NCBI GenBank assembly: GCA_038845975.1
Contig: JAWBQF010000009.1
Location: forward strand, 13,073-77,072
Direction of reading: 5' to 3'
DNA from: Candidatus Methanomethylicia archaeon
GTDB lineage: Archaea > Thermoproteota > Methanomethylicia > CALHIW01
DNA: 64,000 nucleotides
Shown here: positions 1-64,000 of the stretch, piece by piece
How positions within the stretch are numbered: the first letter of the stretch is position 1
How the letters are laid out: every line of letters begins with the position of its first letter
Made by a program: the position numbers and the translations under genes
Notes under the pieces: model-generated
Database searches by the model: none
What the model saw: only the letters and a program-made list of their open reading frames with translations
Told to the model about the DNA's origin: nothing

Positions 1-263
1 TACTTCAGACATTAAGTTCTGGGGAACTACTAGGAGGATACCATATACTAAAAAGAATAACTAAAACATTAAATATAAGGATAAAGCTCAGTACTTTCTA
101 TACAATACTTAAGGATATGGAAATGAAGGGATATATTAATTCTATAAGTAGTGATGGAAAAAATAGAGTTTATAACATAACTCAAAAAGGTAAAAATGCG
201 CTGAATTTAAGTAAAAAATATTTAAAGACAAAAATAAACGATATTATTTCAAAAACTGAATAA
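1..263 (+). CDS. PadR-family winged-helix regulator, 5'-truncated by window edge
   Basis: Manual translation from nt 3: LQTLSSGELLGGYHILKRI...LSTFYTILKDMEMKGYINS...NRVYNITQKGKNAL, stop TAA 261-263; fits PadR pattern (GY, Y..L..LE..GYI, R.Y.IT.KG). Not in ORF track. Confidence 0.8.
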   Translation, partial: LQTLSSGELLGGYHILKRITKTLNIRIKLSTFYTILKDMEMKGYINSISSDGKNRVYNITQKGKNALNLSKKYLKTKINDIISKTE

Positions 264-347
264 TATAATAGTTGATGATTTAAGTTACAAGATAATTCAT
301 ACGATCTCAAAATCTTTACTAAGTTAGCTAATTTTAATCTAATTATG

Positions 348-1301
348 TTAGTAACTAGAATACTTTACTAGCTTAAGTTTCCTTGCAGCAGCTCGTACCC
401 ATTCTGCTACTTTAACAGCATCTCTTGTTTCTGAAACATCATGTGTTCTGATCACGTTTGCTCCATTTATGATAGCTATTGCCGTTGCTGCTATTGATCC
501 ATAAAGTCTATCCTCCACCATTTCTCTACCTGTTATTGGCCATAAGAATGATTTTCGTGATACACTAATAAGAATTGGGTGATTAAGTGTTTTAAGTCTG
601 TAAAGCCCGGATATTAAAGCTATATCTCTTATATACCATGGAGGATTACTACATCTAATATATCTATTAATCTCATTTATATCAGCTTCTTTAATTTTTC
701 TTTCTGTAAAAACCTGTAATGATGAGGGAAATCCTATGCCTGGATCGATAACTATTTTCTTAGGCTGTATTCCAGCATCATATGCTATATTTAAGCTTTC
801 TCTTAGTATTTGTACAGTGCAATTGATAATATTTGATTTTAAGGGGTTAATGTTATTCATTCTTGCAACAATTACTAAGGAAGCATTATAATCTGCAATT
901 ACCTTAGCCATTTCTAAATCTGCTTTTAAACCAGAGACATCGTTTACAATTTCAACATCATTTTTTAAAGCAGCTTCGGCAACCTTTGAGCTTGTAGTAT
1001 CGATTGATATCGGAACATCAAAACTGTCTTTTATTATTTTAATAGCTCTTATAGCTCGATTCATTTCCTCATCTAGTGGTATATATGTGTTTATGTATGG
1101 TGCTGAGGATCTTGCACCAATATCTATTATATCGGCACCAGAGTTAACCATAATTTCTACTGTAGAAATTACTTCTTCTTTGCTGATTTTTACTGATTTT
1201 TTATAGAATGACTCCGGGCTTACATTAATAATTCCCATAATTCTAACAGGATAGTTTTCGCCGACATGTATCTTTCCTAGAAGTGCATATGTATTCCTCA
1301 T
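348..1301 (-). CDS. folP: Dihydropteroate synthase (FolP/MptH-like)
   Basis: IMGIINVSPESF, DIIDIGARSS, ISIDT, NDVSG, IDPGIGF, SRKSF, RTHDV motifs. Confidence 0.92.
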   Translation of the reverse strand: MRNTYALLGKIHVGENYPVRIMGIINVSPESFYKKSVKISKEEVISTVEIMVNSGADIIDIGARSSAPYINTYIPLDEEMNRAIRAIKIIKDSFDVPISIDTTSSKVAEAALKNDVEIVNDVSGLKADLEMAKVIADYNASLVIVARMNNINPLKSNIINCTVQILRESLNIAYDAGIQPKKIVIDPGIGFPSSLQVFTERKIKEADINEINRYIRCSNPPWYIRDIALISGLYRLKTLNHPILISVSRKSFLWPITGREMVEDRLYGSIAATAIAIINGANVIRTHDVSETRDAVKVAEWVRAAARKLKLVKYSSY

Positions 1302-1492
1302 TAGATTGAAAATTTCGTATAGAATTTAAAGTTACTGTTTACATGTATTTTAGCCTTTATTGGGTATTTCTAGAATTTTCCTCTCTTTACATAGCCTTAA
1401 TTTACCACATGATCTTAAATAGGCTGTGAGTATAAAGTTACTAAGGACAATAGACTTAGTAAATATTAAGCAATTTCGGCATGTTGTTTAAC

Positions 1493-1972
1493 TTAAAGAT
1501 TATACTTTTTAACAATTTCAAGAAGTTTTTCTCTAATGCTGGTTAACATAGTATTGAATTCTTCTAATTTCTGAAGTGCTTTTAAGTCTTCAGTAATTTT
1601 AAGTATTTCACTACTAATCTTAAGTATTTCAATTTCATGAATAATAGGATTCAAATCTGCAATTTTATACATAATCTTAATTCTATTATGTATAGAGTTT
1701 AGCTTTATGATAAGTTCGTTAATGTTTTTATTATCCAATGTTTCAATAATATCTTTAAGCATATTGCCTAATATTTGTTGACATAAAGCTCTAACTTCAT
1801 TATGTTTCAGATATCCGTATGAAAGCAGTATTATTGATACCCCAAGTCTATATGCTTCTCCTCTACTTAAAAAATATCCTTTATTTATAAGTTCATCTAA
1901 TACTTCCACCTTCCATTTATTATCTCTTAATATTAATGTTTGGGAAATTTTTCTACTCATTTCTATAACCAA
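1493..1972 (-). CDS. Hypothetical protein with degenerate N-terminal ribbon-helix-helix domain
   Basis: LDELINKGYFLSRGEAYRLGV resembles RHH helices; helical C-terminus; 159-aa ORF. Confidence 0.6.
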   Translation of the reverse strand: MVIEMSRKISQTLILRDNKWKVEVLDELINKGYFLSRGEAYRLGVSIILLSYGYLKHNEVRALCQQILGNMLKDIIETLDNKNINELIIKLNSIHNRIKIMYKIADLNPIIHEIEILKISSEILKITEDLKALQKLEEFNTMLTSIREKLLEIVKKYNL

Positions 1973-2227
1973 TATACAGTTTACAATTATTATTGAACCC
2001 CCAACTCAATTATATAAATGTTTTCAGATATAGCATCGCATTGCGAACCTTGATTTTATTTGTAGTAATGATCAGTGACTGGAAGTTGCTTGGTGAAGGG
2101 TAAACTCATAAGAAATAAACACTAAAAACCATAGAAGCAATTCAAAATAAATAATGATAAGTATACTAAGTTCATAAGCATTAATTTGTAAAATATAAAT
2201 ACTAGTTTATGTTTATAATAAAATATA

Positions 2228-3433
2228 ATGAAAGAGTTTATTAAAAAAGCAACCGAAACTGTAAAACTCATTAATTCTATTAGAGTAGAAAATGCCTTAG
2301 TAATATATCATGATGATGCTGATGGAATATCAGCAGGAGCTATAATTTCTACAACTTTAAATAGAATGGGGTTAAATGTAAATAGAATCTGTCTTGAAAA
2401 GCTACTTCCAGAAGTGGTTAGGGAAATACATAGTAGTAAAAGGAGAACACATATATTTTACTGTGATATTGGATCACCCCATTGTGATATGATTTCACAA
2501 TATAATAATGGAAGAAACTTAACCATTATTTTAGATCACCATGATCCCAAACCGTCTATTGATCCTATGGTTATAGATTTAAATCTTGAAAATTTTGGCT
2601 TTAAAGGTGAAAGCGATTTTTCAGGTTCTACATGTAGCTTTTTATTTGCTAAAGTAATTAGTGATGAAAATATTGATCTTTCATATCTTGCAATAACTGG
2701 AAGTATAGAGATACCTGAAGGTATTAGAGGAATAAATAGTGATGTTCTTAGTGAAGCATTAAGAAATAAAATAATATTACGGAAAAATGAAAAGTTATAT
2801 GTTCCCAAAATAAACATGTTTATTGATGATTTATTCTCAAAGTTACAAATACTTGGTTCGGCTGGCTACTATAGAGGGGGACCTGAGCTTGGGATTAAGT
2901 TATGCCTTAATGGCGAGACTGAAGAAATAAGTAAAGTAGTTAAAGAACTAGAAAGTAAAAGAAAGAATGCTAATAAAAAAATGCTTTCTAAACTTTATAG
3001 TGAAGGTATTAAGCAAAGTAAGTATACACAATGGTTTGATGCAAATGATATATTCAGTGGCATGGGAACAAAAACCATTGGAACTTTCTGTTCATATTTA
3101 TCATATCAGAAAAAAATTATAAATCCTAATAAGTTCATCGTAGGTTTTATCAATATGTCTTCGGAAATACCAGGATTTGGAGAGATAAAGGAAAAGTATG
3201 TTAAAATATCAATTAGAGCACCAGAACCATTAAAGAGCAAAATCGATGATGGAATAGTACCATCGGCTATAAATATCCTAAGCGTAGTTGTTAATGGACA
3301 TGGTATTGCAGATGGACATACTTATGCTGCAAGTGCTATAGTATATAGAGAGTATAAAGATGAAATTATCAGGAAAATTGATTACTATATTGATAAATAC
3401 AAAGATAAGAGAGGAACTAAAAATATATTCTAG
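2228..3433 (+). CDS. DHH-family phosphoesterase (RecJ/GAN-like)
   Basis: YHDDADG, CDIGS, LDHH motifs; C-terminal DGH..AA DHHA1-like motif. Confidence 0.88.
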   Translation: MKEFIKKATETVKLINSIRVENALVIYHDDADGISAGAIISTTLNRMGLNVNRICLEKLLPEVVREIHSSKRRTHIFYCDIGSPHCDMISQYNNGRNLTIILDHHDPKPSIDPMVIDLNLENFGFKGESDFSGSTCSFLFAKVISDENIDLSYLAITGSIEIPEGIRGINSDVLSEALRNKIILRKNEKLYVPKINMFIDDLFSKLQILGSAGYYRGGPELGIKLCLNGETEEISKVVKELESKRKNANKKMLSKLYSEGIKQSKYTQWFDANDIFSGMGTKTIGTFCSYLSYQKKIINPNKFIVGFINMSSEIPGFGEIKEKYVKISIRAPEPLKSKIDDGIVPSAINILSVVVNGHGIADGHTYAASAIVYREYKDEIIRKIDYYIDKYKDKRGTKNIF

Positions 3434-3471
3434 AATTTTAGAGCTAAAATTAACATGATTTCAAGATAAAA

Positions 3472-4929
3472 CTACCATTTATTACCTATAGTCCTGATTA
3501 GAACATAAATATAAGGTAAACCAAATAGTAATAAACATGTTGCTGATAGAATATATCCCTTAAGAAGCATTACTATTGAGGATAGATAACATACAGTACT
3601 TAATATAACTTCTGATTTCTCAACATCTTTAAATTTATTTGAGAATTTACCTTTAGGTGTAACGTGCCATACTTCTTTTATCTTTAAAAGGGCTTTCAAT
3701 GATGATATAAATACTACTAATGCAAGAGCTCCAGTAACTGCTGCATTCCTACCTATATCTATTATTCTCCTCCTTTTCGAATAAGCTATTACATCACGTG
3801 TTGAATGATAATAAACTAAAGCATATATAGAAATAAAAGGTATTAAAGATACTAGATAATACATATTCATAGATAATACATCAAAATCTAACACTAAAGA
3901 AGATAATGAAAGGATAATTAAAATAATATTAAGTAAAAGAGCATGATATTGAATTACATGAAAAATAATCTCAAATTTCCATCTCAATGGAATATTTGAT
4001 TTAATTATATTCCAAAAATTATTCATAAAAACTTGAGTTGCACCGTAAACCCATCGTTTTTGCTGCTTTTTAAGAGCATGATATGTTTCAGGAACTTCAA
4101 TAGGTAATTCAACATCATATAAATATTTTATCTTATTACCGTTAATCAATAATTTAATGGATAAATCAATATCTTCAATAAGTGTACCCTCTGGCCAGCC
4201 ACCAATATTTTCTAACACTTTTTTCCGAATGACACATCCATTACCTGTTAAAAAAATTGGGCTGCCCAAAGCTTCTCTACCATCGAATAATACTTTACTT
4301 AGGAAATTCAGGGATAGTGCCTGAGCTTCTGAGATCGGTGTACTTAGAGTATTGTATGGCTTCCATCTTACTATTAATGCAGCAAATTCCTTGTTAAATT
4401 CTAGATAATTAATTGTTTTAGTTAGGAAGTTGGATGGAGGCTTTGAATCAACATCAAATACAACTATATACTCGCCTTTACTTTCACACAAAAGGCGATT
4501 TAGAGCCCCTGCCTTAAATCCACTATATGAGCTTCTAGATAGAACTTTAATGTTTAATCCGTTTTCTACATATTCTTTTACTAGTTTTCTAACATTTTGT
4601 ACATAAATTTCATCATCATCGCTAAGTATTAGCAATTCAAATGCTGAAGTAGGATAGTTTAACTTTTTAATATTTTCTATAAATTGCTTAATTAGATCAA
4701 TAGGCTCTGATCTTACTGGTAGATGTATGGAGACAAACGGATGATTTTCTGTAATAAGCATAGAATTGTTTTCTAAATTAGGCTTCAATTTAAAGCTATA
4801 TAGGTAATAGATTATATGAGATAAAACTATAATTATTACTAAAGAAACAACAATAATTACTATGGCCTTTATGATGAAAGCTATAGAAAGGAATGAAGAT
4901 ACATATCTAATTATGTTAAGCTCTAGCAT
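3472..4929 (-). CDS. Processive membrane GT2 glycosyltransferase (cellulose synthase-like)
   Basis: GFKAGALN, FDVD, IED and QQKRW (D,D,D,QxxRW) motifs; several TM helices. Confidence 0.9.
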   Translation of the reverse strand: MLELNIIRYVSSFLSIAFIIKAIVIIVVSLVIIIVLSHIIYYLYSFKLKPNLENNSMLITENHPFVSIHLPVRSEPIDLIKQFIENIKKLNYPTSAFELLILSDDDEIYVQNVRKLVKEYVENGLNIKVLSRSSYSGFKAGALNRLLCESKGEYIVVFDVDSKPPSNFLTKTINYLEFNKEFAALIVRWKPYNTLSTPISEAQALSLNFLSKVLFDGREALGSPIFLTGNGCVIRKKVLENIGGWPEGTLIEDIDLSIKLLINGNKIKYLYDVELPIEVPETYHALKKQQKRWVYGATQVFMNNFWNIIKSNIPLRWKFEIIFHVIQYHALLLNIILIILSLSSLVLDFDVLSMNMYYLVSLIPFISIYALVYYHSTRDVIAYSKRRRIIDIGRNAAVTGALALVVFISSLKALLKIKEVWHVTPKGKFSNKFKDVEKSEVILSTVCYLSSIVMLLKGYILSATCLLLFGLPYIYVLIRTIGNKW

Positions 4930-5499
4930 GATATAAGATGTTATAAAACGTATTTAAATTCTTCTTATGTCTACTAAAATTTTCTATAGGTCTATGTACT
5001 GAAATGTTCTAGTACATAATGTATCCTTATCTCTAATTATATAGTAATCTTATTATTGAAGGGTAAGAACTGATTTTAAGAGAAACCCTGGTAAGTTAAT
5101 TAATATAACCAGTAAATAAGCCTAATCAGCTATATAATTTTCTATTGTAAATTAAGTAATTTTAAGTGTTTTCTCTAGGATATTGGGGAGTATAAGTTGG
5201 AGAAAGTAAGTATGTGTGGAAGCATTTTTCCCTCTCTAAATACGTACTCTTCAATACTAGTGGCTCCATAAGTCTATCTATTTATGTCTTTGGATTACCG
5301 TTGAATTTTAATACTAAAGCTTCATGAAGCTCAAAATAATTTAAGAGAAGATACCTAATCTTCTTTTACTCGGTGAAGTATAGTTTACTCAAAGTATTTG
5401 TTGTTTTATTATTCTTTACTCATTGGTTTATGCAGTTCTCATACTCTTCTGACTGAGACTTATGTGTTGGCTTCTTAAGTTTGTTGATGGTTCTATAGG

Positions 5500-5665
5500 T
5501 AAGCTTATTCACTCTTACAACAACATCCTATAAACCTAAATAATACTTTAGAAATCCATCAAACTAACATCTACATGAATACTATACCAGATTAACATCT
5601 AATAAAACCCTAACACCAACATGAAAAATAAACAATAGAACCTATACAACTTATTAAGCTGTCAG
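5500..5665. repeat. Decayed mobile-element end, related to 16273-16473
   Basis: Shared blocks taagcttattca, tataaacctaaataatac, atgaatactata, aacatgaaa..taaacaata. Confidence 0.65.
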
Positions 5666-5677
5666 ATCCGTTTTATA

Positions 5678-5737
5678 GGTTCTGTAAACCTTAGATATGA
5701 AAAGTACACGTAATTGATTGCTTAAGTCCACAAGGCA
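5678..5737 (+). mobile_element. ~60-bp IS6-derived mini-MITE
   Basis: Ends ggttctgtaaacct / aagtccacaaggca resemble the IS6 TIR; second copy at 25921-25978. Confidence 0.6.
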
Positions 5738-6211
5738 GTTTATATATTCTCATTGCAGCTTATATAATGCTATTAAATGAGGTTAATATGAGAAGTGATT
5801 ATCGTAGACGTCGTTGTAAATCATGTCTTAAGGCTTTTAATAATAAATTTTAATAATAAAAACTATAGTAATTAGTGAAAACTCTATATGTCTATGTTTC
5901 ATGCAGTTTAATTTACCACTATGTTGAATTTACAGTTTCTTTAAGATTTTTAGGACTGCTAGAACCCTTAAAGGAATTTAAACACCACCTTAAACAATAG
6001 AGTTTCTAGACAATTTATATAGAGGCAAAGTATAAAAATTTCATAAAAAATATTATATTTGTAGTACGAATACAATGGTGCTTTAATCTCTAAAGAATTA
6101 TAGCTGCTGGCTTATCAATATAGAGTAAGAATATGCTAAATAAAAATCTAAGTTAACGGATACAAAACATTATTAGAAATAAATTTAAGAACGCTATAGA
6201 AATTAGTTAAT

Positions 6212-6880
6212 ATGGGATTGATTGAGCTAGAGAATTTAGTTAAGGAGTGGAGAAAAGGACCTTCTGGACCATTGCCTAAGATAAATTTAATGAAGCTTAT
6301 TTCAGCAACCATAATGATTAGTTGGTATAAACCCATAGGGAGGTATCTTCTATCAGAGCTTACTAATGTTCCTCAAGGAGTTATGAGGGGGCTTCTTAAA
6401 AGACTACAGAATAGTAATTATGTGATGATGAGTAAAAGAGGAGCAATATTAACACCACTAGGGGAAAAAATTCTTAATGAGACGCTAAATGACCTCAAAA
6501 TAAATAGAATAAACAAATTAAATGCAGAGGAAATGAAGTCTTTAGTGCAAGGGAAGTGTATTATAGGAGTTTGTATAAGGAAAGTTGCAAATAACATAAA
6601 AAGTGGAGTGGAGCAGAGAGATGAGGCAATAAAACATGGTGCTAGAGGAGCTACTACAATTGTATGTAAAAGCAATGATTTACGCATACCACCTACATAT
6701 GAAAGTCTAAAGCAATTATCACCAAACATATATAGATTATTAATGGTTAAGTTTAATCCTGAAGACGATGATGTAATAATAATCTCATGGAATGATAAGG
6801 AAGGAATAGTTCTGGAAGGAATAGTATCAGCTGTGATATTAACATTGGGATTAAAAACCTTATTAAATCAAAATATATAA
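6212..6880 (+). CDS. Winged-helix protein with DUF4443-like C-terminal domain, putative regulator
   Basis: PIGR..LS..R.LL..L wHTH; GVEQRDEAIKHGARGATT motif. Confidence 0.75.
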   Translation: MGLIELENLVKEWRKGPSGPLPKINLMKLISATIMISWYKPIGRYLLSELTNVPQGVMRGLLKRLQNSNYVMMSKRGAILTPLGEKILNETLNDLKINRINKLNAEEMKSLVQGKCIIGVCIRKVANNIKSGVEQRDEAIKHGARGATTIVCKSNDLRIPPTYESLKQLSPNIYRLLMVKFNPEDDDVIIISWNDKEGIVLEGIVSAVILTLGLKTLLNQNI

Positions 6881-6945
6881 TTATATGTCTTTATAGCTGA
6901 TATTTAGCAGCTTAATAGGATGTTCAATTAATCTTTCATAGAATT

Positions 6946-7860
6946 TTACATGTTATGTTTTATGTATTTATAAGCTGATAAAGCTGCAACAACACCATCA
7001 CCTACTGCAGTAGCAACTTGGAAACCTCTACCAGTACAATCTCCAGCTGCAAATATACCTAGAATATTTGTTTTTTGGTTACTATCAGTAACTATGAATT
7101 TTTGCTCATTAATTTTTAGCCCTATTTTTTCGAATAATGCTGTTGATGGAATACCATTCTTTGCTACAAACACAGCATTCACATTTATTATTTTTATTTC
7201 ATTTTTAGTCATGACTTTAACAGCTTCTACGTTATTTTTTCCTTCAATTGAAATTAACTTACCATTAAAAATAATCTCAACCTTTCCTGATGATAAAACA
7301 TGCTCAATTAAATGTTTAGGTACAGTGAGGTGCTCGCTATCAGGAATCCAATAAACTTTTTTGGCAGTACTGGTTAAATATAAAGCCTCCTCAGCTGTTC
7401 TTTCAGTATTACCAATTAGAGCAACAACCGTATTTTTGTACAATAAGGCATCACATACAGCACAGTAGGAGACTCCATGACCAAAAAGCCTCTCTTCACC
7501 AGGAACATTAATACGAGCTTTTTCTAATCCAGTAGCGATTATCAGAGCTTTTGCAATATATGTTTCCCCATTTCTAGTTGAAATGGTTTTGAGGTTATCC
7601 ATTATCGATACCGATACCACTTCAACAGGGTACACTATTTTAGCCCCAAACTTTAGAGCTTGTCTATAAAAGAGCTCTGCTAATTCTATTCCTTTAATAC
7701 CATTAGGAAAGCCAGGGTAGTTCTCTAATTTTGGTATTTCAGTCATTTTGCCACCTATAACTCCTTTTTCTAAAACTATGGTTTTTAATCTAAGCCTTGA
7801 GCAATAAATAGCGGCTGATAATCCTGCTGGCCCTGCTCCGATAATACATACATCAAACAT
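6946..7860 (-). CDS. trxB: Thioredoxin reductase
   Basis: GAGPAG, ENYPGF, GVSYCAVCD, FAAGD. Confidence 0.92.
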   Translation of the reverse strand: MFDVCIIGAGPAGLSAAIYCSRLRLKTIVLEKGVIGGKMTEIPKLENYPGFPNGIKGIELAELFYRQALKFGAKIVYPVEVVSVSIMDNLKTISTRNGETYIAKALIIATGLEKARINVPGEERLFGHGVSYCAVCDALLYKNTVVALIGNTERTAEEALYLTSTAKKVYWIPDSEHLTVPKHLIEHVLSSGKVEIIFNGKLISIEGKNNVEAVKVMTKNEIKIINVNAVFVAKNGIPSTALFEKIGLKINEQKFIVTDSNQKTNILGIFAAGDCTGRGFQVATAVGDGVVAALSAYKYIKHNM

Positions 7861-7909
7861 TACAATACGTTATAGTAGAGACATTTATAAAGATTATGTA
7901 AGCTGTGAC

Positions 7910-8610
7910 GGCTTTGTTAACTTAAGCATGTTTATTACCTCCATTTTTGGTATTATGTTTTCTATGAATTCCTTAGCTTTTATTTTCCTTATCCATGCTT
8001 GTTTAGTATGTATGCTATTGACTTCATAAGCATTAATGCATGCTTATCATCACATTTATCCTTCATGTTATGTAGGTTATCGAATAGCTTAATTCTATCC
8101 TTAATATACTGTATTATTCTCTCCATTAGATTCCTAACCTCTAAACCATATAATGTTTTAATTAATATTTTACATGATTCTTATAATAATGAACCCCATC
8201 ACTTAATACAACTAAGAACCGTAAATAGCTCTAATTTTCTAATGTTAGTGATGTAAGTATGTTGCAACATCACAAACCCATACATATAGAATCCTTCTCA
8301 ATAATGGCTCGAATGCAACATAAATAACCTTACTCTTAAAACCTACTTACAATAGTATCATCAACCATAACAATCCTAACATCCCTCCTATCAAAATCAA
8401 TAGAAGATTAAGATAAACCATAATATGGATACATAACCTAAAACAATAAACTAAATATCTGAAGCCATCCTAGAAGAACGAAAACATATATGAGCAACAT
8501 AACAACTAGAGTAAATGGAGTTCCCTCCCTAACAAACCTAACAACTTTAACCATAGATTCACCGTAAACAAGGGAGAGAGCTCCCAAATAAATCTAAAGT
8601 TAACAAAGCC
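7910..8610 (-). mobile_element. IS6-family element, near full length, frameshifted transposase
   Basis: Perfect 14-bp TIR GGCTTTGTTAACTT/AAGTTAACAAAGCC; colinear with 21098-21832. Confidence 0.88.
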
Positions 8611-8812
8611 TATTGACTCAATGATAAAACATAAAAGAGGAAGAAATACACTATAAACATTAGATTACAGCTTTCAATTTATTGAAATCATTATAGTATA
8701 TTAAAATCAAGGCCACAAACTTAACAAATTGGAGTCAATATATCTAAAAATTAATTAAAACTCTTACATCATGAATAATCAAGTTTAATAGCCTAGTTTT
8801 AAATTACTATTT

Positions 8813-9469
8813 ATGTTAGTAGGAGTTGAAAGAGGAAGATGGCTTAAGGCTGATTTACATATTCATTCTATATACTCGGAAGATAGCTCATTAACAATTG
8901 AGCAAATTATAACTACTTGTAGAAGGCAGAGCTTTGATATAATATCAATAACAGATCATAATACATTTGAGGGGGCATTAAAAGCTAGTAGTTATGCAAA
9001 GAACTATAATGATATCACTATTCTAATAGGAATTGAAATAATGACTAACTTAGGTGAATTAATAGTTATTGGTGATGGCCCATTTGACGTATCGTATGAT
9101 GCGTATGAGTTAATAGACATAGCACATTCTATGGGTTATTTAGTTATAGCTCCTCATCCATATGATATCTGGAGAAAGGGTGTAAGAGATCATATTTATA
9201 ACTTAAACATAGATGCTATTGAGGTTTATAATACATCCTCGAGTGGTAAGGCAGTGGAAAAAGCATTAAATGTAGCAAAGGCACTAAGTAAACCAGCTAT
9301 TGGATCTAGCGATGCACATACAGTAAGGGAACTTAATACCTCGTATACAGTTATACATTCTATTGATAATGTTATAAATGTTAAAACAATTATTGATAGT
9401 ATTAAAACTGGAAAAGTTAAACCTTATTTTAGATCAGTAAGTAGAATTTTCAGTCGTTTATTTAGATGA
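8813..9469 (+). CDS. PHP-domain metal-dependent phosphoesterase
   Basis: DLHIHS, ITDHN, GIE, APHP, SSDAH. Confidence 0.92.
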   Translation: MLVGVERGRWLKADLHIHSIYSEDSSLTIEQIITTCRRQSFDIISITDHNTFEGALKASSYAKNYNDITILIGIEIMTNLGELIVIGDGPFDVSYDAYELIDIAHSMGYLVIAPHPYDIWRKGVRDHIYNLNIDAIEVYNTSSSGKAVEKALNVAKALSKPAIGSSDAHTVRELNTSYTVIHSIDNVINVKTIIDSIKTGKVKPYFRSVSRIFSRLFR

Positions 9470-9519
9470 TCTACTCACTTTTAATAAAATTTATTTAACT
9501 GATTATTTACGTTTTACTG

Positions 9520-9935
9520 AGCTTTGTTAACTTAAGCATGTTGATTACTCTATTTTGTTTTGTGTTTCTATGAATTCTTAGCTTTATCTTCTTATTAATC
9601 CATATCTTGTTTAATAAGTATACTATTGATTTTATAAGCATTAATACATATTCACCATCACACTTATCCTTCATAATTGTATACAATTACCCCTTCTCAT
9701 ATCAAACTTAATGGAAGCTTAAAGATTTAAACCACGACAATATGGATGCATAACTCCTACAACAATAAACAAAATATCTGAAACCATACTAGACAAACAT
9801 GAACAGAAATATATAAGCAACATAACAACTAGAGTAAATGGAGTTCCCTCCCTAACAAACCTAACAACTTTAACCATAGATTCACCATAAATAGGGAAGA
9901 GAAAACTCTCAAATAAAGCTAAAGTTAACAAAGCC
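9520..9935 (-). mobile_element. IS6-family internal-deletion derivative (416 bp)
   Basis: Both TIRs present; same deletion junction as 37163-37585; ORF 9719-9931 is transposase N-terminus. Confidence 0.88.
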
Positions 9936-10198
9936 TTTGCTATAGGGTAGAACTTTTATCATTATTATAATAGCATTGTTGTCAATTTTGTTTTTGCTAT
10001 ATGTTTAACGTTTATATCTTGTGTTTCATATGTACTCTGTGTTTATTTTATAGTAGATGTACATGTAAGTTGGTATTTCCTTTTTAGGTTTAGGAGTTTC
10101 GCAAACTTAAATAGAACTGTATTGGAGCTTGTTACTTTAATAGAAATTAAATGAAGAAAAAATCCGCTTCAGTTAGGATAGTAGTGAAGCTGTATAGT

Positions 10199-10906
10199 TC
10201 ATATTATTGTTTCTAGATACTTATTTAGATCTTCATACACAACGTTTCCAACAACTATGGTAGCATATTTAGACATCGTTAACGCCTTATTCCTTGAATT
10301 TATTCCTCCACCATAAAATAGTTTAGCATTAACTATGTTTTCACTTACTGCCTTTACAAATTCTGGATTTCCAAACACCCCACTATATTCAATATACACA
10401 ATTGGAAAAGATAGGTATTGTTCAGCATAAATTGCGTATGCTACAACATCATCTATGGTCAAGTCAGTATCAGCTTCTGTTACTTTAGCAACAGATGATT
10501 TAGGATTTAAAACTATATATGCTTCACCAACTACCTTATTCCATGGAATTTCAACATTTTTTCTTCGTTCATTCTTAATCCATTCGACTATTGCTTTAGA
10601 AATCCATATTATATTTTTAGTATTTAGTACTGATGGTATGAAAAGATAGTCTATGTTTGTAAATGTTACACATTCTGGATTTGATGGTTCAAGAACTATT
10701 GGAATAGATTTTCTATATTCTGTTATTTTGGAAATTAACTTTTCAACTTTTTCACGTGTTACATTTAATGTACCACCTATGATTATAGCATCTGTTCCGC
10801 TATTAACTACTGTTGAAATGATTTCTTCAGTGTTTAGTCTGTCAGGATCAAGCTTGGTGACATGCTTCCAATTCTTCCATTCTTTTAGAGACATAAATGT
10901 TATCAC
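10199..10906 (-). CDS. Geranylgeranylglyceryl phosphate synthase, group I (PcrB-like)
   Basis: WKHVTKLDPD, GTDAIIIGG, YIVLNP, YIEYSG, LFYGGGI, VVGN. Confidence 0.9.
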   Translation of the reverse strand: MITFMSLKEWKNWKHVTKLDPDRLNTEEIISTVVNSGTDAIIIGGTLNVTREKVEKLISKITEYRKSIPIVLEPSNPECVTFTNIDYLFIPSVLNTKNIIWISKAIVEWIKNERRKNVEIPWNKVVGEAYIVLNPKSSVAKVTEADTDLTIDDVVAYAIYAEQYLSFPIVYIEYSGVFGNPEFVKAVSENIVNAKLFYGGGINSRNKALTMSKYATIVVGNVVYEDLNKYLETII

Positions 10907-10945
10907 TGGAGCAAACTAATAAACATTATTAATATTTAAGTTAAG

Positions 10946-11419
10946 TTATGTTAATTGCTTTAAAACATCACTTATAAACATTAGTCTACCACAATAAAAA
11001 CAGCGTAATGTTAACTTAATTTTGTCTTCTACTAGGAATTTTGAAGTTAAAGATTCTCTTTCATAATTTGTTATGCAGGAAGGGTTTTGACACTTTAAAA
11101 CCCCTTCAAATTTCTCTGGTAATTCTACTTTTACTTTCTCAATTACATCATAATTTTTTACTATGTTTATAGTAGCATTTGGAGCTATTAATGCTATCAA
11201 ATTAAGTTCATCTTTAAGTAGATATCTATTCTCGATTTTTATAATGTCTTTCTTACCTAATTTTCTACTTTCAACATTCATCGCTATTAACACTACGTTT
11301 CCTTCCTTACCTGTTATTCTAACTATTTTTAGAATATCTAATGCTTTTCCGGAAGGAATATGGTCTATTACAGTTCCATTCATAATTTTTTTAACTTTTA
11401 ATTCACTGCTATTAGTCAT
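10946..11419 (-). CDS. pyrI: Aspartate carbamoyltransferase regulatory chain
   Basis: GTVIDHI, KDIIKIE, CQNPSCI...CFYC. Confidence 0.96.
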   Translation of the reverse strand: MTNSSELKVKKIMNGTVIDHIPSGKALDILKIVRITGKEGNVVLIAMNVESRKLGKKDIIKIENRYLLKDELNLIALIAPNATINIVKNYDVIEKVKVELPEKFEGVLKCQNPSCITNYERESLTSKFLVEDKIKLTLRCFYCGRLMFISDVLKQLT

Positions 11420-11540
11420 AAATACCTATAGTTAAAGTATAACTATTCTAAATTAATTTAATGCTACCACTAATGTCAGCTACAAAAATCCTATTAAAGG
11501 GCTTTGCTGTTTAGCAAGATCATAAATATCTGAAAGTACT

Positions 11541-12455
11541 TTATCTTCTATGCGCTAGACCTACTAAATCATTTATTTTATCAATATTATTTTCCTCCAA
11601 ATACTTTTTAATACCAGTACATATTTTCCTAAATATACCTAAACCTTCAGTAGCTATTGCTGAACCTATTTGAATAGCTTTAGCTCCAGCTAGAATATAT
11701 TCTACGGCATCCTCCCATGAATATATTCCTCCACAACCAATTATTGGAATACTCAGCACTTCGTAAGCTTTAAATACGCATGCTAATGAAAGCGGTTTAA
11801 GAGCCTTGCCAGAAAGCCCACCATAAACTCCTTGAAGAACCGGTTTCTTACTGAAAATGTCTATTTTCATAGCTTTAACAGTATTTGTTAACGTTACTGC
11901 AGAAGCCCCTCCGTCTTCTGCCGCTAATGTAAGCTCATCAATTAATGTCATTAATGGAGGGAGCTTAGCTATAACAGGTACTTTTGATTTCTTGCATACT
12001 TCTCTTGTTACTTCTTCAACCATCCAGGGTATTTTTCCTATTTCTAACCCTACACCCATTTTGGTTGGGCATGATAAATTAAGCTCTAAAGCATCTACAT
12101 AGTCAGTAAGCTTGCTTGCTAAATATTTAAACTCATCAATATCTGATGCAAAAATACTTCCAAATAACCTGACCTTCTTACTTTTTACTATTTCAAACTC
12201 AGCTATCATTTCATTAAGTCCTGGATTAGGCAATCCCATTGAGTTTATATATCCATATCCTAGGTCGATAAGTACAGGTGTCTTGTATCCCTCGTTTGGC
12301 TTAATGCTAATTGACTTTGAAACAACAGCTCCGGCTCCAGATTTATATGCTCTAATTAGCAATGAAGCTGTAGTTCCAAGTATTCCTGAAGCTAGTATTG
12401 TAGGGTTTCTAAGAAATAGGGTACCTAATGAAATACTTACTGACATATTAATCAC
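11541..12455 (-). CDS. pyrD: Dihydroorotate dehydrogenase 1B catalytic subunit
   Basis: LASG, NSMGLPNPG, ELNLSCP, GGLSG, IIGCGGI. Confidence 0.95.
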   Translation of the reverse strand: MINMSVSISLGTLFLRNPTILASGILGTTASLLIRAYKSGAGAVVSKSISIKPNEGYKTPVLIDLGYGYINSMGLPNPGLNEMIAEFEIVKSKKVRLFGSIFASDIDEFKYLASKLTDYVDALELNLSCPTKMGVGLEIGKIPWMVEEVTREVCKKSKVPVIAKLPPLMTLIDELTLAAEDGGASAVTLTNTVKAMKIDIFSKKPVLQGVYGGLSGKALKPLSLACVFKAYEVLSIPIIGCGGIYSWEDAVEYILAGAKAIQIGSAIATEGLGIFRKICTGIKKYLEENNIDKINDLVGLAHRR

Positions 12456-13263
12456 TTAATTTAACTTTTACACCGGAGGGGGAACGACGATAGCGGCCAA
12501 GCTCACTTAGTTTCACTAATATTTTAAGTGGAAATACAGGACCGTCTTTACATACTCGTAACCCAAGAGGATCTAGACAGCAGGAACCACATAATCCAAT
12601 TCCGCACTTAATAAGTCTCTCTAGAGATGCTTGCAGGTTTAAATTGTGGTCATATGCCAATTTTATAAGTTTAGTTATCATGACTTCCGGTCCACATGTA
12701 TATATTAAGTCTACCTTTGAGAGAGACAGATATTTTTCTACCAGTGTAGTAACGTCACCGTGAAAACCTTCAGAGCCGTCATCTGTAGATACAAATACTT
12801 CTCCTAACAGTTTAAACTGGTCATAAAAAAGCAGTTCATCTTTATTCCGCGCACCTAAAAACGATATTACTTTTATATTCATGTTTGAAACTTTCTTAGC
12901 TAGAAGGAGGAGAGGAGCTATTCCATAACCACCACCAATAATCCATATCTTGTTTGTACCCCTAGGAATTTTAAATCCATTACCATACGGACCTCTAACA
13001 TATAAATAGTCATGAATTTTCAGTTCATGAATTTGCCTCGTTGTTTCGCCAACAGCCGCTATCGTTAAACCCATGATTGAACCATTAAAGTAAGATATAG
13101 AAATTGGCACCTCTTCAGCACCCGGAATCCAAACCATCATAAACTGACCGGGGATAACTTTAATTCTATCTTTTAGTTTTAGATAAAATGTCTTAATCCT
13201 ATCTGAGTGAGTGAGGATATTAATAATTTCAATAGGTTTTTGAGAAACTATCATTTTTAACAC
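12448..13263 (-). CDS. pyrK: Dihydroorotate dehydrogenase electron transfer subunit
   Basis: PGQF, RGPYGNGF, GGGYGIAP, CGIGLCGSC..VCKDGPVF. Confidence 0.95.
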   Translation of the reverse strand: MLKMIVSQKPIEIINILTHSDRIKTFYLKLKDRIKVIPGQFMMVWIPGAEEVPISISYFNGSIMGLTIAAVGETTRQIHELKIHDYLYVRGPYGNGFKIPRGTNKIWIIGGGYGIAPLLLLAKKVSNMNIKVISFLGARNKDELLFYDQFKLLGEVFVSTDDGSEGFHGDVTTLVEKYLSLSKVDLIYTCGPEVMITKLIKLAYDHNLNLQASLERLIKCGIGLCGSCCLDPLGLRVCKDGPVFPLKILVKLSELGRYRRSPSGVKVKLSD

Positions 13264-14575
13264 CTATCTTTACGAATTTACCACACCCTTTTTTTACTAA
13301 AATTTCATCTTCATCATAAATAAGTAAGCCGCCTAAAATTGTTTTAAAAACTTTAAATTTAACCTTCATATTTTTGAATGGAGAATATCGTGCTTTAGAT
13401 TTAAATTTCTCTGGATCTATTGTATATTCACCTTTATGATTAACAATAACTAAATCTGCATCAAATCCAGGTTCTATTTTACCCTTATTTTTAAGATTAA
13501 GGAGTTTAGCCGGATTTTCAGACATAGCGGAGATAACATGTGAAAAAATAAGTTCATCATTTAAGCATCTCGATAAAAGCACTGGTAGAGCAACTTCAAA
13601 GTTTGGAAAGCCTGAGGGGGCTTCACAGTAGTCCTTTGATTTCTCTTCCAGAGCATGCGGTGAATGATCTGTTACTATACAATCTACAAGACCTTTATTA
13701 AGAAGCTTAACTAGCATTTTTCTATCATATTCAGTACGTAATGGGGGGTTTACCTTAGCTATGTTTCCCCAAGTAGATGTAAAATTATTATTAAGAATAA
13801 GGTGATGAGGTGTTACCTCAACTGAAATGTTTAAATGATTATATTTCACTTTACTAATTAAGAAGCATGAATCGCTTGACGATATATGACATATATGCGC
13901 TTTAAATTTATAGATGCTTTTTAAGTTAAATACATAATTTATGGCTTCAATTTCAGCCTTTGTGGGTCTGATTAAATGATGATTCAACACATTTAACTCA
14001 CAGGTAGTAGTGTTAATATTAATAAAATCTCTTAATTCAGCGTGAAAGTGAACACGTATATTGTAATTATTACAAGCATTATAGAAATTATAGTTGCAGT
14101 GGTCCGTATTTAACTCACCATATTCGCTTAAATATACTTTAAACCCTGCTATACCCATATTAACCAATTCTATAAATTCCTCAATATTTTTGGGAGGAGC
14201 TGAATATAAGCCAACATTAACTATAGCATTTAAATGTATCTTTTCTATTTTTTCACGAAGTCGTATTGGCGAATTTGTAACAGGTTCAGTATTAGGCATA
14301 TCAAATACTGTAGTAAAACCACCAGAAGCTGCTGCACATGTTCCTGTGTAGAAATCTTCTTTATAAGATAGCTTAAAATCTCTTAAATGAGAATGAATAT
14401 CTATGAGGCCAGGAAGAATAAGTAATCCATTGACGTTCAGTCTTAAATCAGATCGAGGAGCTAAAGGCTCCTTGCAGAGTTTAACTATTTTACCATTATC
14501 GATGACTATAGCGCACTCGACAAATTCCCCTGCATGCCAGACTTTACCACCAGATATTACTAAATCAGCAATCAA
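13229..14575 (-). CDS. pyrC: Dihydroorotase
   Basis: DIHSHLR, DMPNT, KVNPPLR, TDHSPH. Confidence 0.94.
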   Translation of the reverse strand: MIADLVISGGKVWHAGEFVECAIVIDNGKIVKLCKEPLAPRSDLRLNVNGLLILPGLIDIHSHLRDFKLSYKEDFYTGTCAAASGGFTTVFDMPNTEPVTNSPIRLREKIEKIHLNAIVNVGLYSAPPKNIEEFIELVNMGIAGFKVYLSEYGELNTDHCNYNFYNACNNYNIRVHFHAELRDFININTTTCELNVLNHHLIRPTKAEIEAINYVFNLKSIYKFKAHICHISSSDSCFLISKVKYNHLNISVEVTPHHLILNNNFTSTWGNIAKVNPPLRTEYDRKMLVKLLNKGLVDCIVTDHSPHALEEKSKDYCEAPSGFPNFEVALPVLLSRCLNDELIFSHVISAMSENPAKLLNLKNKGKIEPGFDADLVIVNHKGEYTIDPEKFKSKARYSPFKNMKVKFKVFKTILGGLLIYDEDEILVKKGCGKFVKIGVKNDSFSKTY

Positions 14576-14586
14576 GAAAATTCACG

Positions 14587-15558
14587 CTATTTAAAGCTAT
14601 AAAATAACTGTTTTAAATCTTCTTTATTAGCTAAAATCATTGATAGTAGAGCCATTCTTATGCATAAACCATAATATGTTTGAATGAAGTATTTAGCTTG
14701 AGGGTGTGAATTAACATCTAATGATATTTCATCAACTCTTGGCAATGGATGTAAAATAATACAATTAGGCTTGGCTTTAGATATTAGGGAGGAGGTTACC
14801 TTATAGCTTCCCTTAACTCTTAAATATTCAGCGGGATCTGGGAAACGTTCTTTCTGAATTCTAACAACATATATTACATCAAGATTAGAAATGATTTTTT
14901 CAATATCTTCATAGTATTTAAACTCAACTCCTTTCTTTTTCAGATCCTCTTCGATTTCATCTCTTAACCTTAAACTTGGAGGAGATACGAAGCTTAAATT
15001 AACATTAAAAAGAGATAAAGCATACACAAGAGAATGAACAGTTCTTCCATATTTAAGATCGCCAATAATGCCAATCTCTAAACCATCCACTTTACCAAGT
15101 TCTCTTTTTATGGTGTATATATCTAATAAAGCCTGGGTTGGATGCTCTTGAGCCCCGCTACCAGCATTAATAACAGGAACATTGGATAGCTCAGCAGCTA
15201 ACTTAGCAGCACCTTCAGCTGGATGACGTAAAACTATGCAGTCACAATAATTCTCAACTGTCTTAATAGTATCCGAAAGCGTTTCACCTTTAGCAACAGA
15301 CGATGCTTCAGCAGACGTAAATCCTATAACGTTACCTCCAAGTCTATACATTGCAGCTTCAAAACTTAAGCGAGTTCTAGTTGATGGTTCAAAGAATAGT
15401 GTAGCCATTATTTTACCTCTAAGAATATTAGGACTACCGCCTTTAGCATACTTCTCCATTATATAAGCAACATTAAATATTTCCTCAATTAACTCCCTAC
15501 TAAAATCCAGAATTGAAACTACATCTTTACCGTGGAGGCTAAACAGATTACTCACCAT
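14587..15558 (-). CDS. pyrB: Aspartate carbamoyltransferase catalytic chain
   Basis: FFEPSTRTRLSF, HPTQALLD, GDLKYGRTVHSL, HPLPRVDEI. Confidence 0.97.
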   Translation of the reverse strand: MVSNLFSLHGKDVVSILDFSRELIEEIFNVAYIMEKYAKGGSPNILRGKIMATLFFEPSTRTRLSFEAAMYRLGGNVIGFTSAEASSVAKGETLSDTIKTVENYCDCIVLRHPAEGAAKLAAELSNVPVINAGSGAQEHPTQALLDIYTIKRELGKVDGLEIGIIGDLKYGRTVHSLVYALSLFNVNLSFVSPPSLRLRDEIEEDLKKKGVEFKYYEDIEKIISNLDVIYVVRIQKERFPDPAEYLRVKGSYKVTSSLISKAKPNCIILHPLPRVDEISLDVNSHPQAKYFIQTYYGLCIRMALLSMILANKEDLKQLFYSFK

Positions 15559-15929
15559 AAAATACCTTTAACTACAAATATTTGAATTTTTTAATTACAA
15601 TATGGCTTAACATTATGCTACTAATCAACACTAGATAATATGAATAAGTAAACGATAAATCTTAAATAGATATGACAACTTAAGCCTACTTTCCAGGGTT
15701 GTAGATGGTATAAATATAAATAGGTTTAGTATTCAGTTTATTTCTTATCGTATAGTTGTTATTGTTGAGAATACTCTAATTCTCTCTGAATAATAGTATT
15801 CTACTCTACTATACTTCTCTTACTGAAAGATACTTCTAAATGTAGTAGTTTAAGTTTTACGTAGTGCATTATCAATGAAGAATATTGATTCTATCATAAT
15901 GTTTTAATTACTTCATAAGAATTGTTTAA

Positions 15930-16038
15930 GAACTAATTGCAAACTCCAAATTTAAACATGTTAACAATATTTCACAACACTATTCTCATGTAGAATTAAA
16001 CCAGTTAAACCTTAATAGTAGAGTTTTGCAATGACTTC
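15930..16038. mobile_element. 109-bp MITE, copy 1, 3-bp TSD TAA
   Basis: Identical to 17943-18051; imperfect TIR GAACTAATTGCAAACTC / GAGTTTTGCAATGACTTC; taa on both flanks. Confidence 0.88.
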
Positions 16039-16074
16039 TAAATATTATGATATTCCTTATATGCTTCCATAGCA

Positions 16075-16159
16075 AACTTATCTGAAAACTTATATTGTTA
16101 AAACTTAAATTAGATTAATAAATTAACTACCAACTAATCATAGAGTTTTCAGACAGGCT
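16075..16159. mobile_element. 85-bp MITE-like element
   Basis: TIR aacttatctgaaaact / agttttcagacaggct (13/16 match). Confidence 0.55.
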
Positions 16160-16272
16160 AAGCTATTATTTCATTCCTATAATATCTAGTATAATCCAAT
16201 AATTCCTATCATTAGTCTTAACTCCTCATTTATAACTCTCTAGAACTCCAATGATTTATATTTATCCTCTCC

Positions 16273-16473
16273 TAAGCTTATTCATTCCTACAATAACCAT
16301 ATTATAAACCTAAATAATACTCTAGAAACCCCTATCAAATATCTATATGAATACTATATCAAATTACATCTATAAAACATTATTCCACTCAAACATTCCA
16401 AGATTTTAATAAACTCCTAATACTAACATGAAATAAACAATAAACTTATATAACTTCTTAAGTCGCTAAGTTC
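16273..16473. repeat. Decayed mobile-element end, related to 5500-5665
   Basis: Colinear shared blocks; possible partner end tgacaacttaag at ~15673. Confidence 0.6.
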
Positions 16474-16537
16474 TCTTAAATTACCAGAAAATTTAAACAC
16501 TAGTTCCTAAGTATACCTACTACTGGAGTGAAAATAA

Positions 16538-17911
16538 ATGGTTAGTACGCAATGGAGTTTACTATATTTACTACGTGAGAATCCTGATAAACTCAAATGG
16601 AGTCAAAAAGTAAGAGGGTTGGATGAAAAGGTAATTGATAGTGCATTAGAACTTGATTTGAAATGGAGGGAGATTTTGAAAGAAGTCAATAAACTAAAAC
16701 ATGAGAAAAATGTCATTTCTAAAATGCTCTTAAAGACAACCATAGAAGATAAAAATACTTTAATTAATAAAGCTCGTGAAATAACTCAGAAGATAGAAAA
16801 GCTTGAAGCATACGCTGAAGATTTAAAGAAACGTAGAGATCAGATACTACTAGGACTACCAAATGTATTACATGAATCAGTACCTATCGGTACTGATGAA
16901 AGCGATAATATACCTGTAAGGTTTTATGGAAAACCAAAAGTTTGGAGGAAATTTATTGACCAATTTTTAAATCAAGTAAGAGGACATAATGTGGAGTATG
17001 AAATAGTGGATAGGCTTCCTATTGGTCATGCTGAATACGTGGAAAAAACAGGCCTTGCAGATATGGAAAGAGCTGCAAAAGTTTCAGGCTCTAGATTTTA
17101 TTACTTAATAGATGATCTTGTATGGCTTGACTTTGCATTAATTAACTATGCTCTCGATTACCTTAAAGCACAAGGTTTTAAAATTCTTGAGCCTCCATTT
17201 ATGATTAGAAGAGAAGCTTACGAAGGAGTAACTTCACTTGAAGATTTTGCAAATGTCATATATAAAATTGAGGGGGAAAATCTATATTTAATAGCAACAT
17301 CTGAGCATGCAATTGCTGCCATGCACATGAATGAGGTGCTTGAAAAAAGCGAGCTTCCACTATTGTATGCTGGAGTAAGTCCCTGTTTTAGAAAGGAGGC
17401 TGGAGCCCATGGCAAAGATACTAAGGGAATATTTAGAGTTCATCAGTTTAATAAAGTTGAGCAATTCGTATTTTGTTTACCTGAGGATTCTTGGAAATGG
17501 CACGAGAAACTCATAGAGAATGCCGAAAAACTATGGCAAGGCCTTGAGATTCCTTATAGAATTGTTAACATATGCACAGGAGACATAGGAATTGTAGCTG
17601 CAAAAAAATATGACTTAGAAGCATGGATGCCAGCTCAAGGGAAATATAGGGAGGTAGTATCATGTAGTAATTGCACAGATTGGCAGTCATATAGGCTTAA
17701 TATAAGATATGCTGAAAAGAGAGGGTTACCATCAGAGGGCTATGTTCATACATTAAACTCAACAGCAATAGCTACATCTAGAGCTATAACAGCTATAATA
17801 GAAAACTATCAACAGGAGGATGGAAGCGTAATTATTCCTAAGGTTTTAAGAAAATATTTAGAGAATATTGAGAATGCGCCTAAAGAAAAAATAGTACCAA
17901 TTCGAAAGTAA
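16538..17911 (+). CDS. serS: Serine--tRNA ligase
   Basis: N-terminal coiled coil, LIATSEH, FRKEAG, RVHQFNKVEQF, EVVSCSNCTDWQS, HTLNST. Confidence 0.97.
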   Translation: MVSTQWSLLYLLRENPDKLKWSQKVRGLDEKVIDSALELDLKWREILKEVNKLKHEKNVISKMLLKTTIEDKNTLINKAREITQKIEKLEAYAEDLKKRRDQILLGLPNVLHESVPIGTDESDNIPVRFYGKPKVWRKFIDQFLNQVRGHNVEYEIVDRLPIGHAEYVEKTGLADMERAAKVSGSRFYYLIDDLVWLDFALINYALDYLKAQGFKILEPPFMIRREAYEGVTSLEDFANVIYKIEGENLYLIATSEHAIAAMHMNEVLEKSELPLLYAGVSPCFRKEAGAHGKDTKGIFRVHQFNKVEQFVFCLPEDSWKWHEKLIENAEKLWQGLEIPYRIVNICTGDIGIVAAKKYDLEAWMPAQGKYREVVSCSNCTDWQSYRLNIRYAEKRGLPSEGYVHTLNSTAIATSRAITAIIENYQQEDGSVIIPKVLRKYLENIENAPKEKIVPIRK

Positions 17912-17942
17912 AATATGTAGAAACTTGAACAACATTAAATAT

Positions 17943-18051
17943 GAACTAATTGCAAACTCCAAATTTAAACATGTTAACAATATTTCACAACACTATTCTC
18001 ATGTAGAATTAAACCAGTTAAACCTTAATAGTAGAGTTTTGCAATGACTTC
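17943..18051. mobile_element. 109-bp MITE, copy 2, 3-bp TSD TAT
   Basis: Identical to 15930-16038; tat on both flanks. Confidence 0.88.
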
Positions 18052-18127
18052 TATATTAACTTAAGCTCATCACTTAGATCAACATTAATTCTTATTAAAT
18101 TTAGAGTACTAGTACTGATCACTAACA

Positions 18128-18502
18128 CTATAAATGAAAGGGCTTACCTTGATATAATATCTTTTCAGGAAGTTTGCTTGCATGAGATTTAAGGAAAAGA
18201 ATATCGGCATCTTTATTTCTAAGATCATCAGGAAGCATATGTGGTATTTCATCTATTATTGGATACCATCTATTACAATTGCAACAAATAAGAGCTCCTT
18301 CAATAATCTCCTTAGAGAGACAGATGTTACACTTTAGGTCATTAATATCCCTAATAAACTTACTTTCAAATCCACAGTATTCTTCACATGTCCTGGATAC
18401 GTTTCTAGAAATTTCAACTTCAGACACTTCAAATACATATAATGAAAGTGGAAATGTCTTACAAATTGGACAAGCAAGTAAATCCATTAGTCGATACTTC
18501 AT
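18128..18502 (-). CDS. Trm112-family methyltransferase activator
   Basis: LMDLLACPICK...EGALIC..CNRWYPIIDEIPHML. Confidence 0.9.
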   Translation of the reverse strand: MKYRLMDLLACPICKTFPLSLYVFEVSEVEISRNVSRTCEEYCGFESKFIRDINDLKCNICLSKEIIEGALICCNCNRWYPIIDEIPHMLPDDLRNKDADILFLKSHASKLPEKILYQGKPFHL

Positions 18503-18553
18503 ACTATCAAGTTCTTTTACTGAACAAATATAAAAAGTTGCCTATCAATAAAG

Positions 18554-18725
18554 GGCTTTGTGAGCACAAGCATGCTCATTATCTCTAACTATACCTTCAA
18601 TCAAACCTCAATTCAAAGTTTGAATTAAATGTCAGTTATAAAATATTAAATTTCTCTTGATTACTATTTTCTCATGAATTTAAATCATCAACTACGTATA
18701 TTTTATATCTAAAGTTCGCAAAACC
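18554..18725 (-). mobile_element. 172-bp IS6-derived MITE
   Basis: Ends ggctttgtgagcacaagcatg and atctaaagttcgcaaaacc match the two IS6 termini. Confidence 0.7.
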
Positions 18726-18759
18726 TAAAAATTAGTTTTGTAGGTGATAATATCCTATA

Positions 18760-19260
18760 CCTAACTAAAGTCCTTAACCTCCTAATATCTTTAGATGAAA
18801 CATAGCATTCAATCAAAAATCACCGCATAGTAACTAATACCATAGACATCAACTTTATTCTAATTCTAGCTGAGGCAATAGCCATTTAATGGATTAATAA
18901 ACAGCCTTAGCATCTTTATCATCGGAAGCCTTAAATAGATTAACCAATAGATTATCCATGAACCCAGTAATAGCACAGACATTCTTTAAAAGCTTAGAAG
19001 TAAAAGTGTTCACCTCTTCAACATCATTAGTAAAGCCAAACTCGTCAACTAAAAACTATCTCATTGATAATAATAGTTCTACATTTATTCCTGTTTAATC
19101 TGCATCAATATACCTTACCTTGCGCATCTCTCCATTTTAGCTAGCCTTAAGCTGTAAACAATCATTTGAGTGTGGACCTAATTCTTTAGTAGCTTAACAT
19201 GACTAGTCAAGTAATGGTCGCAAAGATTAATTAATAACCAGGTCTATCAATTCAAGCAGT
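18760..19260 (-). pseudogene. Degraded DDE transposase remnant (IS5-like)
   Basis: Minus-strand fragments ASDDKDAKAVY, PLNGYCL, KVDVYGI resemble the D.DA..GY...GYK.H..VD..G region; boundaries approximate. Confidence 0.4.
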
Positions 19261-19401
19261 AATGGAAAGAATCTTTCATAAGGTCAAATCATAGAAACAA
19301 CCAGAAACCAGCAATAAGAATAAACTACAAAGCGTAAAAGTTTAATATCCATAACTTTAATAGAAGTAATGTTGTTAGTTTCTTCATAGCTACATTATTT
19401 T

Positions 19402-21042
19402 CTACTTTCTAAATTTATTTATTACCTCATCAATTCTATTTAGTACAAAAGTTTTTTCAAGAATGGATAAGTAAGGAGATATTCTTGGACCGTATGTTTG
19501 GCCGAAAAATATTAAATATAGAGCTTCGAAAAATTGTCGTTCTTCCTCTTTATTAGCTCTTGGTACACGTATCATAGCATTTTTTAATTCTTCATCGATC
19601 CATCGACAATTTTCTAAGTTCTTTCTAAGTATTGATAGCATTTGAATTTGCTTTTCGTTTAATCTATTTATTATATCTTCATGTAGTACTTCTAGAAACT
19701 TTATTCTATAGACTTCAGGAGCGTATTTTTGAAGCCAGTTCCTAGCATAATTTAGTCTATTTTTAATTCTCTCTATATCTTCTGGTAACAGCTCCTTTGA
19801 TGTAAACTTAGTAGCTCTTAGTCTTGCAATAGCGTTTTCTACTAAGTTTTCTTTGGGAAGGGTTTGAATCAGTGCTACAGCGTGAAGATATGGAAGCTGT
19901 ATTGGTATTTTATATGGTAACGGTTTAATATGTGCAAGTTTAAAGCTTTTCAGTAACTGTTTAAATTGTGGAAGCTCTCTTTTTGAGGGTTTTTCTACAC
20001 CATAATACAATCTTTCTACGCGGTCAAATTGATCGGTGTATTGTGGAATATTTTCAAGTCCAATAATGATCCTTTTCATTGGCTCTTGAAATAAGTATAA
20101 AAATCTCAGAACTTCAGGTTCAGCAACTTCAACCCATTCTTTTGGCGAGAAGCCAATGAAGTCGCTTGACCCCATATCACCAGCATCCTTACCGTCCTTA
20201 TAATAACCGACCCATTCATAAGCTAATCCCAAGGGTGGTTTCATATTGAATACATTAACAGACAAATCTACACAGCTATCTCTTGATCCTCCTGGCATGG
20301 CATGATCTTTGCCGAATGGTTCAAAATCAACATTTAAGCAATACCATATTGAAATCCATTCAAGCCTCCATGTTAATTTACCATTCCACATAAATGTTTC
20401 ACCTTCATGGCCGCAATAATGGCACTTATACCTAACCTTATAACTACTTATATCGGCGCTTATTGATTCAGCACCTATTCTATTACAGTTTTCACATATA
20501 GCTTCAAATGGAAGCCAATTTTCATGGTATGGTTTTCGACCCCTATATTTGTTTATTACTGACCTGATACTTTCTCTTTTTTCAAAAGCAGTTTTAATAA
20601 AATTCTTCATTTTATCAGATTTATATAAATCGGTTGTTGTGATTATGTCGACTTCATGTGTAAAGAGCTCCAGATAGTTTCCGAAATCCTTCCAAAAGTG
20701 TTCAACCCAGTTGTTGCAACAATCAAATGGGTCAGGAACCATGATAAGTGGCCATGATATATATTTCTTGGCTTCATCAGGATTCTTAAAAACTGATAAC
20801 TGTTTATCTTTACCCTTCCAAGGATCTTGCGTGTATAGCACTAGAGTATGCTTACCTTTGAGTCCATTTTCCTCAAGTAGACTTATAATAGCATCATTAA
20901 TTACAATTTCACCTCTCAATCTCCCAATATGTTGAAGACCAGATACAGAAAGGCCGCCATTACATATATATATAGATTTCTCTCCGCGAAATTTTAGTAG
21001 TTTTGCTAATATATCAACAAGCCAATGCTCAGAGCTAGACAT
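19402..21042 (-). CDS. lysS: Lysine--tRNA ligase, class I
   Basis: SGLQHIGRLRGE, GKLTWRLEW, FEPFGKDH, MGSS, GPRI. Confidence 0.96.
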   Translation of the reverse strand: MSSSEHWLVDILAKLLKFRGEKSIYICNGGLSVSGLQHIGRLRGEIVINDAIISLLEENGLKGKHTLVLYTQDPWKGKDKQLSVFKNPDEAKKYISWPLIMVPDPFDCCNNWVEHFWKDFGNYLELFTHEVDIITTTDLYKSDKMKNFIKTAFEKRESIRSVINKYRGRKPYHENWLPFEAICENCNRIGAESISADISSYKVRYKCHYCGHEGETFMWNGKLTWRLEWISIWYCLNVDFEPFGKDHAMPGGSRDSCVDLSVNVFNMKPPLGLAYEWVGYYKDGKDAGDMGSSDFIGFSPKEWVEVAEPEVLRFLYLFQEPMKRIIIGLENIPQYTDQFDRVERLYYGVEKPSKRELPQFKQLLKSFKLAHIKPLPYKIPIQLPYLHAVALIQTLPKENLVENAIARLRATKFTSKELLPEDIERIKNRLNYARNWLQKYAPEVYRIKFLEVLHEDIINRLNEKQIQMLSILRKNLENCRWIDEELKNAMIRVPRANKEEERQFFEALYLIFFGQTYGPRISPYLSILEKTFVLNRIDEVINKFRK

Positions 21043-21097
21043 ACAATTCTGTAGTCATTACAATAGATGCATATTTAAAACTTTCTAAAATTTAAAC

Positions 21098-21832
21098 GGC
21101 TTTGTTAACTTAAGCATGTTTATCACCTCTATTTTGGTATTATGTTTTCTATGAATTCCTTAGCTTTTATTTTCCTTATCCATGTTTGTTTAGTATGTAT
21201 ATTATTGATTTTATAAGCATTAATACATGTTCACCATCACATCTATCCTTCATGCATGGTATATAATTATCGAATAGCTTAGTTCTATCCTTAACATACT
21301 GTATGATCCTCTCCATTAGATTCCTAACCTCTAAACTATACAATTCATGTTTTAATTTTAATATTCTACTGCTTTATAATAATGAGCTCCATCACTTAAT
21401 ACAACTATATTAGAACCATAGATAGCCCTAACCTTTTTAAGGAATGTTAGAGATGTAAGCATGTTGCAACATCGCAAACCAATACATACAAAATTTCCTT
21501 AATAACGGCTCAAATACAACATAAACAACCTTACTCTTAGAACCTACACTAATAATAGTATCATCAACCATAACAATCCTAACATCCCTCCTATCAAACT
21601 CAAATAGGAAGCTTAAAGATCTAAACCACGATAATATAGATACATAACTCCTAACAACAATAAAGCTTAAAATATCTGAAGCCATCCTAGATGAACATGA
21701 ACGAAAATATATATAAGCAATAAACAACTAGAGTAAATGGAGTTCTCTCCCTAACAAACTTAACAACTTTAACCATAGATTCACCATAAATAAGGGAGAG
21801 AACTCCCAAATAAATCTAAAGTTAACAAAGCC
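21098..21832 (-). mobile_element. IS6-family element (735 bp), best-preserved copy, frameshifted transposase
   Basis: Perfect 14-bp TIR; minus strand gives VDDT, VLSDGAHYY and RNLMERIIQYVKDRTKLFD (IS6/IS240-type DDE) split over frames. Confidence 0.9.
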
Positions 21833-21860
21833 GTGTAGCCATTCGTTAAGTTTAAAAGAG

Positions 21861-22685
21861 TTGTTAAATATAATGAAGGGTGTGAACATTGAGCGCCTTT
21901 CAACTGGAGTAAAGGGACTTGATGAACTTATTGAGGGTGGTATTCCAAGAGGGTTTTTTGTTGTTGTTACTGGAGAACCTGGATGCGGTAAAACAATACT
22001 CTGTATTCACTTTATTAATCAGGGTATTCTTGAAAATGATAAAAACATATATATAACAACAGAGGAAAGTAGAGAAAGCATAATCAGTCAGGCTGCTCAA
22101 TTTAACATGGATTTTAACAAGGCAATTACTGAGAAGAAGCTTATAATTATAGATGCACTTATGGGGGGAGAAGATCTGTGGACTTTAAAATCACTAGATT
22201 TAGAGATGCTTATTAACAAAATAATTGAGGCAAAAAAATATCTTGGATATGGCCGTGCTCGAGTAGTAATAGACTCTATTTCAGCTTATTGGCTTGATAA
22301 GCCTGCTATGGCTAGGCGATATTCGTACTTTATTAAAAAGGTCCTTTCAAAATGGGATTTTACAGTTATGGCGACTGCACAATACGCTATAACTACTGGA
22401 GAGGCACATGGATTTGGGGTTGAACATGTAGGTGATATTATTATCAGATTTAAGAGGATAATTCGAGGAGGAAAGCTATGTAGATTTTTAATAATTGAAA
22501 AAGCTAGACAAACAAATCATTGTTTATATGCTCATGAGATAAACATTGCTACGGGGCAAGGATTAATAATAGGTAAGAAGCTTGAAATAAGAAAAGAAGA
22601 CTATACTTTACCAAGATACATATATGATAAGATAATATCAATTAAGAAAAAGGAAGTTAAAGAACTTAGTCATAGTAGTCTGTAG
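21861..22685 (+). CDS. Single-domain KaiC-like RecA-superfamily ATPase
   Basis: STGVKGLD, GEPGCGKT, TTEES, VVIDS, EKAR.T.H; real start may be GTG 21882. Confidence 0.92.
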   Translation: MLNIMKGVNIERLSTGVKGLDELIEGGIPRGFFVVVTGEPGCGKTILCIHFINQGILENDKNIYITTEESRESIISQAAQFNMDFNKAITEKKLIIIDALMGGEDLWTLKSLDLEMLINKIIEAKKYLGYGRARVVIDSISAYWLDKPAMARRYSYFIKKVLSKWDFTVMATAQYAITTGEAHGFGVEHVGDIIIRFKRIIRGGKLCRFLIIEKARQTNHCLYAHEINIATGQGLIIGKKLEIRKEDYTLPRYIYDKIISIKKKEVKELSHSSL

Positions 22686-23175
22686 GTATAGGATTCAACA
22701 AACATTTAAAGTTAAAAGTTAATATTTTCTTTTGCATTTCTTCTAATAACCTTTTATTACTGAGCATTTACTATATGCTCTGTTGTTTTTATTTTCTTAC
22801 TTATTTGTAATTAAATTAACAGCATTAAGAATCTCATAGAGACAAAGTATCATAGATCCAGTATTATAGTCTTATATTCATAAGAGATGTGTTAGGAAGG
22901 AGTGTAACTCTCGAGATCCTACTAACACTTCTAGCATTTAACATTAATACTCTGGTGGGATGAGAGAAAGTAGAAACTATGATTTATTAAAGACATCTTA
23001 TTATTCAAACTCCCAAACAAGAAAACTAAAACATACAAAAGATACAATAATAAACTAATCACTAACAAATACTTGAGTAAGAGTTAAGAATAATACTAAT
23101 AAATCTAAGCTGCTATATGTTCAAGGTCTTTAAAGTATGTTTAGGAGAAGGTTGCCTTAGGCGTGATGGTAAGTT

Positions 23176-24003
23176 ATGAATTGTGAGAATATTAAATTCA
23201 TGAGAGTAAGATATGATATAATAGGGGATATAGCAATTATTAAAATTCCTAAGCGAAATGATAAAGAAGTTGGAATTTTAATAGCTAATCACATATTAAG
23301 TAAATGTAAAAAGGTTAAGGTTGTAGCTACTCAAATAAAGCCAGCGCATGGAGAATATAGAGTGCAAAAATTTGAAGTTATAGCTGGTGAAAATAGAACT
23401 GAAACTATTCATAAAGAATCAAAATGCTTTTTTAAACTTGATATCAACAAGGTATTCTTTACACCAAGATTAATGTATGAAAGAATTAGGATTGCAAGGC
23501 TTGTTAACCATGGTGAAGTCATAGTAAACATGTTTGCTGGTGTAGGAACATATTCCATAGTAATAGCAAGACATTCAAAACCTTCTATTATATATTCAAT
23601 AGATGCCAATCCAGATGCTTACAACTATATGCTACAAAATATAGAAATCAATAAGTTTACAAATACTGTTGTACCCATACTTGGTGATGCTAGAGAAGTC
23701 ATAATGAGGAAACTAATAAATATTGCTAATAGGGTTTTAATGCCATTGCCGGAATTAGCTAAAGCTTATCTTCCATATGCAATTTTAACTTTAAAAAACG
23801 ATGGAGGATACGTACACGTCTATGATGTATATCATAGAAATAGAGGTGAAACGATTAATGATCTATTTAATAAAGCTATAAGGGATTATAGTAAGATTCT
23901 AAATAATAAAGTAAAGTATTTTGAGTTTAAACTTATTAGAGTCACAAGAAAAATTGGAGTAAGACTTTATCAAATAGTTATGGATATATACATAGTAAAA
24001 TGA
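23176..24003 (+). CDS. Trm5/Taw2-family SAM-dependent tRNA modification enzyme
   Basis: YDIIGDIA, TETIHKE, FFTPRL..ER, MFAGVG, RVLMPLP. Confidence 0.9.
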   Translation: MNCENIKFMRVRYDIIGDIAIIKIPKRNDKEVGILIANHILSKCKKVKVVATQIKPAHGEYRVQKFEVIAGENRTETIHKESKCFFKLDINKVFFTPRLMYERIRIARLVNHGEVIVNMFAGVGTYSIVIARHSKPSIIYSIDANPDAYNYMLQNIEINKFTNTVVPILGDAREVIMRKLINIANRVLMPLPELAKAYLPYAILTLKNDGGYVHVYDVYHRNRGETINDLFNKAIRDYSKILNNKVKYFEFKLIRVTRKIGVRLYQIVMDIYIVK

Positions 24004-24061
24004 TTTTGAATTATATCAATTAAATTTATATCGATAATAAAGGTTTAATTATGGTGATAGT

Positions 24062-24472
24062 TTGAGCCCAAAGAATAAAGTTAGACGAATAAGCATTTCA
24101 TTACCGCCAGAGTTACTACATGACTTTGATAAGTTAACTAAGAGTCTAGGTTATGAAAGATCTCGTGCTGTACAAATTGCAATGAGAGACTTTATAGCTA
24201 GTCATTATTGGACAAGAAGTGAGAAAAACGTTGTTGGAGCACTATTAGTAACATACAATCATGAGATTAAGGGGATTGTTGATAGAATTATTGATATTCA
24301 GCATAAATACTCAAGTTTAATTTCATCATCAATGCATATTCACTTAGATGAAAAAAGATGTTTAGAAATTATAATTGTTAAGGGAATAACAAGTAGTGTT
24401 AAAGAGTTACTCAAGGGGATGACAAATACGGATGGAATAATAAGCATTACTGTTAACATTGTAACAACATAA
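24062..24472 (+). CDS. nikR: Nickel-responsive regulator NikR
   Basis: RHH N-terminus; YNH, QH, HIHLD..CLE nickel-binding motif. Confidence 0.92.
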   Translation: MSPKNKVRRISISLPPELLHDFDKLTKSLGYERSRAVQIAMRDFIASHYWTRSEKNVVGALLVTYNHEIKGIVDRIIDIQHKYSSLISSSMHIHLDEKRCLEIIIVKGITSSVKELLKGMTNTDGIISITVNIVTT

Positions 24473-24526
24473 GAAAGTTACATTATTAGACATTAATACT
24501 TTACATTTGAATTAAGTACTATTGTC

Positions 24527-25057
24527 TTACTTTTTGCCGTTGTTTCTCATTTTTCTTGGAACAAACCAGTCAACAGTTATTCTACGACTACTTTGATGAA
24601 AACGTATTTTTATTACAAATCCCTTCTTCATCCATTCTTCTTTCAGAACTATTAATCTTTCCCTTTTCCTTTTAGGCATTTTAACAGCTACTATTGGTTC
24701 AGGCATATATCCTAACGTTTTAAGTTTACGGTAAATAGTATACAATTTTTCATAATCTGAGGGATAAAGATAGAGAAAATCCTTTCTTATAACTTTACAT
24801 TCAATAAGTTTTACTTTATGATTTTTCTGTAGGACTACTACATCAACATCAAATGAATGTGTACTCTTGAATGGAACGCCTTTCTTGGAAAAACGGTCAT
24901 AAACGTCTTTTTCATATAATTTACCATCCTTTGATAGCCATGCGTGTCTATCATACACCTCATAAGCATATTTTAATTTCCTTTTAGCTTCTTCAATATT
25001 ATTTTTTTCTAGTAGATCTATAGCTTCTTTAATCACTTTATCTACTTGAAAAGCCAT
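24527..25057 (-). CDS. PD-(D/E)xK nuclease, Hjc-like
   Basis: G.LYEKDV...VDVVV...LIECK; basic C-terminus. Confidence 0.7.
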   Translation of the reverse strand: MAFQVDKVIKEAIDLLEKNNIEEAKRKLKYAYEVYDRHAWLSKDGKLYEKDVYDRFSKKGVPFKSTHSFDVDVVVLQKNHKVKLIECKVIRKDFLYLYPSDYEKLYTIYRKLKTLGYMPEPIVAVKMPKRKRERLIVLKEEWMKKGFVIKIRFHQSSRRITVDWFVPRKMRNNGKK

Positions 25058-25694
25058 GAATACCGACCTTATAATGATAGTATAGTTGAGATATGTTATA
25101 GTTTAAAAATATTTACATTATGTAAGTATTATATGAACTTAACTTTATTTCGAAATCTCTTCTCTATTTTAATAGAATTCTATAGTAGTTCCGTTCATTC
25201 TCTACTAATCTTTCCTTCTCTTATAGCTATATGGTTTAAACTTACAAGTTTATTTCTTGGAAAACTCTTCGTCTATGCTGTCTTGTTAAGTAGGATTATA
25301 GCTCTTTAAATCTTCTGTAAAGTTGTCTTTCTCTATGATTATTAAGTTATACTTGTTCGCCTTATGAACTTAGGCTATCAATTACACATATTTTCACATC
25401 TAAAGTTAGCAGAGCTTGCTTGTTAGCTGAGCCTACATATAGTCAAGGTTATAATATCTTCCATCTGTAAAACATGTAGCCTTATAACATAGAGCTTTTT
25501 AACAAGTCATAGTCTATGATTTTCTCATCTTGGCAATATATACTTTTCTTTTTTATGTTTCTGGAACTTACATGACTTCTCTCTAGCTTAGGAGCTTCGA
25601 GTACTCTATGAATTGTTCTTATACCTGTTAATCCTTTTAATAACCTACTGTACTTAGTGTTGAGAGGAAAACCAACTTCTCTACAAAGAGTCCT

Positions 25695-25763
25695 GGGCTA
25701 TAGTATTTGAATAGTTTTGATAAACATGCGATTATTAGATGTGTTAAACTAAGACTATAGCTC
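25695..25763. mobile_element. 69-bp MITE-like element (GGCTATAGT-ended family)
   Basis: TIR gggctatagt / actatagctc; same end motif at 40235, 51875 and 52285. Confidence 0.5.
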
Positions 25764-25920
25764 GACAAGAATTACATAAAATACCATAATGATTTGCTTA
25801 GGTTTTTCTATAATGAAATAATAAAATATCTTAACAATATAATTTACCAAGCTCAATATAGGTTAATGATGATTTAGAGTTGCTACTATTGGCTTCTCTT
25901 CAATATAAGTAGTTGACAAT

Positions 25921-25978
25921 AGTTTTATGAACTTTAGATATGAAGCATATGTAGGTGATGGCTTAAGTTCACAAGGCA
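25921..25978 (+). mobile_element. 58-bp IS6-derived mini-MITE
   Basis: agttttatgaactt ... cttaagttcacaaggca; similar to 5678-5737. Confidence 0.6.
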
Positions 25979-26024
25979 GATATGAATATAGTAAAATTTA
26001 TTTTGGAAACTAAATGTTAACTGT

Positions 26025-26405
26025 ATGTTTAAAAAGATAGAATCAATAAATTTGATCATTGATTTCAATAGCATTGCGAAAATTAAGATATCACTTATTA
26101 GATTTCTTGCCCCTAGAACAATAGAAGATATGGTAAAACATCTTCCATTATTCTCAAGAGCATTTAAGGAAGTAAACTATATTAGAATTCCAATTAAACT
26201 TAAAACTGGACTGGAAAAGCCAGGTAAGCTGAATTTTAGTATGGGTGATGTAGCATACTGTCCTTTAGGTAGTGATATTATTTTATTTTTAAATGAAGGT
26301 TTATCATATGCGAAGTCGTTGTCTATAGGATACATTACTGAAGGAGTTAACGAGCTTAGAGAAATTCCAAAATCTATTCCTGTTCACATAAAAATGTTAG
26401 ATTAG
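26025..26405 (+). CDS. Cyclophilin-like fold protein
   Basis: APRT...LP...GDVAYCPLG..I.LF motif. Confidence 0.75.
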   Translation: MFKKIESINLIIDFNSIAKIKISLIRFLAPRTIEDMVKHLPLFSRAFKEVNYIRIPIKLKTGLEKPGKLNFSMGDVAYCPLGSDIILFLNEGLSYAKSLSIGYITEGVNELREIPKSIPVHIKMLD

Positions 26406-26737
26406 AGGGGATTTTGATTTAATGGTACATATACTTGAATTCTTGCGTTTCCACTAACAAGTTTAATTATTCCTTCTGAACATAGTATTTTAAGTATTCT
26501 TTTAGCATCTCCTATTTTTAGTCCATATTTAGAATATACACTAAAAGGTGTTAGATAACTTGTACTGCTTAAATCTTTCTTAATGTTCTCAATTATTGAG
26601 ATATCAACAGATGCAGGTATTGCTCCCCTCTTTATTTCCTTTTCTTCCTTTTTCTTTTTTTCTTCCACTTTTTCTTTTCTCTTTCTTAAAGATTCCTTTT
26701 CCATTGCTGTTATTGTTTTCTTCTTTTTACCACCCAT
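26402..26737 (-). CDS. rps25e: 30S ribosomal protein S25e
   Basis: MGGKKKKT Lys-rich N-terminus; YLTPF...KIGDAKRILK.L...G. Confidence 0.92.
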   Translation of the reverse strand: MGGKKKKTITAMEKESLRKRKEKVEEKKKKEEKEIKRGAIPASVDISIIENIKKDLSSTSYLTPFSVYSKYGLKIGDAKRILKILCSEGIIKLVSGNARIQVYVPLNQNPL

Positions 26738-26764
26738 ATTATTCCCAATAATATTAATGCTAGC

Positions 26765-27103
26765 TTAATTAAATTTTACTTGGGAATCTTCTAAAAGATA
26801 ATGTGAGCACCATATACTTACTATATAATCAACCATTTCCTTAATCTTTCTTATAGTGGCTTTTTCTGATTTCTTTCTTTTAACTATGCTATTTGCTAAT
26901 TTTAATAATTCTTCTATAACCCCATCTAAATCACTTAAAATATAGTCGTCATAACTAATAATCATTTTTGCAAATTCCTGCACTTTTTTTGCAAATTCGC
27001 AGTAATCCCGAGCTTTATATAAGTTCTGCATTTCATCCCAACACTCAATTATATGAGTTATACCTTTTAAATTAATTGTAATAGTTTTGGTCATCTCTCT
27101 CAT
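26765..27103 (-). CDS. Hypothetical helical protein upstream of rps25e
   Basis: 112-aa ORF with upstream AGG; co-oriented with rps25e; no recognised motif. Confidence 0.55.
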   Translation of the reverse strand: MREMTKTITINLKGITHIIECWDEMQNLYKARDYCEFAKKVQEFAKMIISYDDYILSDLDGVIEELLKLANSIVKRKKSEKATIRKIKEMVDYIVSIWCSHYLLEDSQVKFN

Positions 27104-27189
27104 CCTAAATTTAATCTACGAGTATAAAAACTCATCTCCTCATGTCATCCTATAGGCATAAACTTATCTAGCCATTTCCATTTGTATTT

Positions 27190-27279
27190 GGTCTATCATA
27201 AAAGCAGATCCTTTATCATTTTTCTAGAAACTTTCAGTCGCTGAACATTTATCATAAAGAAAAAGTTTTCTCTTAGACC
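27190..27279 (-). ncRNA. Candidate C/D box sRNA
   Basis: Minus strand: ATGATAA-11nt-CTGA-14nt-ATGATAA-13nt-ATGA inside a ggtcta/tagacc terminal stem. Confidence 0.4.
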
Positions 27280-27593
27280 GAACTCATTATGATGCGCTTT
27301 ATTTGCTTAAAACTTTGGTAGCTCCTAAATGTTTGCTATTAAGCTATGTCTAAAGCCTGTATTAATTTATATTTAGAACTGTTAATTGTAAAATATTTAA
27401 ATATCTTTTAATTGTCGGTTATCTTTATGTACTTAAGCCATCAACTGCGTATACTTCATATCTAAATTTCATAGAATCTTGATAATTAAACATAAGGAAA
27501 AATAAAATCATTAATGAACGCCTAATATAAAGGAGGATGGGTAAGGTTACATTAGGATGTCATAATAATAAGATGTTGACATCAAAGCTTTAG

Positions 27594-27878
27594 TTAACAT
27601 CCCTTTATAAGCCATTTTAATGGGATGTCTTGATGTGTGCCATCTGAAAGTCTACGTCTAATAGTTATTGGAAGAATACCAGCTTCAAGTTCTTCTTTTG
27701 CAATTTGAATTGGGTTATTATATCTAATACCTGAAAGTAATGGAGGAGCACCTAGTGATAATTGTAAAGCTCTAGCACCTATTATTCTGGCACGTTCAAA
27801 TCTTGTAAGTTTTGGTGGGCCAATAAGAATTCTTTTTCCTTTTTCCTCACATGAAACCTCAACCATAGTATCTACCAA
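27594..27878 (-). CDS. rpoK: DNA-directed RNA polymerase subunit Rpo6/K
   Basis: [22 protein letters not shown]...PITIRR. Confidence 0.97.
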
Positions 27879-27978
27879 GCATTCGCCGCATTCCTTAAAT
27901 GTTTTACTATTAGTTATTTAATTTTTTAAATCTTAAATAATGTTGCTAATAAAAACTTAGAAAAATAAGTTATTGTTA

Positions 27979-29619
27979 TTATTCAAATTCACTTGGAGCT
28001 CCTTCAGTAGGTTTCTTCTCCTTTTCTTTTTCAGGTCTGGCAGCAGCTATAATATCATCAATTCTTAAGATCATTATTGCTGCTTCAGTTGCAGACTTTA
28101 AGGCCTGTTTTTTAACATTTACAGGATCAACTATATGAAGACTCAGCATATCACTTATATCACCAGTGATTGTGTTAATTCCAGCCCATTTCATCTTTTC
28201 ATGAGCGGCTTTTAATTTTACAATTATGTCTATTGGGTCCAATCCAGCATTTTCCGCAAGAGCTAATGGTATAACTTCTAAAGCATCAGCATATTTCATA
28301 ACTGCAAGCTGATCTTTACCGCTTAACTTCTTTGCATATTCTCTTAAAGCCTTTGCAACTTCAATCTCTACAGCGCCTCCACCTCCAACTATTTTAGGCT
28401 CCTGAACAACATCTCTAACAACGCATATCGCATCATGAATTGATCTTTCAGCTTCAGCAACTAGTTGATCAGAGCCTCCCCTAAGAAGTATTGTTACTGC
28501 TTTAGGATTCTTACATTGTTCAACAAAAACCATTTTATCCTCAGCAACTCTTCTTTCTTCAACAAGTCCTGCTTCACCTAAATCTTTTTCAGAGATGTCC
28601 TCTATACTTGAAACTATTCTTCCACCAGTAGCTTTTGCTAATTTTTCCATGTCTGATCTTTTAGCTCTTCTTACGGCCATTATTCCCTTTTTAGCTAAGA
28701 AATGTTGTGCAACATCATCTATTCCCTTCTCACATATTACCACATTTGCACCAACACTTGCAATTTTATCAATCATTTTCTTTAAAACTTGAGTTTCTTC
28801 CTCAAGAAATCTTTTCATTTGATCTGGACGTGTAATATTTATTTTGGCGCTTATTTCTGGTTTTTCGATTTCTATGGGGCATTCAAGTAGTGCTATTTTA
28901 GCATTTTTAACTAGTTTAGGCATTCCTTCATGAACAACTTCTTTATCCAGAACAATACCACTTACTAAAACGCTTTCATCGATTGATTTACCATGTTTCT
29001 TTTCAACTTTAATATTATCAATATCTACTTTCCATTTACCATTGATTTTTTCAGCTACTTGAAGTACAGCTTCAACAGCAAGTTCTGCTAACTTCTCATA
29101 GGCCCCTGCGGTTACAACTTTCCCACTAAGACATGTTAATGCTATGTCCATTAATGTTTTCCTATCCATAGGATCTACAGGCTCAGCTATTGAATCCAAA
29201 GTCTCCAGGGCCTTATCAAGCGCGCGTCTGTAACCATCAACTATAACTGTTGGATGTACATCCGAATCTAAAAGCTCTCTAGCGCTCTTAAGTAATTCAC
29301 CAGCTAGTACTGTAGCTGTTGCTGTTCCATCACCAACTTCTTGATCCTGTGCCTTGGCAACTTCAACAAGCATCTTAGCTGCAGGATGTTGGACATCCAT
29401 TTCTTTTAGTATTGTTGCACCATCATTGGTTATTGTAACATCTCCAAAACTATCCACTAACATTTTATCCATACTCTTAGGTCCTAATGATGACCTAACA
29501 ATGTTAGCTAGTGCAATGGCTGCTGATATATTATTTTCCTGAGCTTCCCTACCTATAGATCTGCTTGTTCCTTCTTTAAGTACCAATACAGGCATACTAG
29601 CTATACGCGCAGACATCAA
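27979..29619 (-). CDS. Thermosome subunit (group II chaperonin)
   Basis: [33 protein letters not shown]. Confidence 0.97.
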
Positions 29620-29888
29620 ACATCACCTACTGTAATGATTTATTATATGTCATACAAGTTTACTAGTAGTGAGAGAATTAAAATAGGGCTCCTTATAATC
29701 TTTACGCTCATAGTGGATATTAACCATTATGATTTCATTTATAACTGAGATAGAAGGTTAAAATAGTAAAACAGTATAGCATTATGTGGTTTAATTTCGT
29801 TTCAGGGTTTGCTCCAAAGTTTTATATGAAAAATTATTAATTGATTAAACTATGAAAGATGATATAATGACTAAATAAGAGCTAAAAT

Positions 29889-30365
29889 CTAGGTTAGTAA
29901 TGAACGGGACATACAGTATGCATCTTCACCATTCATGTAGTAAGCTCTTAGTATTCGAACAACTGAGAAGCCTAACTTTTTATATAAATTTATTGCAGGC
30001 TTATTGGAGACTCTGACCTCTAAATATACTTCACTTGCCTGATAAGCACGTAAAGCTTTCATAGCTTCTTTAAGCAGATTTTCACCAATTCCTTTTCTTC
30101 TGTATTCAGGTAATACAGCTATAGATATAATGTGACCCTTTCTACAAACACCAAGTTTATGATTGCTAAAACCATATTCAACTCTACACATAATATATCC
30201 AACTACAACACCTTCATATTCAGCTACAAGAAAGGCTTTTGGATATTGATTATAATGCTCCATAAAGAACCATGGAGCATAGTTTTCAGGTAAACATTTT
30301 CTATTTATGTCAATAACGGGTTCCAAGTCATCTTCTCGAAATTCTCTAATTTGGTAATTGTTCAT
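29889..30365 (-). CDS. N-terminal acetyltransferase (Ard1/RimI-like GNAT)
   Basis: LPENY, GYIMCRVE, HIISIAV, RRKGIG, YLEVRVSN, YY.NGEDA. Confidence 0.94.
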   Translation of the reverse strand: MNNYQIREFREDDLEPVIDINRKCLPENYAPWFFMEHYNQYPKAFLVAEYEGVVVGYIMCRVEYGFSNHKLGVCRKGHIISIAVLPEYRRKGIGENLLKEAMKALRAYQASEVYLEVRVSNKPAINLYKKLGFSVVRILRAYYMNGEDAYCMSRSLLT

Positions 30366-30400
30366 TATTAATTGTTTAAAAGAAAAAATTTAAATTTTAA

Positions 30401-31010
30401 GGTCTCTCTTTAATGAGGTTGTTGTGGTTGTTAGTTTGTAAATTGTTTTAGAATTTCTGTTATTGCTTCGGTTGGGCTTATTCTTTCCGATCTTCTACAT
30501 GTTTGAATGCTGTTAAGTATAGGTTTATTTTTTACATATTTTCTATATATTGATAGCCATGGTATTAGCATTGACGTTCTATTTTCATAGTTGTTATGTG
30601 ACGTCTACCTCTAACCTATTCTGAGTGGTTTACATACTCATGTCTATATCTTAGCTTACTTACTTAAGCTTAGATATAAGTTGAAGCTATCATATGGTTA
30701 AGTTATTCTCAACTCTTCTACCTATTACCTTGAGAGATACTTCAAAACTCAACACTACTTGATGGAATGTAATCCTCCACTCCTACCGACAAGTAGGAAT
30801 GAAGCTGGCTTATCGTAACTCCATAATTCACGCCCCCTAAAGGCTCTTTGTCTAGCTACTTTACCTAGGCGTTTAATACTATACTATTGTTCCTACCCTC
30901 TTCAATCTAGTGTTAACGTATAATTCATCGGCTTCAACAGCTCCATTAAATCCAATCTTATCAATTCTACCTATTAATAAATGATGAATACACTTTTACT
31001 ACGCTTCTCT
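30401..31010 (-). pseudogene. Degraded IS1595-family element
   Basis: Minus-strand GAVEADELYV (30915-30953), DKPASFLLV, RHEYVNHS; homologous to 44272-44885; boundary near 31010 approximate. Confidence 0.75.
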
Positions 31011-31236
31011 GGATGTAGCAACTTAGCATATTGCAGCTTCCTTCCCAAGTTACCATGTCTGTTTTTCTTACCGAAATGTGTTTTCTAACATATGTAGTTT
31101 AAGTTCTTCAAGAGATCTAGAAAATCATAATGCACCACGATGAAAAATATTGGTTTCTCACCATAATACTTAGTATTTAAATCTTCATAAGGAAAATAAA
31201 TATATAAGATCTTATAGTAGATAGTACAGACTGAGT

Positions 31237-31776
31237 ATGAACTATAGCAGAATACTGAAAAATAGTAAAATTAAAGATTACATAATGATGGCTATACTAT
31301 TAATTACAGTATTGTTTGCATATAATATCTTACAGATAGTTCTTAATACAAAGGTACCTATAGGAGTCGTAAGTTCGAGCAGTATGGAGCCTAGCCTTAA
31401 GAAAGGAGACTACGTTATATGTATTGGGGTAAAAGCTGAAAATATAGAAGTAGGTGACATAATTATATTTAACTTACCCTATAAGTCAAATATTATTCAT
31501 AGAGTAGTGAATAAGACAAAGGATTCAAATGGAAACTGGCGTTTCTTAACTAAAGGTGATAATAATAATAGCCCAGACGAAAACCCATATAATATAGAGA
31601 CATGGATTAGAGAAAAGGACATTGTTGGGAAGGTTGTTCTTAAAATTCCTTATATTGGATGGATTACTTTAATTGCTCATGAAAGTCCAATAATATCACT
31701 AATAATATTCCTATTAATTTTGATTGTAATTACTGTTCCATGGTGTAAGGAGGAAAGAAGAAAGGGAAAAAGGTAA
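31237..31776 (+). CDS. Signal peptidase I (archaeal Sec11-type)
   Basis: SSSMEP, GD, IIHRV, TKGDNN. Confidence 0.95.
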   Translation: MNYSRILKNSKIKDYIMMAILLITVLFAYNILQIVLNTKVPIGVVSSSSMEPSLKKGDYVICIGVKAENIEVGDIIIFNLPYKSNIIHRVVNKTKDSNGNWRFLTKGDNNNSPDENPYNIETWIREKDIVGKVVLKIPYIGWITLIAHESPIISLIIFLLILIVITVPWCKEERRKGKR

Positions 31777-31997
31777 TACAAAAATTCTAGTCAGTATTAC
31801 TTAAATAACATGTACAATAGAAAACTTAAATTTGCTTAGTATAACATTAAACTTTTCCTAACTTTATTATCAGTTTATAAATGATTTAGACTCAAGAAGA
31901 AGAGGAACAGTTTAAAACTACCCTCTATTTAGGTAAATATTATTTTAGCTACGCTATAGCATGCTTAAATTTATTAGTAAAAACCCTAGAGAATAAT

Positions 31998-33026
31998 GTG
32001 AGTAGCTGCTTTCAAACAAGCATGCCTTATGTAAGTATAGTGATTATAAATGCAAGAAACATTAAGAATTTAGAATCTTGCCTGAAATCTATATATAAGA
32101 CTCAATATTCAAATTATGAAGTACTAGTTGTTGATTGCCAAACTCCTAAAATAGAGGAACTAGCGATGAGGTATAATTTTAGACTTATTGGCTTTAAAAA
32201 TGATGTTGGACCTGCAAAATCACACAATATTGGATTCAAAAATATAAGCATAAACTCTAAGTATATTGTATTCTTAGATAATGATATCAAAGTTACACCA
32301 CATTGGTTAAAAAGGCTGGTTGATGTCATGGAAAAAGATAGATCTATTGGAATAGCACAAGCATGCATTTTACAGTATGATCATCCGGATAAACTTGACC
32401 ATTCATGCCTCTCTATAGATCTTCTTGGAACATGGGTTTCAACATATGGATTAAAACAGAGCAGTATAGGTAATAGGATTATAGAGATTTTTGCCGCCTC
32501 ATCAGCGGCATGTATAACAAGACGTAATATCTATGAAATTACCGGAGGATTTGATGATGATTATTTCATATATGATGATGATACAGACTATAGCTGGCGT
32601 GTAAGACTTATAGGGTGTAAAGTGGTTTTAGTTAGAGATGCTATAGTATACCATAAAAGCAATATAGAGAAAAAATTGAATCCTTTTAGAGTTTATCATT
32701 CAACCAAAAATAGGCTATATACACTATTTAAGAATGCAGAACTAGAAAACTTACTAATTAGAGGAAGTATATACCTGTTTCTATCATTCTTAGCCATACA
32801 TGTATCTATTCTAATTAATACTCAATTTTCTATAAGTATTATTAAGGCTGTATATGAATTCATGAAGAATCTAAGAAAAATAATTATAAAACGAGTTTAT
32901 ATTCAGAGTATGAGGGCAATAAGCGATAAGATATTATTCTCTAAGGGCTTTCTAAGAAATAGTATTGAATTTACAGTTAATGAGTTACTACAAGAATACA
33001 AATATTTGAGGAGGAAGCGTATTTAG
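31998..33026 (+). CDS. GT2 glycosyltransferase
   Basis: VSIVI, FLDND, GGFD..FIY.DD.D..WR, VYH. Confidence 0.92.
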   Translation: MSSCFQTSMPYVSIVIINARNIKNLESCLKSIYKTQYSNYEVLVVDCQTPKIEELAMRYNFRLIGFKNDVGPAKSHNIGFKNISINSKYIVFLDNDIKVTPHWLKRLVDVMEKDRSIGIAQACILQYDHPDKLDHSCLSIDLLGTWVSTYGLKQSSIGNRIIEIFAASSAACITRRNIYEITGGFDDDYFIYDDDTDYSWRVRLIGCKVVLVRDAIVYHKSNIEKKLNPFRVYHSTKNRLYTLFKNAELENLLIRGSIYLFLSFLAIHVSILINTQFSISIIKAVYEFMKNLRKIIIKRVYIQSMRAISDKILFSKGFLRNSIEFTVNELLQEYKYLRRKRI

Positions 33027-33072
33027 GTAGGTTCATGGAATGAGAAACTTACTGTTAGAAGAGAGATAAACT

Positions 33073-34071
33073 ATGAGTGAAATAGACATATCTGTTATAG
33101 TTCCTGTTAGGAATGGAGCTAATACGATTAGAGATTTACTAGAGTCCTTGATGAAGCTGGAATATGATAGGAGGAAGTATGAGGTTATTGTTGTTGATGG
33201 ATACTCAACGGATGGAACTCGAGAACTCGTATTAAAGTATCCTGTTAAACTTGTTATGCAAGAAGGAACCGGATTAAATGCCGCCAGAAACACTGGAATT
33301 AAAAATTCAAAAGGAAAAATTGTTGTCTTTACAGATGCTGATTGCGTTGTTCCAAAGGATTGGATAAAAAATGTAGTTTCATGTTTTAACGATAATGACG
33401 TAGCATGTATAGGTGGAAGTGTAAAGGGATTAAGTAAGAACTTTACTTCAATATACATTGACAATACGGGTTTACATATTATGCCACAATATAAAAGACA
33501 AGAAATCCTAAATTTGTGGAAACCGTTCAGCTATCCCGCTGGATGTAACATGGCCTTTAGAAGAGATGTACTAATTAATATAGGACTTTTTAATGAGACA
33601 ATAAAGTACGGTTATGATGATCTTGAACTTATTGAAAGACTAGGATTAAAGGGGTATAAAATAAGACTTGAGCCTAATGTAATAGTATTTCATCAACATA
33701 GAGACTCTATCATTAAACTTATTAAACAAACATTTAGATATGGTAAGGGAGGGGGAATTTTAATAAAAAAGGTAAAGGGAGTTAGACCTTTAAGAACATG
33801 GCTTATACTTTACCTTATAGGTTTTATAATAGCAGTAATGCTTTTAATAGTGTTGTTGATTACAAGTATACTTTTTAATAATAGACTATCACTAGATATA
33901 ATTAAGGCAATTATATTGGCTCCCCTTACTTGGGGATTAATATATTACTTTATTAAAGGATTTAGAAAGAAAATCCTAAAATACACTTTAATATATCCAT
34001 TTATAGATTTATTGGTTATCTTATCATCAGCCATTGGTGAACTGTATCAATTATTTAGAAGAGAAACTTAA
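33073..34071 (+). CDS. GT2 glycosyltransferase with C-terminal TM helices
   Basis: SVIVP, VVDGYSTDGT, ARNTG, FTDADC, GCNMAFRR. Confidence 0.93.
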   Translation: MSEIDISVIVPVRNGANTIRDLLESLMKLEYDRRKYEVIVVDGYSTDGTRELVLKYPVKLVMQEGTGLNAARNTGIKNSKGKIVVFTDADCVVPKDWIKNVVSCFNDNDVACIGGSVKGLSKNFTSIYIDNTGLHIMPQYKRQEILNLWKPFSYPAGCNMAFRRDVLINIGLFNETIKYGYDDLELIERLGLKGYKIRLEPNVIVFHQHRDSIIKLIKQTFRYGKGGGILIKKVKGVRPLRTWLILYLIGFIIAVMLLIVLLITSILFNNRLSLDIIKAIILAPLTWGLIYYFIKGFRKKILKYTLIYPFIDLLVILSSAIGELYQLFRRET

Positions 34072-34822
34072 TAAATTAGAAGTCATCTACAAGTTTCTCT
34101 GGATTCAGCAATATTTGCTTGTCTTAAGATGGTTTTAAAATATTTAAGTCTTGTTACTTTATGTTTTGCTATAAAGCAGAACTTCTATTACCCTCCTAAC
34201 AACCTTTAGTGGCTAACCATTTATATGAAGTTTGTGAGTTAATAGTACCCGGATAAGAAAGTATTTAAAATCCATTTATTTACTTTTAATGGATTATGAA
34301 TATAGTAAATTTAATTTCTAGTTGTTTAAAATGTAATAGAAAAGGGTGAAACTAAAGTTTAGTAGTATTAGAGTATGTATTTCATGAAGGTTTAGAAGAG
34401 TTTCAAAATTATTAAGCTTAGCTATAGAATCTATAAGTAAATCTGCAATTCATACAATAAGTGAAACTAATCCTAACATTACATTCATTAACATAACCTT
34501 ATACAACCAATAGAATAACTAATAATAATTCACTAAATTTAGAGTCATTCATGTAAAGTCTCATAGTTACGATCAATATTTAATATTCTACTCATCTTCA
34601 AGCTACAATCATAAACAAGTTAATAAAGCCTACAAATAGAATGATATTCTCAACCTCTTAAATCCATAATTACTAACCATACAAAATACAGAGTAAGAAC
34701 ACCCAAAAATAAACTTCTAAATTTAATAGACACATAAACAAATCAAACTAAATAATATATTCAAAACTTCAACAAATTCGTTTAAAATGCATAATGTTAA
34801 GCATTAGATTTATATTCTTACT

Positions 34823-35059
34823 GTGCTAAACATATACATGCTGATTAAAACTAGTGCGACATTAAAAGAAATAATTGCACTTATACTTATGATGTCTCCA
34901 CCCTTAATTAACTACTTATTGAATACAGACCCACTAATACGTATTTCAGAGATTATAGCAGAAGCTCTCGGCTTAATAACTATACATTTCACAGTACTTG
35001 TATCGCTAGTCTCTTTTTCAATTGGAATATTAATATGTATAAATCTAGATAGAAAGTAA
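34823..35059 (+). CDS. Small hypothetical membrane protein
   Basis: Two hydrophobic segments; TATA-like tttatatt upstream; start uncertain. Confidence 0.45.
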   Translation: MLNIYMLIKTSATLKEIIALILMMSPPLINYLLNTDPLIRISEIIAEALGLITIHFTVLVSLVSFSIGILICINLDRK

Positions 35060-35221
35060 TACCATCAGTTAAATAAATATAGTATGATAGATTAGAGTTT
35101 ATTTAAATCTTGAAATCAATTCTAGATATTAGTTTCCTAATACTCTCAAATCATGAATAGTTAGAAGGGAAATTTAAACATGCTTAAGTTCATAAAAGTC
35201 TTTAATAAGTTATTCTAATTA

Positions 35222-36196
35222 AGCTTTGTGGCTTAATTAATTTTTGGTTTATTGAATCTTTAGTTTATGGATTGGAGGGTTGTTGATGAGTGTTTGATTA
35301 GGCGTGGTGAGCTTCTTCTTAGCCTGGAATTTCTGAAGGCTATGATTCTGAGCTTATGGATTTGAATCGTGGTAAGGTAGGTCATCCCTTCAAGCTTACT
35401 GTTAGGTATGTTGAATTCCTTATGGTTGTACGTTATCTCTTCTCAATGCCTTACAGGCAGCTTGAAGGCTTCACTAGGGCTTTAAATAGGCTTATCCCTA
35501 AGCTTCCATCAGTTGACTACTCTTGGGTTAGGAGACGTATATTAATGCTTAACCCATCTTTATACGATTCGTTGAGGGTTTCCAACGAGCCAGTCACTAT
35601 AGCCGTAGACTCGAGCGGTGTTAGCGTCCATAAGTCTGGTGGATGGGTTACACGTATGTATGGGAGGAGGAAGCGCTATATCAAGATCCACTTCGCAGTA
35701 GACGTTAAGACTAGGAGGTTTTAGCTATGGAGGTAACAACTGATGACGTTCACGACTCAGAAGCGGCATTAATTAAGGATGCCTCTAAGCTTAGGAGGGT
35801 TTCTGAAGCTGTTATGGATGGAGCTTACGATAACTCTGAAGCCTACAATCTCCTTAGAGGGATGGGCGTAAAACCCGTCATAAAGCCTAGACGTAATGCT
35901 AGAGATGATAGAGGTCCTCCGGAAAGACGTAGGATGGTTAGGCTTATCGGAAGGATGGGTGATGAAGGATGGGCGGGGATGATGGGCTACGGTAGACGTT
36001 GGGTTGAAACAACATTCTCAACATTCAAACGCCAGTATGGAGAATACTGCATGGCGAAAAACATGGAAAGCATAAAGAAAGAACTAGAAGCCAAAGCATA
36101 CATATACAACATGCTAATAAACCTATAAGGCAAAATCAAAAAGAAACATAAAATCAAAGAAGAGACCTAAACAACAAAGAATTAAGCCACAAAGCT
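35222..36196 (+). mobile_element. IS5-family element (IS903/ISH1-like)
   Basis: Perfect 17-bp TIR agctttgtggcttaatt / aattaagccacaaagct; visibly more GC-rich than host. Confidence 0.9.
35267..36128 (+). pseudogene. IS5-family transposase, frameshifted at ~35338 and ~35720
   Basis: MDWRVVDECLIRRGEL..., PYRQLEGF, AVDSSG, KIHFAVD, MDGAYD, RRWVETTFSTFK in three pieces. Confidence 0.88.
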
Positions 36197-36361
36197 CTAA
36201 ATAAAATATTAAGCATCATAAAACCAATATTAGTAAATCTCCTAATAATCCCACTCACCATATACAGAGTTTACCTTTCATCAAGCAATCTCCAATTATC
36301 GATAATTACCATAAACAAAGAAAGAACTAAATAAAGATAAAGTTCTAAGGCGCTATATTTG

Positions 36362-36380
36362 ACAAAACGCTTATATATAA
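36362..36380 (+). promoter_or_regulatory. BRE-TATA promoter of tbp
   Basis: caaaacgc-ttatatataa just upstream of the ATG. Confidence 0.65.
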
Positions 36381-36396
36381 TGTCTATTTATAAATA

Positions 36397-36957
36397 ATGA
36401 TTAGTATGTTTAAGCCTAACGTGAGGATTGAAAATGTTGTTGCTTCAGTAACATTAAATCAATCCATAGATCTTGATGCAGTATTTAGAAATGTACCAAA
36501 TGTTGAATATAATCCTGAACAATTTCCAGGTCTTGTGTTTAGACTTGATAAACCTAAAACTGCAACGCTGATATTTGCCTCAGGAAAAATGGTATGTACA
36601 GGTGCTAAAAGCGAGAAGGATGTTTATAGAGCTATAAAAAAGATAATTAAAATTCTTCGCAGCAGTGGAATTGTGATAGTAGGAGAAGCTGAAACAAAGA
36701 TCCAAAATATTGTAGCATCTGCAAATTTAAGCGCTGAGATAGATCTAGAAAAGGCTGCATTAACACTTGAAGATTCAATGTATGAGCCGGAGCAATTCCC
36801 GGGATTAATATATAGAATGAGAAAACCTAAAGTTGTTTTGTTACTATTTAGCTCAGGTAAAATTGTATGTACAGGAGCAAGACAGGAAAATGAAGTTTAC
36901 CAAGCTGTAGACTTGCTTTACAAGAAATTATACGAGTTAGAATTATTAAGAGTATAA
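36397..36957 (+). CDS. tbp: TATA-box binding protein
   Basis: Two repeats: NVVAS..YNPEQFPGL..LIFASGK and NIVAS..YEPEQFPGL..LLFSSGK. Confidence 0.98.
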   Translation: MISMFKPNVRIENVVASVTLNQSIDLDAVFRNVPNVEYNPEQFPGLVFRLDKPKTATLIFASGKMVCTGAKSEKDVYRAIKKIIKILRSSGIVIVGEAETKIQNIVASANLSAEIDLEKAALTLEDSMYEPEQFPGLIYRMRKPKVVLLLFSSGKIVCTGARQENEVYQAVDLLYKKLYELELLRV

Positions 36958-37162
36958 CTAGTAATAGCATCGTTTTATTAATGAATTCTCGTAAAACTAT
37001 TCAAGCTTTCTTCTTTATGTTTTCTATTAGGTTTCGTGAACTTAGCGATAGTGGTTGGAACTCATTAGACCTTTATATTCTCTTAAAACAGAAAACTGGT
37101 AGTTTAGAATTGGCAATAACATACACTAAATAGAATTCTATATGGTTTGTTACAGGCTAATG

Positions 37163-37585
37163 GGCTTTGTTAACTTTAGCTTTATTTTAAAGCTCTCTCC
37201 CTTATTTATGGTGTTAGTATGTCTAGAATTATTAGGTTTGTTAGGAAGAGAACTTCGTTTACTTTAGTTGTTTATGGTGCTATGTATTTCCGTTCATGTT
37301 CGTATAGAATTGCTTCAGATATTCTAAGCTTAATTATTGTTGTAGGAATTATGCATCCATATTGTCGTGGTTTAAATCTTTAAGCTTCCATTAAGTTTGA
37401 TATGAGAAGGAGTAATTGTATACCATGTATGAGGATAAGTGTGATGATGAATATGTATTAATGCTTATGAAGTCAACAGTATACATGCTAAACAAGATAT
37501 GAATCAATAAGAAGATAAAGCTAAGAATTCATAGAAAATACAAAACCAAAATAGAGGCAATAAACATGCTTAAGTTCACAAAGCC
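37163..37585 (+). mobile_element. IS6-family internal-deletion derivative (423 bp) with 8-bp TSD
   Basis: Both TIRs; flanks ggctaatg / agctaatg (7/8); same junction as 9520-9935. Confidence 0.9.
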
Positions 37586-38012
37586 AGCTAATGCTGGATA
37601 ATGTGCTTGCTAGGCATAGCATTACTTAATGGTCTTGAAGGTTTTAAGATATAAGAAGTATGCTTAAGGAAGTTACGAAGAACCACATACAAAAGTGATA
37701 GTTTACTTCAAGCGTAGGGGTAATATAAAGAATAAACCAAGAAATAGATATAAAGTCTAGATATAGAGGAACTAGCAACTTAAGAAGGAAGCTACAATAT
37801 GCTAAGTTGTCACGATCCATGGAGGATTACAAAGGTTAAATAGAAAACATATAGAAACATAGAGAACATTATTGAAAGGTTTACATGACCAACATCATTC
37901 AAGAAGGTAATTATAAGATATAATAGACTACATTAATATTCTTAACCCTCGTACAGGTAGTATACATAATAATTGCTTAAGGATTTTGCAACAACTTTAA
38001 TAGAAGATCAAA

Positions 38013-38339
38013 TTATTTATTCATCTCTTCAGAGGGAATATTCTGATTGATTATTTCCTTTAATTTTTCAATAACAAAGCCAGCAGCTACTCGTATTCCT
38101 TCATTTTCACTATTAAGAAGCTTAAGTAGCTTAGGATAAAATACGTTAATTAACTCCGGAATTTTTCTTACAATACTTGCAATTATATATGATGCTCTTA
38201 GCCTGACATATTCATTTCTATCACTTATTAAGGATAATAAAGCACTAAATGATTGATCGTTAATTACTTCATTAATCAGTAAATCATAGTCAATTAAATC
38301 TCCTTTAAGTTTAGACCTTAGCTCTGTTTTTGATGGCAT
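38013..38339 (-). CDS. Small HEAT-repeat protein
   Basis: LLSLISDRNEYVRLRA and LLKLLNSENEGIRVAA repeats. Confidence 0.8.
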   Translation of the reverse strand: MPSKTELRSKLKGDLIDYDLLINEVINDQSFSALLSLISDRNEYVRLRASYIIASIVRKIPELINVFYPKLLKLLNSENEGIRVAAGFVIEKLKEIINQNIPSEEMNK

Positions 38340-38598
38340 ATTTCCCCCAGTGATGATACTTTCTTCTTAATTCAACATTGTTAGAACGAAAGTTTTCAAT
38401 TAAAACCCTATTTATACTAACATAAGTCTGTATAATATTAATCATATCACTAGTTAAGCTGCATCCTTAAAAGCTTTTCATTGAAAAGATAAATTAGAGT
38501 TATTTAGATCATAATTTCTGAGTTGAGTACATTAACATGCATAGTAAAAGATAATACCTATCTTAAAGTATTATTAATATGCCCAGTCGGTGAGTTAA

Positions 38599-39759
38599 AT
38601 GCCAACTAATTTGCCAGCCGAGGCTAAAGCAAAGTGGATTAGGGCGATGCAAATAAGTAACCCTTATGAAAAAATAATAGCTTTACAAGATTTTCTTTCA
38701 TCTATTCCTAAGCATAAGGGTACTGAAAAGCTAGTAAGCCATGTTAAACATCAAATAGCCACTTTAAAAAGAGAAATTGAAGAAAGAGAAAAGCATAGAA
38801 AATCCATAATTTCAAAGTCTGAATATGCTATTAAAAGAGAAGGAGCTGCACAGATAGTTCTTGTGGGAATGACAAAATCGGGTAAGAGTAGCCTTTTAAA
38901 GTTATTAACTAACGCTAAAGTTGAAATATCTGATTATCCATTTGCTACAAAGAAACCAGCAGTAGGAATGCTGCCATATGAAGATATAGCTTTCCAATTA
39001 GTGGAAGTTCCATCTATAATAGGTGAAAATGAAGGAATCATAGGGGGTGCTCAAGCTTTAAATCTTATTAGGAATTCCGATGGAATACTCATAATTTTAA
39101 ATGGGGCAAACGATGTATTTAAACAGTTTGAAACTATAAAGAAAATACTAGAAGAAGCTAGAATTTTAATACATAAACCTCACGGGTATGTGCAAATTGA
39201 AAAAAGAAGAGCTGGGGCTGGAATTCAAGTTATTGGTAAAGTTTCAAATGCTACAGTTGAAGATGTTAAAAAGCTCTTATTAAGCTACAAAATTAATAAC
39301 GCAATTATAAGATGTTTTGGTGAAGTAACAATAGATGATGTTGAAGATGCTATATTTGAGAACACTACTTATAAGCCATCAATTGTAATTATTAATAAAA
39401 TAGATATTGCTAAAATAGTTGTTGAAGATGTTAGGAAAGTCATAGCTGGCATTCCAATTATATGTACATCATGTAAAAACCTAGCAGGCATTGATGTGAT
39501 AGGAAAAACAATATTTAAAACTTTAGAAATTATTAGAATCTATACAAAAAAACCTTTAGAAAAAGAACCTTTTGGAAAACCGTTCATCAGTAGAAAAGGA
39601 ATAACTGTTTTGGAGCTTGCTAAGAGTATACATAGTGAATTTTACGAGAAATTCTCATATGCACGTGTATGGGGACCATCTGCAAAGTACCCAGGCGAAA
39701 AAGTGGGATCAAATCATGTTCTCGAAGATGGGGATATAGTAGAAATTCACACTAAATAA
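38599..39759 (+). CDS. DRG/OBG-family GTPase with TGS domain
   Basis: PKHKGTEKL, GMTKSGKS, YPFAT, NKID, ARVWG, HVLEDGDIVEI. Confidence 0.94.
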   Translation: MPTNLPAEAKAKWIRAMQISNPYEKIIALQDFLSSIPKHKGTEKLVSHVKHQIATLKREIEEREKHRKSIISKSEYAIKREGAAQIVLVGMTKSGKSSLLKLLTNAKVEISDYPFATKKPAVGMLPYEDIAFQLVEVPSIIGENEGIIGGAQALNLIRNSDGILIILNGANDVFKQFETIKKILEEARILIHKPHGYVQIEKRRAGAGIQVIGKVSNATVEDVKKLLLSYKINNAIIRCFGEVTIDDVEDAIFENTTYKPSIVIINKIDIAKIVVEDVRKVIAGIPIICTSCKNLAGIDVIGKTIFKTLEIIRIYTKKPLEKEPFGKPFISRKGITVLELAKSIHSEFYEKFSYARVWGPSAKYPGEKVGSNHVLEDGDIVEIHTK

Positions 39760-40538
39760 AATTATGAACTCCAGAATATAGAAACGAGTAAGTCATAAAA
39801 GCTATTTAAAACAGACTTAACCATCTAAGAGTTCATTAAACCCTGCTTGCTATGAAAAGCAGAACTTTATCACTCTTCTAACAGCTTTTAGTTATTGAAC
39901 CTTTGCCATAAGAGGGTTTCTTTAGTCATCTCTTTAATGTTTATTATTAAGTCATGCTTAAAGCTTGATATTATTTTTCATACATTTCTTATCTACATAT
40001 AGTCTATCCCTTAATAAGTATATGCCATGTTATAGTTAATATTTTTCTCAATGTCACTACAGCTACTTTCATATTCTCTATTAGTTTTAACTCTTAAAAG
40101 GAAATATAAGCTTCGAATTTTTTAGCTTTGATATTGTCATTGCTACTTTAATCATAATTCTTCAAGCATTTAAAGTAGCCTTTGTTATTCTGCTAGTGTA
40201 CGTTATGGTAACCTGAAAAGTTTGTCAGAGCTATTGGCTATAGTATTTTGAATAATTTTGTATTTTTTCAGTTATTAATGGTATTTTTAGATCTATTTTG
40301 CTATTTTATTTTTGTTTTGAATATCTCATGTTATTTCTCTCTTTCTTTAATTTTTATAGCTATAAAGTTTCATGAAGATATTTTAGCAGGTATATTGTCT
40401 TAACTATTGATGAATCATTATGTGCGTTATTTATTTCTAGATCATGATAGCTATAAGTAAATCTACATGTAACCACTTAAATAAATTTATCTCTAGGTTT
40501 AAGATATATCAATAAATGACCTCGTACAGGGGAAAAAA

Positions 40539-41426
40539 TTGAAGGTTCTTATCGTTTATGAAGGAAAAAGACCAAACTGGGCTTGTATGGAGCTTATCAA
40601 TGAGCTTAAAGTCAGAGGAACTACTACAATAGTATTGCCTGTTACTAGGATTACAGCAGCAATAAATTTTGAGAAGGCCTTCTTTACATCAAAGTTGTCT
40701 CTTGACGATATTAGTGGAGTGTTACTAAGGAGTATAGGATTAATACTGACAGATGACCAGTTCATGCGTAGAACATCGCTTTTTAAACATATGGAAAAAA
40801 ACGGAATTCCAGTTATGAACCCTATAGATGGGCTTAGAAAGGCTAGAGATAAGTATATGTCATTATGTATTCTTTCAAGACATAAGATTCCTGTTCCACA
40901 AACTATAATTACTGAGGATTTAGTTACAGCCTATCAAGCTGTAACTAGACTTAAAGTCGCTGTTATTAAGCCTTTAATAGGATCTAGAGGATTTGGATCG
41001 GTTAAAGTTGAGGATCCGGATGTTGCATTTAGAATAATGAAAACAATTCTAAGTTTTGGCCAAACATTGTATGTACAAGAATATATTCCTAAGAAAAATG
41101 ATAGGGATATAAGGGCATTTGTTGTAGGTGATAGTGTTATTGCATCTATGTACAGGTATGCTCCTGTTAATTCATGGAAAACAAATGTTGCCCAAGGGGC
41201 TAAAACAGAGCCATGTAAGTTAACTGATGAACTAACAGAACTAGCGATAAAAGTAACAAAGATCTTAAACCTTTGGTATTCTGGTGTAGATATAGTTGAA
41301 GGAGAGAATGGGCCATTTGTACTTGAGGTTAACGGTGCTCCTGATTGGAGAGGATTGAGAGAGGCAACAGGAGTTAACCCAGCCCCATTCATTGTTAGCT
41401 ACCTAATAAGTAGGGCGAAGAAGTAA
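40539..41426 (+). CDS. RimK/LysX/MptN-family ATP-grasp amino acid ligase
   Basis: DKY, KPLIGSRGFG, QEYI, DIRAFVVG, WKTNVAQG, GVD, EVN. Confidence 0.92.
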   Translation: MKVLIVYEGKRPNWACMELINELKVRGTTTIVLPVTRITAAINFEKAFFTSKLSLDDISGVLLRSIGLILTDDQFMRRTSLFKHMEKNGIPVMNPIDGLRKARDKYMSLCILSRHKIPVPQTIITEDLVTAYQAVTRLKVAVIKPLIGSRGFGSVKVEDPDVAFRIMKTILSFGQTLYVQEYIPKKNDRDIRAFVVGDSVIASMYRYAPVNSWKTNVAQGAKTEPCKLTDELTELAIKVTKILNLWYSGVDIVEGENGPFVLEVNGAPDWRGLREATGVNPAPFIVSYLISRAKK

Positions 41427-42532
41427 TGATAAACGATCATTACGAAGTCGAGACTCCGCAGTACGTTGTTCTAGGTAGCAATATACTAGAAGAAAAGCTT
41501 AAAGAAATAAATATACTTAAAAGAATTAAGGTAGCATTAATAGTAACAGGACCTACTAAAACACGAGAATATGGAGAAATAGTTAAAAACATTTTAACTG
41601 ATATGAATATTAAAGTGTTCACATATTCACTAAGTAATGCCTTTGATAAGATGCAAGATAAATATATCAATGAAGTCAAATCTATACTGAATATAGCATT
41701 TCAAAATAATGCTCGGATAATATTAGGTGTAGCTGGAGGAAAGGTATTTGATATTGTTAAAGCATGTAGTGAACTCTTATCAGTACCGTATATTAGCATT
41801 CCAACTGCAGCTTCACATGATGGAATTAGTTCACCCATAATTAGTTATCCAATATTTGAAGTTATATCTAATAAAATTCCATTAAAATCAAGTAGAGTAA
41901 GACCTCCAATTGCAATACTAGCTGATACAGCAATAGCATCAAAATCAGACAGAAGATTATTATATGCAGGCTGTGGAGATCTTATTGCTAAATTTACTGC
42001 AATATTGGATTGGAAGCTTGCACATAAACGTCTTAAAGAAAAATTTAATGAATATGCTGCAGCTATGTCTATGTTAGGTTTTAAAATTATCAAGAATAGA
42101 AGGAAGATTATAAATTTAGCTACTGAGAAAAGTTATAGAATCGTATTGAAGGCTTTAATTGCTGTAGGAGTTGCTGCAGGATTTGTTTCTAGTAGTAGAC
42201 CTTTAAGTGGTTCTGAACATATCTTTAGCCATACCTTAGAAATGCTATCATATAAATACGGATTTAGGCCGGCACTCCACGGGGAACAGTGCGGTATTGG
42301 AACAATAATCATGGCATATCTACATGGTAAAAATTGGAGGCTAATTAAGAATATATTAAAGGAAATAGGTACTCCTACTAATGCCAATGAATTGGGCATT
42401 GAAGAAAAATATCTAATTGAAGCTCTTGTTACATCTAGAAGAATAAGACCAACAAGATATACAATTCTAAATGAGAGAAATATATCTTACGAAGAAGCAA
42501 GGAAAATTCTATATGAAGTAGAAGTTATTTAA
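41426..42532 (+). CDS. egsA: sn-glycerol-1-phosphate dehydrogenase
   Basis: GG.VFDIVK, PTAASHDGISS, GDL.AK, SGSEHIFSH, LHGEQCG. Confidence 0.93.
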   Translation: MINDHYEVETPQYVVLGSNILEEKLKEINILKRIKVALIVTGPTKTREYGEIVKNILTDMNIKVFTYSLSNAFDKMQDKYINEVKSILNIAFQNNARIILGVAGGKVFDIVKACSELLSVPYISIPTAASHDGISSPIISYPIFEVISNKIPLKSSRVRPPIAILADTAIASKSDRRLLYAGCGDLIAKFTAILDWKLAHKRLKEKFNEYAAAMSMLGFKIIKNRRKIINLATEKSYRIVLKALIAVGVAAGFVSSSRPLSGSEHIFSHTLEMLSYKYGFRPALHGEQCGIGTIIMAYLHGKNWRLIKNILKEIGTPTNANELGIEEKYLIEALVTSRRIRPTRYTILNERNISYEEARKILYEVEVI

Positions 42533-42910
42533 TATTAAATGCTGAGTTAAAGCAAATTCAACTGTATTTATCGTTTCTACATATCATTGTTGGTTTGAAA
42601 TTCTAATACATTCATATTATTATTTTTAGGATTTAATTTACAATTATTATGATGAAGTTAATGTAATAAGATAACAATTGTGCTGAGATGGCTGTTTCAA
42701 TACAATTCAGTAACCCATTAATTTAAAAATAGAATCATTACAGATTTATCAATTGTTGCTTAAAAAAATTATAACATAACCTGTCCAAGTACCAATTAAG
42801 CCTAGGATTATTTTCCTGCTCTTATCTTCCTGACCATTATACTTGAGAAACAACATAAGAAAAGGATGTTGAAAATACTAAGCTCTCTAAACTTGGGTTT
42901 TATATAACTA

Positions 42911-44212
42911 TTAAGGATGAATTCTATTAATGAGTCTTGGGAAAGCTATGGCATCTCTAATATGTTTGAGCTTGCATATCCACATAACTGTTCTCTCAAT
43001 ACCTAGGCCAAAGCCTGAATGAGGAACTGATCCCCATCTTCTAAGATCAATATACCAATAATAATCATTAGGATTTAAATCGTTTTCATTTATTCTTTGT
43101 AGTAGTTCATTAGTATCATCAATTCTTTGACCTGAACCTATTATTTCACCATAGCCTTCTGGGGCTAATAAATCTGCACTTAAGGTTACTTCAGGTCTCG
43201 TTGGATCAATTTTATGATAAAATGCTTTAATATGTTTCGGGAAATGAGTGACGAAAAATGGGGTGGTAAACTTTAAAGCAAGCTTCTTTTCAGTAACCCA
43301 TGTAAGATCATCTCCCCAGTTTATTTGAACCCCGTCTTCTTTAAGAATTTCAATAGCTTTATCGTATGTTATTCTTGGGAATGGAGGTTTAATTCTAATT
43401 AGATCCTCAGGATTTCTACCAAGTAGTTTTAGAGTATCATGCAAATCTTCAGCAACTCTATGTAGTATATATGTTATAAGTTGCTCCTCAATCTTTAAAA
43501 GACATTCAAAATCACAAAACGGAATTTCAGCTTCAAGATGCCAATACTCAGTTAGATGCCTTCTAGTTCTTGACTTTTCAGCTCTAAATGATGGTGCAAT
43601 GGTATATATTCTACCAAGGCTAGCAATTCCAGCTTCAGCATAAAGCTGCCAACTTTGAGTTAAATATACAGTTTTACCGAAATAGTTTACAGAAAACAAT
43701 GTTGCTCCACCTTCACATGCAGTAGAAGTAAGTATTGGTGCATGAAATTCTATAAATTCATTCTCTCTGAACCATTCTCTAGCAGCTTCAATTATTTTTG
43801 CTCTAACTTTGAGTATCATGAACATTTTACGACTTCTTATCCATAAATGCCTATTATCTAATAGGAAACTGGGTCCATGATATTTTTTAGCTATAGGAAA
43901 ATCATCCTCAGCTCTATGTAAAATCTTTATGTTTTCAGCTAAAATTTCATAGCCTCCAGGAGCTCTTTTATCAGCTCTTGAAACTCCGTGGATTTCAAGA
44001 ACAGATTCTATGTTCAGTTTATCTACTTCTCTAATAATGTTTTCACTGATAGTATCCTTTTTTAAAACACACTGTATAAAGCCAGTCCCATCCCTGACAA
44101 TAAGAAATAGCATACCACCTAAAGATCTTTTATTATGAAGCCAGCCTCTAATACTAACTTTTCCCTCATATCCATTTAGAATTTTAGATATGTTAATAAA
44201 CACCATCAGCAC
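42911..44212 (-). CDS. asnS: Asparagine--tRNA ligase
   Basis: IRGW, RHLWIRS, CEGGATLF, LTQSWQLY, FRAEKSRTRRHL, YGEIIG. Confidence 0.95.
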   Translation of the reverse strand: MLMVFINISKILNGYEGKVSIRGWLHNKRSLGGMLFLIVRDGTGFIQCVLKKDTISENIIREVDKLNIESVLEIHGVSRADKRAPGGYEILAENIKILHRAEDDFPIAKKYHGPSFLLDNRHLWIRSRKMFMILKVRAKIIEAAREWFRENEFIEFHAPILTSTACEGGATLFSVNYFGKTVYLTQSWQLYAEAGIASLGRIYTIAPSFRAEKSRTRRHLTEYWHLEAEIPFCDFECLLKIEEQLITYILHRVAEDLHDTLKLLGRNPEDLIRIKPPFPRITYDKAIEILKEDGVQINWGDDLTWVTEKKLALKFTTPFFVTHFPKHIKAFYHKIDPTRPEVTLSADLLAPEGYGEIIGSGQRIDDTNELLQRINENDLNPNDYYWYIDLRRWGSVPHSGFGLGIERTVMWICKLKHIRDAIAFPRLINRIHP

Positions 44213-44271
44213 CTCTCTTATATCTTATTGTAAGCGGGATGAGACTTTTAAATATATCCATATATTTAATT

Positions 44272-44885
44272 AAACACTTTAATAAGATTTTGTGACTGGT
44301 TTTATGATGTTTTCGGCTTTTGTATGTAGAGTTATCGGCTATTTAGGAATATTGATCATTGAGGTTAATAGGTTATATATTAATGCCGAGTTGAGAGAAA
44401 GAAAGAGTAATGTAAGTATTAGATGTCTGGATAGAGTATCCAGATGTAGGCTTTTAGAGAGTTGAGCACGGATTATGAAGCTACAATAAGCCTGTTATGT
44501 TTATTTTAGTTAGTAGAGATAAAAGTGAAAATCATGTTTCATCAAACAGTATTGAATCCAACCAGCTCTCAAGTAATAGCTAGACGAGTTGAGGACTTTA
44601 ACTATACATTAATAGCTTCAAACCATATATGGGATTGCATGAGTTAGGGTATAGGTATGAATATGTGAGCTGGAAATGAATGGACTATAGAAGAACACAT
44701 AAACAACTACAAGAACGAAGAGTTAATACTGAGAACACGACTAACCATTCAAAAAGAATATGTAGGGATAATATAAGCTTATACTTAATAGCATTTAAAA
44801 CATGCAGAAGACAGAGAAACACAAGCAATATTAAATCCTAAAGTCATTACGCATCAATAGTCACAACAATTTCATTAAAGAGCAG
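44272..44885 (+). pseudogene. Degraded IS1595-family element
   Basis: Colinear with reverse complement of 30401-31010; imperfect ~24-bp TIR (cactttaataagattttgtgact vs ctctttaatgaaattgttgtgact). Confidence 0.7.
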
Positions 44886-45381
44886 AATTAAATTCTACAG
44901 CCCATATAAAAAATCTTCATTACTCTTATTATAAAAGCAAACCTCTAAAAGATCCAGCTTTACAATTCTTCTATAACTCTAGTTATTGATCATTTGTATC
45001 TTATTGATAGATTTATTTTTCCTTTATAGTTTTAGTTTATGTAACTTCTATCTTCTGAATGAATTTATATTGCTGGCTTCTAAGTTTATTAATGGCGCTA
45101 TGTGCTCCCATTATAGCTCATACAATGTTATTTAGATAAAGTTAACTACGCAAATAATAGAGAACATGATCAGGAATAAGAGTAGAGGAAACAACTACAA
45201 AATCTTATCCAGAATAGGAAGGATAATAGAGATTCCATTAAATCGAACTACTGATTCAGATTCATAAGAGCAATATTCTAGCTATCAAAATAATTTTATC
45301 AATATTAACATCAAACATAATTCAATTGATAAGAACTAGAGTTTTAAGGGGGAAAGATACATTGATGAAGCAGTTATGGTT

Positions 45382-45418
45382 TTAATCATCGCTTATTACT
45401 ATTCATAGCGATGATTAA
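45382..45418 (-). terminator. 12-bp perfect hairpin overlapping stop of KaiC-like gene
   Basis: ttaatcatcgct-13nt-agcgatgattaa; terminator role is inference. Confidence 0.4.
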
Positions 45419-46179
45419 TGTTTGATTGTTTTAACATCTACAGAAGTTACTCCCCTTCTAGTTATTGTAAAGAATACCCATCGTGACCTATGTGGAGCTC
45501 CCTTCAATTTTCTTACCCTAAGTTGCTTTAGAAGAATCCCCTCACGCATAAAGTTAGGCTCAAATCGGCAATCAATTATACCGTCCATAATATATTCAAG
45601 CATTTCTTCAACTCCTTCAAGTGGTTTTATACCTATGTGGAATGTCCCAAAACATAATATATTATGACTTTTAGAAAACTCTGCTCTCCAGGTTTTTACG
45701 GCTTCTATACCTTTTGCTAGGTCAACCTGAGTCAAAAACTCAGTTAGAGAATCTAGAAATATTGCTCCTCGACAATCATGCAATGTAAATCTTTCAAAAT
45801 TAGATGCAATTATATCAGTTAATATGCTGTAACAGCCCTGCGAGTTTTCAATAAAAGTTACATATGGTAATGTATTCGATTGTTTAGCTCTATATGAGAA
45901 ACAATCAATGAAATGTAGGAGGTTAGCTTCAATGTATTTTGTAGGACACCAACCAAAAGATGACAGTTGTTGAACTATCGCATTAGGACTGTCATCAAAG
46001 CAGATATATATACATGGCTCTCTACGTTTAAGCCTAGCATATAGTAAATGCAGCATCAATGCTGTTTTTCCAGTACCACTTTCACCTATAATCATTATGA
46101 AGCTGTTTCTTGGTATACCAATAGGTACTAGGGCATCTATGACTGGAATTCCTATTTTCACCAAATTTTCTTCCTTCAT
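45415..46179 (-). CDS. Second KaiC-like RecA-superfamily ATPase
   Basis: GESGTGKT, CFDDSP (DD in place of EE), FIDCF, FLDSL, DGIID, RKLKG..H. Confidence 0.9.
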   Translation of the reverse strand: MKEENLVKIGIPVIDALVPIGIPRNSFIMIIGESGTGKTALMLHLLYARLKRREPCIYICFDDSPNAIVQQLSSFGWCPTKYIEANLLHFIDCFSYRAKQSNTLPYVTFIENSQGCYSILTDIIASNFERFTLHDCRGAIFLDSLTEFLTQVDLAKGIEAVKTWRAEFSKSHNILCFGTFHIGIKPLEGVEEMLEYIMDGIIDCRFEPNFMREGILLKQLRVRKLKGAPHRSRWVFFTITRRGVTSVDVKTIKH

Positions 46180-46202
46180 CTAATCCCTATATTAAGTTAA
46201 GA

Positions 46203-46273
46203 TTTAGGTTTTAAATCATTAACGAAAAACCTTTATAAGAACTGTATCAGAAAATGATGATTTTAAACCTAAA
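46203..46273. promoter_or_regulatory. 17-bp inverted repeat bracketing a BRE-TATA in a divergent promoter
   Basis: tttaggttttaaatcat ... atgattttaaacctaaa (16/17) flanking cgaaaaacctttataa. Confidence 0.6.
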
Positions 46274-46326
46274 CAATAAACGTAACCATTTTAAATACTG
46301 TAATCCTATTATAATAGGGATGCTCT

Positions 46327-46500
46327 TTGAGAACGATAACAGTTAGAATTCCTGAAGCTTATATTGAAGCAATGAAAAAACTTGTTAAGGCTGGCCTCTA
46401 TCCGTCTATGTCAGAAGTTATAAGAGTGGCAATAAGAGACTTAGTAAGAAAAGACTTGACCTTAATAAATAGAGAAGTTAAAAACTCAAACCTCGATTAG
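46327..46500 (+). CDS. 57-aa ribbon-helix-helix regulator, CdrS/CopG-like
   Basis: TTG start; MRTITVRIPEAYIEAMKKLVKAGLYPSMSEVIRVAIRDLVRKD...; absent from ORF track. Confidence 0.85.
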   Translation: MRTITVRIPEAYIEAMKKLVKAGLYPSMSEVIRVAIRDLVRKDLTLINREVKNSNLD

Positions 46501-47457
46501 ATTATCAGAAGTATAGCCTTAATTAAATTAGGTTTACCATAAAAGCAGATACTTTATGAACTCAATATATTAAACATTACAATTAATAGTTCAACTCATG
46601 AAACCAATCGACAGTTAAAGAGTATTAAATACTTGTCTTAGCTTTATAGAAACCTTGATCATGTTTATTATTTTCGGTTTTGTTGTCTTGTGTGTAATAT
46701 GTTATTGCTTGTGTTTTTTATAACTCCTCTCAATTCTATTTTGACCTCCATCTTTCTTTAATATAAGTGTTATTGTTTATATATGTTCCTTTCATAATAT
46801 TTTCCCCTTATGAATTTATGTTTTGATTACTGTTAAATCTTTCCCATAGTTAGCTCTACTCTTCTCATATCTATTTTCCTATGTATAGTCTAAGTTCTTT
46901 GATCCTTTCCTCTTAGTTAGGAACAGGTTATTAACTCCTCAATTTTATATTGGGTATTATCTTCATTTTTCTTCCATCTTTAACCTATCATTAATTCTCT
47001 CTATGATTAAATGCTTACTAAGTCTCATAATAATAGAATTTATATTTATTATTAAGGGTTGGAATTGATGAAAGATATGATGTTCTCTTTGATAATTAAC
47101 CTTTAATAGGAACTCTAATGCTGTAAGGTGAGGTATCATACTTGAGCTTACATTAAGTATTGTAATGTGGAAGAAAGACTGTAAGTTCTCTATAATCCTT
47201 TTTTTAAACCCCTCCTTAAGAGAAGAGCTAAATGTTGATGTTACTATAATTCTTAGAATACTTATTTAAAAGGAATACATATTCTTTCTCATAACAATAG
47301 GATAGCCCAAATCAATGGGTATAGTCATCCATGAAGTATATCATAGTAACAAAGAAAAAGATTTTTATAGGACCTTCAGCGGGAAAGTTTAAAATCATTG
47401 ATGTTATATATCAAATAACAATTAAAACTTCATTATAGTGATGTATGAGGTTAAAAT

Positions 47458-48222
47458 ATGGTTATTAAAGAGGGGGATTTTGTATTACTTGTTCATAAAG
47501 GAAATAAGTGGATCATTAAAGTTGAGAAAAACAAGATTTTTCATACTCATAGAGGATTTATAGATATGAATAACATAATAGGTAAAGAATATGGAACAAT
47601 TATTAAAAGTAGCTCGGGATATGATTTTTACGTATTTTACCCTTTAATGAGGGATTTTATAATGCAATTTAGGAGAAAAACACAAATAATATATCCTAAG
47701 GACATAGCAATTATCGTTTTATACGCAGATATTAGACCGGGGAAAGTTATTGTTGAGGGTGGGACCGGAAGTGGAGCACTAACAGTAGCTCTAGCTTCCC
47801 TAGTTTCGCCAACAGGTAAGGTGTATAGCTATGATATTAATATTGAAAATTTAATGCATGCTAAGAGAAATATAGAAAAACTTGGATTAAATGATGTTGT
47901 TGAGTTTAAAGTAGGTGATGTCACGAAACATATTAATGAATGTAATGTTGATGTTGCAGTACTTGATATTCCAACGCCATGGCTTGCGGTACCGATAATT
48001 AGAAGTATATTAAAACCTAGTGGCGTTTTTGTAAGCTTTAGCCCAACTATTGAGCAAGTAATTCAGACAGTCAATATGCTTGAAAGTAATAGATTTAGCG
48101 AAATTGAATGTTACGAATGTATTATGAGACAACTTCGAGTAAGAAGTGGGATGACAAGACCATTTCATCGACAAATAGTACATACAGGATATATAGTATT
48201 AGCTAGATCGTTAGCTATGTAG
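47458..48222 (+). CDS. trmI: tRNA (adenine-N1)-methyltransferase
   Basis: FHTHRG, TQIIYPKD, EGGTGSGALT, LDIP.PW, HTGY. Confidence 0.96.
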   Translation: MVIKEGDFVLLVHKGNKWIIKVEKNKIFHTHRGFIDMNNIIGKEYGTIIKSSSGYDFYVFYPLMRDFIMQFRRKTQIIYPKDIAIIVLYADIRPGKVIVEGGTGSGALTVALASLVSPTGKVYSYDINIENLMHAKRNIEKLGLNDVVEFKVGDVTKHINECNVDVAVLDIPTPWLAVPIIRSILKPSGVFVSFSPTIEQVIQTVNMLESNRFSEIECYECIMRQLRVRSGMTRPFHRQIVHTGYIVLARSLAM

Positions 48223-48244
48223 TATTATAAAAAAAATCTTGTTA

Positions 48245-48565
48245 TTACCCCATGAAGAGAAGCATGAATGCTATGACTAAACCGTATATTGCTATAGCTT
48301 CGATAAATACGATAAATATTAATGATCTCCCGAACAACTCAGGTCTTTCAACAAGCGCACCTGCAAATGCGGCAGCAGCAGTTCCCATACCAATACCAGC
48401 ACCCAGACCAGATAGACCAATGGCCAATGCCGCTCCTAGATATTTTTCTCCAACAATTTCAGCCATAATATTAGGTTTTAAAGCCAAAGTTAAGGGAAGC
48501 ACTGTTAACACTAAACCAGCACTAAGTAGCAGTAATACTATTTTTCTGGACATCTCATCAACCAC
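48245..48565 (-). CDS. atpK: A-type ATP synthase subunit c/K
   Basis: GLSGLGAGIG, ERPELFG, FIEAIAIYG with conserved Glu. Confidence 0.93.
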   Translation of the reverse strand: MVDEMSRKIVLLLLSAGLVLTVLPLTLALKPNIMAEIVGEKYLGAALAIGLSGLGAGIGMGTAAAAFAGALVERPELFGRSLIFIVFIEAIAIYGLVIAFMLLFMG

Positions 48566-48584
48566 CAGCTGTAAATGTTAAAAC

Positions 48585-48597
48585 TTATAAATTTTAC
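48585..48597 (-). promoter_or_regulatory. Separate BRE-TATA for atpK
   Basis: Minus-strand gtaaaa-tttataa about 20 nt upstream of the GTG. Confidence 0.5.
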
Positions 48598-48857
48598 TAC
48601 AATCCAGATGGGACCTTAGTAGTTCGTGAGTCTTGCATATTTATATTTTAATCTAGTTTATCATTGAATGTTTAAGACAGAACTTAAAGCGATACCTGTA
48701 ATAATATTTCCATGCCGAACTCGTCCAATAACATTATACGAAATACAGTGAAACATATAACACCATTAATAATTCTAAGAAAGCAACAGCACAATCATCA
48801 GAAGAATATGAAAGACAAAATAAACAAAAACAGGAGTATGGTAAAGAGGACTTAATT

Positions 48858-49910
48858 TTACTGGATTATAAGATAGTTAATAATTTCGTTAATTGGGATA
48901 TCAGCAAGTACTCCAAGTATTATTGTTCTAATATCCATTATTTCAAAATGTTTAATATATAGGTAGGCTACTGGAAAACCTAAGTTCATAGTATCACCAT
49001 AAAGATATCTATAAATATGTTTAATAAGGTATTTCTTAATAAAGTATTCTATCTGATTCATCTGTGTGCCTATCAAATCTGCTAAGAAACTATAGTGAAA
49101 TTCACTTAAAATTTTAAGAGCCATATCCACACTCTTCATTTCAATAACTGGTGTATAGTAATGTTTCCTTATGCTAGGTATTAGAATGGATTCCAAGAGT
49201 TTTGGATCTATTTTTAAGGTAATACCTCTTAATATTAGAAGTATATTAGATAAGTCTACATCAAGTTGAATTATTGAGGAAACTAGAGTTTTATCAATTC
49301 CTTTTAAATTATTTATGGCTTTAAATAGTTGATTATACGAGTAAGATAATATTGTAGATTCAAGGAATAATGATGATGGACCATACTTATTAAACGTATC
49401 TAAAAGGTTACTTCTTAACCGATATTCTGGAATTAAATGTATGACGTCTTCTATGGATCTTGATGAAGCATATACATAGTTTAAAAAATCAGTATTATAA
49501 GGATAAATAGGTAATAATAAAATTGATGCAATATCCTTTGGTATCTTATTTATTACGGATAGGATTATAGTTCTTAATGAATCATGTTTCCATTTATTTA
49601 AGAGAGCAATAAAAACAGTTCTATCGTTCTTATTTAAGTAATTAAGTATTATATTTATTTCTTTGATTAATAGATTAACAAGCTTCTTATCGAACTCAAT
49701 AGTTGAAAATTCCTCTGATACAGGTAAACATGAAGAATATGATGTATTTCCTAAAAATCTTAAGAGAGACCGAAGATCTGATAATTTTAAAATAAGTTTA
49801 AAATCATCAGGTTTAAGCATTCTTGATTTTAATGCGTGTACCCTTGCATTAAGAGCTCCTAATCTACTTGTATTAGCATCTAAAACTTTAACCATAGAAT
49901 TATCCTCCAT
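48858..49910 (-). CDS. atpC: A/V-type ATP synthase subunit C
   Basis: NARVHALKSRML, TSY, D..NI...LR, AYL..K..EI.DIR. Confidence 0.88.
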   Translation of the reverse strand: MEDNSMVKVLDANTSRLGALNARVHALKSRMLKPDDFKLILKLSDLRSLLRFLGNTSYSSCLPVSEEFSTIEFDKKLVNLLIKEINIILNYLNKNDRTVFIALLNKWKHDSLRTIILSVINKIPKDIASILLLPIYPYNTDFLNYVYASSRSIEDVIHLIPEYRLRSNLLDTFNKYGPSSLFLESTILSYSYNQLFKAINNLKGIDKTLVSSIIQLDVDLSNILLILRGITLKIDPKLLESILIPSIRKHYYTPVIEMKSVDMALKILSEFHYSFLADLIGTQMNQIEYFIKKYLIKHIYRYLYGDTMNLGFPVAYLYIKHFEIMDIRTIILGVLADIPINEIINYLIIQ

Positions 49911-50118
49911 TTAGTGAAAGCTTCTCAAACAATTTTACAGTTATTATTGTGCCCGTTATAAGACCTAGTATTGCGCCTAAAAGACCTAAAATCATCATGT
50001 ACATAGTACTAACAAGCTTACCCAGATAAATTCCAATGAGTAGACATACAATTACTAAGAGTGGTAATATAAGGCCTATACCTAACACTCTAAATATAGA
50101 AAAACTTTTTTCTTTCAA
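49900..50118 (-). CDS. Small two-TM protein, AtpZ/ATPase gene-1-like
   Basis: G.....P.......IGIYL....GLLGAILG pattern; overlaps atpC start. Confidence 0.65.
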   Translation of the reverse strand: MKEKSFSIFRVLGIGLILPLLVIVCLLIGIYLGKLVSTMYMMILGLLGAILGLITGTIITVKLFEKLSLNGG

Positions 50119-50128
50119 TCATAGCACC

Positions 50129-51730
50129 TTATAGCTGAAATGGTTTAAAAATGTAGCCTTCTCCTTTATAGAATTTGAGAAACCACTCAACCCAATGTAG
50201 ACGTAAAGCTTGCATAAATGTTGCAAGAAGTTCTAGTGTCATTATTAGAAATGTTGCCAGCGGTAATGATAAATATATATATATTGATCCTTTACCCATT
50301 AAGCCTATTTGACTTATTGCCCAGTGTACTAAATGAAATGCAAAAATTCTTAAATACGAGATTGTGTTTGATATTGAAGCAATTAAATGTTCAAGAGATT
50401 CCCCTAAAGCCTCAGTAAAGCCTTCAATAAAGATTCTAACAGTAAACATAGTTATGGCTGGAACTATAAGAAGATATAGAGGGGATACTGGCAGAAATGA
50501 AGGGTTTTTAGCGCTGAATACATCAGATAACAACTGTGAAACTCTTGTTGTTGGATTAAAATCATATAATGTAAATAGAACTGTAAGTGTACCGTAGAAC
50601 CACAACCATAATACAGGTCCTGAGAACATATGTTTATATTCCTTCTCTGTAATCTTATTTATAATATCTAGTACTAAGCCAAAGATTATATGAAGCATAC
50701 CTATGTATATACATAATTTCATCAATATTATAAACCATCGATGTTCAGCTACCTCTTCTTCCAGGCCAGAAAGACCTAATATTGAATATATAGGTTTTCC
50801 ATTTATATTAGTTAATGCTTTAAACCATTCATTACTGCCTAAAAACTCACCATACAAGAAACCGAAAAATATCGAGAATACAGCGCAGATTATAAGAATA
50901 TCTGCACCTTGTACTATCGGTCTAAAAATATCTGGTATAGATATTTTTTTCCTCTTAATATGCATTATATATAGTGATGCTATGAAAAATATTAATCCAT
51001 GACCTACGTCACCAAACATTATCCCAAAGAATATAGGAAATGTTATCATCATAAAAATGCTAGGGTCAATTTCACCGTATACTGGTATTCCGAATCCACG
51101 AGTTAAGGCAGCAAATCCACCAAGCTTGCTTTTTTCATCAATCACTGTTGGAGGCTTTTCCTCTATTTCCTCTAAATCTTCAATTACTTCGTATATGGAT
51201 AACTGGTCTGAGTATTTATCTATGGTTTCGGTCACGATACTCAATTTTTCTTTTGGTACCCAACAATCGAAAACAAACATTCTTCCTACAACGCCACCAT
51301 ACATAGCTTTAACATTTTCAACTTCTCTTAATGCTCTCAGCGCTGCTTCATAATTTAATAAGTGGTCAATGTACTTTTGCATTAAATCTTTAGGTGTATG
51401 CTGGTCTGATAGCATAGATTCAATGCTTTTTATTGCTTCCTCAATTTTATTAAATTGATTTTTTAGGTTAAGATCAGTAGTTATTACTTTTCTAGGTTGT
51501 AACCCTACTTTATTAATTAAGCGACTAACTTTACTATGAATCTCTGAAATTCCATACGCTTCGCTAGACAGCTCATATGGCTTAATCATAGCTAGAAGTT
51601 CTTTATTACTTGTTTTTTTAATATCTATGAAATGCACAAGTCCCAATTGTCCTAAAGATACTAAAACAGAGTCAACTTTATCTCTTATTACAGCAAATCT
51701 TAAACGCACAACTTTAGGTGATCTAATCAT
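50129..51730 (-). CDS. atpI: A/V-type ATP synthase subunit I/a
   Basis: CWVP, PPT, EIDP, FGIMFGDVGHG, SYLR, LRLHWVEW..KFY.G.G. Confidence 0.94.
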   Translation of the reverse strand: MIRSPKVVRLRFAVIRDKVDSVLVSLGQLGLVHFIDIKKTSNKELLAMIKPYELSSEAYGISEIHSKVSRLINKVGLQPRKVITTDLNLKNQFNKIEEAIKSIESMLSDQHTPKDLMQKYIDHLLNYEAALRALREVENVKAMYGGVVGRMFVFDCWVPKEKLSIVTETIDKYSDQLSIYEVIEDLEEIEEKPPTVIDEKSKLGGFAALTRGFGIPVYGEIDPSIFMMITFPIFFGIMFGDVGHGLIFFIASLYIMHIKRKKISIPDIFRPIVQGADILIICAVFSIFFGFLYGEFLGSNEWFKALTNINGKPIYSILGLSGLEEEVAEHRWFIILMKLCIYIGMLHIIFGLVLDIINKITEKEYKHMFSGPVLWLWFYGTLTVLFTLYDFNPTTRVSQLLSDVFSAKNPSFLPVSPLYLLIVPAITMFTVRIFIEGFTEALGESLEHLIASISNTISYLRIFAFHLVHWAISQIGLMGKGSIYIYLSLPLATFLIMTLELLATFMQALRLHWVEWFLKFYKGEGYIFKPFQL

Positions 51731-51874
51731 AGTAACCTACCGAATAACTAACAGAGATAATGTAGCTATTTAATAAATTTTTCTTAATGTTAATAGTTTT
51801 ATAAACTTAACTACTAATTCGCATACTTCTTCTATCCAGGGTTCATAGAATCACTGATATAAGATATTATTACG

Positions 51875-52285
51875 AGGCTATAGTATCTAAGGAGATGTGT
51901 ATTTACGGTTATATAGTAGAGGAAATAAATAATGAGTACGTCTGAAAACTATTTAGATTTTCCTCTCTAAAGTTTTATTATGGAGTTTAGAGACTTACTG
52001 ATTGCGAGTGGAAGTTTATTAAAGCCTTTGCTTCCACCTAGGGCTAGGACTAGTAGAGTGATAGTAGTTTAGAGCATTAACCAAAGAAGCATTAGTAGAG
52101 ACTAAGCTAAATTATAGCATTAAATTTCTAACGAAAAACCACTCTTAGATCCAGAATCCTCTCTGCAATAAACATTTACCAAATTCACAAACAATATACA
52201 AAAGTAGAGAATTATACAATTTATTATAGTATTTTGTATAATTGACGGTTACATATCTGTCAAATGTTTTAAAACACTATAGCCC
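51875..52285. mobile_element. Decayed ~410-bp element (GGCTATAGT-ended family)
   Basis: TIR aggctatagt / actatagccc; G/T-rich left half, A/C-rich right half. Confidence 0.5.
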
Positions 52286-52326
52286 ATAGAGAATAGAGAA
52301 ATATAGTTTAATAGTTAAGCTAAAAT

Positions 52327-53796
52327 TTATTTTAATAATGTAATGTAGGTTGCAATATAGGGTGCTATTCCTAAGCCTAAAATAACAGTTAGTAATGATG
52401 TAACTATAGTTATAATGACTTCAGGATCTTTGATTCTTTCTAAATGTTGCCTCTCCGTACTATTTTGAGTAAAATACATGTTTTTAATTATGACTATGTA
52501 ATAGGCAACTGAAATGCCACTATTTAAGGCTGCTACAAGGGTAAGTGATGGATATTCTCCCGCAACTGATAAGAAAAGCAACAATTTACTCCAAAAACCT
52601 ATTAGTGGTGGAATTCCCATTAAACTTAGTAGTAAAATGGATGCTGAAAACGATGTTACTGGAAGTATTCTCCCTAAGTTTCTAATGGAAATTAAATCTA
52701 CATTTCCAATTTTTCTCAATATATATGAAAGAGCAACAAAAAGTCCTGTTTTAGCTATAATGTATGTTATCAAATGTAATGCTATACCTTGTAGACCCAT
52801 AATTGAAGCAGAAGTTCCTAGGATAGGCTTTGTTACACTAAAAGCTGTAAATCCTACTAGAAAATAGCCTGCATGAGCAATAGTACTGTAAGCCAACATT
52901 CGCTGCACATTTTTCTGAACAAGAGCGACTAAATTTCCGAAGATCATTGTTAACATTGAAAACATGAATATAGATAAAGTATATGTAGCTTGAAGTGTAG
53001 GTATTATAGAAAAGATAGATAATAGCCTTACAAATGCTGCTATAGGTAAAATTTCAACAACTCCAGCTAAATAGGCTACACATATTGGATGGACACCACC
53101 ATAAACATCAGGAAGCCAAGTATGAAATGGAAAGATTCCAAACTTAAATCCTAAAGATGCTATGAACATTATAAGAGATATTTTTACAAGTAATGTTTTC
53201 TCTTCATTTAAGAGTTTTAGAGTTTTTTCTATTTCATATAAATTTGTTGTACCACTTACTCCATATAGTAGTGCAATAGCATAAAGCATTGTTACCGTGG
53301 ATAACATTCCCATAATTGAATACTTAATAGCTCCTTCAACTGAACTTTCATCTTTTCTTAAACCAGCAATCACATAGGATGCAACTGATGTTAGCATCCA
53401 TGATGTGAATATTAGTAATATATCATTTGCAAATGATATATAGTATATGCCTAGTAGAGCTATAGGGATTAATGAATAATAACTAGTTGACGTAGGCCAA
53501 GATCCTACCTCATTAACTGATGCTATAAGTACTAAAAGTGCACTAAATGTTGCTGCTATTACTATTATAATTCCAAAACTATCTACAGTTAATATTCCAG
53601 GACTTAATACTTCCTTACTAAATATTAGAAGAGTATTTAAAAGTAGAGCTAAAATAAGCGAAATCATAGATATTAAATAGCCCATTTGTTTACGTTTTCT
53701 TTCGATCAGTAGTTGATCAATTAGAGGGATAGTTACTCCAGCCCCTATAAGTAGTGATGCCGTTAAATTTAAGATAAGTTCAAATCTTAGAGGCAT
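52327..53796 (-). CDS. nuoN: Complex I-like subunit N
   Basis: EGAIKY, FKFGIFPFHTWLPDVY.G, RMLAYSTIAHAGY, GIPPLIGFWSK. Confidence 0.92.
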   Translation of the reverse strand: MPLRFELILNLTASLLIGAGVTIPLIDQLLIERKRKQMGYLISMISLILALLLNTLLIFSKEVLSPGILTVDSFGIIIVIAATFSALLVLIASVNEVGSWPTSTSYYSLIPIALLGIYYISFANDILLIFTSWMLTSVASYVIAGLRKDESSVEGAIKYSIMGMLSTVTMLYAIALLYGVSGTTNLYEIEKTLKLLNEEKTLLVKISLIMFIASLGFKFGIFPFHTWLPDVYGGVHPICVAYLAGVVEILPIAAFVRLLSIFSIIPTLQATYTLSIFMFSMLTMIFGNLVALVQKNVQRMLAYSTIAHAGYFLVGFTAFSVTKPILGTSASIMGLQGIALHLITYIIAKTGLFVALSYILRKIGNVDLISIRNLGRILPVTSFSASILLLSLMGIPPLIGFWSKLLLFLSVAGEYPSLTLVAALNSGISVAYYIVIIKNMYFTQNSTERQHLERIKDPEVIITIVTSLLTVILGLGIAPYIATYITLLK

Positions 53797-53799
53797 AAT

Positions 53800-55932
53800 T
53801 TACACCATTAGTATTATTAATAAAGTAATCATAAGAGCAAGACCTATAATAAAAGTTGTTAAGTAATTATTTAGAATTCCTGATTGTAGTTTTCTAATAA
53901 ATGCCGAAAACTTGAGTAGCCCATTGACGGTATGTATATTATATCCTTCATCTATTACAGGTACTTCAAAATGCTTAAATAATATGTTAAATAGTTTAAT
54001 GAACATTGATGGAATTACTTTGTGATAGAGGTCATCTATAACAAGTTTATCAAACCATTTAAAGATTATAAGACTTATTCCTCTAAATCCATTAACTAGA
54101 ACTTTGTAGTAAATTGGGTTAATGTAATATCTATCATAAAGTAGACCGTGTATAAGTCTAGCAACTGAGCTGCGTTTTAGGATAGAAAGCGTATCTATCT
54201 TTAATACTTTATAAATATATAGGGATGATCCAAATCCTATAGCCACCATAGTTATCGATGCTGCTGTTAAAAGAGGGTTAAGATGTATTTCATGAATAAT
54301 GTGGTGCTCCTCTATCCCAAGTACATATTTTACTATATTTGAGTTTATTTCTGGTCCATAAATTGGCCAGATTAATCCTAAGATAAATGCTACTATTGCA
54401 AGTATCAAGTAAGGCATTAGCATTATTGGATGTGCTTCATGAATATGATGTATATGTTCTAAATGTTTAACTTTTTCTGACTTTAAACCTGTAAATACTC
54501 TTAAAATTAATCTTAAAGAGTAAAATGAAGTAAACGCTGCTGTTAATGTACCAAGAATTAAAAGCCATAATTTACCGCTTTCAGCTGCCACTTCAAGTAC
54601 ACTATCTTTACTCCAGAAACCTTGGAAAAGGGGAACTCCTGAGAGGCTAAATGCTGCTAAAAGCATAGATATAAATGTTATTTTCATATAATGAATTAGC
54701 CCCCCCATATCATCAATAAATCTTGATTCTACTACATGAATAATTGCTCCAGCAGCCATGAAGAGAGATGCTTTAAAAACTGCTTGACTCATTAAATGGT
54801 TAAAGCTGGCTAACCAACCATATATAAATTCTGGGCATAAACCTGCAGCTCCTACTGCTAAGAACATGTATCCTAATTGAGATGCTGTTGAAAATGCTAG
54901 AATAAGCTTTAACTCCCTAGCTACTATAGCTTGTGAAGCCATGAATATTGCTGTGAAGGCACCAATAGTTGCTATAATCATAAAGAAGATTGTAATATTA
55001 TCTTTAATTATGTGAAGAAGCATTTCATCATGAATTTCATGAAATGAAAAGTAAATAGCTGGAGAAAAACGTAACATGAAGTATACACCAGCATTTACCA
55101 TTGTTGCAGCATGTATTAATGCACTAACTGAAGTTGGGCCAGTCATAGCTGTTACAAGCCATTCATGAAATGGAAACTGAGCACTCTTAGCAAGAGCTCC
55201 AAGGGAAAATATAATTAAAGCGGGTAACAGCAATCCTAATTTTGCTAAATAAATAATCCATTCAGGAGCGTTTTCTATTATTTCTGAAATACTGAATGTT
55301 TTGAGTACTAAATAGATTATTGCTATTCCAGTAATAAATCCTACATCTCCAAGTCTTGTAAACACTAAAGCTCTAACACCGCTATGACTCGGAGTAAACA
55401 GCATTGATATACCTAATGCCTTTCTATTAGGATCACCTACACATCTTTCTTCTTCATCAGTAAACCAATGACCTATTAAAGCATAAGAACATAGTCCAGT
55501 ACCTTCCCATCCTATGAACATAAAGAGGATGTTATCCGCTGTTATTAAAGTCAACATACTGCCAGCAAAGAATGTAAAGAAAAACCAATATCTAGTTAGT
55601 CCTGGATCATTCTCCATGTACTTTAGACTATAGAAACCTATGAAGAAACATAACCAGCTTACTAGAAATGCCGTAAAGGAGCTCAATCCATCCATATATG
55701 CACCAAAAGTTATGTCTAGAGATTCAATCCATAAGTAGGATGTATGTATTGGTTTTCCACTAATGATGAAATCGTGTAAAGTAATGGATGCGAAAACAGA
55801 TGAAAAAAGTAAAGATAGAACTGCAACGTAATTTCTTGCCTTTTTACTTATTTTTGAGAGTATAAGTGAAAGTATTGCGCCTATGTACGGCGCTGCCCAT
55901 ATGTATATGGGATCTATAAACATGTAGATCAC
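53800..55932 (-). CDS. nuoL: Complex I-like subunit L
   Basis: GWEG.GLCSYALIG, KSAQFPFHEWL..AM.GPT.VSALIHAATMV, GFWSKD. Confidence 0.94.
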   Translation of the reverse strand: MIYMFIDPIYIWAAPYIGAILSLILSKISKKARNYVAVLSLLFSSVFASITLHDFIISGKPIHTSYLWIESLDITFGAYMDGLSSFTAFLVSWLCFFIGFYSLKYMENDPGLTRYWFFFTFFAGSMLTLITADNILFMFIGWEGTGLCSYALIGHWFTDEEERCVGDPNRKALGISMLFTPSHSGVRALVFTRLGDVGFITGIAIIYLVLKTFSISEIIENAPEWIIYLAKLGLLLPALIIFSLGALAKSAQFPFHEWLVTAMTGPTSVSALIHAATMVNAGVYFMLRFSPAIYFSFHEIHDEMLLHIIKDNITIFFMIIATIGAFTAIFMASQAIVARELKLILAFSTASQLGYMFLAVGAAGLCPEFIYGWLASFNHLMSQAVFKASLFMAAGAIIHVVESRFIDDMGGLIHYMKITFISMLLAAFSLSGVPLFQGFWSKDSVLEVAAESGKLWLLILGTLTAAFTSFYSLRLILRVFTGLKSEKVKHLEHIHHIHEAHPIMLMPYLILAIVAFILGLIWPIYGPEINSNIVKYVLGIEEHHIIHEIHLNPLLTAASITMVAIGFGSSLYIYKVLKIDTLSILKRSSVARLIHGLLYDRYYINPIYYKVLVNGFRGISLIIFKWFDKLVIDDLYHKVIPSMFIKLFNILFKHFEVPVIDEGYNIHTVNGLLKFSAFIRKLQSGILNNYLTTFIIGLALMITLLIILMV

Positions 55933-57494
55933 TTATGTTCAGAGAGAGATTCAAGCATTGTTTTTGTGGGTTCTATGAATACATTAGCTAAAAAGAATGA
56001 GAGTATACCTATAGCTGCTATTATTACCATTGGGATAATTAGTGATAAAACTCCCTCTCTGGATTCTTCTTTTAGTTTTTCTGAAATCTCACCAAAAAAT
56101 ATTCTTTTCATCGTAATAAATGAGTATGAAGTAGAGAGACCTATTGCCACTAGTAAACCTATAACTACTATTATTAAAGCAGTAGGACCCATATGAAGAG
56201 CTTTATCGATAGCCCCAAGAACAATGAAAACTTCACTCCATAGCCCAAGTGATGGAGGAATACCAGTAATATGCATGAATCCAATAAGCGCTAATGATGC
56301 TGTATAAGGCATTTTGATGGCTAACCCACCCATTTTGCTTATACTCCTAAGACCATGAAGAGTTGCAATTAATACTCCTGCAGACATGAAGAGAAGAGCT
56401 TTACCTACAGCATGCGCAACATAGTGAATTAGTGAACCTGTAATTCCAAGTATTGTAAGACTTGAAATTCCAAGTAACAAATATCCCATTTGACTTATAC
56501 TTGAATAAGCTAGAAACCTCTTAAAATCATCTTGAGCTAAAGCCATTAATCCTCCATAAATCATGGTTAAGATAGCCCATCCATACAGATATATCGATGC
56601 GCTTTCAAATATCGATGGAAATAAAGTATAAGGAATTCTTATTAATGCGTATGCTCCAATACCTATCAGATTCGGGGATAATAATGCTGAAAGTGGTGTT
56701 GGTGCTTCAGCATGGGCATATGGTAGCCAGATGTGAACACCAAACACGGCCATTTTAACTAGCAAACCTATCGTCATTAGGGCGAATATTGAGGGTTGCC
56801 ATCCTAAAGGTAAGGTTCTTTCTGCAAGTCCTATATTGAACATTCCTGTTTCTGGATTTATTATATCAAAAGTACCAGCATTAAACCCATATACTAAAAT
56901 GCCTATGAGTAATGTTAATGCTCCTATATGAGTCCATAGTAAGTACATTATAGCTATTCTCATCCTTTCACCATAGCCATAAAAAGCTATTAGGAGAAAC
57001 GATGGAATTAACGTTAATTCAAAGAATATGTAGAACTCTATCAAATTAGTTGATAGAACAGTGCCTATCATTGCAGCTGAAAACATGGTATATAGCATGT
57101 AATAAATACCCCATGATGGAGGAGTGATACCTTCATGAACCATTTCTTCAAACCTATGCTTCATATATGGTACTGAATATATAGCAATAAATGAAGTTAC
57201 AAGTGCAATGCCAAAAGCTACTGGAGTACTTATACCATCACTAAGCATACTAAACTTACCTATCAGAGGATGACTGAAATATATAGGGTCAAGAATTGGT
57301 TGTTTAGATACCCCACTAAGTAGTATCCATGTAAATATTGTAAATGGATATATCAATGATAGTGTGCTTATAATCATTAGAATTCTTACGTTTCTAAGAA
57401 TTTTCCAAACTACCGGCAATATTATTGAAATGACTAATGGAACTATAGTGGAAGATAACAAAATTGGATAGTTAAACACATTCATGTATATCAC
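55929..57494 (-). CDS. nuoM: Complex I-like subunit M
   Basis: FYIFFE..LIP, VK...GVHIWLPYAHAEAP, AYSSISQMG. Confidence 0.93.
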   Translation of the reverse strand: MIYMNVFNYPILLSSTIVPLVISIILPVVWKILRNVRILMIISTLSLIYPFTIFTWILLSGVSKQPILDPIYFSHPLIGKFSMLSDGISTPVAFGIALVTSFIAIYSVPYMKHRFEEMVHEGITPPSWGIYYMLYTMFSAAMIGTVLSTNLIEFYIFFELTLIPSFLLIAFYGYGERMRIAIMYLLWTHIGALTLLIGILVYGFNAGTFDIINPETGMFNIGLAERTLPLGWQPSIFALMTIGLLVKMAVFGVHIWLPYAHAEAPTPLSALLSPNLIGIGAYALIRIPYTLFPSIFESASIYLYGWAILTMIYGGLMALAQDDFKRFLAYSSISQMGYLLLGISSLTILGITGSLIHYVAHAVGKALLFMSAGVLIATLHGLRSISKMGGLAIKMPYTASLALIGFMHITGIPPSLGLWSEVFIVLGAIDKALHMGPTALIIVVIGLLVAIGLSTSYSFITMKRIFFGEISEKLKEESREGVLSLIIPMVIIAAIGILSFFLANVFIEPTKTMLESLSEHK

Positions 57495-57793
57495 CCCCTA
57501 AATTTTTTAATCTTAAACACATCCACATCACCAATAACTCTAAACATCATGATTAAAATAGAAACTAAAACACCAACTTCAGCTCCAGCAAGAGTTATTG
57601 AAAATATAGCTATTAAACTTCCACCTAGAGGATTACTAATAGTAGATAATGAAAGAAGTAGGAGAAGAGATGAATTAAACATAACTTCCAAAGATAAGAG
57701 CATTTTTATAATATTCCTATTTATGGTAAGCCCAATAATTCCTATAGACAGTAAGATGAAGGATAAAAATAGGTAGAAGAATAATGGAATCAT
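57491..57793 (-). CDS. nuoK: Complex I-like subunit K
   Basis: RNIIKMLLSLEVMFN, AGAEVG. Confidence 0.92.
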   Translation of the reverse strand: MIPLFFYLFLSFILLSIGIIGLTINRNIIKMLLSLEVMFNSSLLLLLSLSTISNPLGGSLIAIFSITLAGAEVGVLVSILIMMFRVIGDVDVFKIKKFRG

Positions 57794-58284
57794 TTTTCCA
57801 CCTCTTTTTTTGCTATAATTATTCCCTCAATCAGTGTTGTTATTAGTGCAAAAATAACTATAATTAATGGAAGAGTATAGTTTTTCATTAATAATTCTGC
57901 TACTTTATCGTATGGTACATCAATAGGTGTTGTTGGGTACATACCTACAGTATAAGATACAATAGCTGTAAATATTAATAGTATTAATGTGGCAATGGAT
58001 ATAGAAAGGATTTTACTAGAAAGTTCCATGACGTATGTTTCTCTAAGCATAACTATGGAAAATATTATAAATGTTACTGTAGCACCCACATAAACTATGA
58101 TTTGAAATAATGAGACTAATTGATATCCCATCAGTGCGAAGAAGATAGCCATTGATATACCAAGCATACCTAAGAATAAAGCAGAGTATATAAGAGACTT
58201 AGTTTTCACAATCATTATAGCTGATAATATTGCTAGTATTGAAGTAAAAATGAATGTTGTAAGTTCAAGTATTTCTATATACAA
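57790..58284 (-). CDS. nuoJ: Complex I-like subunit J
   Basis: YSALFL, QIIVYVGA. Confidence 0.9.
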   Translation of the reverse strand: MYIEILELTTFIFTSILAILSAIMIVKTKSLIYSALFLGMLGISMAIFFALMGYQLVSLFQIIVYVGATVTFIIFSIVMLRETYVMELSSKILSISIATLILLIFTAIVSYTVGMYPTTPIDVPYDKVAELLMKNYTLPLIIVIFALITTLIEGIIIAKKEVEK

Positions 58285-58759
58285 TACCTTTCACCTCATC
58301 AACTTCAGATATAACATATTTTGATCTTTTACATGGTAGATCTATCTTAGGACCTGTAATTAACCTATTTACTTCATAGTAAAGTTCATCCTTTACATAA
58401 AATGCTGCATCGTGTATTCTAGTTAACTCAAGAGCTTTACTTGGACATATATCAACACAGAATCCACAAAAAATACAGCGTTTATAATCCACTTCCGGAT
58501 ATTTTTTAACTTGTTTAGTTTGTTCATGTTCAAATAGCTTAAGGCTTATTGCCCCAGCTGGACATATTTGAGAGCATAAGCCACAGCTTATACATAACTC
58601 GCTATTTAACTTTAGCATTCCCCTATAGTTTTCAGATAGTATTAATAGTTCATCAGGATATTTTAGAGTTATTCTTATACCCGGTGAAAGCAGGTACTTT
58701 AACCCTGTAAATATTGCTCTTATATGATAATAGAAATTACTTATAATTCTAGTAACCAC
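58265..58759 (-). CDS. nuoI: Complex I-like subunit I (2x[4Fe-4S])
   Basis: TLKYP, YRG, CISCGLCSQICP, CIFCGFCVDICP. Confidence 0.94.
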   Translation of the reverse strand: MVTRIISNFYYHIRAIFTGLKYLLSPGIRITLKYPDELLILSENYRGMLKLNSELCISCGLCSQICPAGAISLKLFEHEQTKQVKKYPEVDYKRCIFCGFCVDICPSKALELTRIHDAAFYVKDELYYEVNRLITGPKIDLPCKRSKYVISEVDEVKGIVYRNT

Positions 58760-59765
58760 CTATGCCACCCCATCCAATAATTAATAATGACAACGTTATC
58801 GAGATTAACGAGAGAGTAAAAAGAGTATGCCAGCCTATTCTGATTGCCTGATCTAACCTATATCTTGGATAAACACTTCTTAAAAATACACTAAATAGTA
58901 AAATTATCAGTACTTTTATAATTAAAGCTATACTTGAAAAACCGTCTATAGAAGGATGCCAACCACCAAGAAATAAATCAACAAATAACAATGTAAATAC
59001 GTATAAACGCATATATGGAACCCCCATAACTAAACCATATAAAATACTTGAATATTCAGTATATGGGCCTGCTACTAGTTCGGAATCTGATTCTGTAATT
59101 TCAAATGGAAACCTAGATGTAGACATAATCATTGATATGAAAAATGAAAATGCCGCAAATGGATTGATTAAAACTGTCCATACTCTTTGCTGATTATTAA
59201 CAACGTCAACTATATCAAGAGAGCCATAAAGTATTGCTACTGATAAAGCTGAAAGGTAGAGAGGTACTTCATAGGATATCATTAGATGTCCTTCTCTTAG
59301 ACCCCCTATCAAAGCGAATTTGTTATTACTAGCCCAGCCCATAATTATAATGAAAATAGGAGTTAAAGAAGATAAAGCAAGTGCAGCTAGCAGACTAATA
59401 TTAGTTCTAAATGCTATTAATTCTATATCCAGTAGGGAGCCGGCTGGAATTACTGCTAGTGGGAGTAAAGTTGCTGTAAGAGCTATTATTGGTGAAGCTA
59501 TAAATATGAACTTATCAGAATCTTTTAGAGTTATTACTTCCGCAAACATGTACCTTAATAAATCTGCTAATAGCTGAAGAACTCCACCAAACCTCCTCGT
59601 AACATATAATGGACCTATCCTCATTTGGATTTTAGCTGCTATCTTTCTCTCAGCCCAAATTAATAATATTATGACTACGAATATAGTTATAAATCCAGGA
59701 AATATTAATGGAATGAAAATTGAAGGATGTAAAAGTATGCTTAATATTAAATTTACAAACTCCAC
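58749..59765 (-). CDS. nuoH: Complex I-like subunit H
   Basis: ERKIAAKIQMRIGP, ISYE, RFPFEI.E.DSELVAG..TEY, PRYRLDQ. Confidence 0.95.
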   Translation of the reverse strand: MEFVNLILSILLHPSIFIPLIFPGFITIFVVIILLIWAERKIAAKIQMRIGPLYVTRRFGGVLQLLADLLRYMFAEVITLKDSDKFIFIASPIIALTATLLPLAVIPAGSLLDIELIAFRTNISLLAALALSSLTPIFIIIMGWASNNKFALIGGLREGHLMISYEVPLYLSALSVAILYGSLDIVDVVNNQQRVWTVLINPFAAFSFFISMIMSTSRFPFEITESDSELVAGPYTEYSSILYGLVMGVPYMRLYVFTLLFVDLFLGGWHPSIDGFSSIALIIKVLIILLFSVFLRSVYPRYRLDQAIRIGWHTLFTLSLISITLSLLIIGWGGIGGY

Positions 59766-59837
59766 AAATCCTCACCATATACAATGAGGGTTAAAATCAG
59801 TTGATTAAAGGATTTAAAAACTTTACGCTTCACACCA

Positions 59838-61034
59838 TCACCTATCGCTTTCAGGAGGGAAGTAATCTATACTTCCATATATTGCAGGAAAATCCATAAC
59901 TCTTGCCCCACTAATAAGCTCTCTAAACAGCACTATGTTCCTAAATGACGGAGTAACCATTCTGAGTCTATATGGCCTAAGTTCACCAGTACTAATAATG
60001 TGAAATATTAATTCGCCTCTTGCTGCTTCAACTCTTGAAATAACTTCTCCTGCCGGAGGACGTAGTGCTGTAAATATAGCTGGTAATCCAAGTATCCCTG
60101 TTTTCTGACATTCTTCTAGTTTCTTTAATGAAATCAGCTTTTCATATTTCTTATGAATTATTGGTCCTTGAGGTAATTTATCAAGAATTTGTCTTATAAT
60201 CTTTATACTTTGTCTTATTTCCTCAACTCTTACTAACAGTCTTGCATAACAATCCCCTTCTTCTCTATATGCTACATCAAATTCTAGTTCTGGATATGCA
60301 GCGTATGGTTCTACTTTTCTAACATCATATTTAACATTTGAGGCTCTTAGATTTGGGCCTACTATTCCAAGTTTTATTGCATCATTTCTTTTAAGAACTC
60401 CAACTCCTTGATACCTTGCTTTAGTTACAGGATTATCAAAAAATATTCTGAAGTAGTCATTATTAAGTCTTCTTTCAATGTATTTTAAAGCTTTTAATAC
60501 TTTCTCCCTAAATCCTTGAGGTAAATCTCTTCGAACCCCTCCTGGAATCATGTACGAATATGTTAATCTTGCCCCTGTAATAAGTTGGGCAATGTCTATT
60601 AATGGCTCTCTATCAGCAAATGGCCACATATAAAAAGTGCTTGATCCAATCATTATTCCAGCAATTCCAAAACCATAAAGGTGTGATGTTATTCTATTGA
60701 TTTCACAAAGAAGTGTTCTTAAGTATTGTGCACGTGGAGGTGGTTCTATGTCAAGAAGCTTTTCTAAAGCCATTACATATCCAATATTCATATTAGCAGC
60801 GTCTAAAATTGCAGCTCTTTCAACCAATGGGATTATTTGAACCCATTTTCTATTTTCAGCTATTTTCTCAATACCACGATGTACCCATCCAGGATCAGGA
60901 ATAAAATTGGTAAAGATGTCGCCATCAACTCTTCCAATAAACCTCATATGGCCTGAAGCTGGATGTTGAGGCCCAATAAACAGCTCAATTTCCTTTTCGC
61001 TATTGCGTTGCTTAAGCAAGACCATTCTCATCAC
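59838..61034 (-). CDS. nuoD: Complex I-like subunit D (no NiFe CxxC motifs)
   Basis: GPQHPASGHMR, HRGIEK, GPNLRAS, EAARGE, C-terminal SIDYFPPESDR. Confidence 0.94.
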   Translation of the reverse strand: MMRMVLLKQRNSEKEIELFIGPQHPASGHMRFIGRVDGDIFTNFIPDPGWVHRGIEKIAENRKWVQIIPLVERAAILDAANMNIGYVMALEKLLDIEPPPRAQYLRTLLCEINRITSHLYGFGIAGIMIGSSTFYMWPFADREPLIDIAQLITGARLTYSYMIPGGVRRDLPQGFREKVLKALKYIERRLNNDYFRIFFDNPVTKARYQGVGVLKRNDAIKLGIVGPNLRASNVKYDVRKVEPYAAYPELEFDVAYREEGDCYARLLVRVEEIRQSIKIIRQILDKLPQGPIIHKKYEKLISLKKLEECQKTGILGLPAIFTALRPPAGEVISRVEAARGELIFHIISTGELRPYRLRMVTPSFRNIVLFRELISGARVMDFPAIYGSIDYFPPESDR

Positions 61035-61037
61035 TTT

Positions 61038-61508
61038 TTAGTACTTAGTAAGCTTAAAATCTTTTCTTAATGGCCTAATATCTTTATAGTCTTCAGGGAG
61101 TATTAACGAGGCATTTTCAGGATGTCCTTCGAAGAATATACCCATCAAATCATATGTTTCACGTTCCAGAAATTCTGCACTGGGCCATACTTTACATAAA
61201 GATTTAGAAGTTGATTTACTACGATCTATTAATATTTTCAATGTTAATATTATTTTAGATAAATCTAAGTTGTTAAATGAGGATATTAAATAAGAAATTT
61301 CTATCACATTTTTCATTGGATAATCAGTAGCCGTCACAGACTTTACATGATCAAAACCATAGTTCTTAAGTAGATTAGCGATGAGTTCTAACTTATCAAT
61401 ACTTGCTGTAATTACTAATCTATTTGGAGGTAATGTAGATACTTGGGCTTCCGGTTCAATCATTGATTTAAGGTCTTTAAATACTCTGTTTATTTCATCA
61501 ATAGTCAT
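61038..61508 (-). CDS. nuoC: Complex I-like subunit C
   Basis: TATDY, ERETYDLMGIFFEGHP, PLRKDF. Confidence 0.94.
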   Translation of the reverse strand: MTIDEINRVFKDLKSMIEPEAQVSTLPPNRLVITASIDKLELIANLLKNYGFDHVKSVTATDYPMKNVIEISYLISSFNNLDLSKIILTLKILIDRSKSTSKSLCKVWPSAEFLERETYDLMGIFFEGHPENASLILPEDYKDIRPLRKDFKLTKY

Positions 61509-61511
61509 AGT

Positions 61512-62015
61512 TTAACCACCCTTACGTATTTTCCTCTGCAACATAAGTACGCTTCTTATTATTGCTTCAGGTCTAGGTGGACACCCAGGTACGTAGACGT
61601 CAACGGGAACTACCTCATCTACCCTAACTAAATTGTAGCTATCGTAGAAAATCCCCAGATCTATCGCGCAAGCTCCCAAGGCTATTACATATTTGGGATT
61701 TGGCATCTGCTCATATGTTAACCTAACCGCATTTGCCATTTTCTTAGATAAACTTCCTTCAACAACTATAAGATTTGTTTGTCTAGGCCCAACAAATGGA
61801 AGATAGCCAGCACGCTCAGCATCAAATCGAGGAGCTGATGATGCACCAAACTCGCAACCACAGCATGCTGTAGTTAAATGTACGGGCCAAAGAGAATAGG
61901 AAATACCCCAACTTCTTAGTTTTCTGAGAGGAGTTTTAAATATAATCCATAGTACTATCTTTCTAATGAAGCTATATAAACTGCTTATTAAAGATAGTTT
62001 TTTCTCCATCATCAT
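61512..62015 (-). CDS. nuoB: Complex I-like subunit B
   Basis: TACC, RFDAER, PRQ, QMPNPKYVIALGAC, PVDVYVPGCPPRPE. Confidence 0.95.
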   Translation of the reverse strand: MMMEKKLSLISSLYSFIRKIVLWIIFKTPLRKLRSWGISYSLWPVHLTTACCGCEFGASSAPRFDAERAGYLPFVGPRQTNLIVVEGSLSKKMANAVRLTYEQMPNPKYVIALGACAIDLGIFYDSYNLVRVDEVVPVDVYVPGCPPRPEAIIRSVLMLQRKIRKGG

Positions 62016-62016
62016 A

Positions 62017-62412
62017 TCATATCCGCCACAAATCTATGTTTTTAGCTAACTTAAGAGCGAATAAGATCGATGGAACTAGAGATAATATAATAATAAATGT
62101 AAGTATTACGGAATTTATGAAAAATTTATATGATGATGGTAAATAGATGAAGAATAGTATAATAATAGGCTCCATTGTCAAGAAAACTATTAAGTATGCA
62201 AAGTATTGCATAATAAACCATCCTCTTGCTCTTCCTTGAGGTAAGTTTCCACACTCATATCTTAACTCTTTATGCGGCTCTGACTTAGATATAGAAACAA
62301 GTCTTGAAATTATGTATCCGAAAATTCCGATACCAATTCCAATACCAATTATTGATATGAAAGCTATGTAAGCATTTATATAGGGATTTTGTAGATTTAA
62401 ATTAAAGATCAT
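62017..62412 (-). CDS. nuoA: Complex I-like subunit A
   Basis: RYECGN, QYFAYLIVFL..E; three TM helices. Confidence 0.92.
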   Translation of the reverse strand: MIFNLNLQNPYINAYIAFISIIGIGIGIGIFGYIISRLVSISKSEPHKELRYECGNLPQGRARGWFIMQYFAYLIVFLTMEPIIILFFIYLPSSYKFFINSVILTFIIILSLVPSILFALKLAKNIDLWRI

Positions 62413-62468
62413 ACTAATTTCAATTAATCGAAAAAAATGTCCTATTTATATTTTTCCACTTTAGAAAT

Positions 62469-63058
62469 GATTTTGTTAACTTAAGCATATTAATTGTTCT
62501 ATTTGGTTTTGTGTTTTCTATAAATTCTTAGCTTTATCCTATTGTAATCCATGTTCTTTAGATATACTATTGATTTCATAATCATTAACATATGCTCACC
62601 ATCACACTTATCCTCATACATGGTACATAGTTATCGAATAGCTTAGTTCTATTCTAATGTATGATTCTCTCCATCAATTTAACTTATAAACTATATCATG
62701 TTTAAACTCATATTTGCATGATGCTTATAGTATTGAGTATGTATTTGATGTTTGAATCATAGATAGCCTTTATCTTCTAAGGAATGTTAAAGTGTATGTG
62801 TATTGCAACATCAAACAATATGTAGAGAACCCTCTAATAATTATTCAAATACAACATACATGACCACCCATAGAACCTACTAATAATAGTATTATTAACC
62901 ATCTAATAATCAAACTCAATAGAAGCTTAAGATAAACCATAAAACAAATACAACCCTACAAAATAAACAAAATTCTAAAGACATACCAGATAACAAACAT
63001 ACAACAACATAAACAAAACAAATGAAATACCATAAATAAAACTAAAGCTAGCAAAACC
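62469..63058 (-). mobile_element. Heavily decayed IS6-family copy
   Basis: Degenerate TIRs gattttgttaactt / aagctagcaaaacc; colinear with 21098-21832 with many small deletions. Confidence 0.8.
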
Positions 63059-63253
63059 TATTGATGCTAGGTAAATTATGTAAGAAGTTGTGTAATCTTA
63101 ATTTGAGAGAAACAACTAAGTCTAACAATCAACAAGTAACAAATACAATTCTAAACTCATTGCAGATAAAGAAAAATCTATAGCAGAGTCTAAACTTACA
63201 TAGCCATATGCTTTGAGTTAAAGTTTAAATTTTAGAACGAAAACTTAAAAACC

Positions 63254-63511
63254 ATGTCCAAGGAGTACAAGTACATAATAGATATTAATAAGGTCAGTAC
63301 TAAAGTACGTTTCCCAAAAGAAGTCCTGAAGGAACTAAAAAAGTCCATTAAAGGTAATTTTCTTAAAAACATGAAAAGTGAAACTGTTATTTGCCCCCTG
63401 ATAGGAAAATCTATTTCCTTCTTATATTGTTACGGAAAATGTAGTAATTTCGTACGGAGAGTAAGGGGAAAACTATATTGTAAAGGTCTTCCAGTTCAGA
63501 TTGATATTTAA
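63254..63511 (+). CDS. Small basic hypothetical protein with four-Cys putative Zn site
   Basis: CP...CYGKC...C; TATA-like tttaaatt upstream. Confidence 0.65.
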   Translation: MSKEYKYIIDINKVSTKVRFPKEVLKELKKSIKGNFLKNMKSETVICPLIGKSISFLYCYGKCSNFVRRVRGKLYCKGLPVQIDI

Positions 63512-63732
63512 TTTAGTCTTCCTCTTTATAAATGAGGGACAGTCTAACATTAATCATGGGTTTCTTACTCTAGGTAGCCTAAATTGAGGAATTAAGTACC
63601 TAATAGTCTTCACTATCATCATTAAGTATATGAAACTCCATATAAAACATAAATAACAAGCTTAAATACGTTGAAAACACCTTGTTATAAAGCCTCATTC
63701 TTAGGTTAAATTAATAATTAAATCACTTAATA

Positions 63733-63791
63733 TGGCTCAGCCATTTTTTTCTTCATGCTTTAATCAGATCCCGAGTTCAGAATCATTGCCA
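63733..63791 (-). ncRNA. C/D box guide sRNA candidate with its own promoter
   Basis: tggc-a-ATGATTC-tgaactcgggat-CTGA-7nt-ATGAAGA-9nt-CTGA-gcca; gataaag-TTTAAATA about 21 nt upstream. Confidence 0.7.
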
Positions 63792-63837
63792 GTAAAAAAG
63801 TATAGTTATATTATTTAAACTTTATCAAAAGAGAAAC

Positions 63838-64000
63838 GGCTTTGTTAACTTAAGCATGTTTTATCACATCTATTTTTGGTATTGTATCTTCTATGAATTC
63901 TTAGCTTTTATTTTCCTTATCCATGTTTGTTTAGTATGTATGCTATTGACTTCATAAGCATTAATACATGTTCACTGTCACATCTATCCTTCATGCATGG
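63838..64000 (-). mobile_element. IS6-family element, truncated by window edge
   Basis: GGCTTTGTTAACTTAAGCATG start; close match to 21098 onward. Confidence 0.88.

Follow-up and report, generated by a model that had tools for sequence, protein, structure and literature searches.

Insertion sequence copies and host promoters in the window

The window, i.e., the whole 64-kb stretch of DNA analysed here, carries a number of IS6-type insertion sequence copies that end close to host genes. Promoters were scored with a BRE/TATA matrix learned solely from the ORF upstream regions of the same genome. Offsets are given as nucleotides from the element tip outward to the first T of the TATA box (T1), an 18-nt spacer corresponding to +19, and an end is termed anchored if the matrix score at +19 is at least 6 bits.

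A decayed copy of 701 bp at 7910..8610 (minus strand; contig C9, 20982-21682) was recognized by its inverted repeat (IR) matches and contains only broken ORFs, with its type A end (transposase 3' end) at 7910 and its type B end (IRL) at 8610. The host TATA box TTTATAAA (7884..7891, minus strand, 9.0 bits) is positioned at +19 of tip 7910, and a thioredoxin-reductase-like Pyr_redox_2 gene (6949-7860; Pfam) starts 31 nt after T1. End 8610 scores 8.9 bits, but at +20. An internally deleted copy of 416 bp (9520..9935) shows no box at exactly +19 at either end, the best score being 6.1 bits at +18 for end 9935, with nothing at end 9520. In the flank of a short remnant with diverged ends (18554..18725, 172 bp; IR matches), the box TTTTATAT (18528-18535) lies inside a T-run upstream of a Trm112p gene (18131-18502; Pfam) and scores best at +18 (6.6 bits).

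The full-length decayed copy at 21098..21832 (735 bp, minus strand) lacks a target duplication and is flanked on either side by a host promoter at +19. On one side, the TATA box TTTAAATA (21072..21079, minus strand, 9.9 bits) belongs to lysS, encoding a class I lysyl-tRNA synthetase (19405-21042; Pfam), which starts 37 nt after T1; on the other, TTTAAAAG (21851..21858, plus strand, 12.7 bits) precedes a KaiC-type ATPase gene (21873-22682; Pfam). A 58-bp miniature derivative (25921..25978; IR matches) consists of the two inverted repeats alone, and 11 such pairs of 58-60 bp are present genome-wide. Its neighbouring TATA box TTTATTTT (25997..26004, plus strand, 10.7 bits) is followed by a cyclophilin-like gene (26025-26402) that starts 28 nt after T1 and whose Pfam match (E 5.8e-5) is below the cut-off. 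Next to a diverged copy of ~590 bp (62469..63058; ends deviating from the IR pattern at 2 and 3 positions), the TATA box TATAAATA (62443..62450, minus strand, 11.5 bits) lies upstream of nuoA (62020-62412; Pfam NuoA), which starts 38 nt after T1. The copy running off the window (63838..64000; IR matches) presents its type A end to a second TTTAAATA box (63812..63819, minus strand, 12.0 bits); 28 nt further downstream follows a candidate C/D-box sRNA (63733-63791, minus strand), which gave weak matches only (E 0.4-0.9, below the gathering score).

A deleted copy of 423 bp with a 1-mismatch duplication (37163..37585) is not clearly promoter-anchored, and no box was found at ends 5678 and 5737. 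An IS5-family element (35222..36196, plus strand; IR AGCTTTGTGGCTTAATT; NF033579, E 1e-20 and 4e-27) represents the control family.

The original prediction had named seven element ends lying exactly 18 nt from an outward-facing TATA box. All seven were found where claimed, and the spacing was exact at six of them (7910, 21098, 21832, 25978, 62469 and 63838; 9.0-12.7 bits). The exception is 18554, where the 1-nt shift that had been flagged for T-runs was indeed seen. The downstream genes agreed with Pfam as named. Among the ends that had been set aside as not fitting, 9520, 37585, 5678 and 5737 are empty, while 37163 reaches 5.4 bits at +19 and 8610 has the box at +20 described above.

Nature of the element family

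The inverted repeat GGCTTTGTTAACTT is found at both ends and has the GG tips and internal cTGTt motif of the IS6 family. Full copies measure 655-735 bp, and intact relatives hold a single 228-aa ORF with 55-57 nt from tip to ATG. Short GG-tipped inverted repeats, an 8-bp target-site duplication and a small, single-transposase element are thus IS6 traits present here. The transposase of an intact relative (P0002, 228 aa), which shares 63% identity with a fragment of 145 aa encoded here, matched the NCBIfam model NF033587 (transpos_IS6) over residues 8-199 of 228 and model positions 2-197 of 202 (E = 5.7e-14; 52 bits, under the curated cut-off of 125). The 145-aa fragment itself matched the IS6 model with E = 2.2e-6, and a Pfam search of P0002 returned no family reaching E 1. 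Because the NF033587 match is significant yet sub-threshold, the transposase is, on the basis of these profile matches, probably a divergent member of the IS6 family or a sister group. For IS26 and the IS6 family, the inverted repeats are described as short, GG-tipped and carrying a TGT motif (PMC7986276; see also PMC6807381). The elements studied here share these tips and this motif as well as the size class, the single DDE transposase and the 8-bp duplications, whereas their transposase is far diverged.

In this genome, every one of the 60 full-length copies is a pseudogene, the longest ORF being 120 aa. The copies are at most 93% identical to their consensus, and the family accounts for ~2.7% of this compact genome. 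The two inverted repeats are alike only over positions 1-17. At the 5' end, the element has a BRE/TATA of its own (ARR-TTTATTT) at inward +19 in 105 of 167 ends, scoring 7.1 bits in the intact relatives; at the transposase 3' end, a box at inward +19 occurs in only 2 of 171.

Spacing of element tips to TATA boxes across the genome

Genome-wide, 344 ends fit the extended IR pattern. At least 6 bits were reached at +19 by 121 of them, compared to 19 at +18, 15 at +20 and 0-9 at each of the other offsets from 9 to 60. When at least 10 bits were required, 72 ends remained at +19 versus 0-5 at any other offset. The hexamer TTTAWA gave the same picture, starting at +19 in 59 of the 344 ends, with counts of 0-6 for the remaining offsets between 1 and 60. 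Random non-ORF positions score at least 6 bits in 0.52% of cases, which corresponds to 1.8 expected ends (p = 3e-182). The background comparison and the collection of ends in this genome and its relatives, both proposed with the original prediction, hence favour the exact spacing, with 121/344 ends here and, for relatives on metagenome contigs, 25/64 independent ends.

In the window, six of the seven ends are transposase 3' ends, as had been noted, but this preference does not hold genome-wide, where the box was found at 58/171 type A and 61/167 type B ends. Copy age had no effect (14/20 anchored in the youngest, 13/20 in the middle and 15/20 in the oldest third), and neither had assembly position (12/38 contig-edge versus 109/306 internal ends). 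Flank positions 1-12 are nearly devoid of sequence information, and the 18-nt spacers and the DNA beyond are unique in all 344 flanks. From these counts, we consider it very probable that this clade of small IS6-type elements of about 700-735 bp sets its target by the host core promoter. A literature search found no earlier report of such promoter-anchored insertion.

The boxes as host promoters

Across flank positions that were not used for anchoring, the flanks follow the host upstream profile (r = 0.93), with matches including G at -6, A at -4 and -3, T at +6 and A at +7. An ORF of at least 60 aa starts 15-120 nt after T1 at 90/121 anchored ends, compared to 41/199 non-anchored ends. The ORF starts past anchored boxes cluster in two distance classes, +28..31 with 30 ends and +36..39 with 23, which host genes display as well (-29/-28 and -38/-37). 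Judged by these features, the boxes at +19 are genuine outward-facing host promoters, in line with the earlier proposals that the TATA belongs to the host, that the spacers are unrelated and that the boxes lie at normal promoter distance. Their outward-only orientation does not discriminate between explanations, because an insertion between promoter and gene would be purged by selection.

The box might instead belong to the element, as part of a longer variable end or a carried outward promoter, or reflect an A/T-rich artefact. We assign next to no probability to these readings. The 5' inverted repeat does hold a TATA-like box, though an inward-facing one, and random A/T-rich DNA matches in only 0.5-0.6% of cases. 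The reading that the box stems from the element is refuted by the unique flanks, by target duplications, in which flank positions 1-8 recur beyond the opposite end, and by host genes following the boxes at canonical spacing.

Target duplications and insertion geometry

The 8-bp flanks of 29 out of 88 paired elements are identical, those of nine more differ by one mismatch, and 50 elements are without duplication. The 38 elements with a duplication (at most one mismatch) have a promoter on one side in 29 cases, on both sides in none and on neither side in nine, so that about a quarter of the clean insertions lie away from any recognizable promoter. Their opposite flank shows no A/T excess at 19-26. 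Seven pairs are anchored on both sides, and all belong to the 50 pairs without duplication, a pattern that may hint indirectly at replicative cointegrate transposition. We infer that copies without duplication, including the two-sided ones, arose through later recombination or replicative rearrangement between anchored copies. IS26 and other IS6-family elements likewise have many copies without duplications, which cointegrate or intramolecular replicative transposition would lead one to expect. Insertion directly beside a resident copy is a further shared trait, as element tips lie 6-11 bp apart in 13 pairs here, with a peak at 8.

Counted from T1, the duplicated 8 bp cover positions -18..-11 and lie 4 nt ahead of the BRE, which bears out the predicted cut geometry near the BRE. 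With T1 near -30, the insertion site can be estimated at about -48..-41 from the transcription start site.

Other families and genomes

The +19 spike relative to BRE/TATA is present in five data sets. In addition to the metagenome relatives, a second family in this genome has 17/49 ends at +19/+20, and Caldarchaeum-type IS6 elements (GGGACTGTCAACTTAAG-type) have 12/55 at these two offsets when counted from the true tip. Records titled Thaumarchaeota, Thermoplasmata and uncultured archaeon contain single copies whose duplication is perfect and whose score at +19 is 8.5-12.8 bits. The Caldarchaeum-type transposase comprises 187 aa, is without a C-terminal tail and resembles P0002 at a level below tblastn detection; no obvious extra domain is common to the anchored families. 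The IS5 family of the same genome had 0/82 anchored ends and no peak at any offset, and IS6 copies in bacterial-host records had 0/14, a set of 14 ends only. In genome G383, whose copies are young and have clean duplications, the signal is weak (8/82 ends at +19/+20 versus 0.85 expected), and the main signal is a local S-WWWWWW-S target with an A/T preference of 10-bp period, at 11-12 and 21-22.

These comparisons bear on whether selection alone could have produced the pattern, with random or merely A/T-biased insertion and survival of those copies that spared promoters. Such a process would set a lower bound on the distance, but the observed distribution is a one-nucleotide spike, consistent with the original view that the spacing goes beyond selection. 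The IS5 family is under the same selection and shows no peak, there is no trend with copy age, and even G383 exceeds expectation. Even though the copies in this genome are all old, insertions away from promoters may have been lost to purging and the young G383 population is mostly not anchored, we regard selection as a highly improbable sole cause. Some share of the pattern may nevertheless be due to it, because the insertions were read from old resident pseudogene copies.

How the promoter is recognized

The transposase might directly recognize the BRE/TATA sequence, or the shape and flexibility inherent in it, and cut 18 bp away, without any host factor. The recognized feature would be a defined 14-nt motif, and a promoter motif read from naked DNA would yield the same sequence pattern. 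A similar ARR-TTTATTT lies at the same distance from the tip in 105/167 of the element's own 5' ends, so a subterminal contact could be reused ('end mimicry'), perhaps by a protomer or surface not used for the inverted repeats, and the A/T period in G383 would fit a shape-reading transposase. On the other hand, the transposase 3' end must be bound by the same protein and is without the motif at +19 (2/171), and the flank motif tracks the host profile, including G at -6 where the 5' inverted repeat has T. Families with different inverted repeats and with transposases beyond tblastn pairing keep the same spacing to the same motif, and such convergence on a TFB/TBP site is more simply explained through TFB/TBP. 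The copies in bacterial hosts, 14 ends only, show nothing. We therefore consider direct recognition unlikely.

We infer guidance by TFB and TBP. With the duplicated target at -18..-11, just ahead of the BRE, the landmark would be a promoter occupied by TFB and TBP, acting via protein contact or via the DNA that they deform. Strand transfer by the transposase would then be set roughly one helical turn ahead of the point where TFB contacts the BRE. Whichever way the element is oriented, one tip lies exactly 18 nt from a BRE/TATA that faces outward, and promoter and gene stay intact. Since the 3' end is without a box at +19, the transposase needs no TATA to bind its own ends, and with the element's own BRE/TATA at inward +19 of the 5' end, transposase and TFB/TBP would already be neighbours at that spacing. 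The near absence of information at flank positions 1-12 is what one would see if a bound complex served as the ruler. A safe harbour at promoters could have let the family spread to its ~2.7% share of the genome.

Another promoter-linked landmark, such as a phased chromatin protein or histone array, RNA polymerase or TFE in the full pre-initiation complex, or transcription-opened DNA, appears quite improbable. The data fix the position only relative to BRE/TATA, and any factor rigidly placed by TFB/TBP would give the same logo. Yet the single-nucleotide precision (121 ends at +19 versus 19 and 15 beside it) argues for the sequence-specific factors themselves, and the cut falls on the upstream side of the BRE, which faces away from the polymerase.

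The whole account, combining promoter-anchored targeting, the TFB/TBP-occupied promoter as landmark and a safe harbour, has in our estimation slightly better than an even chance of being correct. More tentatively, and just short of what we would call probable, archaeal IS6-type transposases may be physically positioned by the TFB/TBP-promoter complex as an archaeal, possibly ancient, counterpart of Ty3-TFIIIB targeting. This trait would be common to IS6 lineages in several archaeal phyla and would have been lost on the move into bacteria, the interaction having first evolved at the element's own promoter with the same 18-nt spacing in the 5' end.

Comparison with known targeting systems

Tn7 reaches a single chromosomal site, attTn7, through its own targeting protein TnsD, and Tf1 of Schizosaccharomyces pombe inserts at Pol II promoters in a broader window set by Sap1. 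The elements described here resemble both in using a sequence-specific DNA-bound protein as landmark (a protein that is presumed in our case), a set distance and a harmless site. Unlike these, they use hundreds of different promoters and encode no targeting protein besides the transposase. In the IS6 family, promoter-anchored target choice is absent from the available text of a review, where 'target specificity' and 'target preference' occur in the reference list only (PMC7986276).

Archaeal IS6-type targeting shares position-specific integration upstream of genes with retrotransposons that settle near tRNA genes, but also differs from theirs. In Dictyostelium, TRE5-A inserts position-specifically upstream of tRNA genes via contacts with initiation factors. 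DGLT-A does likewise, which its description presents as convergent evolution of safe sites in compact genomes (PMC6101501). Both are eukaryotic retrotransposons that depend on TFIIIC/TFIIIB of Pol III and use windows of a few nucleotides, compared to a single position here.

Archaeal TFB is a homologue of Brf1/TFIIB. In yeast, Ty3 is targeted by TFIIIB (TBP and Brf1), with integrase contacts solved by cryo-EM (PMC8632968). Ty3 and the archaeal IS6-type elements both employ a DDE-type enzyme at a nucleotide-precise, fixed position by a TBP/TFIIB-type promoter, in our case as read from genome sequence, and both insert harmlessly upstream of genes in a gene-dense genome. Ty3 is a eukaryotic LTR retroelement that integrates at the transcription start of Pol III genes (PMC8632968), whereas the elements here are archaeal DNA insertion sequences that integrate ahead of the BRE, whether the promoter serves a protein gene or an sRNA gene. 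By this analogy, promoter docking of IS6 in these hot-spring archaea looks like a prokaryotic counterpart of the transcription-factor-led safe landing of Ty3. If true, TFB/TBP-guided docking would constitute an archaeal, possibly ancient, parallel to Ty3-TFIIIB targeting.

Spacing between IS6-type ends and host promoters

The end sequence GGCTTTGTKAACTT occurs 14 times in the window with at most 2 mismatches, against 1.2 matches expected. Distances are given outward from the element tip, a spacer of 18 nt placing the first T of a TATA box (T1) at +19. The original prediction held that seven ends in the window stand exactly at this distance from an outward-facing box. Boxes were scored with a BRE/TATA matrix of 16 columns, obtained by EM and trained only on the upstream regions, from 48 to 12 nt, of 1951 long ORFs in the same genome. 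T1 lies at exactly +19 at the ends 7910, 21098, 21832, 25978, 62469 and 63838 (9.0-12.7 bits), while at 18554 a box is present with its best score, 6.6 bits, at +18 inside a T-run. The genes downstream of the boxes are those originally named. For the C/D sRNA proposed behind the box of end 63838, Rfam matches begin 28 nt after T1, although they stay below threshold.

The window corresponds to C9:13073-77072 of the assembly. Across this assembly (2.77 Mb, 76 contigs, 33.7% G+C), a stricter 18-nt end pattern yields 344 ends, every one with a unique flank. The flank logo is flat at positions 1-12, followed by G-W-A-A-R-R-T-T-T-A-W-A at 13-24. Of the 344 ends, 59 have TTTAWA beginning at +19; any other offset accounts for 0-6. 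At 6 bits or more the matrix finds 121 ends at +19, 19 at +18, 15 at +20 and 0-9 at each other offset; at 10 bits or more, 72 at +19 vs 0-5 elsewhere. Its background rate is 0.35% at random positions and 0.52% at random non-ORF positions, values taken from this genome, the proper control for other genomes being the counts at other offsets in the same set. Neither a broad distribution of end-to-box distances nor a similar hit rate in A/T-rich DNA, the two outcomes named beforehand as contrary to the claim, was found. We call an end anchored when an outward-facing match of at least 6 bits stands at +19.

Upstream of host genes, TTTAWA is most frequent at 29/28 and 38/37 nt from the start codon, and ORF starts behind anchored ends peak at +28 to +31 (30 ends) and +36 to +39 (23 ends). 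An ORF of at least 60 aa begins 15-120 nt after T1 at 90/121 anchored ends vs 41/199 clearly non-anchored ones. When the hexamer is kept constant, the remaining flank positions follow the host profile (r = 0.93), with an enrichment of G 28-30 nt past T1. Judged by sequence and spacing, the boxes at the element ends are predicted to be host promoters. A stronger BRE at IS-associated promoters (G at -6: 0.58 vs 0.37) was considered and set aside, since non-promoters dilute the hexamer-anchored host set; with the EM matrix the value is 0.47.

Anatomy, orientation and age of the insertions

The genome holds 88 paired elements with both ends, including sixty of at least 600 bp, deletion derivatives and eleven miniatures of 58-60 bp. 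The 8 bp at the two tips are identical in 29 of the 88 pairs and differ by one mismatch in 9. Among these 38 clean insertions, the promoter is on exactly one side in 29, on both in 0 and on neither in 9, and the far flank has no A/T excess at 19-26. Since the promoter is one-sided, the duplicated target corresponds to -18 to -11 from T1, 4 nt upstream of the BRE. The 50 pairs lacking a duplication are anchored on one side in 22 cases, on both in 7 and on none in 21, as would be expected if anchored copies had recombined or undergone replicative rearrangement with one another.

A preference for the transposase 3' end, suggested by the window, disappears at the scale of the genome: 58/171 of the 3' (type A) ends are anchored vs 61/167 of the 5' (type B) ends, and 14 vs 15 in duplicated pairs. 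Anchoring does not depend on copy age, as read from identity classes (14/20, 13/20, 15/20), nor on contig edges (12/38 edge ends vs 109/306 others).

The miniatures, 11 pairs genome-wide with window examples at 5678-5737, 25358-25416 and 25921-25978, amount to about two IS6-type inverted repeats (IRs), and in 4/11 a promoter stands at +19. Thirteen pairs of IS6-type elements face each other with a gap of 6-11 bp between their tips (e.g., C4:50905/50914, C59:8015/8024 and C25:12488/12497); 8 bp is the commonest gap (6 pairs), and the next ones seen measure 32-39 bp. Several IS flanks, in this genome and at metagenome loci, begin 8 bp from a palindromic miniature of about 50 bp with GGCAACTTA arms. 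The closely facing tips look like insertion beside a resident end, reminiscent of IS26, which targets resident copies.

Nineteen rows of public runs contain the stretch, nearly all labelled hot springs metagenome and kept as contigs; one is an RNA run (0.05 of words). Four DNA runs were compared over window 5000-24900, where contigs break at repeats, and among 15 joints listed of 125 none skips exactly one element. The insertion at 21098 is shared with a population of about 96% identity, because a contig of the latter leaves the flank and continues for 14 nt within the copy. In run X9, a contig joins the copy at 7910 to that at 9520 (window 7938 to 9548), skipping 1609 bp. The junction reflects either a deletion variant, left by recombination of one copy with the other, or a join made across the repeat during assembly. 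In the only other genome of the genus (G001, 62% complete), the gene to the left of 7910 has an orthologue with 87% identity; the intergenic DNA there is too diverged to align, and thus no pre-insertion site can be read.

Identity and decay of the element

IS6-type copies together make up about 2.7% of the genome. Every copy is broken (longest ORF 120 aa), and blastn aligns long stretches to one reference copy at about 70-95% identity. A 145-aa fragment led to an intact 228-aa relative in metagenomes, P0002, which matches the NCBIfam IS6 model end to end (E 5.7e-14, under the curated cut-off) and has no Pfam match. A Pfam search of the genome with PF13610 hit only 2 places, none among the approximately 170 copies, whose decay and divergence put them out of its reach. 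The GG tips, TGT motif, 8-bp duplications and size all fit the IS6 family as set out in a review (PMC7986276).

One homologous fragment carries the source name 'Candidatus Methanomethylicia archaeon'. The family of the host comprises two genomes and its class 62; across these 62, the IR pattern gave only single chance-level matches outside the host genome, and a first scan of genome contigs with P0002 found no relative. At metagenome loci L006-L067 the frame is intact in only 2 (L006, L022) of 30 relatives examined, most of the others breaking off early, close to the YIYF codons. Outside this genome, too, the P0002 clade is frequently affected by decay or by a recurrent run prone to frameshifts. 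Many further matches to the IS6 model (L085-L108, in family f10 genomes and others) lie in open frames 375-470 aa long, with several frequently present in one genome, and around these frames no convincing IRs were found among 16-mers starting with GG within 900 bp. They may represent a long-transposase IS6 clade or domesticated copies.

Recurrence in other families and genomes

The spacing recurs in metagenomes. From 79 loci with P0002 relatives, 64 ends were retained once 13 flanks also present in the host genome had been removed, and 25/64 score at least 6 bits at exactly +19, with 0-3 at any other offset. A second family of about 700 bp in the host genome, with IR GATACTGTTACTTTTAG and 49 ends, has 9 matches at +19 and 8 at +20. 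Its assignment is uncertain (fragments match IS6 at E 0.064 and rve_3 at E 0.0018), and tblastn detected no similarity to P0002. Examples are C2:126580-127276 (L195) and C68:2946-3653 (L197); the coding capacity of the family is decayed.

An IS6 element with IR GGGACTGTCAACTTAAG was found in three genomes of family f18, and records with this type are titled Candidatus Caldarchaeum or Nitrososphaerota. Here 12/55 ends (of about 76 listed) are anchored at +18 to +20 from the true tip, corresponding to 19-21 when counted from GGACTG, the true tip lying one base further out. Single copies with perfect duplications have a strong box at +19 in records titled Thaumarchaeota (L213, 12.8 bits), Thermoplasmata (L223, 12.1 bits) and an uncultured archaeon (L247, 8.5 bits). 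L221 (Thermoplasmata) scores 9.4 bits at +18, and L206 (titled Nitrososphaerota), a single copy scored on the box alone, 10.7 bits at +19. IR detection in the set that includes these records was automatic and rough, and for this reason the set gives no anchoring rate.

An IS5-family element and its miniatures of about 130 bp in the same genome have 0/82 anchored ends, with no offset above 2. A window copy (35222-36196, NF033579) consists of two ORF pieces split by a stop, and its IR AGCTTTGTGGCTTAATT is shared by the miniatures, which are numerous. Aquificae-type bacterial records yielded 7 IS6 copies, in which 0/14 ends have a match at 16-22. IS6 transposases 31-39% identical to the Caldarchaeum type occur in records titled Thermocrinis, Aquifex, Aquificaceae and Calescibacterium (L232, L233, L236, L237, L252, L261, L266, L267); most of their IRs end in GATGTCAACTTTT, and none is recognisable in L261. 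These similarities hint at a possible exchange of IS6 between archaea and bacteria in hot springs.

The promoter as a landmark

The core promoter fixes the choice of target to the single base, on one side and whichever way the element is oriented, and we consider promoter-anchored targeting as such to be very probable. Regarding its cause, we lean slightly towards a promoter bound by TFB/TBP as the landmark, on which the transposase would be positioned at its target. Several observations from sequence comparison, all of them indirect, lead us to infer this. The transposase needs no TATA at its own 3' end; elements with differing IRs, and transposases beyond tblastn pairing, converge on the same host motif and distance; the stretch between tip and BRE is free of sequence information; and bacterial-host copies show no anchoring. 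In addition, the transposase site at the element's own 5' end already abuts a TFB/TBP site at the same spacing. The 5' end carries the BRE/TATA of the transposase gene, with T1 at inward +19 in 105/167 ends vs 2/171 at the 3' end, and the two IRs are alike only at positions 1-17. In intact relatives, the inward +19 box is the best match (7.1 bits) and the ATG follows T1 by 37-39 nt, the second of the host spacing classes.

A transposase that itself reads the motif, or its shape, is expected to leave the same footprint as TFB/TBP guidance, and we regard such direct reading as possible but rather unlikely. A point against the TFB/TBP landmark comes from G383, a 2.84-Mb genome of another family of the phylum, in which promoter preference is weak. 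Its 667-bp IS6 element (118 ends) is present in young copies with clean duplications, and the 82 ends examined show a local S-WWWWWW-S target with A/T at 11-12 and 21-22; 3 of them reach 6 bits at +19 and 5 at +20, which is above chance but weak. Complex prediction with the TFB core (residues 100-316), TBP and a transposase alignment scored 0.00 in both runs, gave no verdict and bears neither way. No extra domain common to the anchored transposases was seen by eye in another alignment (A2). The only TBP gene of the genome is located in the window (36397-36957, + strand; 186 aa, two PF00352 repeats), between an IS5 copy and IS6 remnants at 37030 and 37163-37585, and two TFB paralogues are located on contigs C33 and C1. 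Archaeal TBP/TFB/promoter complexes are easily reconstituted, which makes TFB/TBP guidance directly testable.

Significance

In the openly searchable full-text literature, neither IS6 nor any other archaeal IS was found described as inserting at a position anchored on promoters. Promoter targeting goes unmentioned in the portions consulted of the IS6 review (PMC7986276) and of a P. furiosus re-annotation (PMC6640164), and the terms 'promoter', 'TATA' and 'target site' are absent from a 2026 archaeal IS survey (PMC13343696). Functionally, the nearest counterpart is Ty3: its intasome touches TBP within TFIIIB, and its integration is extremely precise (PMC8632968). Amoeba elements offer a second parallel, described as convergent solutions in gene-dense genomes (PMC6101501). 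Safe-site integration anchored on a factor or a promoter is here carried out by a prokaryotic DDE insertion sequence, and the literature searched holds nothing closer than these two parallels.

Archaea and eukaryotes have TBP and TFIIB-family factors in common, and we know of no earlier case of a prokaryotic insertion sequence finding its landing site through the basal transcription machinery. If TFB/TBP guidance is true, this would be the first, and a direct archaeal parallel to Ty3/TFIIIB. The findings also suggest a possible tool, a small transposase (about 230 aa) that carries its own ruler and could place DNA immediately upstream of archaeal promoters. In uncultured archaea, element ends mark real promoters to the nucleotide and at no cost. 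The demonstrated anchoring alone explains how hundreds of copies could accumulate in gene-dense archaeal genomes without killing genes.
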